The notes beneath the pieces were generated by a model. That model did no database searches. It saw nothing but the letters and a program-made list of their open reading frames with translations, and was not told the DNA's origin. A stretch of DNA of 64,000 bases from a virus (taxonomy: Duplodnaviria; Heunggongvirae; Uroviricota; Caudoviricetes): the IMG/VR virus record IMGVR_UViG_2834277561_000001, positions 58,688-122,687 of that record; one strand, 5' to 3'. A program made the position numbers and the translations under genes. Below, one piece after another: positions 1 to 64,000 of the stretch; positions within the stretch are counted from its first letter, which is position 1, and every line of letters begins with the position of its first letter.

Positions 1-89
1 GAAGACTTTGGCATCAGGTTTACCGCATAATAATAGAGGGGTTATCCAAACCCCTCTTCCTTTGTTAAGGTTGTCCTCGTCGGACAAAA

Positions 90-1067
90 TTATATTTTAT
101 TCACAAGACTCTTCCAGTACTGGAATCTCTTATTTACAGATTCAGAAGAAGCAGTACCACCACCTGCAAAAATAGCTGCGTACTTTTCGTTTGAATCATA
201 ATTATTTGAGAAATCAGATACCATAAGTGCAAACGTTGCAAAATCTTTGTTTTCTTTTACACACTGATATGCTGCATATAGCATCATCGGAATAGAAGTA
301 GGTTTAATTTTTAACTCCTCTATTGACTCATCTAATTTATCCAATGCTCCACGAAGAAGATCTACATCCGCCTGGATTATATTCTGATCATACCATGCGA
401 TGAAATCATTTATGTCTTTTGTTCTGAAAGACGTAAAATCTTGGTATTCATTGGTATTAATAAGCATTAGTGTTTCGCGAATCATATCTCTGTTGACATC
501 TTTTCTAATCTGCGCAGGAGACATGATTTTTTCGAAGAATTGATGATCAGCAAGAGAGAAGATGATTTCACTTACGGTGTCACTCTCAATTGCGGTACGT
601 TTCTGTGTATTAGATAATGGTTTACCATTATTCTGACGACGAAACATCTCGCGAATATCTTCATCAGTGCATCCTGAGAATATATATATGATAAGTTCAT
701 AATCTGAAATTTTATCTTTTACAGCTTCATCTAGCTCAGAATATTTCTTTCCAGCAATTTCATACTGTTCACCGTCGATTACTACTGGCTTTAATGTTTT
801 GGATAATTTATATCCATCCTCGATGAACCGACAAACAGTAGTGGCACGCTGTACGCCATCGAAGATGTATTTCTTTTCATCCTCTTTTAATTCCACGCGG
901 ATTGGATCGAGTGGGTAATTGCGAAGCATAGAATCGATAAGTAAGCTTTTCTGCTCTTTTGACCACTGATCCTCTTTACGCTGACATTTGTGTTTCGTGC
1001 TGTATCTACCCTTACCCATATCTTTTGCAAATGTTTTTACAAGCTGTTTTTTGTTGTTAAATTCCAT
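90..1067 (-). CDS. DUF262 (ParB/Srx-like, GmrSD N-terminal) domain protein
   Basis: QRKEDQWS...LIDSMLRNYPLDPI...IFDGVQRATT and EMFRRQNNGKPLS match the DUF262 QR..W / P / DGQQR / F.R.N.G motifs. Confidence 0.8.
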   Translation of the reverse strand: MEFNNKKQLVKTFAKDMGKGRYSTKHKCQRKEDQWSKEQKSLLIDSMLRNYPLDPIRVELKEDEKKYIFDGVQRATTVCRFIEDGYKLSKTLKPVVIDGEQYEIAGKKYSELDEAVKDKISDYELIIYIFSGCTDEDIREMFRRQNNGKPLSNTQKRTAIESDTVSEIIFSLADHQFFEKIMSPAQIRKDVNRDMIRETLMLINTNEYQDFTSFRTKDINDFIAWYDQNIIQADVDLLRGALDKLDESIEELKIKPTSIPMMLYAAYQCVKENKDFATFALMVSDFSNNYDSNEKYAAIFAGGGTASSESVNKRFQYWKSLVNKI

Positions 1068-1146
1068 TTTGCACCTCCAATATATGATAATTTTACGTTA
1101 ACACAATTGGTAAAATATGTAAAGGGACAAATATGTCTTATTTATA

Positions 1147-1233
1147 CGTTGGAGGTAGGATTCGAACCTACGCGCCCTTGCGGGCAAACGGTTTTCAAGA
1201 CCGCCGCATTCAACCAGACTCTGCCACTCCAAC
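1147..1233 (-). tRNA. trnS: tRNA-Ser(UGA)
   Basis: Acceptor stem GTTGGAG/CTCCAAC, discriminator G, anticodon loop CTTGAAA, long variable arm, T-loop GTTCGAATC. Confidence 0.92.
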
Positions 1234-1317
1234 AAATTTCCGTCTTTCCGGATTGTCAAACCACCCAGTAGTCATTCCCTAATTTGAAATAAAATTATGG
1301 AAAGGAGGGTGAAGTAT

Positions 1318-1425
1318 ATGGATTACCTACATAGTGTAAAATCTGTTCACGTTAATGTTTACAAACGTTTCCGTTGTGGTCAATGGGAACATGTAAGAGA
1401 ACATTGGCGTTCTTTACCTATCTGA
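1318..1425 (+). CDS. 35-aa small basic peptide MDYLHSVKSVHVNVYKRFRCGQWEHVREHWRSLPI (not in ORF track)
   Basis: Strong SD AAAGGAGGGTG 7 nt upstream of ATG 1318; TGA at 1423-1425. Confidence 0.6.
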   Translation: MDYLHSVKSVHVNVYKRFRCGQWEHVREHWRSLPI

Positions 1426-2159
1426 TAGACAAGGTATAGCTTTTCACCTAGAGCCGGATCAACTCTCTGATAAAGGTTTGGTTTCATTTCTTGGTAACTG
1501 ACGACACTCTTTAACGTATCTATTTGGACACTACTACAATAATGGCTACCACACAGGTAGCTTATAGGATTAGAATTCCAACATCATTATAGGTTTACAT
1601 GTCCGTGCAATTATTAGAATTTATTTGACTTTCTTGCTTGTGACAAACTTTTTTGTCGTCGTACTGCATTCTTTTTTGCAGTTTTTTCTAATAACAAATC
1701 ATCTAATTTATTATTTAATTCTCTGCCCAGAATGGATATACATGTGAATTCATCACTCCTATACAGAGAAGTAGCATAAGGAGTTTCTATATGTAACACT
1801 ATACACCTCGTTTAGTAGTCATTGTTTTGGAAGCGATGTTCTGCCCATTGTTTATCTTATACCTACTCGCTCATACATATCCGCGGTTTATGATCTTTTG
1901 GATTTTGCCTTATGACAAAATAACGTCTTTACAATTTCCTTATTGATTGGAAATTGCACTTCGTACTTCCACATGATATTATTAATTTAGTATTTCCGTC
2001 TATAAATAAATAATATTAACCGCTGTTGATCAGTAGTGGCTGCGTCTTTATATTTTTATATTGCCCCGCATCAACAACGTCATCTACAGCCATTTATATT
2101 CCGGTTGTTAGCGGTATAGCCGGAGATCACTGTTTATTTACTATGAAATTGGAGTTTCG

Positions 2160-3206
2160 TTATAGATCAGATAATCCTTTTTGATCTACTTGTTTTATTC
2201 CATCTTCATTGAAATATTTTTCAAATTCTTCTTCATCACTCAGGTCTTTGTAGACCTGAACCATCGAAATATCAGACCATCCAATAAGTGATTGGATAAC
2301 ATTGTCTGGTAAATTTTGTTTTGCACAACTCGTCGTAAAATAATGTCTAAGGCTATGCCAATAGAATGGAACTCCTAATATTTTAGAAAAGCTATTCGCC
2401 CAACTATCTAAAGTCTCTGGACTCATTTGTTCATCTATGTATTTCCCTGAAACTTTTTTAGGAAATAACCATTCAGATTCAATATTATGTTCTTTTCTAT
2501 AATTCATCCATAAATCTAAATATGGTTTAAATGGCTTTGCAAGAGTATATACAGTTAATGCTTTTCCTCGTGAACCACGTCCTTTTGTCATAATAAGTTC
2601 AGGAGTTTTATAAAGAGAACCATATATAATATTTTCATCATCGAAATATGATACTTTCATTCGTGGCAATTCACTTTTTCGTCTACCGTTATTCATTGCC
2701 ATGCTCAACATGCACGCTTTATCATATTTTTTCTTTTCTACTAGATAATCAAGTAGCTCTTGAAGTTGTTCTTCTTCAAAAACAGTTTTAGTAAACACTT
2801 TTTCATTCTGGGGATTTTCAATTTTACGAATTATTGGACGATATCCTTCGTATTCATCATCCAACATATTTTCAACATAATTAGAAAGAGAAGAGAGCGT
2901 AGATTTTACCCGTCGCATTCTAGCAGGACTCCATTTCCACTCAGTAAGACAAAAGCTTTGATATTTTGATATTTCACGCTTAGATAGATCTACAAAAAAT
3001 TTATTATTACAATGTTCCAGTAAATACACCCAAAAAATATTTAAATCATATCCATAGGCTTCGATGGTATTCTTTGACCTATCAATTGACACCAAATAAT
3101 CTAAAAAATCTTTTCCTAATTCTATATTCTCTGGATTTACTAATTTTAGTTTCTCGGGAGAAGTAATATCATTATGTTGTATTTTTCTTCCTGCTATTTT
3201 AATCAC
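2160..3206 (-). CDS. Tyrosine recombinase/integrase
   Basis: Catalytic set appears intact: NNGRRKSE (R), TKGRG (K), HSLRH, IGWSD, VQVY (Y). Confidence 0.9.
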   Translation of the reverse strand: MIKIAGRKIQHNDITSPEKLKLVNPENIELGKDFLDYLVSIDRSKNTIEAYGYDLNIFWVYLLEHCNNKFFVDLSKREISKYQSFCLTEWKWSPARMRRVKSTLSSLSNYVENMLDDEYEGYRPIIRKIENPQNEKVFTKTVFEEEQLQELLDYLVEKKKYDKACMLSMAMNNGRRKSELPRMKVSYFDDENIIYGSLYKTPELIMTKGRGSRGKALTVYTLAKPFKPYLDLWMNYRKEHNIESEWLFPKKVSGKYIDEQMSPETLDSWANSFSKILGVPFYWHSLRHYFTTSCAKQNLPDNVIQSLIGWSDISMVQVYKDLSDEEEFEKYFNEDGIKQVDQKGLSDL

Positions 3207-3235
3207 TTCCTCTCTTTATGTATAAAAATAAGAGC

Positions 3236-3493
3236 CTACGCAGCTCCTCTTGAAAAATCTCGTATAACATCTTTTGTATAATCTAATTCACCAATTTTTT
3301 GCACTTTTTTCCAATCAATATTATTCTTATAAAAACCTTCAATAGTAGTTCCTCGTTTTACTGCATACTTTTTTCGCCTCTGATTATAATATTTTGGAAT
3401 TTGATATCCCAAATTTTCATAATATTTTACAACATTCCCATCACAAAAAACCTTTATTTTCTGTGGTAAAATTATACCCATATATCCTCCCAT
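3236..3493 (-). CDS. Hypothetical protein
   Basis: ORF co-oriented with neighbours; SD GGAGG upstream of an internal ATG. Confidence 0.55.
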   Translation of the reverse strand: MGGYMGIILPQKIKVFCDGNVVKYYENLGYQIPKYYNQRRKKYAVKRGTTIEGFYKNNIDWKKVQKIGELDYTKDVIRDFSRGAA

Positions 3494-3547
3494 AAAATAG
3501 AAGAGGACTTATCGCTGTTTCACAACATGCGCCTCAAATTTATTCAA

Positions 3548-3618
3548 CACATCCGCCGCGGCTTGAACACGGAACTAACAGTTTTGGAGACTGTCGCTTT
3601 TCATTAAGCTACGGATGC
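3548..3618 (-). tRNA. trnW: tRNA-Trp(CCA)
   Basis: Acceptor stem GCATCCG/CGGATGT, anticodon arm ACAGT-CTCCAAA-ACTGT, T-loop GTTCAAG. Confidence 0.88.
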
Positions 3619-3642
3619 AAAACGCGAGATTTTACTCCCGCG

Positions 3643-4260
3643 TCAGAAATCAATCTTTCTCAAAATATCACGTACTCTGTCTTCATTCAGTACGTCACTG
3701 CCATAATATGAATAGCTTTTATATGCACCATCTTCATATTTGCTCAGATTAAAACCATGTACATTGTCACCGTCTTTTAATGTATGTACGTAGGTTTCAC
3801 CTTCCTCAACCTCGTCGTCTAGGAAACATTTACCTTCTTTGCGGTCGTAGCAACACTCGCAAAAGTCATCATATTCTTCTGGTTCTTCATCGTTAGATTC
3901 TTCAAAAGAATACTCATATACAATTGCATTTTTGCTGATTTTCTTGAGGACTTTTGTATTAGAATCTCCAGAAATAAATACAACGTCGCCATCGGGATAA
4001 AGATATTCATCTTTAGGTTTTGCTTTCTCACACCAGATACCATCGTCTTTAATGGTCACATAGTATTCATCTTCGTACCCATGCCATTCAGGATCTTCTA
4101 AAAGAAGCTCTTTGAAATTGTGATCGTAGAAGATTAGCTCGCGCAGAATTTCTTTTGCATCTTCATATTTACAAACAAACACGATTTCATTATGCCCGTC
4201 GTACATATCATTTGCCGCAAGGCATAAATACTCGATATCTTCAAAATATAATGTCTTCAT
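3643..4260 (-). CDS. Acidic hypothetical protein (start moved to ATG 4260)
   Basis: GGTGG SD precedes MKTLYFEDIEY; the longer track start overlaps the HU gene. Confidence 0.65.
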   Translation of the reverse strand: MKTLYFEDIEYLCLAANDMYDGHNEIVFVCKYEDAKEILRELIFYDHNFKELLLEDPEWHGYEDEYYVTIKDDGIWCEKAKPKDEYLYPDGDVVFISGDSNTKVLKKISKNAIVYEYSFEESNDEEPEEYDDFCECCYDRKEGKCFLDDEVEEGETYVHTLKDGDNVHGFNLSKYEDGAYKSYSYYGSDVLNEDRVRDILRKIDF

Positions 4261-4273
4261 ATGACACCACCAA

Positions 4274-4588
4274 TCACACTTCTTTGAATGCCGGAAGTGG
4301 TTTAAACACAAGTTTATAATGTTCTGGTTTCTCCCAAGCAACACCATTTGCTACGCCAGATCTTTCGCCAACTTTAACTTTTTTAAATCCGCCGAGTCCT
4401 GGCAGTGGGAGTTTATCCTTTTCGTCCAGTGCAGGAAGTTCATCACATACCATTTCTACATAAGAATCAAGAATGAGTTCAACCTGTGCTTTGGTAATTG
4501 GTTTCGGTTTATTCCCTTCGTCGTACTGCGCCAGATATTTCTCATTTACTCTGGCGGCAACTGCTTTAATCATTTCTACTTTTGTCAT
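4274..4588 (-). CDS. HU/IHF-like DNA-binding protein
   Basis: MTKVEMIKAVAAR...LPGLGGFKKVKVGERSG...LVFKPLPAFKE follows the HU pattern. Confidence 0.8.
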   Translation of the reverse strand: MTKVEMIKAVAARVNEKYLAQYDEGNKPKPITKAQVELILDSYVEMVCDELPALDEKDKLPLPGLGGFKKVKVGERSGVANGVAWEKPEHYKLVFKPLPAFKEV

Positions 4589-4616
4589 TTAACTATTTCC
4601 CCTATATCTCTAAAAT

Positions 4617-4642
4617 AGAGACATCTAAAAATAGATGTCTCT
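4617..4642 (-). terminator. Intrinsic terminator-like hairpin
   Basis: Perfect 11-bp inverted repeat AGAGACATCTA-aaaa-TAGATGTCTCT just after the 4646 stop codon. Confidence 0.55.
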
Positions 4643-4645
4643 GTA

Positions 4646-5860
4646 CTAATTGACTTTTAATTTATGTTCACAAGTCAGACCTTTAAGTTGGTCAAACTCG
4701 TATAAAGAAGCTCCTGCGTTAGATGTCGCGAGTAACGACATTCCATAAGGATCTACTCCAATCATAGATCGCACAGACAGAGCTTCTGCATTAATTCCCA
4801 TTTCTTTTGAAGTAAGATGATGAATGTGCGCACCGATAATATAAGATATTGGCGTATCGTAAGCGCGAGAGTAGTCATTCAATGCTTTGCCTAAATCTTT
4901 TACTTCTCCATGAATTCCAAGAATTTGATGTGTGGAAAACATCCCGAAATTCATCCCTGTAGGATTTTCGATAATCGTCACATTTGGATTATCTGCTAAC
5001 TGATATTTAATCATCAACATGATAACCTTGCTCATATTCTCATCTGAGAATGCATTTTTTGGTGCGCCACAAAGTCTGAGTTGATTATGATTACTATCCA
5101 TAGTCATCTGGAATTTAACTCTTACATATTTACTTAATGTGTTGATCCATTTTGCCAAGAAATCACCATATCTTGTGGCGGAGTCAATTACACCGTATCG
5201 AAGTTGCATAAGCTGAGAATTCAGACGCAGCAATCCTTGAATTCCATCGCCAAGTTCCCATACGTTTAATTCTTTAATTCCACGGTCATGAATAATTTCG
5301 ACAACCTGATTGTATAAATCCCACATACGCTCTTCAAAAATTTCTGGGTTATATTCATTAATAATATTTCCGAAAAAATCCTTAATGGAAAACTCAATTC
5401 CATAGTGGCAATCAGCCAGAGCCAATAAATATGATTTATTATTATGTACTGGCTTAATGTATTCCGGAACCTTAACAGGCGGAAGAGTAGCGATTGAACT
5501 ACAAATCTTTTCTGTAATCATTTCATCACGAGCTTCTTCACGAAGCCACTTATTATACTCAAGTTTTTCAGTCTGAATTTTCTTACGCTCTTTTTCAAGC
5601 TCGCGCTGGGCAAGTGCAATTTCCTGCAACTGGGCATTTGAATCCACGTATTTACTGCGATTCGCGGCAAGCATCTTATCAAACGCCTGACGCTGTTTAC
5701 GAAATTTAGATTCTGTATATTCCGTGCCAAGCAATTCGTTGAGAATATTCGCAACATCCTGCCATGAACCAATCTTATCTTTATCTCCAGTTATTCGGTA
5801 GATTAACTCTTCATCACTTTCATTTTCAAATCTTCTATATGAAGTTATAATGTTCACCAC
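4646..5860 (-). CDS. Calcineurin-like metallophosphoesterase
   Basis: ADCHYG, GDGIQG, SNHNQ, GIHGE and GAHIHH metal-binding motifs. Confidence 0.85.
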   Translation of the reverse strand: MVNIITSYRRFENESDEELIYRITGDKDKIGSWQDVANILNELLGTEYTESKFRKQRQAFDKMLAANRSKYVDSNAQLQEIALAQRELEKERKKIQTEKLEYNKWLREEARDEMITEKICSSIATLPPVKVPEYIKPVHNNKSYLLALADCHYGIEFSIKDFFGNIINEYNPEIFEERMWDLYNQVVEIIHDRGIKELNVWELGDGIQGLLRLNSQLMQLRYGVIDSATRYGDFLAKWINTLSKYVRVKFQMTMDSNHNQLRLCGAPKNAFSDENMSKVIMLMIKYQLADNPNVTIIENPTGMNFGMFSTHQILGIHGEVKDLGKALNDYSRAYDTPISYIIGAHIHHLTSKEMGINAEALSVRSMIGVDPYGMSLLATSNAGASLYEFDQLKGLTCEHKLKVN

Positions 5861-5865
5861 CCAAC

Positions 5866-6090
5866 TTACGCATCAGCAAGGTCGGTTTCTTCTTTGACCT
5901 TTACGACAAGTTCAATAGCAGCTCCCTCAAAATCTCGAAGCTCTTCAAGAAGTTCTTTGTCTTCTCCATCTACATTGATAATGCCACCTTCGGCGTCGTA
6001 AATTCCTGCTAATTTTTTCGTTGTTACGGTGTTTTTTTTATATAAATAATTTGCCATTAAACTAATTTCTCCTTTATATCTAATACTCAA
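5866..6090 (-). CDS. YonK-like small protein
   Basis: Size and pattern (GIYD...ELLEELRDFEGAAIELVVKVKEETDL) recall SPbeta YonK; recognised from memory. Confidence 0.5.
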   Translation of the reverse strand: MSIRYKGEISLMANYLYKKNTVTTKKLAGIYDAEGGIINVDGEDKELLEELRDFEGAAIELVVKVKEETDLADA

Positions 6091-6125
6091 TTTTCTCTAC
6101 AAAAATAGGAGAGTGTTTAGCTCTC

Positions 6126-6764
6126 CTAAAATAATTCTTCGATGTTTTCTATAATTTTATCTGCGACACCATATTTGATAATCTCATTGGAATCTAACCA
6201 CCAATTACGTCTGTAGTTTTTGTCATATTCATTTTCCGGAATGTCTGTGTGATCGAGAATGAATTTCTTTGTGAATTCCTCTGTCTTCCTTGTATATTCC
6301 AAATCGTCAAGTACCTTGCCAGTATCACCAAATGTTCCAGTGCTTCCATCATGAATAAGTGCTTCTGTTGTATTTAGAATATAACGATTTCCTTTCGGGA
6401 TTCCCATTAAAAGAAGATCCCCTGCGGAATAGCATTTACCCATGCCAATCGCATATACAGGTGTTTTTGATAAATTACATATAGTAATTAACTCCATGAT
6501 GCTATTCAAAGAACCACCATTGCTATTGATGAAAATTTTGATTGGCTTTCTATCTTTTACAGGAATATCTTTATCTTCACGATTCCACTGAATGATTTCC
6601 TGTGTCCATTCCACGGTGCCATCATCAATATTCTGATTAATCAGAATTTCTCTATTTTCAAGTCTTTTATAATAATCCAGAAGAGAAGGATCTGGTAATT
6701 TTAAATTCGCCCAATCACCAATATCTTCCGTAACGTCAAAGAATTCTACATAATCTTTATTCAT
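6126..6764 (-). CDS. clpP: ClpP-like protease subunit
   Basis: IFINSNGGS, GKCYSAG (catalytic Ser), ALIHDG (His) and ..GVADKI motifs. Confidence 0.88.
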   Translation of the reverse strand: MNKDYVEFFDVTEDIGDWANLKLPDPSLLDYYKRLENREILINQNIDDGTVEWTQEIIQWNREDKDIPVKDRKPIKIFINSNGGSLNSIMELITICNLSKTPVYAIGMGKCYSAGDLLLMGIPKGNRYILNTTEALIHDGSTGTFGDTGKVLDDLEYTRKTEEFTKKFILDHTDIPENEYDKNYRRNWWLDSNEIIKYGVADKIIENIEELF

Positions 6765-6795
6765 AGACTTATTTTCCTCGATTTTCGTAATATTT

Positions 6796-8229
6796 TTATA
6801 ATGTAATTTTTAGGCTAGAGTTAGAAATTACAACTCTAGTAGATTTGCACATTTTTTCAAACTGCTTATCTAATTCCTTCTTTAAAGTTTCTTTCGCAGT
6901 TTTTGATCCATGATGTAATATGATTTTATTCGTATTGATATTCGTGTATATATCGACGAGCTGCCAGAAAGGAGCATGCCCACTTAAAGATTTTAGGGAA
7001 TAAGACGCACATCTGCAAGGATACTCCTTTTGATCAATCGTAATCGTTTTACGTTTATTGTCCTTTAATAATGACGCTAAACTTCCTTCTGTACTGAACC
7101 CTACGAAAAGTGCGGTAGTGTTCGGATCAGGAACGCATCTTTTAAGATGATGCCTAATTCGTCCAGATTGACACATTCCAGAACTTGAAATAATTAAGCA
7201 TGGTTCATTGCTTGCGACCAAATGTTTACTATCTTCAGATTCCTTTATAAAAGTAAACATGTTACTTGTCATCATGGAATCAAAATCGATTTTATCCTGC
7301 CCGTCAAGACACTCTGCATAATCTTCAAAAATCTTAATTGTTAATGGTGAATCAATATAAATTTTGGGTTTCCATTCAGAATCTTTATACATCTCATATA
7401 ACATGAGTGCTAATTGCTGGCTCCTGGACATAGAAAAGCTTGGTATAATAACACGTCCATTCATTTCATGAATCTGTGTATCTATAATGGATTTAAATTT
7501 ATCTAAATCATTTTTCCGTTCTTTGATTCCAGTTTTAATATCAGGTCTGTCGCCATATGTACTTTCACCAATAACAACATCTGCATATTCTACCTGTTGA
7601 TATTCACCAACAAATCTATTTCCAACTATTTTGTTTCCTAAATCACCAGTAACAAGAAGTGTTTTTGTCGTTCCATCGATTGAAAAATATAATTTCACTT
7701 GACAACTTCCAAGAATATGACCTGCCGGAACTAGCTCAAATGCTAGTTCATCATCTATTACAATTTTTTGATTTACTGGTTTTTCAAGAGTATATTCCAA
7801 CATCTTATATACGTCTGATACGGAATACAAAGGTTTGTAATTTTTATTATGTTGAGAATTAATCATCAAAATATCGCGTTCATTGATATAAGCAGAATCC
7901 AATGTCATATCTTTTAAAATCTGTTTTGAATTCTCGGATATAATAGTTGCACCGCGAAATCCATCTCTATATAATTTTGGAATTAAACCGACATGATCAA
8001 TATGATTATGAGTTACAAAAACAAAATCAATATCTTTTACCTTGAATTCTTTGAATTTTCTATTATTCACAAGATAATCTTCATATCTATCATTTGTCTG
8101 ATGCATTCCACAATCTACCAAAATTCTGTGATTAAATGTCTCAATATAAATAAGACTCCCTGTCACATCCTCAGATGACGGAGAGTCTACAAAAGAAATT
8201 TTTACTCTATTTTTCTTTTTTGCAGCGAT
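6796..8229 (-). CDS. MBL-fold beta-CASP nuclease (probable non-canonical ATC start at 8229)
   Basis: ILVDCG, THNHIDH, AGHILGS, TGDLG, GESTYG and LSGHA motifs; the KISFVD..EDVTGS N-terminal strand lies upstream of the track start. Confidence 0.88.
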   Translation of the reverse strand: MAAKKKNRVKISFVDSPSSEDVTGSLIYIETFNHRILVDCGMHQTNDRYEDYLVNNRKFKEFKVKDIDFVFVTHNHIDHVGLIPKLYRDGFRGATIISENSKQILKDMTLDSAYINERDILMINSQHNKNYKPLYSVSDVYKMLEYTLEKPVNQKIVIDDELAFELVPAGHILGSCQVKLYFSIDGTTKTLLVTGDLGNKIVGNRFVGEYQQVEYADVVIGESTYGDRPDIKTGIKERKNDLDKFKSIIDTQIHEMNGRVIIPSFSMSRSQQLALMLYEMYKDSEWKPKIYIDSPLTIKIFEDYAECLDGQDKIDFDSMMTSNMFTFIKESEDSKHLVASNEPCLIISSSGMCQSGRIRHHLKRCVPDPNTTALFVGFSTEGSLASLLKDNKRKTITIDQKEYPCRCASYSLKSLSGHAPFWQLVDIYTNINTNKIILHHGSKTAKETLKKELDKQFEKMCKSTRVVISNSSLKITL

Positions 8230-8249
8230 TGTAACGTACCACCTTTCTT

Positions 8250-9440
8250 GTGAACTACCGCAAAGCTAAAGCTTCTGCGGCTTCCTAGTCAATATCTCTA
8301 CTGAGACAAGTTTATCTAGGCTATCTCCGCAGTTCCTGCGGTTCTTATTCTCAATCCTTCATTTAGGATATTTATTGCTGCGTTGATATCTCTATCGTGA
8401 TTCTCATGACAATTAGGACATGTCCATTCTCGAATACTCGTGTCTTTAATCTTTTTATTGACATATCCACAACAAGAGCATGTTTGGCTTGACGGAAACC
8501 ACGTGCTAATTTTTACAATTTCTCGCCCATACCATTGTGCTTTATATTCGAGCTGCCGCACAAATTCACTCCACGAGACATCTGCAACTGATTTTGATAT
8601 CTGTTTATTGCTCATCATTTCCTTGATTTTCAAATTCTCAAGACATATTGTTTGGTTTTCACAAATAAGCCTTTTTGACAATTTGTTTAGAAAATCTTTT
8701 CTCTGATTTGCAATTTTCTCATGTTGTTTTGCAACTTTAATTCTGCATTTATTTCTGTTTTTACTTCCTTTTTGACATCTTGATAAGTCTTTTTGTAATT
8801 TCCGAAGCCTGGATTCTGACTTGGATAAATATTTTGGATTGCCTATTTTTTCTTCATTGGATAAAATAGCAAAATCTTTTAATCCTAAATCTATTCCAAC
8901 TTCACATTCTGATTTTGGCAGCTTTTCAATTTCATTCCGTTTAACCAAAACTGAAACGTAATATTTTCCAGATGGTTTCCGTGAGATGGTTACTGATTTT
9001 ATTAGTCCATCAAAATCTCTATGTTTCTTTAATCTTACTAATCCGATTTTTGGAAGCTTAATATATCTGTCTGAAACATAAATATTTCCGCCTTTATTAT
9101 TGGTGGTATAAGAGTAGTTGTGTGTTTTCTTGCTCTTGAATTTTGGAAAACCTGTTTCTGGACTACGAAAGAAATTTTTATATGCTGTCTGTAGGTTCAG
9201 TTGTGCATTTGCTAAAGCAAGAGAATCAACTTCTTTCAACCATTCAAACTCTTTCTTATACTGAGCTGGTGTATTGTGCAAAGTTTTCTTTGTTTGTTTA
9301 TAATACTCGATCTTATCTGAAAGCATCTGATTATAAATGAATCTGACACAACCAAAACATTTTGCAAAATATATTCTTTGCTCTACATTTGGATATAATC
9401 TATATTTATATGCCATCAACATTCATAATCACTTCCTTTC
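8250..9440 (-). mobile_element. IS200/IS605-family solo-TnpB element; right end defined, left end not
   Basis: Subterminal hairpin CCGCAGAAGC-TTTA-GCTTTGCGG followed by GTAGTTCAC ending at 8250; no tnpA nearby. Confidence 0.75.
8316..9422 (-). CDS. tnpB: TnpB RNA-guided endonuclease
   Basis: AYKYRLYP N-terminus; RuvC residues in GIDLG, CLENL and DRDINAA; zinc finger CSCCG..CPNC. Confidence 0.95.
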   Translation of the reverse strand: MLMAYKYRLYPNVEQRIYFAKCFGCVRFIYNQMLSDKIEYYKQTKKTLHNTPAQYKKEFEWLKEVDSLALANAQLNLQTAYKNFFRSPETGFPKFKSKKTHNYSYTTNNKGGNIYVSDRYIKLPKIGLVRLKKHRDFDGLIKSVTISRKPSGKYYVSVLVKRNEIEKLPKSECEVGIDLGLKDFAILSNEEKIGNPKYLSKSESRLRKLQKDLSRCQKGSKNRNKCRIKVAKQHEKIANQRKDFLNKLSKRLICENQTICLENLKIKEMMSNKQISKSVADVSWSEFVRQLEYKAQWYGREIVKISTWFPSSQTCSCCGYVNKKIKDTSIREWTCPNCHENHDRDINAAINILNEGLRIRTAGTAEIA

Positions 9441-9653
9441 ATATAATAATTCTCCATTATCCCTGATTTTCAATATAATTTCTCAATCTGTATTCACTTA
9501 CATTTCCATTTCTTTAATAAATACACGATGTATCTTACAAACATCAAAAGAGTATTGTTTTATATCATCTGAATTTCTTGATTTAGGAATAATTCCTTTC
9601 TATATTTACAAATCAATATCAAATGATCTTGCAATAGATATTTATGTCTATTT

Positions 9654-9845
9654 TTAGATTTCGTGTCTTTTTGCACGAATAGCATTATAAGCTTTCATAT
9701 TTTTGAAGCTTGTACATAGATAATATGTCTTTCTTTTATGAGAGCAACTATCTGTATGACTGATTCCATAAGATCCGTATGGAATTCCGTATTCTTTATT
9801 CAAAGTTTTTGCATCTTCCTTTGAAATTTTTACCAAATTTTGCAC
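9654..9845 (-). CDS. Hypothetical protein
   Basis: ORF with AAGGA SD, co-oriented with neighbours. Confidence 0.55.
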   Translation of the reverse strand: MQNLVKISKEDAKTLNKEYGIPYGSYGISHTDSCSHKRKTYYLCTSFKNMKAYNAIRAKRHEI

Positions 9846-9879
9846 ATCCTTATTATTATATTTATCCGATTGGATAGAA

Positions 9880-9952
9880 TGGCGGGAGTAGGATTTGAAC
9901 CCACGACTTCTGAATATGAATCAGACGAGCTACCGGACTGCTCTATCCCGCA
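9880..9952 (-). tRNA. trnM: tRNA-Met(CAU), initiator-like acceptor stem
   Basis: T1/C72 mismatch, fMet-like D arm GAGCAGTCCGGTAGCTC, anticodon arm TCTGA-TTCATAT-TCAGA, T-loop GTTCAAATC. Confidence 0.88.
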
Positions 9953-10484
9953 AGATGATAGTGGCGATACCACCGAAACAGCACCGCCACCACAAGAAAG
10001 GAGTTCTATGAATTTTAGAAGCATGTAAAAAACTGAGATGTCGTAATTTCAACCAATTTGTATTTGACTACACATGTAATCACCATTTTAAATTAATAAT
10101 ATCCCGTAAGACGAGATCTTCTTTATCAGGAGAATCACTCCAAATTTATCTTTTAAGAAAGTCTTATCACGAATCGTATAACGAAATAATGAGAGAGTAA
10201 TGTAACAAATTGATGAAAGAACAAAATTTCAAGATTGCATTTATCGAAGTGCTTGTCATATTTTCATATACCCATAGCAAGGGGAACCGTTTTGCTTTTT
10301 CCTAAAAAAGTAAACTGTTAATAATATATGTAAACAAATATTAAGCATTAGTCTGCGTAATATACACTTACGATTTTATGATATTTCTAGCATATCTGCT
10401 CCGCGGCATCATAGTTCATCCGTGGCTGAACCGATTGACAATCATTCAATCTCAGTCTTTTACATGCTCCCGAAGGAGCATTTA

Positions 10485-11099
10485 TTATTTAGTGGAAGTA
10501 ATAATTTCTTCCAGCGTGTCGTTTACATCCCATTTTGGCGTAAACTCAACATCTGTTGTAAGCTCAATAAGGTCTAATTTAGAAGAAATATTATCGCATT
10601 CTTTCTGAAGTTTCTTCGCAAGACCGCGCACATCATTACGATCAAAATCGATAGTAGTGGTTTCGATTACTTCATATCTATAAGATGTCTGTTTACCATC
10701 TACATCAAATTTATAATCTGTGCCATATGTTTTTCTTTCAGAAGAATCCATTGCAGCAAGGCGTCGGAGATATCCAATATATTCCTGCTTGATTTTATTC
10801 AGCGAAATAGAAGAGTCGATGTCAATCTCCGTATTTCTTTTGGAGGCAACAATCGCATCTGAAATTTTCTGTTTCTCTTTAATTGCATCTGCAATGAAGT
10901 TGATCACATTCATAGCATTAAAATCAGTAATTGGTTTATCTACTTTAACCGTCTCATCATCTGCGTCGGAATTTGCTTTCTTACGGTTATGTTCCTGAAT
11001 TGTACTGGTGACAAAACTATTGTTTAATAGAAGTGCCTCTGCCTGTCCAATCATAGTGGATAAACATTTCTGATAACGGTAAGCTTCTTTTAAAATCAT
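10485..11099 (-). CDS. Helical hypothetical protein, possibly remote DIP1984-like
   Basis: MILKEA start and C-terminal DFDRNDVRGLAKKLQKE..ISSKLD; family call from memory only. Confidence 0.6.
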   Translation of the reverse strand: MILKEAYRYQKCLSTMIGQAEALLLNNSFVTSTIQEHNRKKANSDADDETVKVDKPITDFNAMNVINFIADAIKEKQKISDAIVASKRNTEIDIDSSISLNKIKQEYIGYLRRLAAMDSSERKTYGTDYKFDVDGKQTSYRYEVIETTTIDFDRNDVRGLAKKLQKECDNISSKLDLIELTTDVEFTPKWDVNDTLEEIITSTK

Positions 11100-11119
11100 A
11101 AACTCATTTCTCCTTTTGA

Positions 11120-11419
11120 CTAATTCTCATAGTATCCGTTTAATTTTCTATTGTAATAGCGCGTGATTTTTGGTTTTGCCCAAATTTTTTCATCACACTC
11201 AATATCCTGATATGTATGAATTTTCCGTTCTGGAATATATTTACATTCCAAACTGAGTCCATCTAAAATTTTAACCACTGTATTTTCAGCGGGAGTTGTA
11301 GAAGATAAGTAGTCGAAAATAATATCCTCTGCCGACTTAAATACTTTTCGGACTGTCGCTACATTTATATCTTCCCTTTTTGCAATTTCCCTAATAATAT
11401 TCTCTTGATTAACCGTCAA
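11120..11419 (-). CDS. Second HU-like DNA-binding protein
   Basis: NQENIIREIAKREDI...VRKVF...VKILDGLSL..ERK; HU-like size and pattern. Confidence 0.6.
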   Translation of the reverse strand: MTVNQENIIREIAKREDINVATVRKVFKSAEDIIFDYLSSTTPAENTVVKILDGLSLECKYIPERKIHTYQDIECDEKIWAKPKITRYYNRKLNGYYEN

Positions 11420-11615
11420 ATAATATTATTCCTCCCATCTGTATCTGATCAGTTTTTGTATGGATAGCATATCATTCATTTCGGATAACGCGATAAACTT
11501 CGCAAATTATATGCTTCTCCATATTGCTACAAATGGGAAAATTTTTTCGCCCATGTTTTATGGGTGTTTTAATTTTTCCACATTTTTTTTCGCCCATGAT
11601 TTATGGACTAATTTG

Positions 11616-12602
11616 CTACATCGACATTCTTAATTTTCTACGATATTCACGGTCTAATCGGCGTTTTTCCTTCAATTGACACTCCGGGCATCGACATGTT
11701 TTGGTGTCTTTGATATCTACTTCAACCCATTCACCACAATCAATACACTGAATGAATTTCGTTTTCTTTAGTGGGAGATTGCATTCCAGATTGTGAACTA
11801 CATAATGTCCATAACAGAACCAGAATAATTGTTTTGAACGTTTATTCTTTTCATATAGATACTGGATTAACATATTCGTAATTGTTTCATCCGAATATCC
11901 CAACTGAGAAAATTCATCTCGAATCTGACAAGCCACGTATCTCAAATTATCAATATATTCGTCCTTCATATTGATTTTATATCTGTATTCTTTATTAAGC
12001 TTGTCATATAATTCCGCTACTTCCTTTGAACAAATCACGTTTACATTACTCATCATTTTATGGTAATCAAGTTTTCCTAATTTGAGTCCACGGGTATTGA
12101 TTGCTTTATTTGGAATATGATCGTACAATTTATTAACGAAACTCATATTTCTTTTGGAAACCTGAGACTTGCGTTCATCATCAGAAGCTTTTTTATCTTT
12201 TGCATATTCAAAGAATGCCGGAAGTTTATCATTTGTAAATTCTTTAATTTGTGCCGCAATATCACTCGGGAACTCGGGTTTATACAACGTTTTGGCATAA
12301 TCAATAACGAAGTTATTTTGACAACACAATCTCTTTACACAAGTAATTGCATGTTCCTTTTCTTCATCCGTTCCATTAATAAAAACTTCACTATTCCAAA
12401 TTTTTGAAATATTATTACTGTAAATTCCAATATTTCCACCTGTAAATGCTGCATTCAGACCTGCGTAAATATTTTTATTATTCAATTTCGTAGGTTCCGC
12501 TTTTCGCATATTGTAATATAACGGAACAATCCCATTCATATTACGTTCTGCAATCCGGACAAAATCTCGATCCGCGACAACAAGCGATTTATCTCCATCA
12601 AC
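11616..12602 (-). CDS. YonO-type single-subunit RNA polymerase, exon 2
   Basis: Begins VDGDKSLVV, completing the DxDGD motif; C-terminal CIDC..CPEC zinc ribbon. Confidence 0.85.
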   Translation of the reverse strand, partial: VDGDKSLVVADRDFVRIAERNMNGIVPLYYNMRKAEPTKLNNKNIYAGLNAAFTGGNIGIYSNNISKIWNSEVFINGTDEEKEHAITCVKRLCCQNNFVIDYAKTLYKPEFPSDIAAQIKEFTNDKLPAFFEYAKDKKASDDERKSQVSKRNMSFVNKLYDHIPNKAINTRGLKLGKLDYHKMMSNVNVICSKEVAELYDKLNKEYRYKINMKDEYIDNLRYVACQIRDEFSQLGYSDETITNMLIQYLYEKNKRSKQLFWFCYGHYVVHNLECNLPLKKTKFIQCIDCGEWVEVDIKDTKTCRCPECQLKEKRRLDREYRRKLRMSM

Positions 12603-13593
12603 CAACCTCTAAATAAGAAGTTAGACTATATCATAGCCATATTATTTCTAACTTAGGCTCTCGGCACTTCCTTAATTGGATTTTCACCAATAAAGTACTC
12701 TACTCAGTTACTCCCATTCTTCCTGAACGGAAGAGTGGTATCTTTTCGATAGTCGTTTGATTTTTATGTAATAAGAATTATCTTTTTATAAAGCTATAAT
12801 GTTTCTTATATAAAGTTTTATTCCTAATTGATTTATTAATTTGTGATCTCACGGCTTCTGCGTCATGAGTTTTCGCAACTCCAATATCTATTAAATACTG
12901 ACAACATGGAACTATATAATCAAAAGATTTTTTAAATATTCCATCAAAATATAAGTCGATAGGTGTAGATCGTCCATTATTTATACCTGGTCTACTTTGT
13001 TTTTCTTTTGCTAATTCTTTGTCTTTACTATATTTTTCAGATAAAGTTTTATTTTTATAATTAGGATTTTTATGTCCTGTATAATCTGGACGATGACATT
13101 TACTATATTCAATGTTTTCTTGTCTTGTTACCCATTCCAGATTATCAGAATTAGGATTGGCTCTATTGTAATCAATATGATTTATTTCAGAATAATTATT
13201 AGGATTTGGAACGAAGGCAATTGCAACTAAAATATGTACAAAAACGCTTCTCCACCCTTTATCTGGAATTTTTATGGTACACATTGTGTATCCATCGGCA
13301 TTATAATAATGATTTCGTTCAACGCCGTCCCATATTACTCTTCCTAAATTCGATACTGTTATTTTAGTGCCTTTATATTCAATTTCTTTAAATAATTCTT
13401 TCAAAATTATCACTCCTTAAAATCAAGTGACAATTCTTATTACATACTTAACACAGGATTCTTTCGTTCCCTGTTAGCATATTCCCTAACCGCCATTTCC
13501 TGCGATTCCTAATTCGTGAAATATACACCCTACATTTGTAGGTTCACCGAGTTTTATTTTCTTACGTTTCCGTAAGATTCGACATTAATGGTC
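12603..13593 (-). mobile_element. Group I self-splicing intron (991 nt) carrying a homing endonuclease
   Basis: P1: exon UUCGAU pairs with intron GUCGAA with a U-G pair at the splice site; P4 CAGG/CCUG (AACAGGGAA...AAUCCUGUG); R-like AAACGACUAUC; S-like GAUAUAGUC; terminal omega-G at 12603; splicing restores QFD-VDGD in frame. Confidence 0.92.
12778..13413 (-). CDS. Intron-encoded HNH homing endonuclease
   Basis: VHILVAIAFVPNP...INHIDYNRANPNSDNLEWVTRQEN is an HNH_3-type motif. Confidence 0.9.
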   Translation of the reverse strand: MIILKELFKEIEYKGTKITVSNLGRVIWDGVERNHYYNADGYTMCTIKIPDKGWRSVFVHILVAIAFVPNPNNYSEINHIDYNRANPNSDNLEWVTRQENIEYSKCHRPDYTGHKNPNYKNKTLSEKYSKDKELAKEKQSRPGINNGRSTPIDLYFDGIFKKSFDYIVPCCQYLIDIGVAKTHDAEAVRSQINKSIRNKTLYKKHYSFIKR

Positions 13594-15429
13594 ATCGAAT
13601 TGGAGAATTTTGCTAATCAAATCATGAGTACTGGTATAAATACCGTCAGTTGTGAACCATTCTCTGATTTTTTCAGCACGCTCACCGTATGCTTTATTTG
13701 CCACATTAAAACGAATCGCATGTTCTTTATATAGATGAGGACTACGTAAACAATCTAATTTGTCGTAATACTTAAACAACCAACAGAAGACTTCTTTATC
13801 TGCAAGTAATCCAATAGGATTTTCAATATGACCAAACCAATATTCACATGCCGCATAAAAATCTGGAAGTAAAAAAGTATACTTCCCATTAATTTCCAAG
13901 CGACCACTACGATATTGTTTAAGTAAACTATCTTTGATCTCACGAAGTACATCTTTTGCATAAGTATCATTTAACAACGGTGGATATAATTTAACACACT
14001 TCTGAAAGGCGGTCATGTTATTGTTATACGGAGTGATTCCGAGAATTTCCATCATGGTATCCTGAGAAGTACAGATGTTGGTGATCTTATCTATAGACTT
14101 GGATGCGAGAAGTTTTATTTCATCATCTGTTACATTTGTAAGCGTCTGTAACATTTGATAATTTATTTTGGCATTCTTTATACGGGATTCTTCTGTATTA
14201 CATCTGCCTGCTTGACAATGATATTTCTTGAAATATTCTTTATATTCGTCCCAGGAATCATAGAACTTATACATCTTAAACTGACTTTTTGTAAAAATAA
14301 TCTGAATATCTTCGTCGATAATATTATGTTCTTTCCCATAAATATCTACGATGATAGGAGAGTAGTTGTTTATCTCAACAAATTTCCGGAAATCAAATAC
14401 TCCGAGAAGACCTTTTACCCACGGTGCACGGAACATTGTGTTTTTGTCCATCACACTTGGCAACATCATTCCAACCCCATCTGTATGAGGAATGGGAACT
14501 TGCCCCGTTTTTCTTTCTATTGAATAATCTGTTTCATCGATAAAATCAAAAACTCCGGATACATTTGTCTCAAAATCATCAATTACAATACATCGATCAA
14601 TATCAAAATCAACCCATTCATCAGTTGCCGAATTCGCTAATGCCATATATGCAAGATGTTTGTTGACATTATTCCCGCCTTTAGAATTAATCTTATCAAT
14701 TGTAAGCCCACACATAACAGTTTTTTCAACTGCATTCCATATAGATTCTTTTATAAAAACCGCTTTCTTTTTTCTGATCTGCCCAGCGGACGAAGTGAAA
14801 TATCTATACTTTTCACCTTTATAAGTAAATCCAAAAAACGAAAGATCTTTAAATACGTCAAAGTAATACACTTGCACAACCATCAGCGCATCCGTTAATT
14901 CATCCTTTTTGATACCTATCGTTCTAGTAAGAGATGATTCGAATACAGAAATAATATTCGTATCTTTAAGCTCGGTATCTCTCAGATTTCGCAATTCAAT
15001 TTTTTTAGGATAATCCTTCCCGATGGAAGAGTAATATTCAATTTTATTTTCAATATTTTCTTTATGAATTATTTTGTTATGCATAACTGCTAACAATTGA
15101 TTTTTTGATTCTTTTGCTTTTTCTCTTTTATGGGAAATTAATCGATATGTAAAATTGAACCGAAATGCTAATTCATTGAATTTTTCAATATCAGAGATGT
15201 TAAGGTTTTCATCTTGATTAAATTCATAGTTACTATCTTTTTTTAGTAACTTGATAATCCTGTCAGTCCCACCAAGTTTAATAATCTCATTTTTTATATC
15301 CTCTAATCGATTATTCAAATAGTTTCTTTCCTGGCGGTATTTACAGTTCATATCATGTAGATACTTTTCATGATTGCTATAAAAATGTCCAGTATCTACA
15401 CTGTACATATTAATTTGTGTATCTAGCAT
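13594..15429 (-). CDS. YonO-type single-subunit RNA polymerase, exon 1 (spliced product 940 aa)
   Basis: SSAGQIR, TDGVGM, FRAPWVKG, IFTKSQFK and RSPHL motifs of the RdRP-like/YonO family; ends ISKILQFD. Confidence 0.85.
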
Positions 15430-15675
15430 TTATACATCCTCCATTATGCTAGCGGTTTCACCAAACCAATTTAATAGTCTTCCAATACTCCAAGTCGCCG
15501 CACATTCCATATGTATCATTCCATTTTGGTAATTCTTGTAATAATAATCACCACGATAAATCTTGCCACCACATACTTGACAATAATGTCCAGACTCCAA
15601 ATTTTTCATGTTTATATCCGGATCAAAATTGGGGCAAGTTGACACACATGGATCATGTCTACAAATTTCACACAT
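15430..15675 (-). CDS. Small Cys/His-rich putative zinc-binding protein
   Basis: CEIC..C..CP and CQVC..HMEC motifs. Confidence 0.6.
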   Translation of the reverse strand: MCEICRHDPCVSTCPNFDPDINMKNLESGHYCQVCGGKIYRGDYYYKNYQNGMIHMECAATWSIGRLLNWFGETASIMEDV

Positions 15676-15696
15676 TTATATTCCTCCAAAATTACT

Positions 15697-16134
15697 TTAT
15701 ATATACTTATTCTCCAAAAACTCAGTCGCAAATCCATCATTTGTCGTGTAGTGGATCTCACGGATTCCTAAATCTTTGATAGCAGCCATACAGGAAGGAC
15801 ATGGGCGAGAAATCCCATATGGTTTGTCATCATTTCTTAATCTATAGATATACAGTTTTACTTTCGCGAAGTTGATATTCATATATCGAATGCTATTTAT
15901 ACAATTGATTTCCGCGTGGAGTTTCGGAAGGAGATCATCTGCACTGTCAAAATTATCGTCATCAGCACGGTATGAATTGTAATACTTCTGGATGGGATGA
16001 GTTTTGTTTGTATTACATCCTATACCGATAATAGATCCTTGATATACCGCGATACACCCGATATGGATTTTGGGATAATCCGATGCATGAGCCACATGCT
16101 TTGCTTTGCAAAAATATCTGATATCTGTTTTCAT
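15697..16134 (-). CDS. Cytidine/dCMP deaminase-fold protein
   Basis: LHAEINCI and SRPCPSCM zinc motifs. Confidence 0.85.
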   Translation of the reverse strand: MKTDIRYFCKAKHVAHASDYPKIHIGCIAVYQGSIIGIGCNTNKTHPIQKYYNSYRADDDNFDSADDLLPKLHAEINCINSIRYMNINFAKVKLYIYRLRNDDKPYGISRPCPSCMAAIKDLGIREIHYTTNDGFATEFLENKYI

Positions 16135-16249
16135 TATTAAATTTTCCCTTAAAATAATATGTGTTTTTGGAGTCGATTTTCGATTTAATAGTCGCAGCCC
16201 AACAACTATGCATTAAGCTGCGTAGAATTGAAAATAGATGTTTAATTCA

Positions 16250-16606
16250 TTATAATTTCTCGACAAGTTGAGACTTATAATCTTTTTGATGCTCACTGTT
16301 CGCAGCACGATATTTAGCCATTCTGTTTTTGAATTCTTCAATCTGTTCTGGTGTCCGCTTGCGTCCGGATTCTGTGCCAGGTTTTATCCCAGGATTCATC
16401 TTTAACCATTTCAGTGGGAACTTTGCGCAAATTGATCCATCTTTGTTTTCGTAAAAATATTTAAACTCATCACCACGTTCCTCGTATAGTTTCAGGAGAC
16501 GGTTCTTGTGTTTTGGATTTGTGTAAGTACAAACCGCATAATGTTCGCCCGTAAGAAACTCAACACAATTCTCATTATTCTTATTAAAATTTCTCTCTAC
16601 CGCCAT
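16250..16606 (-). CDS. Hypothetical phage protein
   Basis: 118-aa ORF with GGAGG SD, abutting the upstream ORF. Confidence 0.65.
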   Translation of the reverse strand: MAVERNFNKNNENCVEFLTGEHYAVCTYTNPKHKNRLLKLYEERGDEFKYFYENKDGSICAKFPLKWLKMNPGIKPGTESGRKRTPEQIEEFKNRMAKYRAANSEHQKDYKSQLVEKL

Positions 16607-16607
16607 A

Positions 16608-16856
16608 TCACATGCCTCCTAAATTATTAGCAATGTTTGCTCCACATTGCATATCAAATCGCCATGATGACATAATCCTTGCCGCATATTTTGACTCACT
16701 GTCTGGTTTTCCGGAAAACTCTGTGTCAAAATCAGAAGAGTAAATCATACCGCCAAACGTGCGATGTAACTCTTCACGGGATAGAAGAGTAGGATTGGTT
16801 AAATTGTGATATGGGGCTTTATATGTGTTATGTCTCTTTGCTGTATTTGCTGTCAT
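16608..16856 (-). CDS. Hypothetical protein
   Basis: ORF with AAAGGAG SD. Confidence 0.6.
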   Translation of the reverse strand: MTANTAKRHNTYKAPYHNLTNPTLLSREELHRTFGGMIYSSDFDTEFSGKPDSESKYAARIMSSWRFDMQCGANIANNLGGM

Positions 16857-17069
16857 ATGTAATTGCTGTCTCCTTTAAATTTACAAATTTATTTTTCATG
16901 ATGATTATTCTCCATTCTTTGAACGTTGAACAAAAGGTTGCTATTTGAATTTCATACAATCATATATTGATTCACCATCCTCTAAAATATAATTCTCCGT
17001 TTTAGATTCTTCTCAACTCAAAGTCATATAGAAGAAGTACAGTGCTTCCGCTAAAATTAACTTCTCCAT

Positions 17070-18285
17070 GTCAACTACCCACAAGCTAAAGCTTGATGGG
17101 CTTGTAGCTCGATTAGACTTCGCAATTACATTTAAGAGTGTAATTGCTTATTCCAAAGCATAAACTACCTATCAGGACTAGAGCCAACCCCTAAAATTCT
17201 TTTTCCCTCTGTTAATATATTTTTTGCAGCGTTTATATCTCTATCGTGATGAGTATGACATTCAGGACAAGTCCATTTTCTTATATATAATGGTTTCTTT
17301 CCAGTAATACAACCACAACAAGAACATATTTGAGAACTCGGAAACCATCTATCAATTTTTACAACAGTTCTTCCTTTATTCTCCGCCTTATATTCCAACA
17401 TATTAATAAACATAGACCAACCAACATCTGCAACAGATAAAGCTAAATGATGATTTTTCATCATACCTTTTACATTCAAATCTTCCAAAGATATAACTTG
17501 GTTCTCGTTAGTAATCTTATAAGAGATTTTATGTAAATAATCTTTTCGTTGATTTACAACACGTTGATTCAACCTAGCAACTTTCATTTTCTGTCTGTTA
17601 TAATTATTACTTCCTTTTGTCATTTTACTTAACTTTCGCTGTTCTTTTTTTAGCTTAGGCAAATTTTTTCGCAATGATTGTAATACAGGAAATTTAATTC
17701 CATCAGAACAAATCGCTAAATCAGTTAATCCTAAATCTATTCCTATTTCTTTGTTTACTTTGGGCAAAGTTTCATCTGTTTCAGCTTCTTTCCAAAGTAT
17801 AGAAATATAAAACTCGTTAGTAGGTGTCATGGAAATAGTACAAGATTTTACAATTCCAATTTTATGCCTATGATTGACAATTTTTATCTTTCCTAGTTTA
17901 GGTAGTTTTATTGTTTCATCATCAATAGGAAATCCATTAGCAATCATGGTTTTATAACTATTTTTAGAACATTTCTTACTCTTGTATTTAGGAAATCCTT
18001 TATTTGGTTGTTTAAAAAATCCAGAAAATGCAGATTGTAAATCAATTTGAGTAAAACATAGAGCTTGTCCATCTACTTCTTTCAACCATTCATATTCCTT
18101 TTTATAAAAAGCAGGTGTGTTTATCTTGCTTTTCTTGTTTTCTTCGTAATATTTGATATTGTCGGAGAGTGCTTGATTCCAATACCATCTGCAACAACCA
18201 AAAGTTTTAAGTATTAACATTTTTTGTTCATCTGTCGGAAAGCATCTAACTTTATATGCTTTTATATTGTTCACCTCCTTCAATA
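17070..18285 (-). mobile_element. Second IS200/IS605-family solo-TnpB element
   Basis: Right-end hairpin CCCATCAAGC-TTTA-GCTTGTGGG followed by TAGTTGAC ending at 17070; same architecture as the 8250 end. Confidence 0.75.
17165..18283 (-). CDS. tnpB: TnpB RNA-guided endonuclease (possible ATA start at 18265)
   Basis: [29 protein letters not shown] and DRDINAA motifs. Confidence 0.95.
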
Positions 18286-18463
18286 TAATATTCTCTCTTT
18301 GTTTTTTTTATTATTTTATTACAATTCCTCCCATCAGCTAAAACTAATGGGATTCTTTGCTATCATCTCCTTTGAAATAGAAGTATCTTCCCAAATCCAA
18401 CTCAGTGAGTCATCGTTTCTTTCTTTTATACAATCAACAAGGAAATTGATGATCTCATATAAT

Positions 18464-19285
18464 CTATTCTCCGTCATATACATTCTCCTCCGTGATATTT
18501 TTAATATTGTAAATTTCCATCATCTTATGAATTGCCCACTCAATTTCCTGCTCATAGCCTTCTTTATTAAGAACATAGATATTTGGAACTGTTTTTGGCG
18601 GCTCATCCGGATTAACCTGTACAAAACCTAATTCTCTTTTTACAAGAAGAGGTTTACTATTTCCTACGGGTTGAGTGAGCCAATCCATACATTTCAAAAT
18701 TGTGTTCTTCGCAACTGACAATTCCTTCGCCATTCCATCAATACTCCGCCAAAATGCTTCAGGCTGGTTTTCAGGATGATTCATTTTTTCTGAGTTATCT
18801 GGATTTCGCGGGCGATTGCCAATATAGGAGAGGATATATAGAAGAGCCATTAAGAGATTTTCATTATTAATAGAAGAGTCATTCATCATGATGGTATTAA
18901 GCTGCGATGATGTTATTTTGCAGAAATGATCTGGGTAATCGAAATTTTCCGGTATGATAGTAATTTTGATTCCAGTATCATATCCGACAGTATCAAGATC
19001 CTGTTTGACTTTGATCATTTTGTTGTTGATCATGCATTCCAGTACATCCAGGATTTCTTTAAATGCTTTGGGTTTATGTTTCGTAGTTTTATATCCATAG
19101 AATTCCAGTACCTCGCGAATGGTAATCCAACTATAATTCTCATACGACCTATATCTGTCTATTAATATATAAGTAATGTAAAACTTGCGGCTGATCCCAA
19201 ACTTGCTGCAAATGTCACCCTGGATATACCGATTTGGAAATCTAGTAAAATATTCCGTTTCCATTTTTATCTCCTTTCTGTTCAC
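18464..19285 (-). CDS. HTH-containing protein, possible replication initiator
   Basis: C-terminal WRSIDGMAKELSVAKNTILKCMDWL helix-turn-helix; hairpin repeats immediately upstream; function inferred. Confidence 0.55.
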   Translation of the reverse strand: MNRKEIKMETEYFTRFPNRYIQGDICSKFGISRKFYITYILIDRYRSYENYSWITIREVLEFYGYKTTKHKPKAFKEILDVLECMINNKMIKVKQDLDTVGYDTGIKITIIPENFDYPDHFCKITSSQLNTIMMNDSSINNENLLMALLYILSYIGNRPRNPDNSEKMNHPENQPEAFWRSIDGMAKELSVAKNTILKCMDWLTQPVGNSKPLLVKRELGFVQVNPDEPPKTVPNIYVLNKEGYEQEIEWAIHKMMEIYNIKNITEENVYDGE

Positions 19286-19289
19286 GGCG

Positions 19290-19365
19290 GTTCATTAGAC
19301 CTACACAAAAGTGCTGTCCAATTTTGGCACGAGGGTTCATTGGACATACACAAAAGTGTCGTCCA
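19290..19365. repeat. Two 31-bp imperfect direct repeats, each internally palindromic
   Basis: 19290-19320 GTTCATTAGACCTACACAAAAGTGCTGTCCA and 19335-19365 GTTCATTGGACATACACAAAAGTGTCGTCCA. Confidence 0.85.
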
Positions 19366-19463
19366 GTGAACACTAATAAGATAGAATATATTAATATACT
19401 ACGTATATTAATATTTGCGCATCCTTTTCCACAGGATTGAGAAGATGAAAAAGATAGAATCCT

Positions 19464-19673
19464 TTAATTCAAAATTTCAATTTCATCTTCGTACATGCCA
19501 CTACATATACATTCTCTCTTTACATTACATTTCTGCATGTACTCATTTAATACTTCTCGTTCTTCATCGCTGGCAATACAATGAGCAAGTGTTTCCATGA
19601 AGAACATGTTCTCCTCATGTGTGAGGTTTAATAAATTTAAAATCTGATTTATTTTCTTTTCTGTTTTATCCAT
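19464..19673 (-). CDS. Hypothetical protein
   Basis: ORF with AAAGGA SD. Confidence 0.55.
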   Translation of the reverse strand: MDKTEKKINQILNLLNLTHEENMFFMETLAHCIASDEEREVLNEYMQKCNVKRECICSGMYEDEIEILN

Positions 19674-20927
19674 GTCGTTTTCCTTTCATTATTTATTTCT
19701 CTGTTTCACTTTTACTGACTCCTCTAGGTTGAGGATATAAAGGTGCTTACGCACCCGATTCCCTTTCGGGAATTCCCAGTAAAGAAAAAATGTATATCCA
19801 TTTTTATTTACAGGAAATTAAAATTTAATTTTTATTTATATCGCGGAACCTCAGTGGAGCGCATAGTGCGCAATGCAATTTGGTACATTTATTAACTCCT
19901 GGATGGAATAGAAGATGAACATACCAGGATGAATCTATATTTCGTGGGCTGAATATTGAGATGGAAGAGTGTAGTAAAACCTTGTTTCATTAATGGAATT
20001 CTCTTTTTATTTTTCTTTTTACATGTAATTCAACTTCGGTTTTACTACTTACGCAATTTGCGCAATAAAAAAAGACCAACTACATTGTTGATCTTTAATG
20101 GAAAAATATTTTTATTTTTTATATATTCGGTAATTTCGAGTAAGGACTTCGCCGCTATAAACATTTTCCTCTGATTCTACTGGGATTTCACGCAGCTCGT
20201 CTTAGCTTCGTTTTGCCTATCATCTGTTTTTCGTGCTATGAATTTTTCCCGCGTTCGATACCGATGCGCATTATAATAAGGAAACGACTATGTGGAAAAG
20301 TGGGCTAGACCGCGTTTTTACGGCAAAAGCTCGCTAAAATTTTGACCATCCTGATCACGCGTTAGGTACTTATAATTTTCTCATGTAAAAGTACCCTCAT
20401 ATGGGGAATTATCGGACTTTTCTACACACTCGCTGCTAAAATTCACGTTTCCGGCAAATTTGGTAGAGTGTCATAAAAACATGGATTAATGGGATGCTAC
20501 CGAACACGTCTCCGAACAAATTTGAGGGGAATTTAAAAGGATGGATTCGAAAAATGAGAGGATAGTGTGAGTGGAACACATGGGGGAGAATAGTTGCCAG
20601 ACTATTTTGATAATAATGTAAATTATCCCCATTGTATATACAATATATACAATACAACAATATTGATAGGGTATACAAAAACATTGGATTAATTGGACTT
20701 TTTGTGGAAATGGAATTGTTAGCTGTAATAAACTATTCTGAGATCACTATATATAAGATGTTTTAGTTTTTCAAACAATTTTAACTTTTCAGATAAAACG
20801 TTGATTTTATACATGCCCCTGGTATTGTCTGAAAATATGACGTTTTTGTGCGCCCCGTATGGTTTCGATAAAATGGTTCGGTATCGAATCATTAAAAAAA
20901 ACAAAAATCCACATGTCCTATTCAATA

Positions 20928-20981
20928 CCACATAATCCCACGCTATTTTCTTTTGCATTCCACATAATCCCACGCTATTTT
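20928..20981. repeat. 22-bp direct repeat in a long non-coding region
   Basis: CCACATAATCCCACGCTATTTT at 20928 and 20960. Confidence 0.9.
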
Positions 20982-21723
20982 GATACAATTCCACACACTA
21001 AAATGTGGTTTTTGCACTACAATTTTGAGATTATGCATCAATTCAACATAAAGCCACATATATAATTCGCAAATACCACACAAAACAACATACATTTTAC
21101 ATAAATTATCAAACAATTATATAGCGAGCTGTTTATTTGCGCGACGTCGCGTATTATTTTCACAATCTTACATACACCAGTCGCAATTGCACACGATACC
21201 GCGACAAATAGCGTAATTGCATATCATAGTGATGCAATAATATCATATTGATTGTGATACGCACGCAACTAGCACAACTATAATATAAGTTATACTATTA
21301 ATATATCAATTGTATGCAACAACACAAGTTGTACACATATATTATTATAATGATACTATGATATCACACAATAACCATAATATTGTAGCATACATACACA
21401 CTATATTATGTCATGTGTATATATACTATATTATCATAGTTGTGCATGCATCAACGATAATAGCTTGTATTATCTGTATATATTGTGAGTACCAGTCGCA
21501 AACCATGACACGTTGATATACGTTATATTAATATATCTATATTATAGTATTGTATACCACTACATATAGTATCAAATACCGTACTTGTTATATATCTTTT
21601 TATATGGCACAAAATGGCGCGTTCTGGACGCGTTTACACTGTCACAAGACAAACTATGCGCGAATGCCTTGCACGGGATTACAGGACGTTGTGAGTGTGT
21701 TTCTTCCTATTATATGGCAAAAA

Positions 21724-22302
21724 TCATAAATTAATATCATTGAAATAATTGTAATCATTATCAATTATATATTGGGATATATCATATATATTATTTTTGT
21801 CTCGGTATATCATATCTTGTAATTTATACATTTTTATAGGATCATTTCCGTGCTCTTTTATTTGCCAGTATATAAAAGTCTTTCTTAATGATTCAGTGGT
21901 TATGTGTATTGACAGATTATATTTTTTCGTAAACCTTATATACCATCCGTTAAAAGTCGCAATATTCATTTGTCGTTGATTATATCCAAATACATATACA
22001 TATAATTGGTAATCATTGCTTATTTCTATATTATGTTGTATTGCTTCTTTACATGCTTTATTTAAATACAATTTATATTCATTTCTTTCAATGTAATCTT
22101 TAATGGTATAATCGTCATTTAAAATATCATACCACTGTAAAGATAATAAATCTTTTGATTTTAACCCTAAATTAATACCTAATATAAAATATAATAATTG
22201 TTTTTCTCCAATTATAGGCTTTAGTGTTTGAAAATAAGCTTTTAATAAATTTATATATTCTTTTGACTTGATACTATCGGCTTTTTGTTGGGTATTACTC
22301 AT
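21724..22302 (-). CDS. Degenerate tyrosine-recombinase-fold protein (catalytic domain only)
   Basis: GINLGLKSKDLLSLQWYDI and TTESLRKTF resemble GL-R-ISD and HSLRKTF, with R->K and H->E substitutions. Confidence 0.7.
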   Translation of the reverse strand: MSNTQQKADSIKSKEYINLLKAYFQTLKPIIGEKQLLYFILGINLGLKSKDLLSLQWYDILNDDYTIKDYIERNEYKLYLNKACKEAIQHNIEISNDYQLYVYVFGYNQRQMNIATFNGWYIRFTKKYNLSIHITTESLRKTFIYWQIKEHGNDPIKMYKLQDMIYRDKNNIYDISQYIIDNDYNYFNDINL

Positions 22303-22492
22303 TATATGTTATGCCTTTATTGTCTAAATCAGATTTTATCAATGCTTTAATATAGGCTGTTTTAGTTTGATCTGTATTTTCTATATATCGTATTAACCTA
22401 TTATATTCTTTTGTTTCTTTTTCTGTATATTTCAGTCTAACAACATTACATTTATTATTATAATCTCTCTGACTTTTCGCATTATATGCCAT
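22295..22492 (-). CDS. Small ribbon-helix-helix/Arc-like DNA-binding protein
   Basis: MAYNAKSQRDYN..VVRLKY..TKTAYIKALIKSDLD; AAGGAG SD before ATG 22492. Confidence 0.6.
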   Translation of the reverse strand: MAYNAKSQRDYNNKCNVVRLKYTEKETKEYNRLIRYIENTDQTKTAYIKALIKSDLDNKGITYNE

Positions 22493-22537
22493 TGTACACA
22501 CTCCTTTAAATGATTTATTTTTGTACATAATAGTCAA

Positions 22538-22633
22538 ATAGGAGCACCTATTCAACGTATAAATTATGCATACTGCTAAAGTTTAATAAATATAGGAGCA
22601 CCTATTGACTAATAGGAGCACCTATGCTATAGT
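22538..22633 (+). promoter_or_regulatory. SigA-type promoter with three palindromic operators
   Basis: TTGACT(22605)-17 nt-TGnTATAGT(22628); ATAGG-AGCA-CCTAT at 22538, 22592 and 22612, the last between -35 and -10. Confidence 0.8.
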
Positions 22634-22953
22634 ATAACCATCAACAAGAGATACACAAGTATCAAACAGTTGATGCAACCTACATCATGTAGGACGTAAC
22701 TGTCAATCTAATAAGTCCAGAGCGCACAACCTGAACATTGACAACTAAATAAAGGGTTTAGTCGACAGGCTACACGTAATAACGGGATACCTTAAAAGTC
22801 CATACTGGTTGTCATAACCACGGTCATAATAAATGAGAGGGCCGAAACGACAGGTTTTATAAATAAGGGTTTACTTAATAACTCTGTTACCGCTACACCA
22901 AAAAAGCGGTATATAAATACATACGTTGAATACATAAAAGGAGGTATTTTCCA

Positions 22954-23043
22954 ATGTATACAGATTTCGGATACATCGGGAAAACGGATGGCATCGAATA
23001 CGCAACTGTCAAGGAAGCACTAGAAGCCAACCCAAACAACTAG
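22954..23043 (+). CDS. 29-aa small ORF MYTDFGYIGKTDGIEYATVKEALEANPNN (not in track)
   Basis: AAGGAGG SD, ATG 22954, TAG 23041-23043. Confidence 0.55.
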   Translation: MYTDFGYIGKTDGIEYATVKEALEANPNN

Positions 23044-26000
23044 CAACGGGGGACTGAAAAGTCCCTCTTTAGTAAATACCTCCAAAAAGATTGTAACATT
23101 TTTATAAAGTGCAGTCAACCGCACTATAAAAAAGAATGTGATGTCCACGACAGCAACAAAAACTTGCAAGGGTAGCAAATTGACATGATAGCAAGTAAAA
23201 CAAAAGTCAAACCAAAAGACCACGCGACAGGTTAAAAATGCAAAAAGTCGGTTGTCCGTATCCGATCAAAAAACGGCGGTATGGTAAAACCCGTAAACGT
23301 TTCCTGTCCGTAGCCGTGGCACGGAGGACAAAAAAACCACACGGAAGTTGTAAACAATAATACAACTTGCCACCGATGAAAAGACGGTGCAAAACAAAAA
23401 AGTGGGATAGTACAGATTCTTAGAACGTGAGCGGATCACAATAAAAACCGCGACTGTACAACTTGCAAGCGGTTAATCATTAATCACTTGCTTTTTTGTT
23501 TTGACTTTGCAAGTCATTTCTAACAAGCAAAGCAACGCGAAAGACGGGCAAAAGTGTAAAGCCTGTGAGGGTGGCAAGTAGTAGTCAAGTAACGTTGTTT
23601 CTAATGTTGGTAAATGTGGCTTGCAAAGATGAGAACAAAAAAGAGAACTAATAAATACGACAGATAAACGGGAGGGATATAAAATGTTAGATTATAGTTT
23701 TTTCTACGATTTAGCGAAATATTGTAATGATAACTGGAAAGGTTGCTTTACTGAAAAAGAAATAGCCGAAAATGCATATGAGTATTTAGTATCATATGAA
23801 TATAGTGTTAAAAATGGTAGTCCAAACTACACTATTAGAACACTAATTCAAAATTTACAGGAAGATATAAAAAATGATTCTCAATCAGAATCATCTGATT
23901 ATTTGATTATGTTAACAAGTGAATTAAATTAATCAAATAATTTATAGGCAGTAACATAGCACACAAGAAAAAACGCTTGTGTGCTTTTTAGTACCTATAA
24001 ACAAAGATCATAAATTTAAGGGAGAAAATAAGCCATGAAAAAGAGAATCATTAGTACATTAGTTACCGTAACAGTAGCACTTACAGCTTTTTGGGGCGGT
24101 CAAATGACCAACGCGACAGTCCAGGCGGACGAAAAAGAGTCTATCTTTTTGGATGACATAACCGATTGGAACACCAACGGCACGGAATTATCACTTGCCA
24201 TGCGTGACGGTTCAGAGATGACAGTATATAAAGAAGACGCGGTATACAGTCCAGAACGCAAACGGTATATTGCACTTGACGAAATCGCAAGCGTGAACAT
24301 GACCGCGACGGGATTCGAGATTGTAACCGTTGACGGCAATACATATGAGTTTGAGGAGGAAAAATAGAATGGAATTCAAGAAATTATCAGAAATGAAAAA
24401 GAACTACGATCATTGTAAAGCCGGAAAGAACAATATTATCATCGATCTGCATGAATTAGAAAGCAATCTATTCATATCAAAAGTCCTGGACGATATCAAG
24501 CCAGAAATCATGGCAACGATCGGACGAGATACAGTAGAAAGTCTTGCATTCTTTTTAAAAGCAGAACCGGAAGACAAGGAAATATACATAGATTTAGAAT
24601 TCCATATCACGCATGTATACGATTGTCATAGCGGAAAAAGGTTATACACATTTAAAAGCATTGCCGGAACGCGTTACACGGCATATCAAAAGAATATTTA
24701 TGGTGTTGTGCCGTATGGGGAAAAGCCTTGCGTATGCGTTACATCCGGCACGTTTGATAATGGGCGCAAGTTGTACTTTAGCGATGTAGAAATCTAATAG
24801 AACGGGATCGGGAGGGAAAATAATATGTTACATACAAATCAGAATGAAACAATTAGCGTATTGGACGGAAAATTTTTGGATAGCAACGGGAAAATTGACA
24901 TTAGTTATTTTACTGGTGAAGTCAAAAACTATGTAATTAATTGTAGTAGTACAGTATACCTTTATCATTGGTTAGTTGATGATCGTAGGCATCCTATACA
25001 CTCTATTGCATGGCAAGCATTAACGGAATGCGTTGACATGGAATTAAAATATGATGGTTTACGCTGTACAAGTGCGCACTTAAAAAAATGGTTTGAGATT
25101 CACGGATTAGACTATAAAGAGGTAATGAAACCGCTAATAACTCAATTAACAGATGAACGCGAGGAGTATATGGAGGAGAATAAATAATGATTAGTTTTGA
25201 CGTAAGCAACGGCGGAAAATTAACACTTGAACAGGAAAACCATGACGGAAAAATCATGGTAAAACGTGATGGAATAGAATGTTATTCTATTTCACCTGCC
25301 GACATGGTTATGCTTTTAAATCTGTATCGATACACAAAAGCAAACAATATTCAGAATGATTTTATCAATCCTAGCGGAAAAAACAGAGAATAATACTTGT
25401 GACCAGTTAGAGCGCGTCAAGTATGGCGCGTTTTATAGTGTTCACAAGAACACCAACACACATAACACGGGAATTCAAGAGGAGGACGGAAAATGGCAAG
25501 AAATAAAATTGAAACTGTAATGAGCTATGATCAGTGGGAACAGGAACACAAGAGACGGACTAAAAAGGCGATACACGATACTATTCAGGGACTCACAAGA
25601 GATATCGCAACAGCAATGATCATTCTTGCCTTGCCTCTTGGCATGGTGGTGCATTTCCTTTTATCGACGGGATATTGATAAAAAGAAGGTGTCACCATGG
25701 GGAAATATCAAAGAAACAAACAGAACGGAAAAAACGACACATCATTTAAACGATCATATGCCGGGATTTATGAGAATGCCGACATGGAGAACAGACAGAC
25801 ACGTGAGGAACGTGCGGAAAATTTTGACCTAAAGAAGTGGCTGCGTACTACAAATTTATAATTGGAGGAAAGGAAATGCCGAAACTAGATCAATATACAT
25901 ATGACTCGATCGTTGGTTATATGGACGATGATATCAGAGATCGCGTACATAACTACATGGCACCGTGCAACAACGAAGAATTTTTAATAGAATACTGTGC

Positions 26001-27388
26001 ACAGGATCGCAGCTTTGAAGAACTGTTAAAAGCGGAATTTCACATTGATATGTGGGATTATCCGGAATTTGTCAATAGAATTTGCAACTGATAGAACGGA
26101 AAATTTTGATGAAAGTACAATTTCAACAGGAGGAAAACATAATGAAAGCAAAACAGTTTAAAAAAGTTGTAGAAGAAAATAGAAAATATATTGATATAGA
26201 AACAAGATATAAAACAGTACAAATGATTTTCTTTGTTAGAGATTTGATGATGGAATCTGGAAACAAAGAATGTGCAAAGTTAATTGACAATCTAGCGGAT
26301 GAAATTGATAAAATTGATACTCACGAGATCATGAAAGAACATATATTTTAAAACAATTTGAAATTCATATTTCAGGAGGTAACAGAATGAAAACATATTG
26401 TATTACATATCATGAGACATACGCGGAAAATTACGAAGTTGAAGCAAATTCGCCAGATGAAGCAGAACAGATTCTGCGCGAACGGATTGCAAATGGAAAA
26501 GAATCCGCGCCGGAACAATGCCAGGATAGCTGGTGTGATATTGCAGAATTATAATGAGTTTGACCGCTGATAGGCATATGGAAATACTTTCTGTATGCCG
26601 ATTGAACGATTAAACAGAACACTATATAATAAGAAAGAAATTGATAACATGAAAGATGTAAGAATGAAAATCACAACGGGAACGTGATAGACATAAGAAA
26701 GAAAGTATTTTTTATGGAATGTGAGAATAGGAGGTACATATGTATTCATTAGTTAGATCGGAAAGGACAATATTTGATAAAAACAGAATAATGTTAAGTA
26801 AATCAATTGCTTATATATATTATGATGATATAGAACATTTGTTTATTGATTACGATAATAAAACATGGGGAAAATTTGATGAGTACGAATGGAAACGAAA
26901 AGGAGCAATCGTACCTGGCATTACATCTCATAATGAAGATAATATAAATTCTTATGACATACAGTATGAAATTTTGGAAACGTTAGAAACATATTATTAT
27001 GGAAATTTATGGGATAGAATAGAAAAGTTAAAATAAATAGTGTAAATAAGAAAGGAATATATGACAATGGAAAATAATGTAAAGAAAACAAGAAAATATT
27101 ATCGAGTAAAAGTTAAACGTATTCCACCGCATTATCCAATTAATACAAGTTATTATTATGAAGAGGACGTATGGGCATATTCTAAGGATGGTGCGATCAA
27201 TAAAATCAATCGTACTCATAAAAATAGTTTTGGAAACCATATCCCGTGTGAAGTTGCTGAAATATCAAAAGAAGATTTTCGTGGTGATAAAATAATTAAA
27301 CATATAACAGAATAACAGAGAATACCAAAAGAAATCCAATTGAAATGTATCTTTCGTAAGAACGGAAACAAATTAAATAAGAACAGAG

Positions 27389-27424
27389 AATAGTCTTATA
27401 GGAAAATCCATAAGGCTATTTTTT
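27389..27424 (+). terminator. Intrinsic terminator
   Basis: AATAGTCTTAT...ATAAGGCTATT stem followed by a T run. Confidence 0.6.
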
Positions 27425-27979
27425 ATGGATGAAATGCACGTTTCGAGACAGGAGGAAAATTATGATGTTAGAACAGAAAGTTATGAATATTTTAGCGCGA
27501 AATAATTTTGGATGTAAAGAAGTAATCCAGAATGATAACGGAAAATATACGGCTAAAATCTACGAACAGATATATTCCATCAAATGGTTTTGGACAATCT
27601 CATTTGATGGAACAACGGGAGATTTTATCGAAAGTGTTTACGAAATAGCATGTAATTTCAATATTGATGATGCAGTGGAAAAATATAGAAACAAATTTTC
27701 TAGTATAACAGACACAGTTCATTATATGGAAGATAGAAGAGATAATTTATTTGAGTTATATAACAGACTGGACGGTTGGGAACCTGACGGAAAATATTTA
27801 GCAATCAAGAAATTAAGAGAACTCACAGAACGTTATTTGTCACTGGAAAATGATCTGATGGATGCCGGAGAAGCAACGGACGTTATGAACGAAATCGAGG
27901 ATGCAGCGGTTGATCTTCTGATTGATGGGACTGATATGACAGCGGATGAATTATTTAAAATTTTAGATAGCCGGAGGAA

Positions 27980-28207
27980 ATGAGAATGGAAATTTTAAGT
28001 GTAAAAAAAGCAAAAGAATTAACAATAGATACAGAAGTAAAGCCTTGTCCTTTTTGTGGTGAAACAGAGGACATTGTAGTTGAAGAATATAAAACCATTG
28101 TCGGGAATCGGTGGAGAATAGTGTGCTTTGGTTGTATGGCAGGAATAGACAGAGGATACGATCAAACACCGCATGGATTAATTGACGTATGGAACAGGAG
28201 AAAATAA
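27980..28207 (+). CDS. Lar-family restriction alleviation-like zinc-ribbon protein
   Basis: VKPCPFCGE...WRIVCFGC...WNRR pattern. Confidence 0.7.
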   Translation: MRMEILSVKKAKELTIDTEVKPCPFCGETEDIVVEEYKTIVGNRWRIVCFGCMAGIDRGYDQTPHGLIDVWNRRK

Positions 28208-30635
28208 AAATGGAAAAATTAAAAGAAAGAATCATTAACCAGGCGAAAAAATCATTAGAAGATGCTGTAATTTGCGCTAAACAAATTACTACAGAAAATA
28301 ATGTACATAATAAAACTTGTATTCTTAATACAGAATATCATTTGTCACAGTTTTTTGCTTATATGGAAATTTTGTGGGAATTAGATATAGATAAATATGT
28401 TGAAATTGGAAGTGAAACGAATAAGGATAGAACCGCTGCGGCGTTGGCGATTGATAAACTTTATGAAATCGGAGGAAATGAGAATGGAAAATATTAATAT
28501 GAAAAATTCAGAAGAAACTATGATCGAATGCAATTTCACAGAATCGGAAATTAAGAAGAATGGATGGATATAAATGCTTAATGCAACTAATTGGAAAGAA
28601 TTAAAGAAACAATTGAAACAGATACAAGGTAAGGCTGTATTTAAGTTGGAACGTGTTAATAGTATGAATGACGGAACGTTCTATAGAGTATTACACCAGG
28701 TAAAGCCACATGAATTAGTTTTCTTTGATGGAAAGCAACAAGTGTATTTACAAGTAAATACAGAAACAGAAAATAAAATTGTATACTTTGAAAGTGGTTT
28801 TAGAATTGGAAACTGCACTTATATATTAGATAGAATTATGGAGGTATAACCATGAACGCTGTCCAAAAAGAATGGGAGAAAATGAGAATTGCATATCAAA
28901 ATAGGTACGCAAAAATGTGTAAAAAGATAAAGAAAAATGAATTTAATACCGATAATCACGGAGCTTTACTTGAAATGAGCTATGTTTTGATTGCTGTGTT
29001 TGGATTGACGGATAAACAGGTACAAGAAATTGAAAGAAATGACGGATTTACAAATGCAGATGTAAAACGATAAAATGATGATTTTTAATTAGAAAATTGA
29101 ATTGGAGAATAATAAAAATGAAAAAATCAAATATTAGAGTATTTGGGGAAGCAAGTATTGCACATGTAGAAAAGAGAGGTTTGTTTTCGTACGTAGTTGT
29201 AAGAGACTGTGATAAAAAAGTAATCGCAAAGTCATTTTCATTTAGGAAATATATGAATGATACTATTCGTACAATGTATACAGGAGAATATTATGCTACG
29301 GGTGATTTCATATTGGTTGCTGATACTGTAAATGGTAGTAAAGAAATCTACAGATGGAAATGAATCATAAGTTGTATCGGAGGTAGAGAATGATGTTTGA
29401 TATAAATAAAGTATGGATTTACAGAATTGAAGATTGCGCATGTGGTGCTGTAATTGCAGACAATAAAGAATTAGCAAAGGAAAAAGTAATTAATGCATAT
29501 TTGCAGCATTACACAGAATTTGATCCGGATTATGCGGTTATTCAGATTGAAAATGCATTAGAGAATGGAAATATTTTTACTGATTGTCCAGATGTGATAG
29601 AAGTTGATGAATGTTAATGAAATAAAAGTTTCAGAGAATCGGAGAAAATAATATGAAAGAATTTAAGAAATTTGTGATAGATAAATGCAAAGAATCTGGT
29701 GTTTTAGATACGGAAAATATTTATTTTTCTCAGACAAGAGATATATACTATGCTGACTATAAACCGAATTATCCAGAAAAAACAAATGGTGACTTTACAA
29801 TTTCTCAGGAAATTATATCTGGTAAAAGAAAAATGTATGGAAATTTTAATGCTTTGATTCCAACAATAATAGAATTGTAGTAATGAAACAAGAGTTTCTT
29901 TGGAAGAATGGAGGAAATACAATGAAGCGTGATTTAGTAGATGAATTATATAAAACGGCGTATAAACGATATAGAGAAAAATATCCAAATAAAGATTTTG
30001 CATCTATTCCAAATTTTTTAGATTCACTTTGGTTTAGCATTGAAGGTGAACTTAATAGAAATGGATATGATGCTGCAAAGAAATATGTCGAAAAAGCAGA
30101 GTTAATTGAATTAAAGTAAATGAATCGGCGATTTTTTATGAAAACAGGAAAAAGATTGGAGTGATTTTATATGTTTAAATTATCATCTATAAAAGTCGGA
30201 ATGAAATATCAGGATGTAAGAAATGAAATTATTAAATCAAATAATTTAGTTATGAGTTGTTTGCCAGCTTTTTGTAATAGTAACTATGATGTAGCAAAAA
30301 ATCTTGATACAAAAGAGAAAGTCTATGTATTAAGGGATTATGATACAGGAATTATTACAGATGTTACAACAGATTATTATAAAGCGGTCAATGCTGAAAC
30401 AGCACAGAGAAATATATCTGAAATTCTTTATAATAATGGATATTAAAATCTAATGAAACGTAGATTTCTTAGGAAAGTAGTGAAGAGAAATAGTAAAAAA
30501 CATACATGTGACAAGACAAAGAATGAAATTATTGAGATTATTGCATAAGAGTTTAAAACGGTAAACAGAGATTATGATGATGCAATACAAAATTTTCAGA
30601 ATAAATGCGTGTTTTATTAGAAGAAAGGAAATAAT

Positions 30636-30920
30636 ATGTTAGGATATAAGATTTATTTTAATGGAGATAAATTTGTAGCAGATAATACTGCAACAGAAGT
30701 TCAGACGATGCCATGCGATTCAACTGTTTCATGGATGGCTAATAAGACATATGCAGATAATGTCGTAGAAAAGCATAATGCAAATGATTTAAAGGATGTT
30801 AAAAAATGTAAGGAATGCGGAAAATATTTTTGGCAAACAAATGATGAAAGAATCTGGTTTACTGATAGGAATATGAAAGCACCTTGCAGATGTTATTCTT
30901 GCAGAAAAAAGAAACACTGA
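30636..30920 (+). CDS. Protein with C-terminal zinc-ribbon domain
   Basis: CKECGKYF..ERIWF...PCRCYSCRKK. Confidence 0.65.
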   Translation: MLGYKIYFNGDKFVADNTATEVQTMPCDSTVSWMANKTYADNVVEKHNANDLKDVKKCKECGKYFWQTNDERIWFTDRNMKAPCRCYSCRKKKH

Positions 30921-32276
30921 AATTCGCATTTACTAGGAAAAGCGAGAGAATAACACCATTAAACAATGCAATAGAAATTATATTGAAATGGCACTTTTAA
31001 AAAAGAGAACGGAAAGTATCAGAAGGAAAATAATATGAAAGTATTTTATTTAGCACAAGAGAATTTCGGATGTGTTGTCTATGCAGATAATGAAAACGAT
31101 GCATTTGAAAAAATGAAATGTCAAAGAAAAGAATTATTAGAAATTTTAGGATTGCCATTAGATATTACACGATGGGGAATTGAAGAATTTACACCGGACT
31201 TATATGATGGTGTCTTATGTTTTTATTAAAATGAAACGGAAATTTCAAAGTCGGAATTGGAGGAAAATAAAATGGATAAAAATATACATTGGTATGAATT
31301 ATGTTTCTTTGGCGATGAGGATACAGAAAGCGAAAAATATGATAGTAATAAAGCTTGTAGCTATGTGATTAAAACAGAAATCCCACCAGTAATCGATGAT
31401 ATGATTGCATTGAAAATTTTGTTTGGGGAGCCAAGAGAACAATGGGAGAGAGAACTTATTGAAAATTGCACTTGTGTTATGGAAATATCAGAAGATGATG
31501 CTCAATCCTTTGATGTGGAAGGACTTACAAAGAGAGTTGAAAGTGAATACGGAGTATATTATACAAGGCAATGAAAAGCACATTTCAAGAAATGTGCTTG
31601 TTATTATAAATTAGAGTATCAAAGATGGAGGAAATAAAATGTATAGTGGAACAGTTATAAAACCATATTGGGGTTTTGAAGTTGGAGAAAGAATATATGT
31701 TAAAGAATTAGATTATACCTTTAAATGGTGTGCAAATATTTACAGAACAAAAGAAAAGAGTTCATTTGTTGTAACTGTATGGGACATTGATATGCTTAAA
31801 GAGTGTGTAAATTTCGATTAATAAATTGAAATGAGTAAAAATTAAAATTTGATACATACGAAAATGAAATAGCGATTTCAATAATTAGAGGTATACACTA
31901 TGAGAAAGAATATTACAGATGAATTTACAGGGCAGCAGAAAAGAATCTGACAGTATTCTATAATGATGACACAGGAGAATTTGAAGTTTGGTACAATAAA
32001 GAATATTCAGAAAACTTCTACGATAATCCAGAAGAGAATGCAATAGAAAAGTTCAGGAATTTATTAATGATTGGTAGGTAAATTATGAAGAAAGAAAAAG
32101 CATTAGAAAAGTTACGAAAAGCAAAAGTAGAAGCTGTATCAAATTCTACAGTAATTGAAGTAGGTAGATTGGAATTAAACGAAGCAATAAAAGCATTGAG
32201 AATTATCATTGCTCTACAGAATATATTAAATGAAGATTAAGATTGAAATGGAAATTTCAAAAGGAGTGAATATATC

Positions 32277-33461
32277 ATGAAATTTACAATGGATGTAAAA
32301 GAATTGAAGAAATTAATGAATAAAGGGATTACATCAATCAATAAAAAGTGTGCAATTCCGGCACTCACAAGATTATATTTCCAGGTAGAAGAAAATGGAA
32401 TTGTTAAAATGTTTGGAACAAACATGGATCATTATGTAGAAGTACGATCTAGCAGCGCATATGATACATTCCCTGGAGTTATCGGAATCGATGTTGATGA
32501 TGTTAAGATCATTTCTAAAATGAATGGAATTATTTCACTTGAAAGTATTATACCAGAAAACAAGAATGGAATTGGAAAAGTCGATATTAAATGCGGAAAG
32601 AAAACCGTTTCAATTATTGGATATCAGAAAGATAATGATATTATTCCGGATATGAGTAATACAGGAACAAAAATCATGTCCGTAAAGGAAAACTGGTTAC
32701 TTGAAACAATCGGAAATCTTTCCTTGTATACGCGTTATTCTAGCAGTATTAAAATGATGCAGGTATTCAACTTTAATACGAAAAAGAACCGTATTGAAGC
32801 ACTGGACGGTTATAGAATCGGAATGAGATCACTTGAAAATCAGACAATACATGAGACAACGGAAAATCCATTTGAAACGGTTAAAATTCATAATATGTGT
32901 GTTCCTATATTTAAAAAATTAATGGATAAGAAATCAGAGAAAAATGTGATTATTTATCAGAGTAAAAAGAATATAAGACTTGATGGAAACGATTTTACAT
33001 ACATTATTCGTAGAGTAGATGGGGCATATTATAAAGTAGATCAGATGCTTAAAGTTCCAGAAGAATTTAGGTTTATCCCGGATAGAGAAAACATTCTTGA
33101 TGCGATGAAATACGATGCTGAATTAGCCAAAATGGATTGTGTCAACAAAAAGCCTGTTGTATTCCATAGTGCAAACGGGAAACTTTACTCATATATTCAT
33201 ACGGAAAAATATGAAGCATTCGATGAGTTGGAAACTTATGAAAATAATATGTCAGATAACTTATATGTTGGATTTGATTCAAGACATCTTGCAGATGTGT
33301 TTAGTATTGTGGATTCCGATAAACCTGTTTGTTTTGGACGCAATGCAAAGTCCCCATTGATTATTAATGGAAATGAATATAGTTTTTTGATACTTCCAGT
33401 AAATATTGGAACAGATTATAAAAAGGAATTTTCAGAAAGAAATAAGGAGGAAATTGCTTAA
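32277..33461 (+). CDS. DNA polymerase III beta (sliding clamp)-like protein
   Basis: 394 aa; IPALTRLYF, GTNMD, ALDGYRI, RVDGAY, VGFDSRHL and C-terminal FLILPV correspond to DnaN motifs. Confidence 0.8.
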   Translation: MKFTMDVKELKKLMNKGITSINKKCAIPALTRLYFQVEENGIVKMFGTNMDHYVEVRSSSAYDTFPGVIGIDVDDVKIISKMNGIISLESIIPENKNGIGKVDIKCGKKTVSIIGYQKDNDIIPDMSNTGTKIMSVKENWLLETIGNLSLYTRYSSSIKMMQVFNFNTKKNRIEALDGYRIGMRSLENQTIHETTENPFETVKIHNMCVPIFKKLMDKKSEKNVIIYQSKKNIRLDGNDFTYIIRRVDGAYYKVDQMLKVPEEFRFIPDRENILDAMKYDAELAKMDCVNKKPVVFHSANGKLYSYIHTEKYEAFDELETYENNMSDNLYVGFDSRHLADVFSIVDSDKPVCFGRNAKSPLIINGNEYSFLILPVNIGTDYKKEFSERNKEEIA

Positions 33462-34336
33462 TATGATAGAAGAAAGAAACGGTTTTGAATGCATTGATAA
33501 CGATTGCATGCAATGCAGCAAGTCGTTGGGAAATCGAAAATATCTCTTTATCCAGGCAGTTTGGTTAGATGGAGAAAATGATTATTGTGTTGTTTCGGAT
33601 ATCGAAGATTTAACAACAATGTCTTTAGAAGATATTGAGAGTGCAATCACTGGATATTACGATGATATCGAAGCAATGGAAAAATCTTATGATCTTCCGT
33701 TGGGACAACTTGATTCTGTTATTGCAGAATGTAATTTTGAAGGACGTCCGTTTTGCGATTGGGAACATCAAAGCGAAGTTGTTACATGGAACAGGGCGGA
33801 AGAAATTATTCAGAAGTTTATTGATACTGATGGAGAAATGTTTTTAAGTAGATAAAAACCGCATTTCAAAAGGAGAAATAGATATGGGAAAGAAAAATAA
33901 ACCGCGCTAGAAAGATTTGAATATATATGAACGGCTTGCTAGAAGATATAAACAGCGGGGTGGTTCTGATGAATGGGTTGAATGGCTGCGCCAGAAGACA
34001 ATAGAAAAAAATTGAAAGGACTAAATAAATAGAATGGAATATATTATTGAGAATCTTACAAAAAGAGAAATTGATATTATGGAATCGAGTGATATTGAAT
34101 GGTGTCCTGATGACATATCAAGTAATAATACAGATATTGTAGTTTTCACCCAAAAGGATCGAGATAGAGCATTATATTTAATGGGACGTAAATAAAAAGA
34201 ATAAGAAAGAGAATATTGTAATAGAAAGTTATTTATAAGGAGGAAAATATTATGGCATATTTTGTAGGACAGTGTATTCTTTATGGAATCGTAGGATTTG
34301 TGATTTACGCATTACTTTCATAACGGAAAACTGAAT

Positions 34337-34364
34337 ATAGCAATCGATCTGGTTGCTATTTTTT
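34337..34364 (+). terminator. Intrinsic terminator
   Basis: ATAGCAATC-gatct-GGTTGCTAT followed by a T run. Confidence 0.6.
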
Positions 34365-34399
34365 ATTGAACGAAACAACAATTTCAAGGAGAAAAGCAA

Positions 34400-34603
34400 A
34401 TGGAAAACAATTACATAACAATTTATTCACGGAAATTGGCGGGATATTTATTGCTTAAAGGTTTCAAAATGGAAGATTTTCAGAAAAGCCATAAAGACAG
34501 TGAGAGAACTATTTTTTATTTTTACAATTCGCCGGAATTGTCACGGGCAAAGATGGAATTCGACAGGTTAAAGAATTATAAAGGAAGTATTGTTAATATA
34601 TGA
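34400..34603 (+). CDS. DUF5659-like small protein
   Basis: IYSRKLAGYLLLKGF...TIFYFYNSPEL pattern. Confidence 0.6.
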   Translation: MENNYITIYSRKLAGYLLLKGFKMEDFQKSHKDSERTIFYFYNSPELSRAKMEFDRLKNYKGSIVNI

Positions 34604-35497
34604 GAAGTTCGCATTAACGGAGGTTCAATTATGTATTTGGAAATCGAGATACGGTTTATTGTAAGGAAAATCATTTAGTAGGAAGAATTTTCAAATTATT
34701 AGATGATAACGAGGCATACGTCAAATTTTCGATTTGGGAATCTATTGTAATAAACGTTAGGATTTCGATTAAAGATTTAGTTAAAATAGATAAAACTGAA
34801 ATAAACAAACATATACGACAGTACAATTCTAAACGAAAGAAAATAAGATGATCTTATAAAGGAGGATTTTTTTGTATGTGGCAGTCAGTAAGATATGGAT
34901 TACCGGAAAACGGAGTGGTAGTAGAAACAAAAGTTGACGATGGGAATGGTTGTAGATTAGTTCAGAAGTTAAAAAGGAAGAATGATTTATGGTTTCTTCC
35001 AGATGACAGTATGTATGTTTACTATACACCTACACACTGGAGGTATTAATTTATGGATGAGAATAATGAAATCGAAGAGATGAAATTATATATTGAACAG
35101 CTCGAGGCGGAAAATTCGAGATTAAAAAATTCTATTAGATCATTACGAAATAATAATAAATCTATGTTGCAAGGGCTGAATAAGTTACAAAGTTATGTTT
35201 CAAGACTAAAAAGAGGTGAATTACAATACGACAATTATTGGGTATCTTTATTGATACAGGATGATTATAACAGCCAACCGAGGTTAATAGAAATGCAAGA
35301 ATGTTCTGTATTATTAAAAAATGCTATGAAAGTTATTGATACTGGAAGAAAAAATTACAGAGTTTTAGCTGCTTGGATAGATTGTTTTGATAAAAAGAAT
35401 ACAAAAACAACAGTATTCCACGAGTGTTTTATAGATATTTGTGGAAACATCACGAAATGAAAGGATTATTTCATAAGTTTACAGGAGGAATTATTAT

Positions 35498-36145
35498 ATG
35501 AAAGAACACATTAATACGGAAGGATGTATTACTATTACAAAAGATGAAGCTATGAAAATGATTAATGATTTTAAAGGTGATTCAATTACGGTAAAAATTA
35601 TTCAAAATCAAAAAGAAACCAATAAGATTCCAGTGGGAGATGTAGAAATAGGGCAGACAATATGTAATGGAAAATATGTTGTAGTCGATAGATATACACA
35701 TGGAGATACCTGTATTGTAAGAAAAGGAACCATTACTCAGGATATTCGATTTGGTGAAACGAATAAATGGGGTGAATCAAATTTACGAAAGTATTTAAAC
35801 ACAGAGTATTTAAAAGAAATCATGGATGAATTTGGTGAAATTGAATTACATACGGTTGATATGTTGTCGATGGACGGAGATGACTCTTATGGAAAATGTA
35901 AAGATCTAGTTTCTGCAATGACTTTTGATCGTTGGCGGAAATACCATAAATACATCGGTAATGCGGATTGCATGGAATGGTTATCTACACCAAACCAAAC
36001 GGAAAAATCAAATGATACGCGCTATGTGCGGGTTGTCGACTCCGGTGGTTGCGTGAGCGGCGGCGGTTGCTACTGGTGCGGCTACGGTGTGCGTCCGTTT
36101 TTTATCTTGAAATCATCAATCTTAGTATCTGTAGATAAAGCATGA
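35498..36145 (+). CDS. DGR target protein 2 (remote); DUF6273/C-type-lectin-like C-terminus
   Basis: WGESNLRKYLN, SMDG..YGK, WLSTPNQT, and a C-terminal variable repeat ending GVRPFFILK. Confidence 0.88.
   Translation: MKEHINTEGCITITKDEAMKMINDFKGDSITVKIIQNQKETNKIPVGDVEIGQTICNGKYVVVDRYTHGDTCIVRKGTITQDIRFGETNKWGESNLRKYLNTEYLKEIMDEFGEIELHTVDMLSMDGDDSYGKCKDLVSAMTFDRWRKYHKYIGNADCMEWLSTPNQTEKSNDTRYVRVVDSGGCVSGGGCYWCGYGVRPFFILKSSILVSVDKA
36017..36099 (+). repeat. DGR variable repeat VR2
   Basis: 83-nt match to TR with 16 differences at TR adenines and one T->G difference. Confidence 0.93.
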
Positions 36146-37049
36146 AAGAATCGTTTCAAAGGAGTTTTGATATGAAGATATATGTATTGAAAGAATATAA
36201 CACGGATCGAATAGTCTGCATTTCGGAAAATATTCTACTAATTAAGAAACAATTATGCAATAAAGAATATTTTAGCACGGAATATTCAGATTATCCCATT
36301 ATGTCTGTATGGGATAATGGAATTCAAATTGAAAAATTTGAAGGAATGGATGTGCTTAGAAAAGTTGCAGAAGTTATAAACAATAACTAATGAAAGTCGG
36401 ATTTCGAGGTAAAAGGTATGACAAATTATAAAATAAAACATGGTGATATGGAACTGTGGTTGATTCTTGCAGCATTGGGGAAAGGGGAACAAAGAAAAAA
36501 TCCTGATGATTTTACAAGAAATCCGGATGGAAGCTTACCTGTAAAATTTGAAGTTGGAGGTGTTGAACTGGATTTTTCAAATGTTGCAAAAAGAATAGAA
36601 GATTCTATAGATTCGCTTGTGATGAACAAGGCACAACAATTATTAAACACTAAGTATTCGCGCCTAATTAATGAAATTGAGGATATTCAGAATCGGCTTG
36701 AAGATCAAAAAGCGACTTTATTTAAGTAGTGTGGGTATAATAAATATACTTAACGAAATTTCGGAGGTGATTATTGAAAAACAAAAAGTAGTTAAGTTGT
36801 TAAGAATGGAGGAATCATATATGCTTAAAATTGGTGATACAGTAAAGGTGATTAGAATTACAAATACTGGTGAATTAATTCCAATTGGTACGATATGTAC
36901 CGTTTTGGAAGTGAGGAAAGAATTAGACGGAAAATATTATTATGGAATTGGTGATAATAGATTTTATAGTAAGAGTGTAAACGGTTACTATTTAGAAAAT
37001 GAGTTAGAAAAAGGACATTTAGAATGGATAAAAGAATAGGAGAACAAAC

Positions 37050-38186
37050 ATGAATGGATTAGCGGTAAAAGATATAGAATTTAATGGAGCAACACTGAGA
37101 GCTGCACAGGATGCCGTCGGAAAAATTTGGGTTGGAGTTCGTTGGATATGTCAGGGAATGGGATTTGACGAAAATCGAATTGATAATGAACGTAAAAAAA
37201 TGCAAAAAGATATTGTGGTTTCTAAGGGAGTGAAATTTTACTCCCTTGGACAAGACCGTGCAAAATCAGATGTTCTTTGTATTGATCTTGATTATCTTCC
37301 TCTTTGGCTTGCAAAAATCTCCATTACTCCGACAATGCAGAAGGAAAATCCGGATCTTGTACAGAAACTTATTACATACCAGCTTAAAGCTAAAGATGTT
37401 TTAGCAGAAGCATTTCTTCCGAAGAAAGAAGAAATTGTTCCGGCACAATCGAATATGATTCAGCTGCAATTTCCTAACCTTCCGGATTACAGCGGAAATT
37501 TTCAGGAACTTAATGAAAAGATTAATAAGTTGTATTCCGACATGGGAAAACTTGCAAATCTTTTGATAGAGATGAAAGAAGGAAGCAAAATTTCTGTTGA
37601 TATTCCGAATTCAGTTAATCATGGAAATCTTCTGGAAGTGCTTGAACATTCCGCGATAACTGAATGGAAAAAGAAAATCTATTCCATGATTGACAGGCTT
37701 ATTGATGCCGGAAAATGCAAAGAACGTTCTGAATGTCTTCAATATATCTACAAGTATATGAATAAGAACTATGGTATTGTCTGGGATCAGGAAATGAAAG
37801 AATATGCTATTCAGAACGGAAAGAAACCATCTACAATAGATCTTACATATAATAATGAAACTTATCGTTCAATTTTCGAGTCAATTCTGGTTGATCTTGT
37901 GGAAAATAATACATCACAGGATGAAGAAATGGTATGTATGACGGACAAAATCATTACTCCACTGATTGCGAAATACAATGATAATAGTAATGCCGGATGT
38001 GCTACATATCGGCTCGTGTATGCCAGAATGGATAAGATTAAACCTATTTGTTGGAGTAATCGCGAGGCACGGTATATCAATAAACATGAAAAGAAAACCG
38101 CGACAAAGAAAAATATTATCAATGACAGCAAATCACTGATGAAAATTTTCAGGGCAGCAGTTAAGCAGATGTTGGAGGAAGAGTAA
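37050..38186 (+). CDS. Phage antirepressor, P22 Ant N-terminal-like domain
   Basis: IWVGVRWICQGMG...LCIDLDYLPLWLAKIS...YQLKAKDVLAEAF. Confidence 0.8.
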   Translation: MNGLAVKDIEFNGATLRAAQDAVGKIWVGVRWICQGMGFDENRIDNERKKMQKDIVVSKGVKFYSLGQDRAKSDVLCIDLDYLPLWLAKISITPTMQKENPDLVQKLITYQLKAKDVLAEAFLPKKEEIVPAQSNMIQLQFPNLPDYSGNFQELNEKINKLYSDMGKLANLLIEMKEGSKISVDIPNSVNHGNLLEVLEHSAITEWKKKIYSMIDRLIDAGKCKERSECLQYIYKYMNKNYGIVWDQEMKEYAIQNGKKPSTIDLTYNNETYRSIFESILVDLVENNTSQDEEMVCMTDKIITPLIAKYNDNSNAGCATYRLVYARMDKIKPICWSNREARYINKHEKKTATKKNIINDSKSLMKIFRAAVKQMLEEE

Positions 38187-41100
38187 GATGAGTCTGTATA
38201 CAAGAATGTTGAATAATGGGATTGTAATAAAAAATGCTCAAGATGCTCTTAATATTGCAATTAAAAATGGAGCATATGTTTATATCACTTTAGCTGACGG
38301 AACGGAAATTCATTTAGATCGACCAATACAAATTAATTCTATAGAAGCTACGGCATTGCATAGTGTCGCAGATGGATACTATAAAGCAGAACAGATTAAC
38401 TTAAATGAGTGACTTGTAATTACACATATGGTATAATGGAGGAAAAGAATATGGAAGTTATCAGTGCATTTGAAGTGAGAGGCAAAAGGTTTGTGACAGT
38501 GAAGAACGGAAATAACGTGCACTCAATGCCGGAAAAAGAATTTGCGTGGATTTTGTGCAACGAGAGAAAATATAATAGAGAAATGAAAACGGCAGCATAG
38601 CAATGAAATAATAGATTCATTTGAAAATTGGAGTTGAGAAATTATGAGAATATCTAAAGATATACAAGGAAAAATGCATAAATTAGCACAACTGACTTCA
38701 CAAGCAGCCATGCTTGATAGAGAAATCAATGATTATTTTGAAAGTAAAGGATATGATATTGATGAGCTTCGTAGTGGAGATGGAACAACGCTTGAAGAAT
38801 TAAATTATGGCAATGATATTACAAATACTTTTGTTAATGATTTTGCAAATGGAAAGTATGAATATTGTCGGGATATAGAGTAACAAGAAACCAAGTTTTC
38901 AAATGAAAAGAAAAGGAGATTAATATTATGAACAAAGAAAAACTATACGAGGAATCAAAAGAATTTGCGATTTTTTGCAATTACGGTGTTTTAGGAGCAG
39001 ACAAAAGAAACGTGTATACGTATGGATGTGAACATCCAAGAGGAACTTGTGCAGATGAAATAAAGGTAAAACTTCCAAAAAACAATTGTTTCCAGATTTA
39101 TGAAACAGCTATTGGAGATTTAGCTGTAGAATCTGTATGGGGTTGGCAATATAGTATTAATGATGTTTTACAGGGAAATGAAAAACCATGTTTTTATGCC
39201 ATTGATAAAGATGGAGATGGACATAGAGTTTATTTAGATGAAATTTAACTTTCATAACAGAGAATATTATATGTAGAAACTAATACAAATAATACGTACA
39301 GTTTCTACATATTTTTGATTAGAGGTGATACAATGTTAGAAGCAATAGAATTTAAAGCCGACAGGTTTAAAAAGGGAGATAATTATAATCTGATTGAATT
39401 TACCAAAAACACAGTTATTTTATGTAGTGACTACAAGCTTATGGATACATTAACGAAAGAAATAATCAATACTGTGAACGGCAAGGCAGAATATAACGAT
39501 TATTACTGTGACGATGAAGACGATGGAAATGCAAAATTAGACTTATGTTTTGGTTTGCAACGAATAATTGATATAAACGGACAGAAGATTACTGTTGGTC
39601 TTGAACCGGCAATTATTTATAAGGCAAACAAGCCGGAAGACATATGGCTTTTTGCTTGGCAAGGATGTGATGAGATTAAAACATTGCCGAAATATGAAGA
39701 ATATATTTATCCGATGCTGATATTCAAAGGAAGCAGAAAGACATGGGATGATGGTAAAGACGCTGTATATCAAACTATATGTAATGGTAGATATGGTTGT
39801 TACAATGGTAAATGGATTGATTTGCATGGAGATCATTATGATGAAGAAGTCCATAATTGTAACGGAAAATATAAATTGCATATATCAAGTAAATAGAGGT
39901 GATATAATATTGATAAAGTTAGTAAGAAAAGTGGAATGGGAATTACCTGAATCTCCTAAAACAGAAATGTATATGTATGGCGAAGCTGATTTTGAAGCAA
40001 AATAAAGCCATGCAAGAACCATTGGAAAAGCTATACCAGTATGATAATCAGCCTAATATGAGAAAAAAGATTAAGGAATATATTAGAGAGCTTGAAACGG
40101 AAATTAAAAGAATTGAAGATCATTTAGAGGAACGTATTTATCTTATCGAAAGAAATAAGATCGACATTTATGCCGTTGCCGATAAACTCTTCGAACTTTA
40201 TAATAAAGAGCTTCCAATACCATTAAACAAGCACACTTGCCATAGCTTTTTCGACAGGGTTAGAGCAAGACATATTTGCAAAGCTGTTATCTTGTTGGAT
40301 AATGAAGATGGATTAAGTAATTGGGATAATTGTGAAGCGGAATCATTGGAGGATGCTATAGATATGCTTGATGCTGGATATGGTATTTTACCATTGGTGG
40401 GGTGATTTTATGGAGCATATTAATTTGTTTGAAACAAAAACAGATGAGGAATTGTTAGTATTGTATAATCAATTTCTTGAAGTAGAGAAAACCGCTGGAT
40501 TTTCTGATGATAATGAACTTGGAAAAATTAAAAGAGAGTATGAAAATGATTTTGGTGCAAATACAGCATTAATGCTACAAATAGAACTGACACATACCAT
40601 AGCGGATAGATGGTACAAAAATAATTCAAATCAAAAGAAATATAGATATAAAGTATGACTTTATGCCGATGATTGTATGGAAGGATATATTAGGCTTACT
40701 CCAGAACAGGCAAAATTAGTCTCATTTGCAACTGATTTTAACAATTGGGATATAAGTCAGGATGGTTATTATTGTGGAAATTTTGAAATAGAAGAAAATA
40801 ATCCGATCAATATAGAAAATTTTGATGAGTTTTAATTTTTATCAGGAGAAAATAATATGTATAGCATAGAAGAGATCAAAGAAATTATTGATAATGCAGT
40901 ATTAGAAGAATGTAAAAATTATAATGATTCTTCATCAAGAGAATATATAGGTGTACAATCATTAAAAACAAGATTATATGATGCATTCGGACTTGAAGAT
41001 GATGATATTAGATCAATGAAGGTTAAAATCATTAAGGTTACTCCTGTTATCGAAGTAGTTTCACCTTGGTATAGAGATAAAATTGGAGAAATATATACTG

Positions 41101-41889
41101 TATCCAATAAAAAGGTTGATATGGGGTTAGAAATAGAAGGAATGTATTATCGTATTTTGGGTAAACAAACAAAATATTTAAGATGTTGTGATTGTGAGAT
41201 TGTAAATTGAATTTAATTTTTTGAAAAAAGGAAAATAAAAATGAAGTGGATAAGAAAACAGATAGCAGCATTAGTTCTTGGATTTCTTGATTCTGAAAAG
41301 GAATTAAGAAGCACACCAGTCGAAGTAATAAATGCGTTGAATATTGTTACGGAGTTTATTTCTACGAAATATTGGAAATATTTTTGATTTTAAAGTGAGG
41401 TATAAATGTACGAAAAAATATCTGATGAAATTATTAGACTTGAAAAAGTTAAAAAGTTAAAACAAAAAATATTATCGGAAATCAATGTAAGTCTAAATAG
41501 ATATAGAAATATGATATTTAAAAATCCCAATGATAAGAGTTGTGAATTTTTTATAAAACAAAGTTTTGTATTATTGAAACTGAAAGAATATATTGAATAT
41601 AAATATTCTTTTATGGATTATCAATATAGAAATATTGACAGAGATATTATTATATATACGATTTCTGATAAAGATTTAAACATATGGTCGCAGGAAGATT
41701 ATTCATTTGTAACTAGATTTTTAGTAGAATCTGAAAGAATTGATTATGATGTATCTCAGTTATTAAATGATAAGTATTTTGGATATAGTTTTACAGATAT
41801 ATCAGAAAGTATCTTGTATGATAAGAAACAAAATAAAACTGCATAATTAAAATGACGATTTCATTTGTTAAAAAGAGAATATATAAAAT

Positions 41890-42003
41890 GTGGGTGCATT
41901 TGCATAAGCTGGCGTTGCCCTGACGAGGGAAAACGAGTGCGAGTCTCGTAAATCGGAAACAAGCCGACAGAAGTAAGAACAGGTTCGAGTCCTGTCGCCC
42001 ACA
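41890..42003 (+). ncRNA. 114-nt tRNA-like RNA with no canonical anticodon arm
   Basis: 7-bp acceptor stem GTGGGTG/CGCCCAC plus A; perfect T arm ACAGG-TTCGAGT-CCTGT; enlarged middle with several hairpins. Confidence 0.7.
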
Positions 42004-43116
42004 TTTTTTAATTGGAGAGTTATATATATGTCGAGAATTGTATTGCAAAAGAAAGATAAACAACTCATAGATAGTATTTTCGAGCATCCTGATAATATTT
42101 TCAGTGTGCATTTTGCAGGATATGAAGATACTGTTTGGTGTAAATCTGTTTCGGAAATTTATATGGCATTAGAACAGTTTAAGAGAAATGGATTTGTGAA
42201 AACAGACGAAAATGTAGAATTAGTAGTATAAAAAGGGAATAAAATTATGAATAGAAAAAACAAAAATATAGATCACGAATTTTGTGATTATGATGAAGCT
42301 TACACCCGTGAGTCTGCAAGTGATATTGGATGGTGTGGTAAATGTAAAATTCCAGAATGTCCATATAATAAAGACTTAAATGAAAAGAAACGAATGGGTT
42401 GGAATTTATAATCCAAAGAAAGAAATTTTTGATTATATTTCAGAATCATCTGACGGTATGATTCTTGTGAGTGATTTAAGTATATCAGACGAATCGGTTG
42501 CTGACGATAGGATAAATTGGGAAGAAACACGTTATGTTTGTATTAAGCGTTTTGATGGGGATGAATATGATACTCCACAATGTATTGGAATGTGTTGCAT
42601 AGAAAATATTGATGAAATTTGATTTTCAGGAGAAAATAAATGGGATCGTATGCTATTGCTTATGCAGATAAAAATGGAAATGGATTTTCAAATGATGAAC
42701 CATGGATAGAAGCTGGATTTGAAAAAGATTTAGAGTTGTGCAAAAGAAGAGCTATAGAAATGGTGAAACATGGACTAAAAAAAGTTACAGTATTTAAGTT
42801 TGGTTCGCAATTATGTGACACTTATTCATGGAACTATATAAAAGAACACGTAGTTTGACTTGAGAGGGAATATGAATGATTCAATTAGATAAAATCAAAA
42901 AAATATAACTGAAATAGAAGAGCCAATGGAATTTGCAGGTTGCCTTGATGGAATAAGATTTGCGGCAACAGTGTATTGCAGAGAAAATTATCCAGACGAA
43001 GTGATTCGGGAAAATGGAAAAATAAAAGACATAACAATTTATGGTATGTGTCGCTATCTTGAAAGTAAAGCAGACTAAATGACAATTTTATGGTTATGGA
43101 AAGCAGGTGATACAAA

Positions 43117-43656
43117 GTGAAAATAACAAGATTTAAAGATATTCCTCAATTTACATCTAGTGGATCATATCAAGTGAATTATCCTCTTACAAGTCTTGTA
43201 AGAGAAATTGAAGAAGAAGTCAGTGAAATGGGATTGCAACTTAATCCAAAATTCCAAAGAGGGCATGTGTGGACTGAGGAACAGCAAATCGCATGGATTG
43301 AGTATCATTTACGTGGAGGTAAATCTGGAAATACAATTTATTTGAATAATCCATTTTGGAATTCCTATAGAGAACCGAAGCAAAATGAGTATTCTGATTA
43401 TGTATGTGTTGATGGATTACAAAGAATAACAGCAGCGCAAAGATTTGTTCATAATGAAATTAAAGTATTCGGTTCATATTTTAAAGAATATGAAGATAGA
43501 CTTAGACTTGCAAATGATGCGACAATGATTTTGAATGTAAATAATCTTAAAAGCGAAAAAGAAGTTCTTCAATGGTATATTGATATGAATGCTGGTGGAA
43601 CACCTCATACAAATGAAGAAATTGAACGAGTAAAACAGATGATTGAAGAGTTATAA
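43117..43656 (+). CDS. DUF262 domain protein (standalone)
   Basis: LNPKFQRGHVWTEEQQ...CVDGLQRIT...MNAGGTP. Confidence 0.82.
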   Translation: MKITRFKDIPQFTSSGSYQVNYPLTSLVREIEEEVSEMGLQLNPKFQRGHVWTEEQQIAWIEYHLRGGKSGNTIYLNNPFWNSYREPKQNEYSDYVCVDGLQRITAAQRFVHNEIKVFGSYFKEYEDRLRLANDATMILNVNNLKSEKEVLQWYIDMNAGGTPHTNEEIERVKQMIEEL

Positions 43657-45210
43657 TGTAAATGAAAAATTGCTTTCATAAGGAGGTATCATGATAGGAA
43701 CTTTTGATCTTAATTTTGAGAAGCAACTTATAAAAAATTATGCAGAAGAAACTTATGAATTTCTTATAGATAGAGCTGATTCAAGACAACTTGAGAAAGA
43801 TTTTGTTTTTCAAGAGTTTTTAAAACAACTTAATGCTTTGGCAAAGAAAAATGGAATTTTATAAATACATGGAATTGTTTTAGATAGGTAATTTATATGA
43901 CGTATGAAGAAATGCAAAAAATCAAACATTTACGAGAAGTAACTTTTGTTATGGTTGAAGAATCATCGAGTGGAATTGAATGTACTAAAAATAGATTTGG
44001 TAGCAGAACTATGGATGACTGCAAGAACGTTACTTTTGAAAAAATTGAATTAAAAAAAATTGATAATGACATTTTTCATATAAGAAAAGAATATTATGGT
44101 AGGAATCTATGGGTAATGTTATGAGATTAAGTTGTTTTTAATATAGAATGGAGTTGATTACGTGAAAAGAATTAAAATGAAAAATAATACAACAAAATTT
44201 GTATGGGACGGAGATAACTGCATAGATAAATATACAGAGTTTATAGAACAGTATTATTATGATTCAGAAAAAGAAAAGATGGAACATAAAAAAGAAATGG
44301 AATCAGATGGTTGGAATGATTCTGGTCAAGTTATGGAAATGATAAGCGGTTCTTTAATGCCAGGAGCTAAAAATCCTCCGGTGCATGTCTGGTTTGGAAG
44401 TTATTACAAAACAATTAGAGAATAAAATGAAAGATTGTTTTCAGGGAGTGATAATAATGACTGTTGAACAAGCTAACGGAAATTATAATTATATGTATGA
44501 ATTTAGGATTGATAAGTCCTGGTATCCATGCCATTTATTAAATGATTCTGTAGAAAACGAACACTGTATGATTTTTACTAGAAACGGATCAGTGATACAT
44601 GAACAATTACAGGACATTAGAAAGATGCGTAAAGAAGATTATTTACAGAACAGGAAAGAAGTTGTTGAATGGCTTGGAAAATGGGCTTATAATCATGGGA
44701 TTCATGAAAATGTACATGATGATTTGAAACTTTTTGATTCAGTAGATGATTTGATGAGAAGTTAAAACAGACATTTCGAAAGGAAAAATATGAACGAATA
44801 TATGAACGAACCCATAGAACGAATCTGGGTGCCGGAAGATGTTGTAAATACCTATAAGAAATTGCAGGATAAAGCAGCTGTGGCAAAAATTTTTTGCATT
44901 CCGGTAAAACAAGTGACGAAGATTTTGAACGATAACAAATAACGAAAGAGGTATTTCAATGGATATTTGTAAAACAAGAACTAAACTTAAACCCAAGGGA
45001 ACAAAAGAAAGTTTTATAGACGAGAAGAAGCATACTCATAGTTACGAGAGACGGATAGATGGAGTTGAATTATGGTTTGAACATGATGAAAATAATGAAA
45101 TAATCTATTTTCGCCGAAGATATAATAGATTGGAGGCAATATATGGAATTATTGATCATGATGATAAGTATACAGAAGAAGACTATATTCGCAATTAGAA
45201 AAAGAACCGC

Positions 45211-45483
45211 TTGCTACATAGATTAATTTCTTTTATAATAGGGAAGAATAGAACGGAGGCGGTAAAGATTTCTACAATACAACAAAAAATAGATATGGCA
45301 TGTGCCTATGCCGGAATAAGTAAAGCAGAACTCGCTAGGAAGTTGGGATATAAAACTCCACAAGCATTTCAGAAAAGATATAATACAGGTAAATTTACTC
45401 AGGAAGAGTTATCAGAAATAGCTCATATAACAGGAGGAACTTATATATCAATTTTTCAATATCCAGATGGCACACAAATTTAA
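45211..45483 (+). CDS. XRE-family HTH regulator
   Basis: ISKAELARKLGYKTPQAFQKR...FTQEELSEIA. Confidence 0.8.
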   Translation: MLHRLISFIIGKNRTEAVKISTIQQKIDMACAYAGISKAELARKLGYKTPQAFQKRYNTGKFTQEELSEIAHITGGTYISIFQYPDGTQI

Positions 45484-45563
45484 GCATTCTTTTGAATGCT
45501 TTTTTTATTAGAAAAATATAAACCAAATAGATTATAATATATACAAAAAGGTTTATTTTATGG

Positions 45564-45592
45564 TTGACATTATAAACCAAAAGGTTTATAAT
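45564..45592 (+). promoter_or_regulatory. Consensus SigA promoter with an operator palindrome in the spacer
   Basis: TTGACA(45564)-17 nt-TATAAT(45587); TATAAACC-aaaa-GGTTTATA at 45571-45590. Confidence 0.85.
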
Positions 45593-45624
45593 ATAATTAA
45601 GTTAAGAGAAAGGAGATATAACAA

Positions 45625-46023
45625 ATGACGAGCAAACATTATAAATACTTTCAACCAAATGACAAGGACAAGAAAGACGAGCATAGTGATTGTGTTATTC
45701 GTGCTTTGTGTAAAGTAATGAATAAGACCTGGTTGGAACTCTTTGACGAATTACTTCCGATTGCAAGGGACATCCAATGTAATCCTAACAGTAAGCCTTG
45801 TTATAAGAAATATTTAGAGGAACATGGTTTTGAATATGTAGGAATTAGTAATAAAAAAGGATCTAAACGTCCTACGGCAGAAAGCTTTACAAAAGAACAT
45901 AAAGAAGGTACATATTTTTTAAGTGTGGCAAATCATGTTATTGCATCCGTTCACGGATATTTCTACGATACGTGGGATTCTGGTAATTGCTGCTTATATG
46001 GATATTGGAAGAAAAATCAATAA
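45625..46023 (+). CDS. Hypothetical protein
   Basis: 132-aa ORF downstream of the consensus promoter, with AAGGAG SD. Confidence 0.7.
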   Translation: MTSKHYKYFQPNDKDKKDEHSDCVIRALCKVMNKTWLELFDELLPIARDIQCNPNSKPCYKKYLEEHGFEYVGISNKKGSKRPTAESFTKEHKEGTYFLSVANHVIASVHGYFYDTWDSGNCCLYGYWKKNQ

Positions 46024-46339
46024 ATATATTGACTTTATCTGTATGCCGAAGATTAGAGATATTGGATGATAATTATACAGATTTTTTCAGAAACAGAGAA
46101 TCTAGTAATAAGGAAGTAGCTTAATAGATATTTCCGCGCTGTATACGCGTGGATCAAGTTCTATACTTCTCTTGTCAAAAGAAGTAGTGAATGGAGGATG
46201 GACATGAGAACAATTAACAGTAAACGACATATGATACAAGCAAATTATCCTACATATAAAGGTGCTGCGAGTAAATTATTCTTATGTAATCCTAAATCAT
46301 GGGATTCTATGATATCTATATTAAACAGGAGGAAGACAG

Positions 46340-47377
46340 ATGGCAAGAATTGATGAGTTAAGAAAACAGTTAGTTGGTAATGTAGTTTGTTCTGATGTTA
46401 TTGATCAGACGTTGGAAAAATATGACTTCTATCCCGTTGAAGTAGAAGATGAAGAAGAACATGATGTTTTTAAGTATACAAATAAAAAATCGCAGATCTG
46501 GGTGTATTACAGTCACGATGGAGAAGATTACCTTGTTGAAAAGGTGATCAACAGCAATAAGAAACGAGGCAAAACAGAAGTTGATCCTTTTTTCAATCCT
46601 GAAGATATCAAAAAGATGATGGATTATTTTTCAGAGCGTGAAATGTGGACAGAATACACAATTTTCATGTTGGAGTTATTACTTGCAAGACGTATCGGAG
46701 ATACTGTTTCGTTGAAATGGTCTGATTTCTATGATGAGAATGGAGCCAGAAAAGATAGACTAAATACTTTATTGGAACAGAAAACTGACAAGATTGTTGA
46801 TATTTCAATTTCCAATATTGTATGGAAGTATCTTGACCTTTACTGCGAAAAAATGAATATTGAGCCAATGGAACATTATCATGAGGATATTTTTCCAAGA
46901 GTAGCCAAGACTTATGCTCCAAGTAAAGAAGAGTATGAAAAAGCGGTTGCAAGCCAGGCTGATGCTTTTCGTAATGCATTTAAAAAGGCAGCCGATTATT
47001 GTGGAATTAAAAATGTAAGCACTCATTCACTCCGTAAGAGTTTTGGTTATATTGCGCATACATTGCAGCAATTCGATCCGGATAATCTGGTCGTGTTACA
47101 GTCAATTTTCGGACATGAGAATGTAGAAACCACCAAAAGATATATTGGTGTGATTCGTGAAAAGGCACGAAAAACATTTGATATAGTTTCTCAGTTTATT
47201 GAAGACGCTGTAAATGGTGTTAAGACTGTCATCAAAAATGTTCCTGTCATTGCATTGCGGTCAAATGATCTTCGCGATTTATTGCTGGAAGCCGTGCGTA
47301 TGGGGCAGGAAGGTAGAACCAGTATGGAAGACATGAGTAAATTGCTTGATAAAGCGGAAGAAATGAGGGTTTCATGA
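46340..47377 (+). CDS. Tyrosine recombinase-family protein
   Basis: LARRIGD, EQKT, HSLRKSFGY, FGHEN and KRYIG; catalytic residues appear intact. Confidence 0.88.
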   Translation: MARIDELRKQLVGNVVCSDVIDQTLEKYDFYPVEVEDEEEHDVFKYTNKKSQIWVYYSHDGEDYLVEKVINSNKKRGKTEVDPFFNPEDIKKMMDYFSEREMWTEYTIFMLELLLARRIGDTVSLKWSDFYDENGARKDRLNTLLEQKTDKIVDISISNIVWKYLDLYCEKMNIEPMEHYHEDIFPRVAKTYAPSKEEYEKAVASQADAFRNAFKKAADYCGIKNVSTHSLRKSFGYIAHTLQQFDPDNLVVLQSIFGHENVETTKRYIGVIREKARKTFDIVSQFIEDAVNGVKTVIKNVPVIALRSNDLRDLLLEAVRMGQEGRTSMEDMSKLLDKAEEMRVS

Positions 47378-47534
47378 TGATATATTATAGTGAAGAAAGA
47401 GAAAAAGAGAATCTAAATAATGAAAAATCGTGCGATATTTGTGAATGGGGCGAGGAAAGACATATTTGTAAGAAATTTGCAGTATGCTTGACGGAACGAA
47501 AGAAAGGATTAAAGAAGAATACGTAAAGGCGGTA

Positions 47535-48062
47535 TTACTTACCGCCTTTAGATGGATCAGGTTTTTCTTTTATGACATTTCGCCAGGATTGTTCATGCAT
47601 TTCTTCTTTTAAATTAGGGCGAACTGACATAAAACTTATTCCCATTTTTCTATCAATTTCCTGATTTACAATTTCGCAAATAATTTTATGAAGTTGACTT
47701 TGATCTTGTTCTTTTTTGGATTCTGTAGGAATAGAAACACTATTGTTAGTAGGTGAATCTTCTGTTTTAATTGTATAATTTTTTTGTTTTGCATTTTGTG
47801 CATGATATACCCGAATAATATTTTTCTGTTTTTTTAATGTATTATTTTCACTTTCAATTTTGATTTTATCAGAAATAAGAATATCATTAGGGGTACAATC
47901 AAAAATGGTGCATATTGCATCAAGGGTGTCAAGCCCAATGCGCGAAACAGTTCCATTATAAATATTTTCGGCAGGCTGATATCCTATGCCAATAGCTTTT
48001 GCAAATTGATTAATATTATCAAACTTAGCATCAACCAATTCTTTGACTTTAATTTTAAGCAT
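47535..48062 (-). CDS. XRE/Cro-C1 HTH repressor with C-terminal extension
   Basis: INQFAKAIGIGYQPAENIYNG...LDAICTIFDCTPNDIL; lone - strand gene, divergent from the mazF-like gene. Confidence 0.8.
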   Translation of the reverse strand: MLKIKVKELVDAKFDNINQFAKAIGIGYQPAENIYNGTVSRIGLDTLDAICTIFDCTPNDILISDKIKIESENNTLKKQKNIIRVYHAQNAKQKNYTIKTEDSPTNNSVSIPTESKKEQDQSQLHKIICEIVNQEIDRKMGISFMSVRPNLKEEMHEQSWRNVIKEKPDPSKGGK

Positions 48063-48131
48063 ATAATTACCTCCTACTGTTATACTATACTATAATTTTT
48101 ATAAAAAAGCAATTATACCTTAATACAACAC

Positions 48132-48160
48132 TTGACAATAACAGTAGACTGTAATATAAT
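48132..48160 (+). promoter_or_regulatory. Consensus SigA promoter with palindromic operator ACAGT-ag-ACTGT
   Basis: TTGACA(48132)-17 nt-TATAAT(48155). Confidence 0.85.
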
Positions 48161-48208
48161 ATGAAATATCAAAGGTAATACATAGAAAAATGAAAGGAGG
48201 AAGTACAT

Positions 48209-48595
48209 ATGGATCTTCACAGATATGATATAGTCGAGGCTGAAATTAAAATGACAACACCGTCTGGATCAGTACAGAAGAAAAGACGTCCATATGTAAT
48301 CGTAGGCAATGAGCAAGGAACCAAGACGGCTCCTACGGTTATTGCAATGCCTTTGACTCATATTATAAAAAGAACGAACCTTCCGGTTCACGGATGTATT
48401 AAGGCGGATGGTGATACTGGACTGGCTTATTATTCAATGGTGCTTGGTGAACAGCCTTATACGCTGGACAAACAATATGAAGTCAAAAGAAAGCTTGGTT
48501 CAGTAGTCGATATGAAACAGAAAAATCTAATTAATAAAATCTGTTGGAATACTATGTTTTATGGAGAAAATATAAACTGGGAGGCAATATTATGA
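48209..48595 (+). CDS. PemK/MazF-family endoribonuclease-like protein
   Basis: RYDIVEA..GSVQKKRRPYVIVGNEQG...PTVIAMPLT..S.VLGEQPYTLDK. Confidence 0.82.
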   Translation: MDLHRYDIVEAEIKMTTPSGSVQKKRRPYVIVGNEQGTKTAPTVIAMPLTHIIKRTNLPVHGCIKADGDTGLAYYSMVLGEQPYTLDKQYEVKRKLGSVVDMKQKNLINKICWNTMFYGENINWEAIL

Positions 48596-48907
48596 TAGGT
48601 TATATTACGGTACCGAAATCAGTGGCAAAAGAAATGATAGATAATTATCCAGGAGATAGAGTTCCTGTCCTTTCTTATAATATAGAAACTCATATTCATA
48701 AGCCGACTGAAAGAAAAAGCAAACGGAGAACAAAAGAAATCATAGATATTGCGAAAGAAGTAGGATTTCAAAAGAATGATATTTTTGATGTTCTTGGATG
48801 TATGACATGGGAAAATGAAATGAGAAGTATTTTGTTACCTAAATTGCTAGAATAATGCCACTTATCCCGTTTTATCGGATTCTGAGAAGAGTATTATTTA
48901 AGAAAAA

Positions 48908-48958
48908 CAAACAAATGTTCGGTTTTTCGTTGACAAATACGAACACCTGGAATATACT
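48908..48958 (+). promoter_or_regulatory. LexA/DinR box and SigA promoter
   Basis: CAAAC-AAAT-GTTCG at 48908 (Firmicute consensus CGAAC-N4-GTTCG); TTGACA(48930)-17 nt-TATACT(48953), with a CGAAC half-site in the spacer. Confidence 0.7.
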
Positions 48959-49313
48959 TACAATATAAAAAAGAGAAGCTCCTACTCCGGTGCGGGAACA
49001 CCATAATGGAGTAGGAAACCTCTCAACACACATAACATAATCTCCCACGGGAATGGGAAGAAAATGCTACATATTTATATTACATAGATTTTCTTAAAAA
49101 ATCAAGTTTTTCGTAGCATTTCTGCTAAATTTTTCCAATAATAAATAATTTATATATGTGTTTAAGTTATTCGAGTTCAAGAATAACTTATTAAATTGCA
49201 CTAATTTTTGGAAGCATAGCTAAATTGGTGTGGGCAGATGTCTCATAAACATAAGGTTGTGAGCTCGAGTCTCTCTGCTTCCATTAACTAAATATAGAAA
49301 GGAATGATTTAAT

Positions 49314-49979
49314 GTGTACATAGTAACCGATGGCAAAAATTATGTCATGAAAGACCCTATTAATGCTGAACGATGGCTCGTTTCTACAAACATTAATCAT
49401 GCATATGTAGGATCGTTGAAACAGGCTAAACGTATTTTGAGAATGAAAAGATTCTCTCCATCGAAAGGTTTTCATATGGTTGATCATGATACTGGGAACA
49501 CTGTTCCAAAAGAAGTTGAGAATTATAGAGGCTCTGCTGGAGCATTTTTAGGTGAAAATGAGATTTCCCTTGATGACAAGATTTTGGATGAGATTTTCAG
49601 AGAAGCACGAGGAATTCTTGGACTTGCCGGATGGGATATGACTCAGTTGAATACGTATATGAATCAATTGAGTGCCAATTTAGCAAAATACGACTCTGCG
49701 ATTTCTGATATTGAGCATGTTTTACAGGAATATGAGTCAAAGCACGATGGAAGAAAACCTCCGGCAAATAAGGCAGCAAAATTAAGTTATTTACTTTTGG
49801 ATGTAAGAGGTAAGAGAGGGAGAATTAAACAGTGCCAGTGTTACATACGCGTTATGCAGGATGCGATAACAAACCATTATCCATTGGATAAACTTAAACT
49901 GGAATTGAGTAAAGTTACATACGTTGACTACAAGGGTAGAACTGAGTACTACAATTTGGCATTAAATATTTTGAATTAA
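49314..49979 (+). CDS. Hypothetical protein (coiled-coil-like C-terminal half)
   Basis: 221-aa ORF with AAAGGA SD. Confidence 0.7.
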   Translation: MYIVTDGKNYVMKDPINAERWLVSTNINHAYVGSLKQAKRILRMKRFSPSKGFHMVDHDTGNTVPKEVENYRGSAGAFLGENEISLDDKILDEIFREARGILGLAGWDMTQLNTYMNQLSANLAKYDSAISDIEHVLQEYESKHDGRKPPANKAAKLSYLLLDVRGKRGRIKQCQCYIRVMQDAITNHYPLDKLKLELSKVTYVDYKGRTEYYNLALNILN

Positions 49980-49982
49980 AAG

Positions 49983-52139
49983 GTGATTACGATGGATTGC
50001 AAAGAAAAACAAGAGAAAATTGAATATTATGCAGGAAACAATATGAGACATCTTAAAAAGCTTTGCGATCCAATCATCGCAAAGAAGTTTTTACCGGAAA
50101 TGTATAGAGATGATCTTTATAGTGACGCGCAAAAAGTATTGATGGAGAGTGTTGAATCATATAGAGATGATTCTGGTGTTGCTTTTAAAGATTATCTCAA
50201 AGGAAATATAAAAAATTCTTTTTGGGAATGGTCGCGTAATTCAATGGCACAAAAACGATGTAATGTCTTGCGTGATAAAAATGGAAAACCTGTAAAAGTA
50301 AAGGACGAAAATGGAAAGTTAAAAAAGATTATTATTCCAGATGTTAGATTAGATGCACCTGTAAATGAAGAAGATTCTCATAGCACAATAGGGGAATTAA
50401 CACCTTCCGGATTTGATATCAATAATGTAATTTCAGAACTTATAAAAGATGAAAATGTAGAATTATTTCTTGAATCATTATCTGATATTCAGAGAAGACT
50501 TCTTGAACTGAGAATGTCTGGAATGAATACTGAGTCAGTTAAAAGAGAATTGCATATTACAGAACATCAATATCAGGATAATATGACTGCGATTAGAGAA
50601 AATGAAATGATTTCTTTATTCAATAAAAAAAGAAAACGTATAGAAAATAAAATGGAGTACAAGGATATGGAAGAGAAAATAGTTTTTATGGATGATGATT
50701 GCATAATGGATTTGGATACAACTGATTCATATAGAATGGACAAGTATTCTCTTGAATCTCTGATTGCGGATAAACAGGAGGGAGAGTTGGATTGTGCGTA
50801 TGTTTCGCAACGAGTTCCATTTGCATGGACGGAAGAGCAGATCAATAAATACTTTACAAGAGTTCTCAATAATCAGCCTATTACAGAGATGGTTATATGT
50901 GAAATGGTGATTCCTGGTGCTGGTGGAGGAAAAATTTCATATCTCATTGATGGATTGCAGCGATTATCATATGCCGAGGCTTTTAAAGAAAACAGAATTC
51001 CAATTAAAGCAAAAGGGGCTGAATTTACAAAAGTTTATTATAAGAAATTTGAGTACGATGAAAATGGTAACAAAGTTCTCGATGAATACAGAAGAGCAAA
51101 ATATTCAATAGAAGTATTTAATCTGATTGGTAAATATTATAAAGATCTTCCGGAATTTTTGCAAAAGCGTTTCGATAAATTCAATGTAAATGTGACTAGA
51201 TATTTTGATTGTACTCCTGAGATGATTGATTATCATTTGCGTAACTATAACAACCATGTTGCTATGAGTAAAAATCAGTATGGCATCACGTGCATTTCAA
51301 ATGATGCCGCAACAAAAATTAAGAAATTGTCTCAGAAACATGCGTTTTTTAAAGACAATATCAAATGCACGAATAAGAGTCGAAAAACAGGAGTGCTTGA
51401 AGAAGTAGTCGTAAGATCAATGATGTGTCTATATTTTATGGATGATTGGAAAAAAGATGCCACAGACGCATATAAATTCATTGATGAAAACGCAACAGAC
51501 GAGCAGTTTTCTTATTTACATAAGTTACTTGATGATATGCACGAGGTTTGTGGAGAAGAAGAAAAAGCACTTCTTACAACAACTAATACATATACATGGG
51601 TAAAAGTTTTTGATAATTTTTCAAAGCTTGGAATTGAGAATGGCAGATTTATAGAATTTATGAAAGCATTTGGAACGACATTACATAGTAAAGAAATTAA
51701 CGGTCGTTCATATGATGAGGTAAGTACTAGAAATACAAAAGATAAGATAACTGTCAATAATAAAGTAGAAGTAATTACAGATCTTATGCGTGAATATTTT
51801 GGAGAATCTATCATTGTAGACGAATCTATTACTGAAGAAGAACTTTCTGATTTTGAGTTTGTAAAAGAAAATGTTTCTGATGATGTAAATGAGGAAGATT
51901 TTGAGTTCTACAAAGACATGGTAGATGATTCTGTTAAATGTGATACTCCATTATACGAGAAATGTACTCCGGCATTAATCGCATTAATGGCAATTGCGTG
52001 TCAAGAAGAAAAGGATACTGAATTTGAATCCTGGGCTGGTAAATATGCAAAGGACAATATCACATTCAGTCCGAGTCAGAAAGTCAACTTCATGTATATG
52101 AAGAATGATTTCGAAAAATACTGTCAGTCGGCAGTGTGA
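49983..52139 (+). CDS. Sigma70-like (regions 2-4) domain fused to a DUF262 domain
   Basis: DDLYSDAQKVLMESVESYRDDSGVAFKDY, RLDAPV and LSDIQRRLLELR..; then SQRVPFAWT, LIDGLQRLS and RNYNN. Confidence 0.75.
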   Translation: MITMDCKEKQEKIEYYAGNNMRHLKKLCDPIIAKKFLPEMYRDDLYSDAQKVLMESVESYRDDSGVAFKDYLKGNIKNSFWEWSRNSMAQKRCNVLRDKNGKPVKVKDENGKLKKIIIPDVRLDAPVNEEDSHSTIGELTPSGFDINNVISELIKDENVELFLESLSDIQRRLLELRMSGMNTESVKRELHITEHQYQDNMTAIRENEMISLFNKKRKRIENKMEYKDMEEKIVFMDDDCIMDLDTTDSYRMDKYSLESLIADKQEGELDCAYVSQRVPFAWTEEQINKYFTRVLNNQPITEMVICEMVIPGAGGGKISYLIDGLQRLSYAEAFKENRIPIKAKGAEFTKVYYKKFEYDENGNKVLDEYRRAKYSIEVFNLIGKYYKDLPEFLQKRFDKFNVNVTRYFDCTPEMIDYHLRNYNNHVAMSKNQYGITCISNDAATKIKKLSQKHAFFKDNIKCTNKSRKTGVLEEVVVRSMMCLYFMDDWKKDATDAYKFIDENATDEQFSYLHKLLDDMHEVCGEEEKALLTTTNTYTWVKVFDNFSKLGIENGRFIEFMKAFGTTLHSKEINGRSYDEVSTRNTKDKITVNNKVEVITDLMREYFGESIIVDESITEEELSDFEFVKENVSDDVNEEDFEFYKDMVDDSVKCDTPLYEKCTPALIALMAIACQEEKDTEFESWAGKYAKDNITFSPSQKVNFMYMKNDFEKYCQSAV

Positions 52140-52269
52140 AAATTATTAGGGATTTCCCGATTACATAAATAAAAAATATATATTTTTGGAGGAATAACAA
52201 ATGGATATTTGAAAAAGAACCAGTAAAAGCAGAACAGGCATATCTGGAAGCCATGAAGGAGAACGTATC

Positions 52270-52614
52270 ATGATCACAGATGATGAAGTAGGTAAATACA
52301 AAAAGAAAGCTGACTCGAATATATCAAAATCAAAGGCAAAATCGAAACATAAACATATATACAAGTCTTGTTTGATTACTGGAAGTTTCGGTAACACAAA
52401 TTTGCAACATGTATCTATTGCGTCATATTGTACTATTTGTGGAAAAATTGGCGGGAATATTGATCCGACGCGAGACGTTGTAGAACATGTTTCAGGCAAG
52501 CATCTTAGAATGCTTAGTAAAGAAGAAATTCTTGAGCAGAATAAAGATCTTGAAATATTTGATATTGGTAATATGTTTGCTAAATATGTACCGTTAAATA
52601 AGGAGGAAAAATAA
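52270..52614 (+). CDS. Hypothetical protein
   Basis: HKHIY..C..CTICGK; SD present. Confidence 0.6.
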   Translation: MITDDEVGKYKKKADSNISKSKAKSKHKHIYKSCLITGSFGNTNLQHVSIASYCTICGKIGGNIDPTRDVVEHVSGKHLRMLSKEEILEQNKDLEIFDIGNMFAKYVPLNKEEK

Positions 52615-52759
52615 TATGGGAATCACATGTAAGCAGTTTGGAAAAGTAAGAGGAATGATGCAACGAGTTGAGAATGAGAAGACAAAGAAACACAATGAAG
52701 CTGTGAAGAAAAAGTCAAAAGACAAGAAATGATGAAACCGTAGTTTCATTGGGATTTTA

Positions 52760-52829
52760 ATACTACATATTGTGGGGGTTACTCATATATATATACAATA
52801 TATAGTGTTTACAAATCTATATATTGTGG
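52760..52829. promoter_or_regulatory. Three NrdR-box-like 16-bp palindromes
   Basis: ATACTACATATTGTGG (52760), ATACAATATATAGTGT (52793) and AATCTATATATTGTGG (52814), versus consensus aCaCwAtATaTwGtgt. Confidence 0.55.
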
Positions 52830-53062
52830 CAATGGAACAGCTAGGAACTTGTTTGGCGACAACCTAGCTGCTCCGATTAAAATATAGGATAAACTATATT
52901 TGTTCTTAGTATAACAAATCTATTTGGCTTATTCAAGTCGAGTTTATCCCATTCATGTATTCCAAAAGAGGAATCAATTGGATAGTGGGTGTGGGTTTCA
53001 TCCGTTGAACTTAAAGCTTCAAAAATACTATATAAAATTTCATGGTTGAATACATATTTGAG

Positions 53063-53323
53063 GTTTAGGAAATATGTGATTTTACATGGTAGTAAACCTC
53101 AACAGATACATTACTGTCTTTATTTAACGTTTGAGAGCTATGTTGTTTTACATGGTAGTAAACCTCCATAGATGATTTTAATTCAGATGAACTGGCTGAT
53201 TATACTTCTGCATTGGAATACGTTTGAGAACTATGTTGTTTTACATGGTAGTAAACCTAGAGAAAATTCTAAATCAACAAATAGGCTGTTTGAGAACTAT
53301 GTTGTTTTATATGGAAGCAAACT
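53063..53323 (+). CRISPR. CRISPR mini-array: four 36-bp repeats, spacers of 30, 57 and 30 nt
   Basis: Repeats at 53063, 53129, 53222 and 53288; consensus GTTTGAGAACTATGTTGTTTTACATGGTAGTAAACC resembles type II-A repeats; no cas1/cas2/cas9 in the window. Confidence 0.9.
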
Positions 53324-53425
53324 TTAAATGTATGTGTTTTTGTAATGCCTCTGTTTAAGACTTACGTGATTATGTATAGCATTGAACCAAAATCATTTAT
53401 AAAAAATGAATGGAAGGACTTTTTT

Positions 53426-54688
53426 GTGAAAGTACAAAGAGCTGAGAAACATAGAATAAAGAAAAATAATAAATTTTATTTGTTAATAGATGATTTTTGT
53501 TGGAAATCTAAAAATATGTATAATTATGGAAATTACATTATTCGACAGGAATTTATTTCAACATCTAAATTGAAAGAAGAAGGATTTGCCGAACATGCAA
53601 ATTGGATTCAATACAATGCATTATATCAAATATGCAAAAGTTCAGACTCATATGTTGCACTTGGAAGCATAGCGGCACAGGCAACATTACGAAAATTAGA
53701 AAAAAATTGGAAATCATTTTTTGAATCAATAAAAGATTACCAGATTCATCCTGAAAAATATCAAGGAAGACCTAAAATTCCAAAGTATTTAGATAAAGAA
53801 AAAGGAAGATATGAATTAGGTATTAATAATCAACGGTGCAAAATCAAAGATGGATATGTATATTTTGGTTGGAAGCCATTGCGTTGTTTGAATGGAATTT
53901 TTAAATCTAAAATTCCAGATGATGCGAAATTAATTCAATGCAGATTTGTCCCAAAAAAGGATGAATATGTTCTGGAAGTTGTATACGAAATAAGTCTTCT
54001 AAATATTAATAAGAAGAAGTCACAAAATATTGCAGCTATTGATTTAGGTGTTGATAATTTAATCACTCTTACAACCAATTGTGGTACACAACCAATAGTG
54101 ATTAATGGAAAACCACTTAAAGCAATTAATCAATATTACAATAAGGTGATTTCAGATATGAGATCGGATTTAAAATTACGAAATGATATGAATTGGTCAC
54201 ATAAAATGCAAAAAATTACCACAAAAAGGAACTATAAAGTGGAAGATTACATACATAAAGCAACTAAAATAGTAATTGATTTTCTTAAAGATAATGATAT
54301 CGATACATTGGTATGTGGATACAATACAGGATGGAAACAAGAAACGAATATCGGAAAAATAAATAATCAAAATTTTGTATATATTCCTCATTCGTCGATC
54401 ATAGAGAAACTATCTTACAAATGTGAGAACGAAGGTATTTTATTTAAAACAACAGAAGAAGGATATACAAGTGGCACTTCTTTTCTTGATGAAGAAGATC
54501 CTTGTGAGGAAAATTATGATAAAAGCAGACGTAAATATCGAGGATTATTCATTTCAAACAATGGCATACCTATCAATGCTGACGTGAATGGAAGTTATCA
54601 GATTATGAAAAAGGTATTTCCAAATGCGTTTAAAAATGGAGTAGAAAATGCAATTTTACATCCTATAGTAGTTAATATTCCAGCATAA
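53426..54688 (+). CDS. tnpB: TnpB/Cas12-like RuvC nuclease adjacent to the CRISPR array (likely GTG start at 53426; track start 53345)
   Basis: AAIDLGVDN (RuvC-I), VCGYN..WKQ with displaced Glu in TEEGYTS, NADVNGS (RuvC-III); no zinc finger; GGAAGGA SD before GTG. Confidence 0.88.
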   Translation: MKVQRAEKHRIKKNNKFYLLIDDFCWKSKNMYNYGNYIIRQEFISTSKLKEEGFAEHANWIQYNALYQICKSSDSYVALGSIAAQATLRKLEKNWKSFFESIKDYQIHPEKYQGRPKIPKYLDKEKGRYELGINNQRCKIKDGYVYFGWKPLRCLNGIFKSKIPDDAKLIQCRFVPKKDEYVLEVVYEISLLNINKKKSQNIAAIDLGVDNLITLTTNCGTQPIVINGKPLKAINQYYNKVISDMRSDLKLRNDMNWSHKMQKITTKRNYKVEDYIHKATKIVIDFLKDNDIDTLVCGYNTGWKQETNIGKINNQNFVYIPHSSIIEKLSYKCENEGILFKTTEEGYTSGTSFLDEEDPCEENYDKSRRKYRGLFISNNGIPINADVNGSYQIMKKVFPNAFKNGVENAILHPIVVNIPA

Positions 54689-54736
54689 ATGGTGTTTAAA
54701 AATAACGATGAAACTCACATTTCAGAGGGGATTTTT

Positions 54737-55401
54737 ATGGAAGCATGGATTTTACAAGGTTTTGCAATAATTGGCTTTGCTATAACAATTGGACTTATGT
54801 TTATTCTGTTCTATATCGTTATGTGTAAAGTCAATATTTTGTTTAACAAGTATTATAAATTACAAAAGATAAAGAGAGAAAGCAAAAATAGGTTTCGACA
54901 ACCACCTGTAGCAAAATGTTACTGTCTCTATTGCAAATATGCAGAATATTTCGGAGATGACAGATGTGGTAAATGTAGCCTATGGGGAAATGATATTGTA
55001 ATCAAGGATAACGGCTTTTGTTATAGAGCTGATCCTAAAAAATAAAGATGAAATGATTGTTTCACGGTGTGATTAAAAGAAAGATAAAAGGAATAGTAAT
55101 GAATAAGAATATATCAGTAAATGTAAAAGCATGTCAGATGTTGGATGTAGAAATAACCCCAGATGAATTACTAAAAGGAATTATTAATGTTTGTCAACTA
55201 GATTATTTATTTTCTTCAACGAAAGATGTTTATTGGAGACTTGAAAAATGCGGAAAAACAGAGGTTCTAAATCAATATGTTAATTTTTCATTAAATTCAC
55301 AGCATCCTGAATTTGAAGTGTTTCGTACTATTTCTGATAAAGAAATCGTTGCGATTTATAAATGTATAAACAAACTTAAAGAATTTATTAATGTAAAATA
55401 A
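54737..55401 (+). CDS. Two hypothetical ORFs (54737-55045, membrane anchor plus Cys cluster; ~55099-55401)
   Basis: Hydrophobic N-terminus and CYCLYC..C..C motif in the first; both co-oriented. Confidence 0.6.
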
Positions 55402-55418
55402 AAAGGAGAGAGAAAAAT

Positions 55419-56192
55419 ATGGGCAAATTTAAATCAGGAATTATTTTAAAAAACAAAATTGAGTTAGCACCACAGGGGAATGAAAGTTACTCGGATTTAC
55501 TTGTTTCGCTCGGCATTGATGATACTACATTCAACGCTTCTAAAGTATTCATTAGAGCTGAATTAACTCCGCCAGATGGTGATATTGCAGTGCCAATTGA
55601 GAAATGGAATTACAATGTTGATCAGGATATTACTCCGGATTGGTACGATGAAGATCCAACAAGATATGAAAATGAATTTCGTGTTGCGGTAGATACTTGG
55701 ATTAAAGAAAATCTGAATTTCAAAAAAGAATTTGGAAAAGCATGGACTGTTTTTGAAGATAATGGATTGGAATATCATGTTCTTTATGGAACTTTGTTTA
55801 ATTCTGAGTTTGGAGCTACAAATGATTATAGAGAATCATTTATCCGCAAAAAATTAGATGAAAGCGAATTAAAAGCTCAAATTGAAGATACATATAAAGA
55901 AAGAATCGTTCCTGTATCAGTAAATCTTACATCTATGGATGGATTTAAAGAATACGGAAAAGTGTCTGATACTCTTGGAATTTTTGATATTCCGTTTCTT
56001 ATGAAATATGGCGAGAATATTCCACTTATTGAAAATCCAGTTTGGACAGCAACCCCAAATCAGACAAAAAAACGTAGAGATACGCGCTTTGTGCAGGTTG
56101 TCATCTCCGATGGTTTCGTGTGCTGCAGCGGTTGCCTCTGGGGCGGCTGCGGTGTGCGTCCGTTTTTTATCCTGAAATCTTCTAATCTCTAA
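55419..56192 (+). CDS. DGR target protein 1; distinct N-terminal domain plus DUF6273/C-type-lectin-like C-terminus
   Basis: SMDG.KEYGK, WTATPNQT, and a variable repeat ending GVRPFFILK. Confidence 0.9.
   Translation: MGKFKSGIILKNKIELAPQGNESYSDLLVSLGIDDTTFNASKVFIRAELTPPDGDIAVPIEKWNYNVDQDITPDWYDEDPTRYENEFRVAVDTWIKENLNFKKEFGKAWTVFEDNGLEYHVLYGTLFNSEFGATNDYRESFIRKKLDESELKAQIEDTYKERIVPVSVNLTSMDGFKEYGKVSDTLGIFDIPFLMKYGENIPLIENPVWTATPNQTKKRRDTRFVQVVISDGFVCCSGCLWGGCGVRPFFILKSSNL
56082..56164 (+). repeat. DGR variable repeat VR1
   Basis: 83-nt match to TR with 17 differences, all at TR adenines. Confidence 0.95.
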
Positions 56193-56206
56193 TCTTAATA
56201 AATATT

Positions 56207-56560
56207 ATGAAACTAATTGATAAAACCATAGATCTTATGGAATATACATACAGAGAGACAAGTAGAAAAGATCGATTCCCAATCAAATATCGTACTATAA
56301 TTTTTGAAATGCAAACAAACTCTCTTAATATTTATAAAATGCTTTTAACTGCAAATAAACTTCCGATTTGTGGAAATGGATCAGAACGACAGCTGCTACA
56401 ATTAAAAGCGGTGGCATTATGCGATGATTTGTCCGGGCTAATTGAATTGGCAAATAAATTGAAAATAATCAGTATTGATAAAATGGGGAAATGGCAAGCT
56501 TATTTGACTCCTGTAAAAAATATGATTTTGGCATGGATAAAATCAGATTCAAAAAGATAA
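56207..56560 (+). CDS. avd: DGR accessory variability determinant (four-helix bundle)
   Basis: 117 aa, located between target and TR; FPIKYR..., LIELANKLKIIS..KMGKW..MILAW. Confidence 0.85.
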   Translation: MKLIDKTIDLMEYTYRETSRKDRFPIKYRTIIFEMQTNSLNIYKMLLTANKLPICGNGSERQLLQLKAVALCDDLSGLIELANKLKIISIDKMGKWQAYLTPVKNMILAWIKSDSKR

Positions 56561-56583
56561 GATTCTAGGGTGTCTGCTGTTTG

Positions 56584-56666
56584 ACGCGCTATGTGCAGAT
56601 TGTCAACTCCAATGGTAACGTGAACTACAACGATTGCAACTGGAACGACTACGGTGTGCGTCCGTT
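56584..56666 (+). ncRNA. DGR template repeat (TR)
   Basis: AAC-rich copy ACGCGCTATGTGCAGATTGTCAACTCCAATGGTAACGTGAACTACAACGATTGCAACTGGAACGACTACGGTGTGCGTCCGTT; its 3' flank differs from the shared VR flank. Confidence 0.95.
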
Positions 56667-56777
56667 CTGGGGTGAAAAATGCAGAAAAGTACGTATTTAT
56701 ATACTGAAATCAGAGTCTCACCATCAAAAGAGCAAATATCCTTTCTTACCACAAGATAAAAATAAAGGAATACAAAA

Positions 56778-57821
56778 ATGGAAGATTATAGTTTTGAGTC
56801 TGTTTCTAATTTTGAAGCACTATATAAAGCATATCGTAAATCCAGAAAAGGATCGGGACATAAAAAGAGTAAATATAAATTTGCTCAAACTGCTTTGTAT
56901 GGTGTTTCAATGCTTAAATATCAATTGAATTCTAAGAAATATTTCATTGACAGATATAACAAATTTAAAGTTTATGAGCCGAAAGAAAGAGAAATTGCTG
57001 CCGGAAGTTTTAAGGATAAAATTGTGCAACATTCATTGTGTGATAACTACCTTTTACCGTATTTGTCTCATCATTTTATAGAGAATAATTTTGCCGGACA
57101 AATTGGCAAAGGAACTCATTTCGGATTAAAAGTTTTGGAACAGCATATGCTAAGTGCTTATTCAGAATATGGGATGAACTGTTGGATTGTAAAGTGTGAT
57201 GTTAGAAAATATTTCTATAATATTGATCACGACATTCTTAAGGATATTATAGAATTTCATTTTTCAGATTCTGATATTCTCTGGTTATGTAAAAAGTATA
57301 TAGATAGTGCAGAAAGTCCAGGACTTCCTTTAGGTAATCAAGTTAGCCAGGTGTTTGCGTTATTATATTTGTCGGGGTTGGATCAATTCATAACAGGGGA
57401 ATTAGGCGCTAAGTATTATGGAAGATACATGGACGATTTTTATATTATTGTACGGTCAAAAACACACGCGAAAGACTGCTTAGAATACATTAATACATTT
57501 GTTCAATCATTAAATATTGAGTTAAATGAAAAGAGTCAGATTATTCCGTTCAAAAATGGTATTCGATTTTGTGGTTTTCATACTTATATAACCAGTAGTG
57601 GTATTCCAATTCGAAAATTAACTAATGAGAAAAAGAGAAAAGGAAAGAAGAAATATATAAAAATGGCAAAGCTGGTTAATGAAGGAAAAATTAGCAAAAA
57701 GGATTTTGAAACTTCGTATTCTTCATTTAGAAATCATTTGTCATTTGGGAATTGTGTGAAATTTAGTTATAAATTGGACAAAGAAATATCTGAAGTGTTG
57801 GATAAGGAAGGAACAGAATGA
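56778..57821 (+). CDS. DGR reverse transcriptase
   Basis: EPKEREI, FKDKIVQH, GKGTH, KCDVRKYFYNIDH, GLPLGNQVSQ and YGRYMDDF motifs. Confidence 0.95.
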   Translation: MEDYSFESVSNFEALYKAYRKSRKGSGHKKSKYKFAQTALYGVSMLKYQLNSKKYFIDRYNKFKVYEPKEREIAAGSFKDKIVQHSLCDNYLLPYLSHHFIENNFAGQIGKGTHFGLKVLEQHMLSAYSEYGMNCWIVKCDVRKYFYNIDHDILKDIIEFHFSDSDILWLCKKYIDSAESPGLPLGNQVSQVFALLYLSGLDQFITGELGAKYYGRYMDDFYIIVRSKTHAKDCLEYINTFVQSLNIELNEKSQIIPFKNGIRFCGFHTYITSSGIPIRKLTNEKKRKGKKKYIKMAKLVNEGKISKKDFETSYSSFRNHLSFGNCVKFSYKLDKEISEVLDKEGTE

Positions 57822-60800
57822 CAATTAGAGAATTATATGAATGGGCGAAGCAACAAGGTATTGAAGACTATGATATAGAAATCCAGTACAGAGATGGCGG
57901 AGGATATTATGATGGTACAGATGATGCATATTTTTACGATATAGAAACAAAACATGATAAGAAGATAATAATAATTTAGAAAGAAGATAAAATATGAGGT
58001 TATTTATTACAAAGAAAAAATTAATTAAAGAAATGGCAAAAGAATTGGCATATTTAGAGATTAACGCAGACTGGTGGTATTACACGACTAAGGTTGAAGA
58101 GAAACAGCAGATGTCAAGTCATAATCTCGATGGTGTTACAGAGCTTAGATGTATTTGCGATGCTCTTGGAATTTTAAAGGAAGTATATGATGAGGCTTAT
58201 AAAATCTATGATTTTAGAAACAGCGGAAGTGACGATTTTAAACCAAACGTTCCATTAATCAGAAAATTGCATGATGAATTTTGTGAACCAATCGCAAAGA
58301 AGCGTCCATTTATGTAAAAAGAGGAATGCAATAAGACATGAAACAGATACCCAGGCATATGCTATTGCTGCGGAAAGTACGTATATAATATAAACATGTC
58401 ACCCGAAGAGAAAGCTATTAAAGATATTGAGAAGTTAATTCTGGATTCAGATTACATAGAAATAACAGACGAAATTAAGGGTTCATTAAAACTTACGGTC
58501 AAGAAATTGAAAGAGGTAAGAGAAAATGAGTAAATCAGTATTAGTGTTGGATACACCAAAATATTGTGCTTCATGTGCTTTACGCAGCGGAATACTTCAC
58601 CCATTCTGTAGAGCGAATAGAAGAGATATTACAGATTTGAGCATTAGACCAGATTGGTGTCCATTGAAGCCATTGCCGAAATATAGATCAATGGAAAAGC
58701 CGGGAGAATACGAATATGGTGAGATGCATGGTTGGAATAGGTGTATTGATGAGATTACAGGAAAATCATGAAAAAGCTAAGTTGTGAACACATGATTTCG
58801 TATAGGAGGTGAAATATGAGTTTTACTATAACATTCCCAGTAGATATTGGAACATTTGTAATTACAGATACAAGTGTTGATTTAAATAATCCGAATAATT
58901 TAAAAGGAAACTTAGGAAGTATATCATGTTATCAATGTGTTGATGACAAAGAAGATGATTTTATTGTTATGGTATCCGGATATAAAGATTCTTGGTGTGG
59001 TGAATATTTGCTTAGTAAATTAAAAATTGCTACAGACAAACAAGTTAAAGAATACGAAATGGTAATGGGGATAAAGCAAATGGATATTGATGAGATTACA
59101 GGAGAAAGTTCTGATGATTGATTTAAGAAATACATGTATCTTGGTTAAGACAAAAGAAGAAAACGAAATGATTCTCAAAGAAGCTGAGAAGCAGGGATTT
59201 CATTGGTACTATGAAGACCATTGTAAGCCATTACAAGAACAGCATTTCCCAGACATTTTAAAATTTTGCGAAGATAAAGATATCATTCATAGAGCATTTA
59301 TTAACTCAAATTACGCTTTCCACGAAGCATCAGAACTTCTCGGAATAAAAGAAATGACAGTAAGAGAATTTGCTGAGCGGATTGCAGATGCAGGCAATTG
59401 TTACGAACGTGAATGTTCGGAATGTGTATTTAGCAAAGTGAATACTAAGTGCAGCATCAATTTGTGTAATATATACAACTGGAAAGGCAACATTGATGAA
59501 CTCTTTGAAATTGTGAAATCAGGAAAAGCGACAGTTCTTACACCGGAAGAGAAAGCAGTTGAAGATATTGAAAAATTTATTGAGAATCCAGACCGCGCAG
59601 CGTTAAATGATGAATTTGTAGATGCGTTGAAGCTGGCGATTGAAAAATTAAAAGAGGTGAAGTAGATGATAAAAATTAGCAAAATTGCCTTTGAAGCATT
59701 AAGAGATACGGATGGAAATGTTTCAAAAAAAACCAGCGGAATGGTGGAGAAGAAATAAATTGGCATGTATTTGGTGCATATTGTGTATGCTGGCAGAGAT
59801 TCCGATAGTAATATTAAGATTTGTACTTATGACAATTTGTTTTATTCCGTTAGAAGATATATCTTTTTAAGAGGTGGAGTAGATGGAGAGATTGACACTT
59901 GACGACGCTATTAAATACACCAAAGATGTAGCGAGAAAGAACAGAATAAACAAAGAGAAAAATACCATCATTATTCCTAACAGTTTTATCAGTAGTAATG
60001 ATTGTGCAGATAAATATGGACAAGTTGCTAGATGGTTGGAAAGACTAAAAGACTACGATGATTTAGAAGAAAAAGGATTACTGTTTGAACTACCGTGTAA
60101 AGTCGGAGATTTAGTTTTTATCATCAGTGGAGAAAATATTTGTGGAAGAAAAGTAAAATCAATAAAAATTTTAAGTACAGAAATCGAATTTTCAACATCC
60201 GACTTCACATTTCGAAAAGAATCTTTTGGCGAAACAGTATTTTTAACAAGAGCAGAAGCAACGAAAAAGTTGTATGAGATGGAGGAGCAAAATGGATAAT
60301 GTGTATATAGTAACAAGACAGAAAAATAATGTATTAGTTTCGATTATGCGAAATAAATTAGATGGCACGTATTCTTTTGTAAATTTAACAAAAGGACATA
60401 TATGCACTTGTAAATTTAATACCATTGAAGATGCGGTAAAAGATATGCAGATTAAAAAAGAAAATGGTGAAGTTATAAGTTATTTTAAAGTAGGTGAATA
60501 AATAGTGGATCGAAGAAATAGAAAGTATTATTTGGTGAGACTGCCATATTGTCATAATGCATGTGTGAAAAAACTGAAAGAAATTAAGACAGTAAAAATT
60601 TCAAATCCTTATGATTTTGATAAAGATAGGAAGTATGGATACGCAAACTGTTTAATTGGATTTTCTAATAATGTAGAAAATTCTATTCTTACAATTTTAA
60701 ATTCAAAATGGGAGTATGGCTATAAAGCAAAATATAATGAAATTACTAAAGAAATGATTGGACATTAAAGTTAAAACGGCAGTTTCATGGAAGGAATAAA

Positions 60801-61824
60801 ATTATGACAGAAGTAGAAGATTTGCAGAAACTGGATGAGACGGAAAATGAAATTTAAAGAATTTGAAAATTGGTGTAATGAAAGAGCCTGTGATGGATGC
60901 TGGGGAATGCTAGAAGCAATGGTGTGTATTGATTTAATGAATAAGATTAGAAAAATCCAATTTTGGAAAAGAGAAAAAATCTGGAAAGAAAATTATGAGC
61001 AGCAGGTATTGGAAGAGATTATTAATCCGGTAGAGAAGAAGTTGGAGGAGATGGAGAATGGCAAGTAAAACTATCAAAACAATGGGTGTTACTCCGATTA
61101 CAAATACCATTTACTATGGAAATGTAAATGAAGAAAAAGGTTTATGGGTAGGTGAGAGAAAAGACGTAACCGATATAGCAATCGCCTCTGTATTTGAATG
61201 GTTCATGAATCAAATGGATGGAAAAGAAGAGTTTGGGATCTCATATCCAGATGTTCCAGGGTTTAAGTTGAAGATGACAAGAGATGAGGTAAAAAATGGA
61301 AAATAGAAAGCATCAGAATTGCTTCAAATACATAAATCCGCACGGAACAGTATTCATTTGGTGTAATATCGCAAACAGCAAGCCGTATGATGCAAGTTAT
61401 CTCGATTCATTTCAAGACGGGCATGGAGGTTATGCGGATAATTATAATTATTGTCCGTATTGCGGAAAAAAGTTGGAAGTAATAGAGAAAATGTAAGGTA
61501 AATGGAGATAAGAAATGATTGAAGTGATAAAAGAAATTTTTATGATACTGGGAATGGGCGTAGTTGCTATCATTATTTACGAATTATTTTACACAATAAT
61601 CAATAAATTCAATAGATGGCGAAAGAACGGCTGCAAAATTAAATGTCTTTGTAAACCACATAAATACAAATTGGTTTGGTATTGGAGGAATACTGAGGAC
61701 GCTATTTTGGAATGCAAGAAATGTGGTAAAAGAAAGCGAGTATTCATTGATTATGATTCCATTAAGGAGAAATTTCATTAGGAGGATTAAAATGAAGCTG
61801 AGAAGAAGTTGGAGAAGATGAAGA

Positions 61825-61992
61825 ATGCAGGAATGTTATAAATACATCAATCCTCATGATCATGTGTTCATTTGGTGTAGAGAGCACAATACTAAACCTG
61901 GATCTGGTGATTATCTTGTATCATTTCAAAATTATACAGAAAGTTATCAAAGTAATTATAACTATTTTGCCCGTATTGTGGAAAGAAATTAA
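61825..61992 (+). pseudogene. Frameshifted paralog of the 61296-61496 ORF
   Basis: KYINPH..VFIWC shared with the paralog; removing 2 nt in AACTATTTTGCCCG restores NYNYCPYCGKKL. Confidence 0.6.
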
Positions 61993-63223
61993 AAGAGGTA
62001 AGGGAAAATGGGACAGTGGCATAGTCATACAATTCCAAAATGTAGAGATAGAGATTGCTCTGATGAACTCCTTGTAACAGTAAAAACAGATTATGGGAAA
62101 CGTGTAGTTAAGGCAGTGTATTTTCCTCATCATCACTGTACGATAGAAGAAGTTGGATGCAATATGCCGACTTATATGTTGGAGTATTCAGAAAAAGATA
62201 ATTCATGGTGGATTCCGGAAGGATGGTATGAAGTGAATGATTATTTTGGAGATTATTGTTATTCGACTATTACGGATGAAATAATTGCTTGGTCAAAACT
62301 TCAAAAGCCATATGAACCTAGGATTAAACAGATGGAGGAATATTATGGATGAGAAAGAGGCTATTGAAAGATTAACAGATCATTTTAGAATACATTATGA
62401 TGGTAGACCGACTCCATATCTCGATAAAGCAGTTGCAATAACAATGAATGCATTACATAAGCAGATTCCAAAGAAGCCTAAAAATATAAAGACTATCCTT
62501 GACTTTTCAGGCAGATATTATACGACAAAAGGTGATTGTCCAGTTTGTAATAGAGAGGGACTTTATAAGTCGGATTTTTACTGCAATAAGTGTGGACAGA
62601 AATTAGATTGGGATTTTATGGGTTAGAAGGGGACAATTTCAATGGATAAGATCTATTGTATAATGGCGCAGTAATTATTTTGAATATATTTCTTTCACGA
62701 TGGTATGCTCATCAAGGTAAATTAGAAGATGTAATTAATGCATGTGCAACTTCAATAATTGTATCCTTAATGATGATATTGATAAAGATGGGATGAAAGG
62801 TTGATTTAAAAATGTATTATTTTATTTATGATATAAATGACTTTGATAAATTAAACGATATTATAGCAGATTGTAAAAAGAAACAGAGAAAAATATTGAA
62901 TGAAAAATGGAAGTCTTTATATAAAGAATGTTGTCCCAAATATTATGTTGAATTAGAGGAATTAGTTAAAGGATTAGATGTATATAATCATTCTTATAAT
63001 ATAACTAATCATTTAACATTTATTTCAGATTGGGTATATTCAGATTTATTTAATAGTAGTTCTATTTATTATATATTACAGTTTTTAAAAGAACACGATT
63101 TGTTATTGACAAAAGAAATAAAACTAATGACATGCGAAGCTTGTGTATGCCAAGGATGCAAATATATAAAAGAACATCTAGGACATACATGCAAAGAATG
63201 TAAAGAAAACTATTATACTGGAT

Positions 63224-63565
63224 ATGAAGGCTATTGTGATGAATGAAGTGTTAAATAAATTTCCAATAATGCATTCGATTGGTAGTACGAAAATAGAAAA
63301 TGAACAACAATTCATAGATGCTGAGAAATACTATACTAAGAATGGTTATATAGTATTTAAACCTATATTTTTCGGGTTAGATAAAAATGATAAGAGGTTA
63401 TCTATGTATACCGATATGTGTACACAAAAATTAAATATGTGTGATGTAGTTTGTGTCGTTACTGAACATATTGGAGAATCTACGAGAAAAAGAATAGAAC
63501 AAGCAATGGAATCTGGTAAAGAAATTATATATTTTAATTTGGAAAGGAATAAACAATATGATTAA
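63224..63565 (+). CDS. DUF4406/nucleoside deoxyribosyltransferase-like fold protein
   Basis: GYIVFKP...KLNMCDVVCVV..HIGEST..IEQA...KEIIY; the canonical Glu position is not clearly conserved. Confidence 0.55.
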   Translation: MKAIVMNEVLNKFPIMHSIGSTKIENEQQFIDAEKYYTKNGYIVFKPIFFGLDKNDKRLSMYTDMCTQKLNMCDVVCVVTEHIGESTRKRIEQAMESGKEIIYFNLERNKQYD

Positions 63566-64000
63566 AATTGTTTGTATTGTGAGCTTTGTTTTACTTACAT
63601 GTGTTGCTATTGGTGCATCATTTGAATAATGGATAAAAGAAATTTTTTTATTGTATCAAAAGGGGTGATTTTATGACGATAGAAAATAAAACAGATAATA
63701 AATATTTAGACGCTCTGATTAAAGATGCTTTTGATGGAATTCCATATGATGATCAATACATTATTGTCAAAGATTATGATTTAGACAGAGTGTATTTAGA
63801 TGTTGATGGTGAAGAATTTAATATCAGAACATGGAATATTTCGGAAATTGGTAATTCTAAAATTGAAATTATTTATACGTTATTTAAAATCAAAGAAGAT
63901 TGTGGAGTAAGTATTAAAGAAGATAAGGTGGTGATTAAATGCGATGGCTGATTAATTATATTCGTAGCTGTTTTTGTAAACATGAATGGGAATTGATTTT

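Follow-up and report, generated by a model that had tools for sequence, protein, structure and literature searches.

The stretch of phage DNA analyzed here (64,000 nucleotides, below simply the window) carries on its minus strand, from 15429 to 11616, the gene of a YonO-type single-chain RNA polymerase from a 201-kb gut phage. The gene is split in two. Exon 1 (13594..15429, 612 codons) ends ...ILQFD, the first catalytic aspartate included; its last codons are CAA TTC GAT (13594), after which the intervening sequence opens GAC CAT TAA. Exon 2 (11616..12602, 328 codons plus stop) opens with GTT GAT GGA GAT at 12602, preceded by a G at 12603, and so begins VDGDK, which supplies the second and third catalytic aspartates. 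Coordinates and junction read exactly as in a preliminary description of the locus. When joined in frame, the exons encode a 940-aa protein, and it is only upon joining that the DVDGD triad appears, aligned with the DNDGD of YonO.

The host protein is, by its sequence, a YonO-type single-subunit, two-barrel RNA polymerase of an SPbeta-like gut phage. The family profile phrog_8308 is matched back to back, at positions 2-550 by exon 1 (E 1.9e-183) and at 551-845 by exon 2, and exon 1 also matches PF05183 (RdRP) with 33 bits against a cut-off of 23.8. Over 829 aligned residues, the joined product shares 44% identity with SPbeta YonO; with CLG_B2308 of Clostridium phage D-1873, an uninterrupted homolog, it shares 47%, and the junction QFD/VDGDK aligns without a gap to both D-1873 (MFDVDGDK) and SPbeta YonO (QFDNDGDK). 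By tblastn, yonO of SPbeta-like phages is matched, exon 2 giving 36% with SPBc2 yonO and 41.5% with D-1873. The profile match and the junction alignment bear out the earlier claim of an insertion between the first aspartate and the remainder of DxDGD in a genuine YonO homolog.

YonO's aspartate triad is essential, the 3D>3N variant is inactive, and the enzyme transcribes late genes (PMC5467207). SPbeta YonO shares the DxDGD triad with the host protein, but its own gene is uninterrupted. Since YonO 3D>3N is inactive, the sequence of the split gene implies that active polymerase would arise only from spliced RNA; DNA-dependent RNA synthesis and late-gene transcription would be its expected functions by homology. 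Relatives of the host gene have the SPbeta-like neighbors YonK, YonJ, YonV_C and ParB.

The insert and its RNA fold

Judged by sequence comparison, the 991-nt insert (12603..13593, minus strand, as are all features below) is a group I intron of subgroup IA, predicted to be self-splicing. It begins GACCAUUAA, has an in-frame UAA at nt 7-9, two codons past exon 1, and ends on a terminal G at 12603; the narrower label IA2-like is tentative and takes the T4 td and Twort introns as its models. P1 (13577..13600) pairs exon AUUCGAU (13600..13594) with the internal guide GUCGAAU (13583..13577) over 7 bp, places a U13594.G13583 pair at the 5' splice site, and is invariant in 7/7 copies. Its loop, GACCAUUAAU (within 13577..13600), contains a candidate P10 strand. 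P2 (13561..13576) is a hairpin, CUUACG-GAAA-CGUAAG, with one compensatory pair (C-G to U-A). P3, which forms a pseudoknot with P7, joins CUCGGUG (13545..13551) to UGCCGAG (12660..12666) in the helix model; all 7 bp are paired in 21/21 cells, with one compensatory and one one-sided change.

P4 (ACAGGG/UCCUGU) and the minimal P5 stub that it encloses (AA-CGAAAG-AA) occupy 13453..13474 and are invariant in three lineages, P4 having been assigned via alignment to the ORF-less relatives L005 and L004, which carry a full P5 at the same place. The 5' strand of P6a, UAUGUAAUAAGAAUU (13432..13446), finds a perfect 15-bp partner in AAUUCUUAUUACAUA (12765..12779), and this helix, which closes the loop holding an HNH reading frame, shows eight compensatory pairs; in lineage C its sequence is wholly different yet pairs. 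P7 is formed by GACUA (12750..12754), within the R-like element UCAAACGACUA, and UAGUC (12624..12628), within the S-like element AUGAUAUAGUC; it is invariant and agrees with the RF00028 consensus GACUA / AUAUAGUC in alignments of relatives. Between P7 and the P3 3' strand, at 12671..12738, stand the two peripheral hairpins characteristic of subgroup IA: P7.1 (12738..12714, 10 bp), which has 7 compensatory pairs, and P7.2 (12695..12671), which has 5. The remaining 3' segment (12603..12659) comprises the GAAA-capped P8 (12659..12635, three compensatory pairs), J8/7, the P7 3' strand (12628..12624), the P9 hairpin (12621..12605), whose sequence differs in the three lineages and still pairs, and the terminal G; every lineage's intron ends GUUG/GUUGAUGG, the slash marking the splice site. 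The P1 with its U-G pair, the R and S elements and the omega-G of the preliminary description are all present, while its P10 (AUUAAU:GUUGAU) is possible but lacks comparative support, a one-sided change in lineage B breaking one pair.

Between the P3 5' strand and J3/4-P4 (13477..13542) lie two extra hairpins, Ha (13542..13529) and Hb (13526..13477), the latter built of a 9-bp outer helix, a 5-bp inner helix and a AGGAAAUG loop. Compensatory pairs number 1 in Ha, 5/9 in the outer and 5/5 in the inner helix of Hb, and introns at the loci L004, L005, L006, L017 and L018 have kept the module. We know of no textbook IA2 intron with such an insert of ~70 nt and two hairpins at this position, and part of the fold is therefore unconventional. 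An initial fold with UAGGA/UCCUG as P4, enclosing AUCGC/GCGGU as P5 and a P5a, was dropped because the ORF-less relatives place these segments in Hb. Two other pairings, a GUGAA/UUCAC helix and one between the Hb 3' strand and the P7.2 loop, were discarded as neither conserved nor backed by compensatory change.

The fold is supported by comparison of three independent same-site intron lineages, 70-79% identical. Across the 96 base pairs of the model (P1-P9, P7.1/P7.2 and the two extra hairpins), 95.5% of the 288 pair cells are paired, and compensatory changes are found at 37 of the 96 pairs, as against 1-8 in slid controls, in which the 3' partners are moved by 1-3 columns and paired cells drop to 35-44%. 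P1, P4 and P7, being invariant, contribute no covariation. Both ribozyme halves, moreover, have blastn matches (E 3e-13 to 2e-7) in the gaps of genes that are split in other phages; together with the excess of compensatory pairs over the slid controls, these matches mark the intron as more than chance. The earlier assignment to group I is upheld.

The Rfam model RF00028, which had been put forward as a check, contributes little here. At the gathering threshold, the whole 64-kb window returned four tRNAs and no intron match, and the segment 12300-13900, ORF included, gave no RF00028 match at E values up to 10, which we attribute to the 640-nt ORF in P6a and to weakness of the model for this family of introns rather than to absence of an intron. 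The 3' half gives a 5'-truncated match (12603..12768, E 0.046) that ends exactly at the predicted terminal G; at 15.9 bits, the best partial score, it falls below the gathering score of 50 bits. Related introns fare similarly (Moonbeam, 29 bits, E 4e-4; phi3T, a weak 19.7 bits; none of L001, L005 and L006 matched), so the failure at threshold says little and the RNA call rests on comparison.

Two other kinds of insert were rejected: an intein, because the insert contains stops in the host frame, and a group II intron, for which the sole match was to a D1-D4 model (13.7 bits, E 3.3) with no reverse transcriptase present. It might also be asked whether the intron splices at all, the polymerase being otherwise a pseudogene, or its halves being made separately and assembling. 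The subthreshold RF00028 score, the minimal P5 and a TTG at 12605 that the ORF listing places in frame with exon 2 could be read in this way. This TTG, however, is made up of the last three intron bases; its one Shine-Dalgarno-like element lies immediately against it and is missing from lineage C. Both exons, furthermore, remain intact and conserved across the three diverged lineages, compensatory change has preserved every core helix, and the break falls inside the five-residue metal-binding loop, so we consider a non-splicing intron highly improbable.

The HNH reading frame and the distribution of the element

Looped out of P6a, between P4' and P7, is an ORF of the HNH_3, I-HmuI-like type (12778..13413), identified by PF13392 (31.3 bits, cut-off 24.8) and matching phrog_59 and phrog_959 (HNH endonuclease) as well as PDB 1U3E (I-HmuI, E 1.3e-5), with the stretch ...EINHIDYNRANPNSDNLEWVTRQEN... 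aligned. Translation likely starts at a UUG (13404), 8 nt after AAGGAG, giving ~208 aa, and the UAA stop overlaps the P6a 3' strand. The frame is intact and, on a dN/dS of 0.10-0.13 between lineages whose dS is saturated, is under purifying selection. Its product is a putative homing endonuclease, as had been supposed, with a predicted cleavage activity, target site and role in homing. I-HmuI itself is a nicking enzyme.

Six further loci share the layout exon 1 - HNH - exon 2 with an identical junction. The exact 5'-junction pattern was matched nowhere in viral contigs and six times in metagenome contigs, three of these being same-site introns and three chance occurrences in other contexts. 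Among the closest 120 protein clusters, the survey of yonO homologs suggested with the preliminary description finds ~3 split at the DxDGD site, and 11 split at a second site. On the exon-1 tree, the four intron-bearing alleles need four gains or losses, at least three of them forced by supported branches; the end branches of P0045 (with intron) and P0054 (without) measure 0.0018 each. The intron-bearing alleles have identical exon flanks of 16 and 11 nt, where intron-less alleles differ at synonymous sites. Alleles with the intron thus occur here and there among almost identical ones that lack it, which makes a mobile element probable.

This distribution bears on the proposal, made in the preliminary description, that splicing acts as a gate; intron folding or the supply of GTP would then time or limit active polymerase and hence late transcription. 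The split triad means that active enzyme would require splicing (PMC5467207), and group I splicing employs guanosine and is sensitive to the state of translation (PMC3984707). The closest relatives (79% identical) and near-identical alleles nevertheless do without the intron, so that the life cycle can dispense with it; no regulatory element turned up, and phage group I introns are generally efficient splicers. Regulation of this kind thus seems improbable to us, and the intron's patchy presence agrees better with a selfish mobile element than with a built-in regulator.

Related introns in other phages

A megablast search of phages returned no match to the locus. By blastn, the 5' half of the ribozyme matches split-gene gaps in Enterocloster phages (E 3e-13), the DNA polymerase gene of Staphylococcus phages Romulus/Remus and EFP01 nrdD; for the 3' half, EFP01 is matched again, as is the intron in the Moonbeam DNA polymerase gene (E 2e-7, or 8e-16 once scoring was tuned). 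Among GenBank phages, no whole element came closer than the nrdD intron of Enterococcus phage EFP01 (KY549443). It lies between EFP01_123 and EFP01_125, its ORF, EFP01_124, is placed as in the window intron, and its matches have E values of 6e-15 in the 5' half, 1e-13 in the 3' half and 1e-7 in a portion of the ORF. It differs in its host gene, an anaerobic ribonucleotide reductase, and in its insertion site, identity being ~65-71%; the likeness is known from sequence matches, the element being unannotated as an intron in its record.

In SPO1 (I-HmuI, PDB 1U3E), Romulus/Remus and Moonbeam, group I introns with HNH_3-type endonucleases likewise interrupt genes for essential nucleic-acid enzymes of Firmicutes phages, but there the host gene encodes a DNA polymerase, whereas that of the window encodes an RNA polymerase. 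Phage RNA polymerase genes carrying a group I intron with an HNH gene are found in PhiPA3 (gp210; PMC11620839) and 201phi2-1 (gp273/274; PMC2919709). Those are Pseudomonas jumbo phages with split multisubunit, beta/beta'-like polymerases, whereas the enzyme here, from a Clostridia phage, is YonO/RdRP-like and a single chain; the window intron is likened to theirs by type of host gene, not by sequence relationship.

The PhiPA3 case invites a further reading, which may add to the main explanation rather than replace it, namely that the HNH enzyme is a weapon between phages, cutting the intron-less yonO of a co-infecting phage and crippling its late transcription. The target would be an essential late-gene polymerase (PMC5467207), this manner of action has been demonstrated for an HNH enzyme encoded by an intron of a phage RNA polymerase gene (PhiPA3 gp210 against PhiKZ; PMC11620839), near-identical phages include alleles both with and without the intron, and purifying selection acts on the HNH ORF. 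Plain selfish homing, however, would equally lead one to expect a selected ORF and a patchy distribution, and we regard such a role as rather unlikely.

Relatives, and also Bacillus phages phi3T and Goe14, carry an intron at a second site of yonO, NNFVID/YAK. GenBank records show yonO, the same host gene family, split with a related intron in Bacillus phages phi3T, SPR, SPbetaL3-L7, Goe11/Goe14 and BUCT083, in each case at this second site, after ...ID, ~100 residues downstream of DxDGD. The phi3T gap shares its 5' module with the window intron (E 1.7e-8), and Goe14 has a 300-aa ORF between yonO_2 and yonO_1; the yonO genes of these Bacillus phages, phi3T and Goe14 among them, are deposited as two CDSs, and we found no paper calling their interruptions introns. 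A third site, considered for 749- and 751-aa relatives, was dismissed, one having a frameshift and the other an in-frame TAA.

At both yonO sites the exon ends in UCGAU, as transposition by reverse splicing would allow. Two separate readings are speculative and rather unlikely: that the intron and its HNH enzyme serve competition in these gut Clostridia phages, disabling the late-gene polymerase of co-infecting intron-less relatives while the carrier is immune, and that the intron family is an undescribed structural variant of IA2 ribozymes, with a conserved ~70-nt two-hairpin module in J3/4 and a nearly absent P5, that moved between the two sites of one gene.

Proposed mechanism and implications

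We conclude that the locus is very probably a YonO-type polymerase gene interrupted by a mobile group I intron (IA, IA2-like) with an HNH homing gene. The sequence directly supports the split, the restored frame, the YonO homology of both halves, the covarying fold, the intact and selected HNH ORF and the patchiness among near-identical alleles; the splicing chemistry is predicted from the fold rather than observed. In the pre-mRNA, the seven final bases of exon 1 would pair with the internal guide to form P1, with the U.G pair at the splice site, and the intron would fold into its P3-P9 core, leaving the HNH ORF in a P6a loop that the 15-bp helix closes off. Free guanosine would attack after U13594, and the freed exon-1 end would then attack after the terminal G (12603), joining CAA UUC GAU to GUU GAU GGA GAU and rebuilding the Mg-binding DVDGD triad. 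On unspliced RNA, ribosomes would halt at the UAA two codons in, and the resulting 614-aa product, with one of the three catalytic aspartates, should be inactive.

The I-HmuI-like HNH enzyme would in turn cut or nick the intron-less yonO of co-infecting relatives near the conserved site, and repair of the cut allele would copy the intron in (homing). Codons of the catalytic motif would offer a target that rivals can hardly mutate. Codons for critical residues are known to be preferred by homing endonucleases, and introns of this type commonly have a stop in frame soon after they begin (PMC3984707).

This is a classic type of selfish element in a host gene for which we found no published report, being common yet unannotated in public data. 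The preliminary description knew of no described case among YonO homologs, and we too found no paper linking YonO to an intron; such splits are nonetheless frequent in public data, as the clusters above (~3/120 and 11/120) and phi3T and Goe14 attest. The known workings of group I introns and of YonO are unchanged by the finding. Automatic annotation, here as in phi3T and Goe14, breaks the polymerase into two "hypothetical proteins" and an HNH gene; once the intron is recognized, a complete YonO-type polymerase is regained and gene numbers are put right across a large family of gut phages. A third, unrelated class of phage polymerase now comes under the rule that homing introns settle in codons of catalytic residues, and the near-identical intron-bearing and intron-less phages provide a natural pair in which intron-mediated competition may be studied.

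The interrupted polymerase gene

Three consecutive open reading frames lie on the minus strand of the window, encoding 614 (15429..13585), 211 (13413..12778) and 329 (12605..11616) amino acids, the first ending ...CAA TTC GAT GAC CAT TAA and the third including ...TTG GTT GAT GGA GAT AAA.... Upon removing 13593..12603 (991 nt), QFD and VDGDK are joined in frame to give a product of 940 amino acids, with ...CAAUUCGAU-GUUGAUGGAGAU... as the predicted spliced junction. The outer two reading frames match phrog_8308 end to end in a PHROG search, at positions 2-550 and then 551-845, and exon 1 passes the Pfam RdRP model PF05183. The joined protein shares 47% identity with CLG_B2308 (MFDVDGDK), an uninterrupted protein of Clostridium phage D-1873, gapless at the junction, and 44% identity over 829 residues with SPbeta YonO (QFDNDGDK), where the junction alignment is equally good. 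By these alignments, the split gene is a genuine YonO homologue, and the break falls just after the first Asp of the metal-binding triad, ahead of the other two. The restored frame, the contiguous phrog_8308 match and the gapless junction thus uphold the preliminary description of a YonO-type gene split inside DxDGD. In YonO, which transcribes the late genes, this Asp triad is essential, the 3D>3N mutant being inactive (PMC5467207).

Directly upstream of the polymerase gene (15430-16134, minus strand) are an 81-aa Cys-rich reading frame, with a weak DUF2175-like match, and a dCMP/cytidine deaminase; both also adjoin the polymerase gene in three comparison loci (L019, L022 and L023). The wider neighborhood of another such locus, L008, is SPbeta-like (YonV_C, ParB, YonK, YonJ). 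The window also holds four tRNA genes by Rfam, at 1147-1233, 3548-3618, 9880-9952 (-) and 49210-49283 (+).

Identity and fold of the intron

A search with the Rfam group I model RF00028, as the preliminary description had suggested, stays below threshold: there is no match on the window at the gathering threshold, nor, with E up to 10, within a 1.6-kb stretch that spans the insert, and the best result, from the intron 3' half alone, is a 5'-truncated match of 15.9 bits (E 0.046). That match ends at 12603, the predicted terminal G. Among the relatives, the Moonbeam DNA polymerase intron scores 29 bits, the phi3T yonO gap 19.7 bits, and the others nothing. Since a 640-nt reading frame sits inside one hairpin and RF00028 performs poorly on introns of this family, we do not count its failure against an intron. 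In blastn searches, nt 32-142 of the intron hit gaps that lack annotation in the split genes of several phages, namely Enterocloster phages (E 3e-13), the DNA polymerase of Staphylococcus phage Romulus/Remus (E 2e-10) and nrdD of Enterococcus phage EFP01. The final 170 nt have counterparts in EFP01 and in the DNA polymerase intron of Moonbeam.

Homologue and pattern searches located six further introns at exactly the same site (L008, L009, L010, L012, L013 and L015), and the same-site introns form three lineages, 70-79% identical. A fold model of 96 bp, scored on these three lineages, contains P1 (7 bp, with the U.G that was first described at the splice site), P2, P3 pseudoknotted with P7, two extra hairpins (Ha and Hb), P4 with a stub P5, P6a (15 bp, closing the ORF loop), P7, P7.1, P7.2, P8 and P9. 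Standard pairs make up 95.5% of 288 pair cells, and 37 pairs show changes on both sides with pairing kept; a control in which the 3' partners are slid by 1-3 columns leaves 35-44% of the cells paired, with 1-8 compensatory pairs. In lineage C (L009 and L010), P6a, P7.1 and P9 are essentially different in sequence with pairing kept. P1, P4 and P7 are invariant across lineages, and hence uninformative either way. This covariation, along with the blastn relatives, sustains the original assignment to the group I introns. It also makes it unlikely that the intron is dead or that the two halves are made as separate polypeptides, as do the intact exons and the fact that exon 2 has no conserved start.

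The presence of P7.1 and P7.2 places the intron in subgroup IA; it is presumably IA2, by analogy with the introns of T4 td and Twort. The R- and S-like elements previously reported are both located in the intron (UCAAACGACUA and AUGAUAUAGUC, respectively). The proposed P10 pairing, AUUAAU:GUUGAU, could form, although one of its pairs is lost in lineage B without compensation. An in-frame UAA early in the intron is kept in all lineages; such early stops are common in these introns and are thought to keep ribosomes away from the folding core (PMC3984707), as this one may do.

An earlier P4/P5 assignment was dropped after alignment of ORF-less relatives from Enterocloster (L005) and phi3T (L004). 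P4 is ACAGGG/UCCUGU, and P5 is shrunk to CGAAAG in the window's intron. The Ha and Hb module (~70 nt; 13477-13542, minus strand) lies in J3/4, past the 5' strand of P3 and ahead of the UAA that precedes P4, with Hb a long hairpin whose loop is AGGAAAUG. Both hairpins carry many compensatory changes across eight introns in four host genes, and the module recurs in L004, L005, L006, L017 and L018. To our knowledge, no J3/4 insertion of this kind features in described IA2 introns, and the module, together with the annotation fix, is the most useful by-product of the analysis.

The HNH reading frame

The middle reading frame has an HNH_3 domain above the Pfam cut-off, matches PHROG HNH endonuclease families and aligns with the SPO1 intron endonuclease I-HmuI (PDB 1U3E, E 1.3e-5). 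It lies entirely within the P6a loop, its stop codon overlapping the P6a helix, so that an HNH endonuclease gene inside the intron, as initially read, is well founded. Translation more likely begins at an in-frame UUG at 13404, which AAGGAG precedes by 8 nt, than at the GUG at 13413. Comparison of the lineages gives a dN/dS of 0.10-0.13 at saturated dS, which indicates that the HNH protein is kept by selection. In lineage C (L009:2120-2190, and L010), 14 conserved N-terminal residues are encoded upstream of the first ATG/GTG/TTG, with AAU AUA in frame after a good AGGAG; the protein may thus use a non-standard start codon or have lost its N-terminus.

Two insertion sites and the predicted consequences of splicing

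The yonO homologues number roughly 3,700. The proposed survey of them, taken over the 120 protein clusters that lie closest (exon-1 identity 72-79%), found the same insertion site in use elsewhere: 104 clusters are full length (900-937 aa), three stop at ...QFDD[HQ], the window's site, and 11 at ...QNNF[VI]ID. On the exon-1 tree, the distribution of the four intron-bearing alleles requires four gains or losses, of which supported branches force at least three, and these alleles adjoin near-identical intron-less ones (the end branches of P0045 and P0054, for example, are 0.0018 each); the window's nearest relatives, P0001 and P0002 (79%), are likewise intron-less. The idea that splicing acts as a gate on transcription, raised at the outset, has nothing in its favor except that active polymerase logically depends on splicing, and the existence of near-identical phages without the intron makes it less likely. 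All intron-bearing alleles agree exactly in the adjoining exon sequence, over 16 nt on the upstream side and 11 nt on the downstream side, within which intron-less alleles vary at synonymous positions; this pattern would fit co-conversion during homing, a P1/P10 constraint, or both. Two metagenomic relatives carry broken yonO-like genes without an intron (L021:3695-3697 and L020:5238-5250), one interrupted at codon 752 by an in-frame TAA, the other by a frameshift near codon 750; these may reflect either faulty assembly or genuine defects.

The second site lies about 100 codons past DxDGD, after ...NNFVID (...ID in Bacillus phages). Here the close relatives L017 (5080-6303) and L018 (3027-4255) carry a ~1.2-kb insert with a GIY-YIG reading frame, Bacillus phage phi3T has an ORF-less insert of 391 nt at the homologous codon (L004:3268-3658), and Goe14 has a 300-aa reading frame between halves deposited as 'yonO_2' and 'yonO_1' (L024:2223-3527). 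These inserts have the 5' module of the window's intron (E 1e-13 to 2e-8), and this one gene thus hosts related introns at two sites. The exon end UCGAU is common to both sites, and movement between them by reverse splicing is conceivable.

Introns are known in multisubunit-type phage RNA polymerase genes (PMC2919709, PMC11620839), and our search of a literature library turned up no paper that links YonO to one. Homing endonucleases typically target codons of critical residues (PMC3984707). By analogy with PhiPA3 gp210 (PMC11620839), the HNH protein and intron could plausibly serve as a competition weapon. Very probably, the element in the window is a self-splicing, HNH-mobilized group I intron, the removal of which would be required for an active polymerase.

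Follow-up and report, generated by a model that had tools for sequence, protein, structure and literature searches.

GAAA-N6-TTTC palindromes punctuate the early-gene block of a large prophage family and may act as junction linkers for cassette exchange

What is one short palindrome doing between so many genes of a single phage? The window analyzed here is the whole 64,000-nt stretch taken from a 201,430-bp contig (provirus) of the phage under study, G000. An initial annotation had counted about 29 copies of TGAAA-N6-TTTCA in it, 15 perfect and 14 with one mismatch, and had expected fewer than one perfect copy by chance. The count is about right, with a sixteenth perfect copy at 26110; against these 16, dinucleotide shuffles averaged 0.57 and never exceeded 4. 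Copies with at most one mismatch number 47, compared with 13.9 expected. The 201,430-bp contig holds 36 perfect copies at a spacer of 6, and every other spacer length from 0 to 14 gives 0–3. The inverted order, TTTCA-N6-TGAAA, is absent from the contig. We refer to the 14-mer GAAA-N6-TTTC as the core; the 16-bp form is that of G000.

All 16 perfect window copies are found at gene junctions. From the end of the preceding stop codon to the core there are −2 to +8 nt, and from the core to the Shine–Dalgarno (SD) sequence 0–13 nt. Copies had been described as overlapping or closely following a stop and preceding the next SD, which is true of all 16. Intergenic copies are confined to one block of genes, as delimited with a simple gene caller made for this analysis:

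23684..64000, + strand: block of small, early-type genes (own gene calls)

The block continues to the contig end (genome 82.3–201.4 kb). Across 8 phages, 17.2% of the junctions in the + block carry the core versus 3.5% in the − block. The four perfect copies in the − block all lie inside genes. A copy reported at 2144 is present, but it has one mismatch, lies in the − strand block and may be due to chance. The divergent switch region (window 22.3–26.0 kb) contains no copy. The catalogued sites are as follows (window coordinates, no strand assigned; an address is a spacer also found in relatives, which carry G numbers; X3 is a close relative).

26110..26125: perfect, spacer GTACAA, 16 nt upstream of ATG; similarity to a run X5 contig begins at 26107
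26359..26374: perfect, spacer TTCATA, adjoins GGAGG; X3 diverges after its first base (joint 26359>26680)
27341..27356: one mismatch (A16>G), intergenic
27430..27445: one mismatch (A16>G), 16 nt upstream of ATG
29618..29633: perfect, spacer TAAAAG, directly 3' of TAA; a cassette in common with G019 has its left border here (88% HSP begins 1 nt before the copy)
29884..29899: one mismatch, address CAAGAG, 14-mer common to G005, G006, G007, G009 and G019; the G019 HSP stops 5 nt past it
30454..30469: one mismatch, address CGTAGA, also in G006 and G007; X3 has 1025 nt in place of 318 nt, with homology back 1 nt before the copy
30984..30999: one mismatch (C15>T), intergenic
31232..31247: perfect, address CGGAAA, also in G001, G005, G006 and G007, and at several loci
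31572..31587: perfect, address AGCACA, also in G006 and G007; its TGA terminates 31257–31574; left end of X3 joint 31581>32254 inside the copy. In G000 this copy doubles as the left arm of a terminator-like hairpin (31576–31599)
31865..31880: perfect, spacer TAGCGA, one base off the relatives' address TAGCAA
32244..32259: perfect, spacer TGGAAA, precedes a 394-aa clamp-like gene; right end of X3 joint 31581>32254 inside the copy, seven letters shared (ATTTCAA)
33853..33868: one mismatch (G2>A), address ACCGCA, perfect in G006
34371..34386: one mismatch (T1>C), 13 nt upstream of ATG
35458..35473: perfect, spacer GGATTA; its TGA terminates 35053–35460
36143..36158: perfect, spacer GAATCG; its TGA terminates 35498–36145; X3 joint 36164>36389 begins 6 nt past it
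36391..36406: one mismatch (A16>G); X3 homology back 2 nt before it
38604..38619: one mismatch, address TAATAG, also in G007 and G010; X3 joint 38614>40403 has its left end inside the copy
38886..38901: one mismatch (T1>A), address CCAAGT, the most widely shared (7 of 11 genomes)
39239..39254: perfect, address TTTAAC; the same 14-mer in relatives has at least 7 left and at least 5 right contexts
41848..41863: one mismatch (G2>A), address TGACGA
42613..42628: perfect, spacer TTTGAT, adjoins GGAG; left end of X3 joint 42622>43659 inside the copy
43663..43678: perfect, address AATTGC, also in G005, G007, G008, G010 and G015; X3 homology back 4 nt before it; runs X2 and X5 without the 57-aa gene after it, the break 1–2 nt past the copy; a G019 HSP ends inside it
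44428..44443: perfect, address GATTGT, also in G006 and G015; a G015 HSP begins exactly on its first base
44943..44958: one mismatch (T1>C), directly 5' of ATG; X3 without the 79-aa gene after it, the break 3 nt past the copy
52733..52748: perfect, spacer CCGTAG, directly 3' of a stop; brackets the repeat-array/TnpB unit on the left
54709..54724: perfect, spacer CTCACA, 20 nt 3' of the TnpB stop and 12 nt 5' of ATG
55049..55064: perfect, spacer TGATTG; same 14-mer in the otherwise motif-poor relative G011
60772..60787: one mismatch (G2>A), 3 nt 3' of a stop; a G019 HSP ends 5 nt before it

The cassette-like bracketing noted earlier is borne out: 35498–36145 lies between the sites at 35458 and 36143, and the TnpB locus lies between those at 52733 and 54709.

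A large family of Lachnospiraceae prophages (100–215 kb) has its early-gene block punctuated by this palindrome. The core is 4–18 fold over control in 34 of 40 related phage records (100–215 kb; the relatives are metagenomic contigs) and is also enriched in 13 other phage records. Five relatives have 23–40 cores versus 5–8 matches to a reversed-pattern control. Host chromosomes are not enriched (core versus control, 16 versus 12 and 19 versus 17). The excess in strain A4 consists of an unrelated repeat and a cluster on scaffold C12 (190–410 kb), which surrounds the RNAP-gene match marking the A4 prophage (295–302 kb). The outer bases fall into two dialects: T..A makes up 62–88% of the sites in G000, G006, G015 and G019 and 0–23% in five others.

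Mismatches in the arms bear on whether DNA or RNA is recognized. In the G000 junction copies, T1>C occurs 5 times and its mirror A16>G 5 times, G2>A occurs 3 times and C15>T 2–3 times; across 8 phages, G>A occurs 15 times versus 12 for C>T. Outside G000 the outer pair is pairable in 68 cases versus 59.9 expected, with no covariation. Three features, namely equal tolerance of mirror changes in both arms, a rigid spacing and the lack of covariation at the outer pair, indicate a dyad recognized as double-stranded DNA by a two-fold symmetric protein rather than a hairpin in RNA. As an RNA-level element, the palindrome would form an mRNA hairpin 5' of each SD, serving processing, stability or translational control, possibly with a beta-CASP RNase or a MazF-like nuclease. 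Such a role would suit the restriction to the coding-strand block, the constant position between stop and SD and the tight spacing; the G000 16–17-mers fold weakly (mean MFE −1.9 kcal/mol), and most relatives carry a conserved beta-CASP RNase and MazF-like protein. However, changes that break a pair occur as often as the mirror changes that keep a wobble, and in relatives the outer bases often cannot pair, leaving a 4-bp stem with three A–U pairs. The loop length never varies, and the stem sequence is fixed, without compensatory variants. The RNA-hairpin reading put forward initially is thus disfavored, and we consider it highly improbable.

A stoperator/SPBRE-like operator network, also proposed initially, is plausible, given that the palindrome has the appearance of a dyad in double-stranded DNA. 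Operators of phage 434 are 14 bp long, and the 4+6+4 architecture of the palindrome resembles them. Many copies within one transcription block and phage-specific dialects also fit. The absence of copies from the divergent switch region does not.

As the initial annotation stated, the spacer is 6 bp and always different; no spacer is repeated within any one genome. Between genomes, each of 7 relatives has 2–8 intergenic spacers identical to those of G000 (approximately 0.3 expected by chance), and copies inside genes have no spacers in common with these 7. The shared spacers are collinear (122 concordant ordered pairs versus 9 discordant). DNA at ≥80% identity between G000 and any of the 7 amounts to less than 850 bp, and around shared-address sites the 200-nt flanks are no more similar than background. 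The distribution of spacer distances is bimodal, pairs being identical or else unrelated. In flank-anchored alignments, spacers change at 7% versus 10–13% for the flanks (n=31, not significant). The spacers behave like addresses, a feature new here: each junction has its own, and the same ones recur in order while the intervening genes are unrelated. The variable spacers had been counted against a cassette reading; that argument is reversed, as they vary within a genome and are conserved by position between genomes.

Where gene cassettes are gained, lost or replaced, breakpoints fall in or at the palindromes. HSP left ends pile up at −5 to +4 of the 14-mer start and right ends at +10 to +14. 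An HSP end is carried by 42% of motif junctions versus 20% of others (p = 1e-10), and 9 of 131 G000 HSP ends fall at motifs versus 1.6 expected; relative to gene junctions in general, the enrichment is only 1.8–3 fold. Neighbor synteny is kept at 8.5–9.5% of motif junctions versus 29% elsewhere. Both neighbors are shared in only 2 of 65 junction pairs with one homologous neighbor. Of 13 joints among near-identical relatives, compared as assembled contigs rather than reads, 8 come within 6 nt of a copy on at least one side, and one (X3, 31581>32254) lies inside copies at both ends, with 7 nt of arm shared between them. One G019-shared cassette is bounded exactly by two copies (29618 and 29884). 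The check suggested at the outset, whether gain and loss breakpoints in relatives fall inside the palindrome, is therefore positive: joints of gain, loss and replacement lie in or at copies. Two findings speak for short homology as the mechanism. Three clean gene deletions in these close relatives run through microhomology outside the motif, at ribosome-binding site (RBS) or start sequences, and at the TTCGCA junction the 14-mer and 17 nt of the RBS are identical, with a downstream protein only 42% identical.

A purely regulatory operator network would make the breakpoint association incidental, since gene junctions harbor both features and an alignment will stop at the far edge of any conserved island. 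Breakpoints at 20% of motif-free junctions and the enrichment of only approximately 1.8 fold within G000 junction zones agree with this. It leaves unexplained, however, the position-specific spacers whose order is kept between phages without other shared DNA, the 3-fold lower neighbor synteny at motif junctions and the joints inside copies. We regard a purely regulatory role as rather unlikely.

Inverted arms around a rigid spacer are also the geometry of tyrosine-recombinase core sites and of the targets of interrupted-palindrome nucleases. If a dedicated site-specific system were at work, an enzyme of the phage (recombinase, or two-fold symmetric nuclease or nickase) would bind the arms and cut at or within the 6-bp spacer, which would be an overlap or sticky end needing a match. 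Only like-addressed junctions would then be joined, giving ordered cassette exchange between phages, much as with heterospecific lox/FRT sites or directional ligation. Spacers unique within genomes and conserved by position and order between them fit such a system, as do their bimodal distances and the sharp stop of identity at the 14-mer edges. None of 112 distinct spacers is palindromic versus 2.2 expected, a shortage that is not significant. Each phage has 2–5 tyrosine recombinase genes, and no RecT, Erf, YqaJ or RecA family genes of standard homologous recombination were found in G000. Against this, arms of 4–5 bp are very short for a recombinase, and none of the tyrosine-recombinase-fold families is conserved with the motif in 8 genomes: a 345-aa enzyme occurs in 4 of the 8, a 192-aa one only in G000, and the motif-free relative G011 has four such genes. 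The sole copy-to-copy joint has different spacers with the crossover in the shared arm, the same kind of deletion arises via non-motif microhomology, and many breakpoints fall at motif-free junctions. A dedicated system is distinctly unlikely on this evidence. The initial proposal of cassette recombination sites is thus supported for the boundaries, where testable, but the link to three tyrosine-recombinase-fold proteins was not found.

The reading that we prefer, and to which we give even chances, is that the palindromes are putative protein-bound junction linkers where short-homology recombination swaps cassettes. A predicted dimeric, probably phage-encoded protein would sit on both arms and act on the early block, most likely as a distributed transcriptional roadblock or silencer. 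The 14-mer, often with the adjoining RBS (approximately 30–35 nt), is the only sequence common to otherwise unrelated cassettes, and short-homology crossover would be expected at the junctions for this reason. Recombination between like-addressed junctions of two phages would swap cassettes and keep gene order; rarer crossover between unlike junctions, via the shared arms, would delete, insert or move them. Several observations speak against this reading: the divergent switch region, where the operators of a master repressor would be expected, has no copies; with none of the RecT, Erf, YqaJ or RecA families found in G000, recombination would need host or other functions; breakpoints are enriched only 1.8–3 fold over gene junctions in general; and passive linkers poorly explain the persistence of spacers between phages without other DNA similarity. 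If linkers they are, the palindrome would be a gene-shuffling scaffold of a partly new kind, and of the same kind as PeSL, boundary sequences and stoperators.

The palindrome TGAAA-N6-TTTCA is strongly over-represented in this DNA. The window holds 16 perfect copies; 100 dinucleotide-preserving shuffles averaged 0.57 copies and never held more than 4. With up to one mismatch, 47 copies are found against 13.9 expected. In the whole 201,430-bp record (G000, classed as a provirus in IMG/VR), the perfect motif occurs 36 times at a spacer of 6 nt and 0–3 times at each of the other spacers scanned (0–14). The inverted arm order has no occurrence in these 201,430 bp. The scan against shuffled controls that the initial annotation had proposed thus places the motif strongly above shuffles, and, since the shuffle counts and the whole-record spacer scan agree, the count, the 6-bp spacing and the chance estimate made there from sequence alone were right.

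Genes were called with a simple caller of our own, based on codon usage and the Shine–Dalgarno sequence (SD). G000 consists of a − strand block (1–81 kb) and a + strand block (82–201 kb) with approximately 250 mostly small genes. The contig opens, outside the window, with an ORF at genome 1–2753 whose first residues, MAKWVYMFTEGNANMRNLLG, presumably resemble those of pyruvate phosphate dikinase. This ORF is an auxiliary gene or else part of the host flank. The 14-mer core GAAA-N6-TTTC is found at 46 intergenic sites of G000, and the junction copies are all in the + block. The − block has four perfect copies, each within a gene. Across eight related phages, the core is present at 17.2% of + block junctions versus 3.5% of − block junctions. 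It begins −2 to +8 nt from the end of the stop codon and ends 0–13 nt before the SD; at five G000 copies the stop codon is the TGA of the motif itself. The flanks of the 16-mer carry information only at A(−1) and at the SD. Promoter-like matches near the sites show no excess (98 versus 110.7 in shuffles). A terminator scan at the sites stayed at chance level, and no promoter or terminator module is conserved beside the motif. The divergent switch region (window 22.3–26.0 kb) has zero copies. A terminator-like hairpin (AAGCACATTTC/GAAATGTGCTT and a T-rich tail) is built on the junction element with spacer AGCACA at window 31576–31599; the AGCACA junction of the related phage G006 is without it.

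The initial annotation had also considered RNA hairpins. An RNA stem is expected to accept U-G and G-U pairs, but not C-A and A-C pairs. At the G000 junction copies, T1>C and its mirror A16>G occur in 5 cases each, and G2>A (3) about equals its mirror C15>T (2–3). Over eight phages, G>A is seen 15 times versus 12 for the mirror C>T. In the relatives the two outermost bases frequently cannot pair, and they show no covariation (68 pairable versus 59.9 expected); where they cannot pair, the stem left is 4 bp, three of them A-U. The stem sequence is invariant, the spacer length is fixed at 6, and the mean fold energy of 17-mers holding the G000 copies is only −1.9 kcal/mol. The mirror-symmetric degeneracy and the outer pair without covariation speak against a hairpin whose pairing is kept by compensatory or wobble changes. 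We infer that the motif is a double-stranded dyad site whose halves, about one helical turn apart, would be read by a putative protein with two-fold symmetry.

The motif is real, widespread and phage-specific. The relatives compared are metagenomic records. Using a clamp-like 394-aa protein (window 32277–33461) as query, we obtained 25 related IMG/VR loci, in which GAAA-N6-TTTC occurs 141 times with N6 versus 12–39 times with other spacings. Whole related records hold 23–40 copies of the core versus 5–8 for a reversed-pattern control. The ORF at 11616–12605, which the initial annotation took as part of a putative YonO-type RNA polymerase, retrieved 80 further records. The core was 4–18 fold over control in 34 of the 40 records searched, all 34 at least 65% identical to the query ORF. 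Within the same 40, a distant clade at 49–56% identity had no core excess. One record, G011 (IMGVR_UViG_3300006217_000006; loci L079–L085), is enriched neither for the motif nor for another palindrome, though it is a closer relative. Its RNA polymerase ORF is 71–75% identical and its integrase/HU region is syntenic. It retains isolated 14-mers such as GAAATGATTGTTTC, and G011 may have lost the motif system. For the polymerase ORF at 13585–15429, identity to G000 is 23–24% in the motif-bearing G006, G001 and G008, and 71–79% in G011, G015 and G019; therefore neither the motif nor its dialect (described below) tracks polymerase phylogeny.

Hosts of these prophages, found with the same ORF query at 11616–12605, are Lachnospiraceae bacterium A4, Lachnospiraceae bacterium 28-4 and Faecalicatena contorta, and further Lactonifactor, Acetatifactor, Roseburia and Eubacterium MAGs. 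The Lachnospiraceae host chromosomes are not enriched (motif versus control, 16 versus 12 and 19 versus 17). In A4 the extra copies come only from the scaffold cluster around the RNA polymerase gene match, which is its prophage, and from an unrelated repeat. The 16-mer TGAAAGAGTTATTTCA is present at least 14 times across many contigs of the A4 genome and is probably part of an insertion sequence or other repeat without relation to the prophage motif. CcpA cre-like half-sites have a spacing of 4. We rejected a host-regulon operator of this kind, as there is no host-chromosome enrichment and the spacing here is 6. The motif exists in two dialects: T..A flanks the core, giving the 16-bp palindrome, at 62–88% of sites in G000, G006, G015 and G019, and at 0–23% of sites in five other genomes. 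The absence of host sites and the two dialects together suggest that the reader of the motif is a putative phage-encoded protein.

The main new result concerns the spacers, which are position-specific: they vary within a genome and are kept in order between phages. No spacer is duplicated within any of 11 genomes, although this uniqueness alone is not significant; nor is the shortage of palindromic spacers (0 versus 2.2 expected) significant alone. Between G000 and each of seven fully fetched relatives, 2–8 intergenic spacers are identical (chance approximately 0.3), and copies inside genes have no spacers common to G000 and these seven. The 200 nt on each side of the shared sites show background similarity only. 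Genes beside the shared-address sites of G000 belong to families absent from all other compared genomes, and G000 has less than 850 bp at ≥80% identity with any compared relative. The common order is TGGATA, TGCGTG, TTCGCA, CTAAGA, TTGTAA, GAACTG, TAGCAA, CAAGAG, TGAGGA, CGATGA, CGTAGA, CGGAAA, AGCACA, ACCGCA, TAATAG, CCAAGT, TCTAAG, TTTAAC, GAATGA, TGACGA, AATTGC, GATTGT, CAGACA. In genome pairs with at least four shared spacers, 122 ordered pairs are concordant versus 9 discordant. G000 is locally rearranged, with the clamp-like gene and TTCGCA elsewhere in the series and TGCGTG far downstream.

The address TTTAAC (window 39239) has at least seven different left and at least five different right contexts. 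At the TTCGCA junction, the 14-mer and 17 nt of the ribosome-binding site (RBS) are identical between phages, and the downstream proteins are 42% identical; approximately 35 nt are nearly identical at the CAAGAG junction. Among junctions sharing one homologous gene, spacer distances are bimodal (35 identical, 9 with one or two changes, 19 with three or more). Flank-anchored alignments give change at 7% in spacers, 10–13% in flanks and 3% in arms (n = 31, not significant).

Gene gain, loss and replacement take place preferentially, but not solely, at the motif. The initial annotation had proposed looking in related phages for gain and loss breakpoints inside the palindrome, and high-scoring pair (HSP) ends, synteny and contig joints all bear this out. 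For HSPs of ≥85% identity among the relatives, 27 of 207 left ends fall between −5 and +4, counted from the start of the 14-mer, as do 18 of 214 right ends between +10 and +14. An HSP end is found at 42% of motif junctions versus 20% of others (Fisher p = 1e-10), and at 44% versus 22% when only junctions with a gene spacing of at least 30 nt are counted. When G000 is compared with ten relatives, 9 of 131 HSP ends are no more than 6 nt from a copy, where 1.6 are expected (p = 4e-5); in G000 junction zones alone the excess at the motif is about 1.8 fold. The neighbor of a shared gene is also shared across 8.5–9.5% of motif junctions versus 29% of others. Where a motif-junction pair has one homologous neighbor, both are homologous in only 2 of 65. 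A cassette common to G000 and G019 (88% identity) has the copies at 29618 and 29884 as its exact boundaries.

Closer relatives were obtained as assembled contigs, not reads, from four public DNA runs aligned to window 26001–46000. These are 95–100% identical, and they differ by indels and replacements of cassettes. Of 13 credible joints, eight come within 6 nt of a copy on at least one side, and 11 of the 26 ends are this close. At 31581>32254, a 672-nt difference, both ends lie inside copies with unlike spacers; the shared seven letters, ATTTCAA, are the right arm. Two other metagenomes lack the 57-aa gene that follows the copy at 43663, with the break 1–2 nt past the palindrome. In these close relatives, three clean gene deletions go through microhomology outside the motif, at the RBS or start codon, for example the 8-nt AATGGAAA at 27984>28209, and short-homology gene loss is therefore general in this block. 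Single small genes are precisely absent from near-identical relatives at window 27059–27302, 27984–28209 and 28477–28570, with joints at such RBS or start-codon microhomology and not at the palindrome.

We searched for the reader protein, and for an enzyme, among families that accompany the motif. Found in all eight genomes are a DUF262/GmrSD_N protein (90–1067), an unannotated 205-aa protein, the HU-like protein, the RNA polymerase ORF, the clamp-like protein and a 715-aa DUF262 protein with a weak match to sigma region 2 (49992–52139). Most of the eight also encode ClpP, a beta-CASP RNase and a MazF-like protein. The beta-CASP/RMMBL ribonuclease (RNase J-like, 436 aa; window 6796–8106, − strand) adjoins the ClpP protease (6126–6764, − strand), and both are kept in six of eight relatives. 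Used as a query, a 378-aa protein (37050–38186) found no relatives. Among clade-conserved and early proteins, Pfam and PHROG scans pointed to a single DNA-binding candidate, a Cro/C1-type helix-turn-helix (HTH) protein (47535–48062, − strand), whose family is variable. Its gene (175 aa) is the sole − strand gene inside the + block. At window 47535–48855 it is followed by a + strand MazF/PemK-like gene (128 aa, conserved) and an 87-aa gene, a trio that closes the hypervariable stretch in most relatives. An HU/IHF variant was rejected because many motif-rich relatives carry canonical HU; the motif-free G011 has canonical HU where G000 has the divergent HU-like gene. Three unannotated families track the T..A dialect. 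They are a lead, not a result, because only four versus six genomes are compared.

Families that track the T..A dialect
Window 44790–44942, 50 aa, unannotated (family 1)
Window 59883–60299, 138 aa, unannotated (family 2)
Genome 167345–167818, 157 aa, unannotated (family 3)

The initial annotation had named three tyrosine-recombinase-fold proteins as possible cassette enzymes. We found no support for this, as none tracks the motif among relatives. PF00589 genes are in all genomes, including G011, and no single family is universal; tyrosine recombinases, neither conserved with the motif nor missing from G011, have no support here as the cognate enzyme. G000, G001, G005, G006 and G011 carry 2–5 tyrosine-recombinase genes each, which is unusual for a phage. 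The 192-aa integrase-fold ORF (window 21724–22302; Phage_integrase E = 1e-4) is in G000 only, among eight motif-bearing genomes. Searches of G000 for the RecT, Erf, YqaJ and RecA families had no hit.

The sites combine junction position, ordered position-specific spacers and cassette turnover with joints at the palindrome. Where a joint can be read in detail, it resembles a short-homology event, of 7–8 nt for unlike sites. Like-addressed junctions offer a longer common stretch (the 14-mer and the RBS), which would be sufficient for short-homology recombination. This would favor in-register exchange between them, so that the conserved order would be explained without a special enzyme. The common arms would need a separate function, most likely the binding of a putative dimeric phage protein that would act on the early block, perhaps silencing it or forming a roadblock as stoperators do. 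The reading of the sites as protein-bound linkers has weak points: the switch region has no copy, and none of the known recombination genes searched for was found in the phage. Spacer persistence is also poorly explained by it, as identical spacers join phages without other DNA similarity. Cassette turnover may far outpace point mutation, the spacers may be selected, or an enzyme may demand a match.

The last of these three options belongs to a different mechanism, enzyme-driven, address-matched exchange. A dedicated phage enzyme would cut or exchange strands at the 6-bp center, and the centers would serve as matching addresses (overlaps or sticky ends). Inverted arms around a fixed 6-bp spacer are the geometry of a tyrosine-recombinase core site, and like-addressed sites are mosaic joints. 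However, in the single case where two copies are joined, their spacers are unlike and the crossover lies in the right arm, and the tyrosine recombinases do not track the motif and are present in motif-free G011. We regard this possibility as rather improbable. If true, it would be a natural counterpart of heterospecific-site cassette exchange, and through it highly diverged phages could trade single genes in register despite lacking homology.

Phage genomes are mosaic, and the role of linkers at module borders has been debated since the modular theory of phage evolution. In a large and common prophage family of gut Lachnospiraceae, these linkers are explicit as a dyad with a junction-specific center, and they keep their order while nearly all intervening genes turn over. 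This provides a testable system for the exchange of accessory and anti-defence cassettes between diverged phages, and cultured lysogens exist, for example Lachnospiraceae bacterium A4. One can ask which protein reads the motif and whether exchange occurs by passive short-homology recombination or is enzyme-driven. For annotators of these genomes, the motif is a marker of cassette borders.

Several known systems share part of this architecture. Variant lox and FRT sites, dif and integron core sites have inverted arms around a 6–8 bp spacer and follow the logic of recombinase-mediated cassette exchange. As with heterospecific lox/FRT sites, the spacers here differ within a genome and are identical at equivalent sites between genomes; unlike tyrosine-recombinase sites, the arms are only 4–5 bp, no cognate recombinase was found and there are no attC-like folded sites. 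Our single inter-copy joint crosses in the arm. Integron attC is an imperfect palindrome of approximately 57–141 bp that folds as single-stranded DNA and is served by the integrase IntI and attI. The element here is 16 bp, with a stem of 4–5 bp and no platform at an array end.

The closest regulatory analogues are stoperators and SPBRE, whose defining features tested here were not found. Stoperators of Cluster A mycobacteriophages are dozens of repressor-bound copies in short intergenic regions that block elongation. They are asymmetric, oriented with transcription and near-identical to the repressor operator, which is also at the early promoter. The palindromes are similar in having dozens of short-motif copies in short intergenic regions near stop and start codons, in one direction of transcription and in a temperate phage. 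However, they are symmetric, with a variable, position-specific center and no copy in the switch region. In the Bacillus phage SPbeta, the 15-bp SPBRE motif occurs in about ten promoter regions and is recognized by MrpR (YopR), a repressor with a tyrosine-recombinase fold (Kohm et al. 2023, PMC10516654). It is likewise a short repeated intergenic element in a large temperate Firmicutes phage. SPbeta has a YonO-type RNA polymerase, as this phage putatively does from the initial annotation. Here, in contrast, 40–70 sites lie at stop/RBS junctions, and the sole MrpR-like candidate (the 192-aa ORF) is not kept in motif-bearing relatives.

Lambdoid boundary or linker sequences are short conserved sequences at gene and module borders that coincide with mosaic joints, and Start-Associated Sequences (SAS) lie immediately upstream of many start codons in Cluster K mycobacteriophages. 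Unlike the motif here, neither is dyad-symmetric with a common arm and a position-specific center. We know of no conserved address order described for either. String searches of the literature for the motif gave no match, and to our knowledge a junction motif with common arms and position-specific centers ordered across phages has no prior description.

Functionally, the closest known system is that of the promoter-early stem-loops (PeSLs) of T4-type phages, which combine a strong sigma-70 promoter with a terminator stem-loop (Arbiol et al. 2010, PMC2839356). PeSLs and the palindromes are both short intergenic repeats in a hyperplastic region whose small genes are non-essential. The 14–16 bp dyad described here has neither module conserved and is thus outside the PeSL class. 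PeSL copies are alike throughout (PMC2839356), whereas the palindromes have only the arms in common, with a center that is junction-specific and ordered across phages. Borders of indels and replacements lie in PeSLs, and recombination between nearby copies removes the genes between them, yielding deletions and mini-circles (PMC2839356). Like PeSLs, the palindromes lie where inserted, deleted or replaced stretches of related phages begin and end.

Follow-up and report, generated by a model that had tools for sequence, protein, structure and literature searches.

A single DGR rewrites two proteins encoded among early-type genes of a temperate gut Clostridia phage

A temperate phage of gut Clostridia, with a genome of 201 kb, encodes a single DGR that diversifies two proteins, and both target genes are located in a plus-strand block of early-type genes, among anti-defence, regulatory, and defence-type genes. 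The favoured reading, which is considered on balance probable, is that this single DGR serves two intracellular targets acting as adaptable binders. To our knowledge, no natural system other than DGRs hypermutates proteins in a targeted manner in prokaryotes and their viruses; phage DGRs have been interpreted nearly always in terms of a switch of tail-fibre tropism, and the classic target is a receptor-binding tail protein. Feature positions refer to the window, that is the whole stretch of 64,000 nt that was analysed, while positions in kb are given on the genome where stated.

The Cassette and Its Enzymes

The cassette (55419-57821, plus strand) has the gene order target 1, avd, TR, and RT, which is that of BPP-1 (mtd-avd-TR-brt). 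The target 1 gene (55419-56192, 257 aa) is followed by an avd-like accessory gene (56207-56560, 117 aa), by the TR (56584-56666), a template of 83 nt with 22 adenines and seven AAY codons, and by the DGR reverse transcriptase gene (56778-57821, 347 aa). The spacer between TR and RT (56667-56777), delimited by position only, is presumed by analogy with BPP-1 to be part of the DGR RNA, and its folding gave no significant structure. The second target gene (35498-36145, 215 aa) lies on the same strand.

The RT, the only one in the whole 201-kb genome, matches RVT_1 of Pfam (E 2.7e-15) and shows the motifs LGNQVSQ and YMDD in its translation; its best solved relative is 8ub7_A (E 2e-27), a chain of 328 aa deposited as 'Reverse transcriptase' that we take to be the BPP-1 enzyme, with retron and group II RTs ranking behind. 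The avd-like gene is tentatively assigned by size and position, the latter being kept in 37 related cassettes, and its product gives full-length matches to Pfam bAvd (E 3e-4, 21.7 bits) and to NCBIfam DivGenRetAVD (E 4.5e-5, 23.7 bits) that stay below the respective cut-offs of 40 and 80. Related loci were recovered with an alignment as query and none with a single protein; a megablast of the region 35-58 kb against GenBank phages returned, outside the DGR, a single short match.

Adenine-Specific Transfer to Two Variable Copies

VR1 (56082-56164, plus strand) covers codons 222-249 of target 1 and differs from the TR at 17 of 83 nt, all 17 mismatches being at TR adenines (A>G 10, A>T 6, A>C 1), whereas VR2 (36017-36099, plus strand), at codons 174-201 of target 2, shows 16 adenine mismatches and one T>G at 36059. 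Both counts reproduce those of an earlier note made on this DNA from its letters alone. With 22 A in the 83 nt of the TR, the chance that 17 of 17 mismatches fall at A is 1.3e-13 and that of at least 16 of 17 is 2.2e-11; among the related cassettes (n = 36), adenines account for 515 of the 527 mismatches between TR and VR. Compared with each other, the two VRs show 13 differences. The independent adenine-restricted changes at both sites, the single RT, and the activity of VR2 described below bear out the proposal of the earlier note that one DGR serves two independently mutagenised targets.

Both VRs run on into TTTTATC(C/T)TGAAATC (36100-36116 after VR2 and 56165-56181 after VR1, plus strand), where the TR reads CTGGGGTGAAAAATGC, so that the shared flank already remarked upon was seen after both VRs and is missing from the TR. 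This IMH-like boundary, which may have a role in homing, also encodes FFILKSS, a conserved strand of the domain. Folding of the sequence 3' of the two VRs gave no stable hairpin (z 0.12 and -0.96), in agreement with the earlier note. The genome search for additional VRs that the earlier note had proposed was carried out over the whole 201 kb with TR adenines masked, and returned the TR, VR1, and VR2 only. Two DUF6273 paralogues at genome 137.4-138.6 kb, considered as extra or decayed VRs, were rejected for want of similarity to the TR.

VR2 has been recently rewritten and is not a frozen copy. In particular, a contig from mouse gut (X6) is identical to the window over 35588-36600 (1013 nt) apart from 10 sites, and VR2 is shown to be active in that all 10 fall inside it (36030-36081), nine of them at TR adenines (P about 1e-11). 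Near-identical homologues of both targets have most of their variation in the VR codons, where a single column can contain as many as 9 residues, and the VR1 columns are hypervariable among homologues of 83-95 % identity. Two runs of raw reads (X21 and X22), belonging to the study of an isolate that holds a relative, contained no reads on the stretch. The distance of 20 kb to the cassette and the one non-adenine change could suggest that VR2 is a frozen duplicate of the variable domain that the DGR serves no more; this explanation is nevertheless highly improbable, in view of an otherwise identical contig that varies in VR2 alone, of homologue variation concentrated at VR2 codons, and of a 3' boundary that is still the same as that of VR1. 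The lack of population variation at VR2, which the earlier note had named as an outcome that would speak against it, is thus contradicted.

Architecture of the Two Targets

Both targets end in a DUF6273/C-type-lectin fold and their N-termini are unrelated by sequence comparison, in agreement with the common variable domain and the dissimilar N-termini described previously. According to models and fold searches, the VR occupies in both the C-terminal end of the lectin-fold domain. Target 2 consists of a short N-terminal extension, partly of low confidence, and of a single domain matching Pfam DUF6273 (PF19789; 32.7 bits versus a cut-off of 23.5) and PHROG 9958 (E 6e-30, residues 59-213); its AF2 model (pLDDT 87.6) has 9qa6 as the best PDB match, and lectin folds come next. 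Structure prediction, which had been suggested as a check, found the C-type-lectin fold in both targets, and the models show no beta-prism, fibre-like, or Ig-like attachment domain in either. No hydrophobic stretch fitting a signal peptide or a membrane helix is present (maximum Kyte-Doolittle mean over 19 residues, 1.45 and 1.20); the missing signal peptide, also reported in the earlier note, is uninformative on location because virion proteins lack one as well. By fold search, DUF6273 is found in other phage clusters fused to MazG, dUTPase, or DUF3310.

The new element is that the first ~100 residues of target 1 (55419-55718, plus strand, aa 1-100), delimited by alignment and profile search and followed by the DUF6273-type C-type-lectin fold (aa 100-257), are an unnamed module with the consensus MC..S, SH, VR.E..PP, and W.Y.VDQD..P.WY. 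A profile search with this module retrieved 2145 clusters; in 150 of the 150 listed, the match was located at the N-terminus or close to it, and among these 150, the partners are tandem repeats of 8/9 residues in 87, lectin-type ends in nine, and in some cases pentapeptide repeats. The three members outside DGRs that have usable context belong to temperate phages and are found in early operons, directly after the lysogeny switch or the integrase and before recombination and replication genes.

The module has no family match in Pfam, PHROG, or NCBIfam, and its comparison with PDB profiles gave only chance-level results (ClCdnE, E 0.099; RoqN, E 1.5). Fold searches in AFDB and the ESM Atlas covered residues 1-100 of target 1 with unnamed homologues only, and an Atlas feature search reached a score of 0.83, which is too low to be useful. 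The nearly invariant Cys2 is replaced in the target 1 copy by Gly, and for this reason a catalytic site made up of Cys2, His24, and the VDQD motif is left as speculation.

Genomic Neighbourhood

The genes for terminase, portal, tape measure, tail, and endolysin are found within genome 4-57 kb on the minus strand. The targets are on the plus strand at genome 94 and 114 kb, which places them 37 and 57 kb away from this terminase-to-endolysin module. Their neighbours in the window include genes for a sliding clamp and for Ant, AcrIC5-like, Lar-like, integrase-like, HTH/PemK, GmrSD_N-like, and TnpB products, and the same kinds of neighbours surround homologues of 41-54 % identity. Homologues are also present in genomes of Blautia and Konateibacter. 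The location of the targets among early genes, as stated in the earlier note, is confirmed in the sense of a plus-strand early-type block, at a large distance from the virion and lysis genes of the minus strand. Promoter and terminator scans gave results at or below shuffle expectation.

Relation to Known DGRs

In BPP-1 the single target is a trimeric protein of the tail-fibre tip, and a GC-rich IMH is accompanied by a downstream hairpin. The system described here shares with it, besides the gene order, the adenine-specific transfer from TR to VR and the position of the VR at the C-terminus of a C-type-lectin fold; in contrast, it has two targets, neither of which belongs to the virion module, and no hairpin. 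Neither target gene lies in a tail module or encodes an N-terminal fibre-attachment domain, as would be the case for an Mtd-like or tail-fibre target. Tentaclins (PMC10743442) begin with a C-lec domain, have their VR near the 5' end, and continue with Ig-like domains, whereas both proteins considered here carry lectin fold and VR in their C-terminal part. Target 2, judged by its architecture, conforms to the nd4_tgt2 type, that is a single globular DUF6273 domain with short flanks and a 3' VR.

Among the closest layouts are those of Toutatisvirus (10.1101/2024.10.15.618418) and of the gut phages nd4 and nd12 (Baykov et al. 2023, PMC10743442), in which one DGR serves two DUF6273 proteins. The second target of Toutatisvirus is 17,480 nt from the TR, and nd4_tgt2 and nd12_tgt2 are small, consist essentially of one DUF6273 domain, and are resembled by target 2. 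The other target of these phages is a Hoc-like protein or tentaclin with Ig-like domains, which are absent here, where target 1 carries instead the unnamed N-terminal module. Roseburia phage Shimadzu, a temperate phage of Lachnospiraceae, has its VR2 in orf43, of unassigned function, and both its VRs underwent diversification, in culture as well as in mice (Cornuault et al., 10.1101/575076); its VR1 is in a tail gene adjoining the RT, whereas here the RT-adjacent target is also non-structural. In Quimbyvirus, ORF84 is likewise a DGR target, located away from the structural module in the company of defence and counter-defence genes, and Benler et al. (2021, PMC8008677) proposed for it a non-structural role in phage-host conflict; Quimbyvirus differs in that it infects Bacteroides, has a genome of about 75 kb and a frameshifted RT, carries the other target beside the tail fibres, and has different target families. 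In Faecalibacterium phages Lelie and CP11, a large and a small DUF6273 target form a pair, the VR lies at the DUF6273 C-terminus, and the function is stated as unknown (PMC11792537); the pairing and the C-terminal VR are as in the present phage, but phages and hosts are different and no N-terminal module of the target 1 kind is present.

Layouts with two targets, with a remote one, and with non-structural DUF6273 proteins are thus already known from Shimadzu, Quimbyvirus, Toutatisvirus, and nd4/nd12, and the novelty implied by the earlier note was overstated, since remote second targets, DUF6273 targets, and non-structural targets of phage DGRs have all been published (10.1101/575076; PMC8008677; PMC10743442; 10.1101/2024.10.15.618418; PMC11792537).

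Possible Functions of the Targets

The single DGR (avd, TR, and RT) copies the 83-nt template with adenine-specific errors, and the copy is written into two genes, one adjoining the cassette and one 20 kb upstream; the rewritten codons fall in the C-terminal DUF6273-type C-type-lectin fold of each target. In the favoured reading, both proteins would be soluble and would serve, within infected or lysogenic cells, as adaptable binders in conflicts of the phage with its host or with other phages, possibly by inhibiting host defences or by sensing rivals; in target 1, effector or adaptor function would rest with the constant N-terminal module and recognition with the hypervariable lectin fold. The intracellular reading is strengthened by the position of the targets on the strand opposite to that of the structural module and 37-57 kb away from it, by the conservation of early and anti-defence neighbourhoods in relatives, by the occurrence of the N-terminal module family of target 1 in early operons, and by the fusion of DUF6273 to the MazG, dUTPase, or DUF3310 domains of other phages. 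The hypothesis of hypervariable intracellular binders suggested in the earlier note gains from these four lines of evidence.

Large phages can have genes for virion accessories elsewhere than in the main structural block, and the plus-strand block may contain late promoters. The two proteins might be virion-associated accessory adhesins, such as decoration or fibre-tip proteins encoded off the structural module, and the DGR would then track changing ligands of the host surface or of gut mucus, like Mtd, tentaclins, and Hoc-like targets. This alternative is rather unlikely, even if the variable domain has the fold family of known receptor-binding DGR targets, many DUF6273/C-type-lectin targets being in fact tail fibres, tentaclins, or Hoc-like decoration proteins (PMC10743442, PMC11792537, PMC8144416). 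Some BFVD neighbours are labelled receptor-binding, tail, or DUF6273, a weak Hoc-like PHROG match of target 2 extends across the VR, and a role similar to that of receptor-binding proteins has been assumed by published authors for small DUF6273 targets (PMC10743442; 10.1101/2024.10.15.618418). The same strand, distance, and neighbourhood evidence weighs against virion adhesins, as do the models, in which no attachment domain is seen, the early operons that house the N-terminal module family of target 1, and the remote VR2 of Shimadzu, which is under weaker selection than its tail VR1 (10.1101/575076).

The C-type-lectin fold and the lack of a membrane anchor are also consistent with soluble lectin-like factors that are not parts of the virion and that, freed when the cell lyses or exported through an unrecognised pathway, bind extracellular cell-wall glycans, free receptors, or mucus; in fact, the nearest solved DUF6273 domain is from a secreted, cell-wall-anchored IgA protease (PMC12402451). 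Such a released lectin is improbable, given that the signal peptide is missing, that no precedent was found in the literature consulted, and that the partners of both modules elsewhere are of cytoplasmic type (MazG, dUTPase, and pentapeptide repeats). Within the preferred intracellular reading, a broader and more tentative proposal, which falls somewhat short of being probable, is that phage DGRs evolve cytoplasmic recognition proteins beyond receptor binders, and that target 1 is a two-part weapon or sensor whose constant and widespread early-gene module, joined elsewhere to beta-solenoid-like or pentapeptide repeats, is retargeted by the hypervariable lectin fold to changing proteins of host defence or of rival phages. 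If this were so, the DGR would constitute a phage-encoded, antibody-like adaptive system within the cell.

Significance

A well-defined and widespread cassette has here its only targets among early, anti-defence, and defence-type genes, and one of these targets bears the constant module of a widespread family. If the two proteins were virion decorations, the system would be an ordinary two-target DGR. The idea of on-demand intracellular binders is directly testable because relatives of the phage occur in cultured isolates; if it is true, these proteins would add a further layer to the phage-host arms race and provide natural scaffolds for programmable intracellular binders.

Anatomy of the Retroelement

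Repeat search and alignment recovered three 83-nt copies in register: the template repeat (TR, 56584-56666), which contains 22 adenines and serves as the reference copy, the variable repeat VR1 (56082-56164) in target 1 (55419-56192, plus strand), and VR2 (36017-36099) in target 2 (35498-36145, plus strand). VR1 differs from TR at 17 positions, every one a TR adenine, and VR2 at 16 adenines and one T>G site; since TR has 22 adenines, the chance probability of mismatches so confined is 1e-13 for VR1 and 2e-11 for VR2. Seven AAY codons of TR fall within TRYVQIVNSNGNVNYNDCNWNDYGVRPF, where the residues encoded by VR1 and VR2 differ from each other. The cassette is ordered as target 1 (257 aa), a 117-aa gene, TR, and the reverse transcriptase (RT, 347 aa). 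The RT matches RVT_1, displays LGNQVSQ and YMDD in its translation, and has 8ub7_A as its top solved relative (E 2e-27), which outranks retron and group II intron RTs. Two Avd models cover the 117-aa protein over its full length, with scores below both cut-offs.

TR homology stops at ...GTCCGTT, after which both VRs continue with TTTTATC(C/T)TGAAATC and TR with a different sequence. This flank would look like the boundary expected of IMH/IMH* elements, the VR-side 3' element of diversity-generating retroelements (DGRs) and its TR-side counterpart; these bases double as codons of the conserved FFILKSS strand of the domain, and common coding sequence would by itself suffice to explain the flank. 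Folding of the VR 3' flanks gave no stable hairpin 3' of VR1 or VR2. The search of the full genome for further VRs that the earlier note had proposed, carried out on both strands with TR adenines masked, recovers only TR, VR1, and VR2 and no third VR; because of this result and the presence of a single RT gene in the genome, the note's description of the mismatches, cassette, flank, and missing hairpin is correct and complete. The DGR part of the interpretation is secure.

Activity of the Second Variable Repeat

An absence of population variation in VR2, as in a frozen duplicate, had been named in advance as evidence against diversification of both targets. A mouse-gut metagenome contig (X6) spanning 35588-36600 differs from the window at ten positions, all within 36030-36081 and thus solely inside VR2: nine are TR-adenine positions and the tenth is the T>G site of VR2, at which the contig has the T of TR. 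The probability that 10 of 10 differences lie inside 83 of 1013 nt is ~1e-11. Database proteins that share 83-96% identity with one or other target show variation concentrated at the VR codons, with up to nine residues per column. The target 1-avd-TR-RT cassette recurs in 36 related viral contigs, and there adenine positions account for 515 of the 527 TR/VR mismatches. These three lines of evidence lead to the rejection of a frozen VR2.

In an isolate assembly (run X1) containing a diverged relative, contigs break at VR2 (36014-36164) and one short contig links VR2-like sequence with the upstream flank of VR1, a junction typical of the way assemblies collapse at DGR repeats; in the same assembly ~224 nt after VR2 are replaced by 199 other letters.

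Fold and Family of the Targets

Structure prediction, also suggested in the earlier note, gave confident AF2 models of target 1 (pLDDT 91) and target 2 (pLDDT 88). A matched peptidase (IgA protease) domain was named DUF6273 by its depositors (PMC12402451), and lesser structural matches include the C-terminal domain of Legionella Lcl, the Treponema DGR protein TvpA, and many C-type lectins. Target 2 (215 aa) scores above the threshold of Pfam DUF6273, both targets match PHROG 9958, and neither has a hydrophobic segment. Two more DUF6273 paralogues of 201 aa each stand in tandem outside the window (genome 137435-138040 and 138037-138642) and show no TR similarity; this brings the small DUF6273 proteins of the phage to four, of which only two are diversified. 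Searched against the ESM Atlas, the lectin half of target 1 also hits clusters of phage proteins that combine DUF6273 with MazG (71 members), dUTPase (68 members, DUF6273 being annotated on 13% of them only), or DUF3310 (144 members).

The N-Terminal Module of Target 1

Residues 1-100 of target 1 are missing from target 2 and are conserved as a separate unit with the consensus MC..S, SH, VR.E..PP, and W.Y.VDQD..P.WY; target 1 of this phage has Gly in place of the Cys2 found in ~90% of homologues. The module has no counterpart among the models of Pfam, PHROG, or NCBIfam, and structure searches returned no named match over these residues. Searched against 1.8 billion representatives, its profile matches 2145 clusters at E <= 0.001. 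Among the 150 of these clusters that were listed, the match is at or near the protein N-terminus in all 150 and 134 start with MC; the C-terminal parts are tandem repeats in 87, mostly of period 8 or 9, lectin-type with a G[VI]RP ending in 9, short in 13, and unclear in 41. True pentapeptide repeats (PF00805, PF01469) were found in two members tested.

In nine further viral contigs the module is fused to non-lectin parts, mostly tails of tandem 8-15-residue repeats. Three of these contigs (L063, L064, and L065) carry genes, starting at 3579 or 8001, in which GGTVQ(E/K)VW-type repeats follow the module, and their near-identical proteins vary in repeat number (226, 293, and 228 aa, respectively); the comparison suggests that repeat expansion and contraction may be a second route to vary the C-terminal half of such proteins. 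The three non-DGR members with usable context all belong to small temperate phages, directly downstream of integrase/recombinase and CI/Cro-like or HTH genes and upstream of recombination/replication genes such as RusA, IstB-like, Sak, and Phage_rep_org_N; early host-takeover genes occupy this position.

Genomic Setting

The record is 201,430 bp long, with the window at its bases 58688-122687, and is classed as a provirus with an estimated CheckV completeness of 100% and a G+C content of 33%. Runs containing the DGR stretch derive from bovine, pig, and mouse gut, from wastewater, and from one isolate assembly; genomes of Blautia and Konateibacter contain target homologues. Terminase, portal, tape-measure, tail, and endolysin proteins are encoded in a minus-strand block (genome ~4-57 kb), and a long plus-strand block, for the most part of small genes, extends from ~82 kb to the end of the genome.

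On the minus strand, ORFs 11616-12605 and 13585-15429 between them match positions 2-550 and 551-845 of PHROG 8308 consecutively, which indicates a putative PHROG 8308-type gene split by ~1 kb of intervening sequence (11616-15429). Two paralogous transposase/TnpB-type genes of the same strand (8316-9422 and 17165-18283) match PHROG 506 with E-values of 1e-136 and 4e-126; they are 8846 nt apart and their DNA segments are 70-77% identical.

Target 2 sits between a sliding-clamp-like gene on its 5' side and a gene for a P22-type anti-repressor (Ant) on its 3' side, and the order of small-gene array, target 2, and Ant is kept around homologues just 41% and 84% identical. The plus-strand block shared with the DGR targets also holds an AcrIC5-like gene (25876-26088), a Lar-like restriction-alleviation gene (27986-28204), an HTH/PemK-toxin pair (47535-48595), and a GmrSD_N-like gene of 718 aa (49983-52139). 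The HTH/PemK pair and the GmrSD_N-like gene lie 5' of the cassette together with an integrase-like gene and TnpB, a 447-aa protein (53345-54688) matching the RNA-guided TnpB family; four direct repeats of ~53 nt (53055-53332, start spacing 66, 93, and 66) are found just upstream of it. For a target 1 homologue of 53% identity, the genes on the flanks of the cassette are HD-CE, HTH/PemK, GmrSD_N, Thg1, N6/N4 methyltransferase, and RlaP genes. No structural genes occur among the listed neighbours of the targets and their homologues. Two genes upstream of target 1, a 118-aa gene (54689-55045) encodes a protein with one strongly hydrophobic segment (KD19 2.63, residue 27) and a Cys-rich C-terminus; the 53% identical cassette likewise has a 118-aa gene two genes 5' of target 1, with no detected sequence similarity.

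Role of the Targets

The earlier note had proposed non-tail, intracellular binders. This reading is mildly favoured by the strand of the targets, their distance from the virion module, the early and conflict-type genes that persist around them in relatives, and the cytoplasmic-type proteins to which each half of target 1 is fused elsewhere, so that both targets are, on balance, probably soluble intracellular binders; the argument from the absence of a signal peptide was uninformative, as it does not discriminate an intracellular from a virion role. A role as virion accessory proteins has precedents, many DUF6273 and C-type-lectin DGR targets being tail or decoration proteins (PMC10743442, PMC11792537, PMC8144416) and some virion genes being scattered in large phages; however, the targets lie far from the virion module, on the opposite strand and amid conserved early and conflict-type genes, and such a role is the less likely of the two. 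As intracellular binders, the targets may be inhibitors of host defence, sensors of rival elements for the prophage, or adaptors of some phage enzyme.

Comparison with Known Retroelements

Second, remote VRs have been known for long, and one was active by experiment in the Roseburia phage Shimadzu, in a gene of unknown function (10.1101/575076). In Quimbyvirus one target adjoins tail fibres and the other is located in a defence-related island, read by the authors as non-structural (PMC8008677); of the two DUF6273 targets of Toutatisvirus, one is 17.5 kb away from TR (10.1101/2024.10.15.618418), and small DUF6273-only targets occur in nd4/nd12 (PMC10743442) and Lelie/CP11 (PMC11792537). A remote second VR, a target in a non-structural island, and paired or small DUF6273 targets are thus already known. 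In contrast to all these phages, neither target here is in or near the virion module and the RT-adjacent target bears an uncharacterised, very widespread early-gene module; these two features set this DGR apart.

Follow-up and report, generated by a model that had tools for sequence, protein, structure and literature searches.

In a phage genome a short CRISPR array lies immediately ahead of a gene for a TnpB nuclease, which raises the question whether the two form one RNA-guided system or are mere neighbours. We analysed the locus within a stretch of 64,000 nucleotides of a Caudoviricetes genome (the window). An earlier note on this DNA had offered two readings, a new compact effector of the phage that works with type II repeats it has captured, or an array hijacking the host's Cas9 with a TnpB gene beside it by chance. 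The features of the locus are, in positions of the window:

52732..52748, + strand: intergenic hairpin motif ATGAAACCGTAGTTTCA, just past the stop of the upstream gene
52834-52874, + strand: accessory hairpin with a 12-bp stem and a conserved GTTTGGCGAC loop
52884-52952, + strand: accessory hairpin ATAGGATAAACT...AGTTTATCCCAT
52954..53062, + strand: core scaffold RNA of four helices abutting repeat R1 (from covariation and a covariance model)
53056-53062, + strand: leader-anchoring motif ATTTGAG, the last 7 nt of the core scaffold
53063..53388, + strand: mini CRISPR array of four good 36-nt repeats and a fifth, degenerate one
53063-53098, 53129-53164, 53222-53257 and 53288-53323: array repeats R1 to R4
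53353-53388: array repeat R5, degenerate
53099-53128, 53165-53221, 53258-53287 and 53324-53352: array spacers of 30, 57, 30 and 29 nt
53426..54688, + strand: gene for a TnpB-derived nuclease of 420 aa, RuvC-II-rearranged and zinc-finger-less
54708..54724, + strand: intergenic hairpin motif ATGAAACTCACATTTCA, 20 nt past the tnpB stop

When 43 homologues from phages were placed in a tree, all 24 array-bearing proteins fell into one clade (support 96/95), while none of the 19 homologues outside this clade had an array. The adjacency of array and TnpB is therefore not due to chance, and the idea of a chance neighbour had to be rejected. Without exception the clade couples its TnpB to a mini-array and a structured RNA upstream. 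Homologues number roughly 6000 in all. Two proteins from other sources with 57-60% identity (P0122, P0123) were also encoded next to scaffold and array and extend the clade, so that the adjacency of effector and array is conserved as in type V or TranC-like systems; two others with 48-49% identity (P0125, P0126) had neither. The system, previously proposed as a nascent one, is thus no isolated new event and belongs to an established and widespread phage clade.

The array turned out to be longer than first described. Four good repeats had been seen correctly, with starts at 53063, 53129, 53222 and 53288 and a spacing of 66/93/66, yet the degenerate fifth copy had been overlooked. Because R5 extends the array, the gap between array end and tnpB start is 37 nt instead of about 100 bp. 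The type II-A-like appearance of the repeats was borne out by comparison with a true cas9-cas1-cas2-csn2 locus, to the repeats of which they were identical at 29-31 of 36 positions; one repeat of such a locus reached 30-31 of 36, compared to a shuffle maximum of 22. Real II-A loci with near-identical repeats are present in Bacillota MAGs, and the Rfam family CRISPR-DR22 gave a sub-threshold match (E 1.6e-4). The junction of scaffold and array in the window is the II-A leader end, ATTTGAG/GTTT. The same junction was found in 11 of 17 distinct scaffolds, while four had ATTTGAT. ATTTGAG is the conserved, adaptation-essential leader end of Group 1 type II-A systems (PMC5382924). The repeats and the leader end together show that the array, ATTTGAG included, derives by descent of its sequence from a type II-A (Cas9) CRISPR.

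The arrays also behave like CRISPR arrays. Between near-identical phages spacers were exchanged mostly at the leader-proximal end; in three comparisons the leader-distal spacer was common and the leader-proximal one different. In contigs from four DNA runs the same array was present in two samples, and a contig from a bovine sample had a different array beside a gene of ~94% identity. On the other hand, the locus carries neither cas9, cas1, cas2 and csn2 nor a tracrRNA anti-repeat. Cas1, already reported missing, was absent across the whole 201-kb phage genome. A Cas9 profile search of the genome was uninformative, its control being silent. A whole-genome search for a tracrRNA-like anti-repeat of more than 17 nt found none, the single match being 17 nt long with an E of 0.06.

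The RNA upstream of the array was supported by covariation. In the core scaffold 95.7% of the cells were paired, 10 pairs were changed on both sides, and 0 of 500 shuffles scored as high. The G.U wobbles were compatible with the + strand only. The covariance model scored 106.7 bits at the window copy; no Rfam family was found for the scaffold. The two accessory hairpins (52834..52952) are confined to part of the clade, four loci being without them (L004, L006, L012, L013); the accessory hairpin loop is kept while the stem sequences vary among lineages. A covariance model built from the upstream scaffold alone matched tnpB genes at their 3' end in 12 array-less and 5 array-bearing relatives, always on the + strand. 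Because this is the normal place of an omega-RNA, we concluded that the core scaffold is, as judged by its covariance model, a relocated copy of the 5' domain of the TnpB omega-RNA. A scaffold of omega-RNA descent is what type V and TranC-like systems have. The omega-RNA is thus not lost, as had been suggested before: the model found no scaffold at the 3' end of the window's tnpB, but a copy sits upstream of the array.

How scaffold and repeat might interact was approached by RNAduplex, which detected no clear anti-repeat and only a repeat-like hairpin in the 3' part of the scaffold, a pairing to be expected because the repeat is palindromic. A repeat-like scaffold segment ('R0') co-varying with the repeat of each lineage was dropped, since the scoring matrix revealed no preference for the own lineage. 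The fixed 3' continuation of the scaffold (ATATTTGAGGTTT...) as a guide against leader-repeat junctions of host II-A loci was unsupported because host leaders differ in register by 1-2 nt.

For the gene downstream the most likely start is GTG 53426, preceded by the ribosome-binding site GGAAGGA, and its end is at 54688. Curated profiles identified its product as a TnpB: Pfam OrfB_IS605 (PF01385; 3.7e-19, 69.5 bits), Cas12f1-like_TNB (PF07282; 8e-7, 29.5 bits) and NCBIfam guided_TnpB NF040570 with 148.9 bits at a cut-off of 100. A length of ~420 aa with RuvC aspartates and a displaced glutamate had been proposed, and indeed the protein has 420 aa with the catalytic triad D206, E345 and D386 intact. 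The three residues were invariant in an alignment of 18 family sequences that included transposon-borne relatives; E345, located within EEGYTS, is the relocated glutamate of the RIIr type. The C4 zinc finger between RuvC-II and RuvC-III is missing, its cysteines being replaced family-wide, and such a loss is known from some TnpB branches. An AlphaFold model (pLDDT 86.5) had Cas12f and ISDra2 TnpB as the nearest folds of the predicted structure with a TM of about 0.65-0.7; a single-sequence search returned no PDB match. The frame is broken in two loci (L039, L042). Regarding transposon residence, the window gene has no tnpA, no ends and no 3' omega-RNA with a flank-derived guide, and tnpA and transposon ends were absent from the array-bearing clade.

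If the TnpB protein used the array, targets should carry a motif on the 5' side, the motif side of TnpB and Cas12. From a sister lineage 4 of 7 spacers searched matched viral contigs with perfect protospacers of 29-31 nt, whereas the spacers of the window itself had no target in INPHARED or, for spacer 1, in IMG/VR. Two of the protospacers lie about 70 nt apart in an integrase gene, one in a tubulin-like gene and one in a gene of unknown function. The target contigs, 14-58 kb in size, belong to unrelated small phages and plasmid-like elements. The 5' flanks were CCAAA, CCAAA, CGGAA and AGGAA, i.e. AA at positions -2 and -1 in all four protospacers, where the background f(AA) is 0.08-0.14; all four were matched by spacers of a single sister lineage, and one gene holds two of them. 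The 3' flanks of these four protospacers had no common motif. In this sister lineage the protospacer flanks thus point to a putative 5' motif. The left flanks of the two IS607-type insertions L043/L044 were unlike each other and yielded no TAM. No further target emerged when the S1 to S4 stretch of the window's array (53095-53360) and a pair of other arrays were compared with INPHARED phages, window spacer 1 with IMG/VR, sp21 with GTDB genomes, one array with five whole target records, and the full set of 35 spacers with the genome of the phage and the collected loci. Spacers sp32, sp26 and sp25 matched their own arrays only.

We favor the view that 52954-54688 is one phage-borne RNA-guided nuclease module of a TranC or type V-U-like kind which reads a captured II-A array, and to which we assign, from sequence comparison, a probability of about 0.6. 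The linkage within the clade, the II-A repeats and leader and the 5' flanks all speak for this first alternative of the earlier note. The effector is not of a new kind, because TnpB-derived effectors with arrays (V-U*, TranC) have already been published.

It is unlikely, although the strongest competitor, that the array is a cas-less II-A mini-array which borrows Cas9, tracrRNA and adaptation proteins of the host, while TnpB and scaffold do not read the spacers and travel along for another reason, e.g. mobility or retention of the cassette. Repeats, ATTTGAG, 30-nt spacers and a terminal repeat that degenerates after about 22 nt are typical of II-A, matching loci exist in Bacillota MAGs, and no adaptation genes encoded by the phage were found. 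However, borrowing of Cas9 leaves without a role both the strict, clade-wide linkage of the array to a single TnpB lineage and the scaffold of omega-RNA descent that is joined to its leader end. Moreover, AA lies on the 5' side of 4/4 protospacers, which have no common 3' PAM, and the phage is devoid of a tracrRNA-like anti-repeat.

Even less probable is a selfish homing or retention module, in which TnpB and scaffold spread or maintain the cassette during co-infection of related phages, the array being cargo or a set of homing guides rather than a defence. The gene neighbourhood of the cassette does differ from phage to phage, solo scaffold copies and double modules occur, and restorative homing driven by TnpB is on record (PMC13565253). 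In addition, relatives L043/L044 are true IS607-type elements, and a serine recombinase is present in IS607-type relatives. Yet the targets found were in small, unrelated phages and in plasmid-like elements instead of empty sites of related jumbo phages, the clade is without tnpA and transposon ends, and spacer turnover is polarised and CRISPR-like. An RNA-guided binder or repressor like TldR or Cas12m, silencing rival elements or phage genes without cutting, is very improbable, because despite the lost zinc finger, the relocated RuvC-II glutamate and the nuclease-dead TnpB derivatives known in phages, D206, E345 and D386 are invariant family-wide, transposon-borne relatives included, and the relocated glutamate is a known active arrangement in RIIr TnpB and Fanzor (PMC13565253).

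In the favored nuclease module scaffold, array and tnpB would be transcribed as a single + strand unit. Each guide would consist of the 3' part of a repeat and the following spacer and would cooperate with the scaffold, which would serve spacer 1 in cis and the remaining spacers in trans, in the manner of a tracrRNA. The 420-aa RuvC nuclease would then cut DNA of competing phages or plasmids next to a 5' RAA-type motif. Apparently the cassette serves to fight rival phages. Insertion of new spacers is probably the work of Cas1-Cas2-Csn2 of a host type II-A system, because the phage has no Cas1 and yet keeps the II-A leader-repeat junction. Given its close II-A mimicry, the array could also be read by host Cas9. 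A division of labour, in which the II-A leader-repeat junction of the array is still functional, host Cas1-Cas2-Csn2(-Cas9) writes the spacers into the phage genome and the phage TnpB reads them via the relocated omega-RNA scaffold and a 5' TAM, is a tentative proposal. If true, this would be a living example of a type V-like system that arose when a transposon guide RNA became fused to a Cas9-type array already in existence, in contrast to an origin by duplication of omega-RNA segments.

Among known systems TranC, i.e. transposon-CRISPR intermediates, comes close (Jin et al., Cell 2025; via PMC13565253, bioRxiv 10.64898/2026.03.27.714800). In the passages of these sources consulted, clade 9 with CauTranC9 has a TnpB-sized effector (clade mean 414 aa) without expanded REC/WED domains, a Caudoviricetes genome, a short array (5 repeats), phage-matching spacers and neither cas1 nor cas2; in TranC, as here, scaffold and repeat-spacer guides are separate parts of what was one omega-RNA. 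The same passages report clade 9 repeats of 38 bp compared to 36 in the window, and a consistent tracrRNA structure only in clades 3 and 11 (bioRxiv 10.64898/2026.03.27.714800). The window's order of scaffold, array and gene is to be set against clade 9 as well, and an array of II-A descent that has kept its ATTTGAG leader end intact is a feature not mentioned in the passages of the TranC literature consulted. LaTranC, whose structure has been solved, is only a distant fold match to the window TnpB with a TM of about 0.5 and 13% identity. Compared by description only, as given in those passages, the window system may be the published TranC clade 9.

About 50 independent captures from TnpB to Cas12 have been described, many of them array-only without other cas genes, and RIIr-4 is a virus-specific branch with the relocated glutamate (Altae-Tran et al. 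2023, PMC10691335). The array is downstream of the gene in nearly every conserved association of their survey of type V-U* candidates (PMC10691335), whereas it is upstream in the window. Cas12n (type V-N, formerly V-U4) is miniature and near to TnpB, and its 5'-AAN PAM resembles the AA at the four protospacers. But Cas12n has 400-800 aa with expanded REC and WED domains and a tracrRNA embedded in the 3' portion of the gene's transcript, unlike the window layout, and was not among the top 50 fold matches of the window TnpB; close sequence or fold and a tracrRNA in the 3' region of the gene being absent, only the AA-type 5' motif is alike. ISDra2 and IS607 TnpB share fold and size, and their guide lies 3' of a structured scaffold that overlaps the 3' end of the gene in relatives. 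The window unit differs by lacking tnpA, transposon ends and zinc finger, by the scaffold duplicated upstream, and by several exchangeable guides instead of one fixed guide. Type II-A arrays have the 36-nt repeats, the ATTTGAG/GTTT junction, ~30-nt spacers and a degenerate terminal repeat in common with the window; here, however, the array is joined to the omega-RNA scaffold and the gene of a TnpB, and, compared with II-A arrays and cas-less phage mini-arrays, the evidence for a protospacer motif lies 5'. Taken together the locus represents a natural intermediate between transposon and CRISPR; such intermediates have been described since 2023-2025, but the hybrid form seen here is unusual.

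How TnpB gave rise to Cas12 systems is under active study. The literature prefers a route by which the omega-RNA is split and duplicated, and mentions insertion next to an array already present as no more than a hypothetical alternative. With its II-A adaptation signature next to an effector and scaffold descended from TnpB, the clade would be a widespread natural case of such an insertion. If the 420-aa protein really uses guides it would be among the smallest CRISPR-linked nucleases, a phage could outsource spacer acquisition to its host, and a directly testable system of ~1.8 kb would be at hand for the transition from the one fixed guide of a transposon to guides that can be exchanged. It would also document a jumbo gut phage at war with smaller temperate elements.

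Finally, we inspected the surroundings of the cassette. No terminator-like sites were found within 52600-54800, the interval between array and gene included. A promoter scan gave fewer matches than in shuffles, and none of the RNA runs searched contained the locus. The palindrome 20 bp past the tnpB stop was confirmed, as was the next gene, which starts at about 54738, within about 50 nt. The palindromes reported to bracket the unit both exist, yet they are not specific to the cassette: the motif, ATGAAA-N6-TTTCA, has about 30 good + strand copies genome-wide at gene junctions, mostly just ahead of ribosome-binding sites.

The locus comprises a structured RNA upstream of the first repeat (the scaffold), a mini CRISPR array and a tnpB gene; two canonical TnpB genes lie elsewhere in the window.

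52954-53062, + strand: scaffold RNA
53063, 53129, 53222 and 53288 (starts), + strand: four clear repeats of 36 nt each
53353-53388, + strand: degenerate fifth repeat, end of the array
53426-54688, + strand: tnpB ORF of 420 aa; GTG at 53426 is the most likely start, preceded by GGAAGGA
8316-9422, minus strand: canonical TnpB 1, HTH domain and strong zinc-ribbon matches
17165-18283, minus strand: canonical TnpB 2, HTH domain and strong zinc-ribbon matches

The four 36-bp repeats of the earlier note were thus recovered, while the degenerate copy at 53353-53388 had been missed. The spacers measured 30, 57, 30 and 29 nt. The double-length spacer (53165-53221) has a counterpart of 58 nt in a relative (L020:3895-3952); neither contains a repeat remnant, and such lengths are unusual among II-A-type arrays.

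Curated profiles identified the 420-aa protein as TnpB. Its AlphaFold model (pLDDT 86.5) resembled the folds of Cas12f and ISDra2 TnpB with a TM of ~0.65-0.7 at 12-17% identity. In an alignment of 18 family members D206, E345 and D386 were invariant, confirming the RuvC aspartates and displaced glutamate noted before, while the canonical RuvC-II glutamate position was unconserved and the zinc-finger cysteines were missing. This relocated-Glu arrangement is known for RIIr TnpB and Fanzor (PMC13565253). In two array-bearing phages (L039, L042) the TnpB frame ends after 318-319 codons with similarity extending beyond, i.e. a frameshift or sequencing error.

The conservation of the array next to tnpB was examined in IMG/VR, where a scan yielded 47 homologue loci of 37-67% identity. 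All loci of 51-67% identity carried a mini-array, with the exception of two outliers (L017 and L019) and, at ~51%, the group L024-L029. The relatives' arrays have a period of 65-68 nt with 1-4 spacers and run up to the tnpB ribosome-binding site, with the terminal repeat cut back to roughly its first 22 nt. The 24 array-bearing proteins formed a single clade (support 96/95) in a maximum-likelihood tree, and an array was present in 0/19 of the others, which include IS607-type elements with a serine recombinase. Thus the linkage is not due to chance, and the chance TnpB neighbour considered earlier is ruled out. The family comprises >6000 close proteins, with 1014 clusters below 1e-30. In a representative library clustered at 50% identity, the closest clusters, P0122 (60%) and P0123 (57%), come from Logan and ENA assemblies and both had scaffold and array; P0125 and P0126 (48-49%) had neither. 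P0123 is flanked on either side by a scaffold-plus-array module (L095:741-1075 and L095:2392-2760) with repeats differing between the two, and a terminator hairpin closes the downstream module. In the 53%-identical relative P0124 a scaffold-like RNA directly follows the stop codon (L097:4364-4800), and behind it lies a different array, whose 4-5 repeats resemble type I-E (GTTTATCCCACGCGTATGTGGGATATCTC). This locus may represent a second TnpB-array association that arose independently.

The ~110-150 nt upstream of repeat 1 were strongly conserved across all lineages. They fold into a four-helix structure with 95.7% pairing over 16 sequences and 10 pairs changed on both sides; 0/500 shuffles paired as highly and slid controls dropped to ~40%. 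The G.U pairs assign this RNA to the + strand. Trained on 17 upstream scaffolds only, a covariance model was searched over 24 sources. Beyond the training copies it matched tnpB ORFs at their 3' ends, extending past the stop on the + strand, in 12 array-less and 5 array-bearing relatives (E 2e-6 to 0.6). The 3' end of tnpB running past the stop is the canonical position of omega-RNA, the guide RNA of TnpB. Because a model trained upstream finds tnpB 3' ends, we conclude on grounds of homology that the scaffold is a relocated duplicate of the 3'-terminal omega-RNA domain. At the 3' end of the window's own tnpB no copy scored with the model, so that the embedded omega-RNA has probably decayed; the lack of omega-RNA room downstream was borne out on this side of the gene. 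Two related phages carry solo scaffold-like RNAs without arrays near the cassette (L012:5543-5659, +; L004:3255-3359, -). RNA duplex prediction and a whole-genome search found no convincing anti-repeat between scaffold and repeat. The idea that a repeat-like scaffold segment ("R0") tracks the repeat of each lineage failed a scoring test and was dropped.

Against Rfam CRISPR-DR22 the repeats scored below threshold, and they matched Listeria II-A repeats at 78-80%. When GTDB genomes were scanned with a degenerate pattern, MAGs of Bacillota and Tenericutes yielded true arrays whose repeats are very similar, and one of these arrays sits behind cas9-cas1-cas2-csn2. The repeat of that locus agreed with the repeats of the window, of L004 and of L007 at 30-31/36 positions, compared with 11.7 on average and 22 at most for shuffles, which upholds the type II-A-like character proposed before. 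The scaffold/repeat 1 junction reads ATTTGAG/GTTT in 11/17 distinct scaffolds and ATTTGAT in 4/17. In Group 1 type II-A loci the leader closes at its 3' side with a conserved ATTTGAG, and its final 10 nt plus the first repeat were reported to be both required and enough for integrating spacers (PMC5382924). The true II-A arrays of the GTDB scan likewise have terminal repeats decaying after ~22 nt. By repeat and leader the window array is type II-A-derived.

Spacer content varied among near-identical phages. The leader-distal spacer was common and the leader-proximal one differed in three comparisons (L014/L015/L041, L008/L038, L021/L022); one comparison differed at the distal end. This turnover is, by its pattern, polarised as in Cas1-Cas2-type acquisition. 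No Cas1 was found in the whole phage genome; the acquisition machinery would be supplied by the host.

The exact search covered seven spacers, six from the L013-L018 lineage (sp21-sp26) and one from the L021 lineage (sp32). Perfect full-length protospacers outside arrays were obtained for four, all from L013-L018: sp23 in an unknown gene of 12 small viral contigs; sp21 and sp24 ~70 nt apart within one tyrosine-integrase gene, carried by a 28.6-kb provirus and by related gut contigs; and sp22 in a tubulin-like gene carried by elements of 42-58 kb. The protospacer-bearing elements were not related to the jumbo phage. The 5' flanks GACCAAA, AGCCAAA, AACGGAA and AGAGGAA share AA at -2,-1 and a purine at -3; the background f(AA) is 0.08-0.14 versus 4/4 in this small sample from a sister lineage. 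The 3' flanks (TGTATAG, AAGCAAA, GTGACAG, AGGGGTT) had no common motif. A 5' motif is the geometry of TnpB and Cas12, a 3' PAM that of Cas9. For the window's own spacers no target was found (spacer 1 in IMG/VR, array region 53095-53360 in INPHARED).

Taken together, scaffold, array and tnpB constitute, on comparative grounds, a real, conserved and functional-looking module. To the observed linkage, scaffold homology, array origin, spacer turnover and targets we add transcription, processing, ribonucleoprotein composition, cleavage and trans-adaptation as inferred steps. Scaffold, array and mRNA would lie on a single + strand transcript; no terminator-like site was found anywhere in 52600-54800. 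The guide, the 3' part of the repeat plus spacer, would be bound jointly with the scaffold, the nuclease would cleave rival mobile elements at targets flanked by 5'-RAA, and host II-A adaptation proteins would renew the spacers.

About 50 captures of TnpB leading to Cas12 were inferred by Altae-Tran et al. 2023, with virus-specific RIIr branches and the array nearly always downstream of the gene (PMC10691335). TranC systems are by definition intermediates between transposon and CRISPR in which the omega-RNA is split (PMC13565253). A 2026 preprint describes TranC clade 9 with 414 aa on average, a Caudoviricetes genome, an array of 38-bp repeats (n=5) with spacers matching phages and a PAM recovered in E. 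coli; it reports no consistent tracrRNA structure beyond clades 3 and 11 (10.64898/2026.03.27.714800). The window clade may be TranC clade 9. Cas12n resembles the present system in its AAN PAM, akin to the AA-type flank, but differs in architecture and fold rank. The Cas12p "hacker" is likewise a phage miniature Cas12, but larger and distant. The point of interest is the hybrid II-A/TnpB design, tempered by earlier descriptions of TranC and V-U systems.

The IMG/VR viral record (201,430 bp, ~32% GC) is rated 100% complete; the window corresponds to its bases 58688-122687 and encodes tRNAs, integrases, an RdRP-like polymerase and three TnpB-family genes. An Avd-like gene (phrog_3206) followed by an RVT_1 reverse transcriptase (56207-57821), 1.5 kb downstream of the cassette, is by gene content a probable diversity-generating retroelement. 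The junction palindromes said to bracket the unit do exist, but belong to a motif that marks gene junctions throughout the phage, ATGAAA-N6-TTTCA, found at 52732, 54708, 55048 and ~27 other genome sites. These lie at gene junctions on the + strand immediately upstream of ribosome-binding sites; loose matches numbered 50 versus 11-20 in shuffled sequence, and related phages have the motif 3' of tnpB as well. Its role may be that of a phage promoter, a processing site or a recombination site. A 614-aa protein (13585-15429, -) with a weak RdRP-family match (PF05183, 3.6e-8) could be a single-subunit phage RNA polymerase (YonO/crAss type), a reading that would fit a phage-specific promoter motif.
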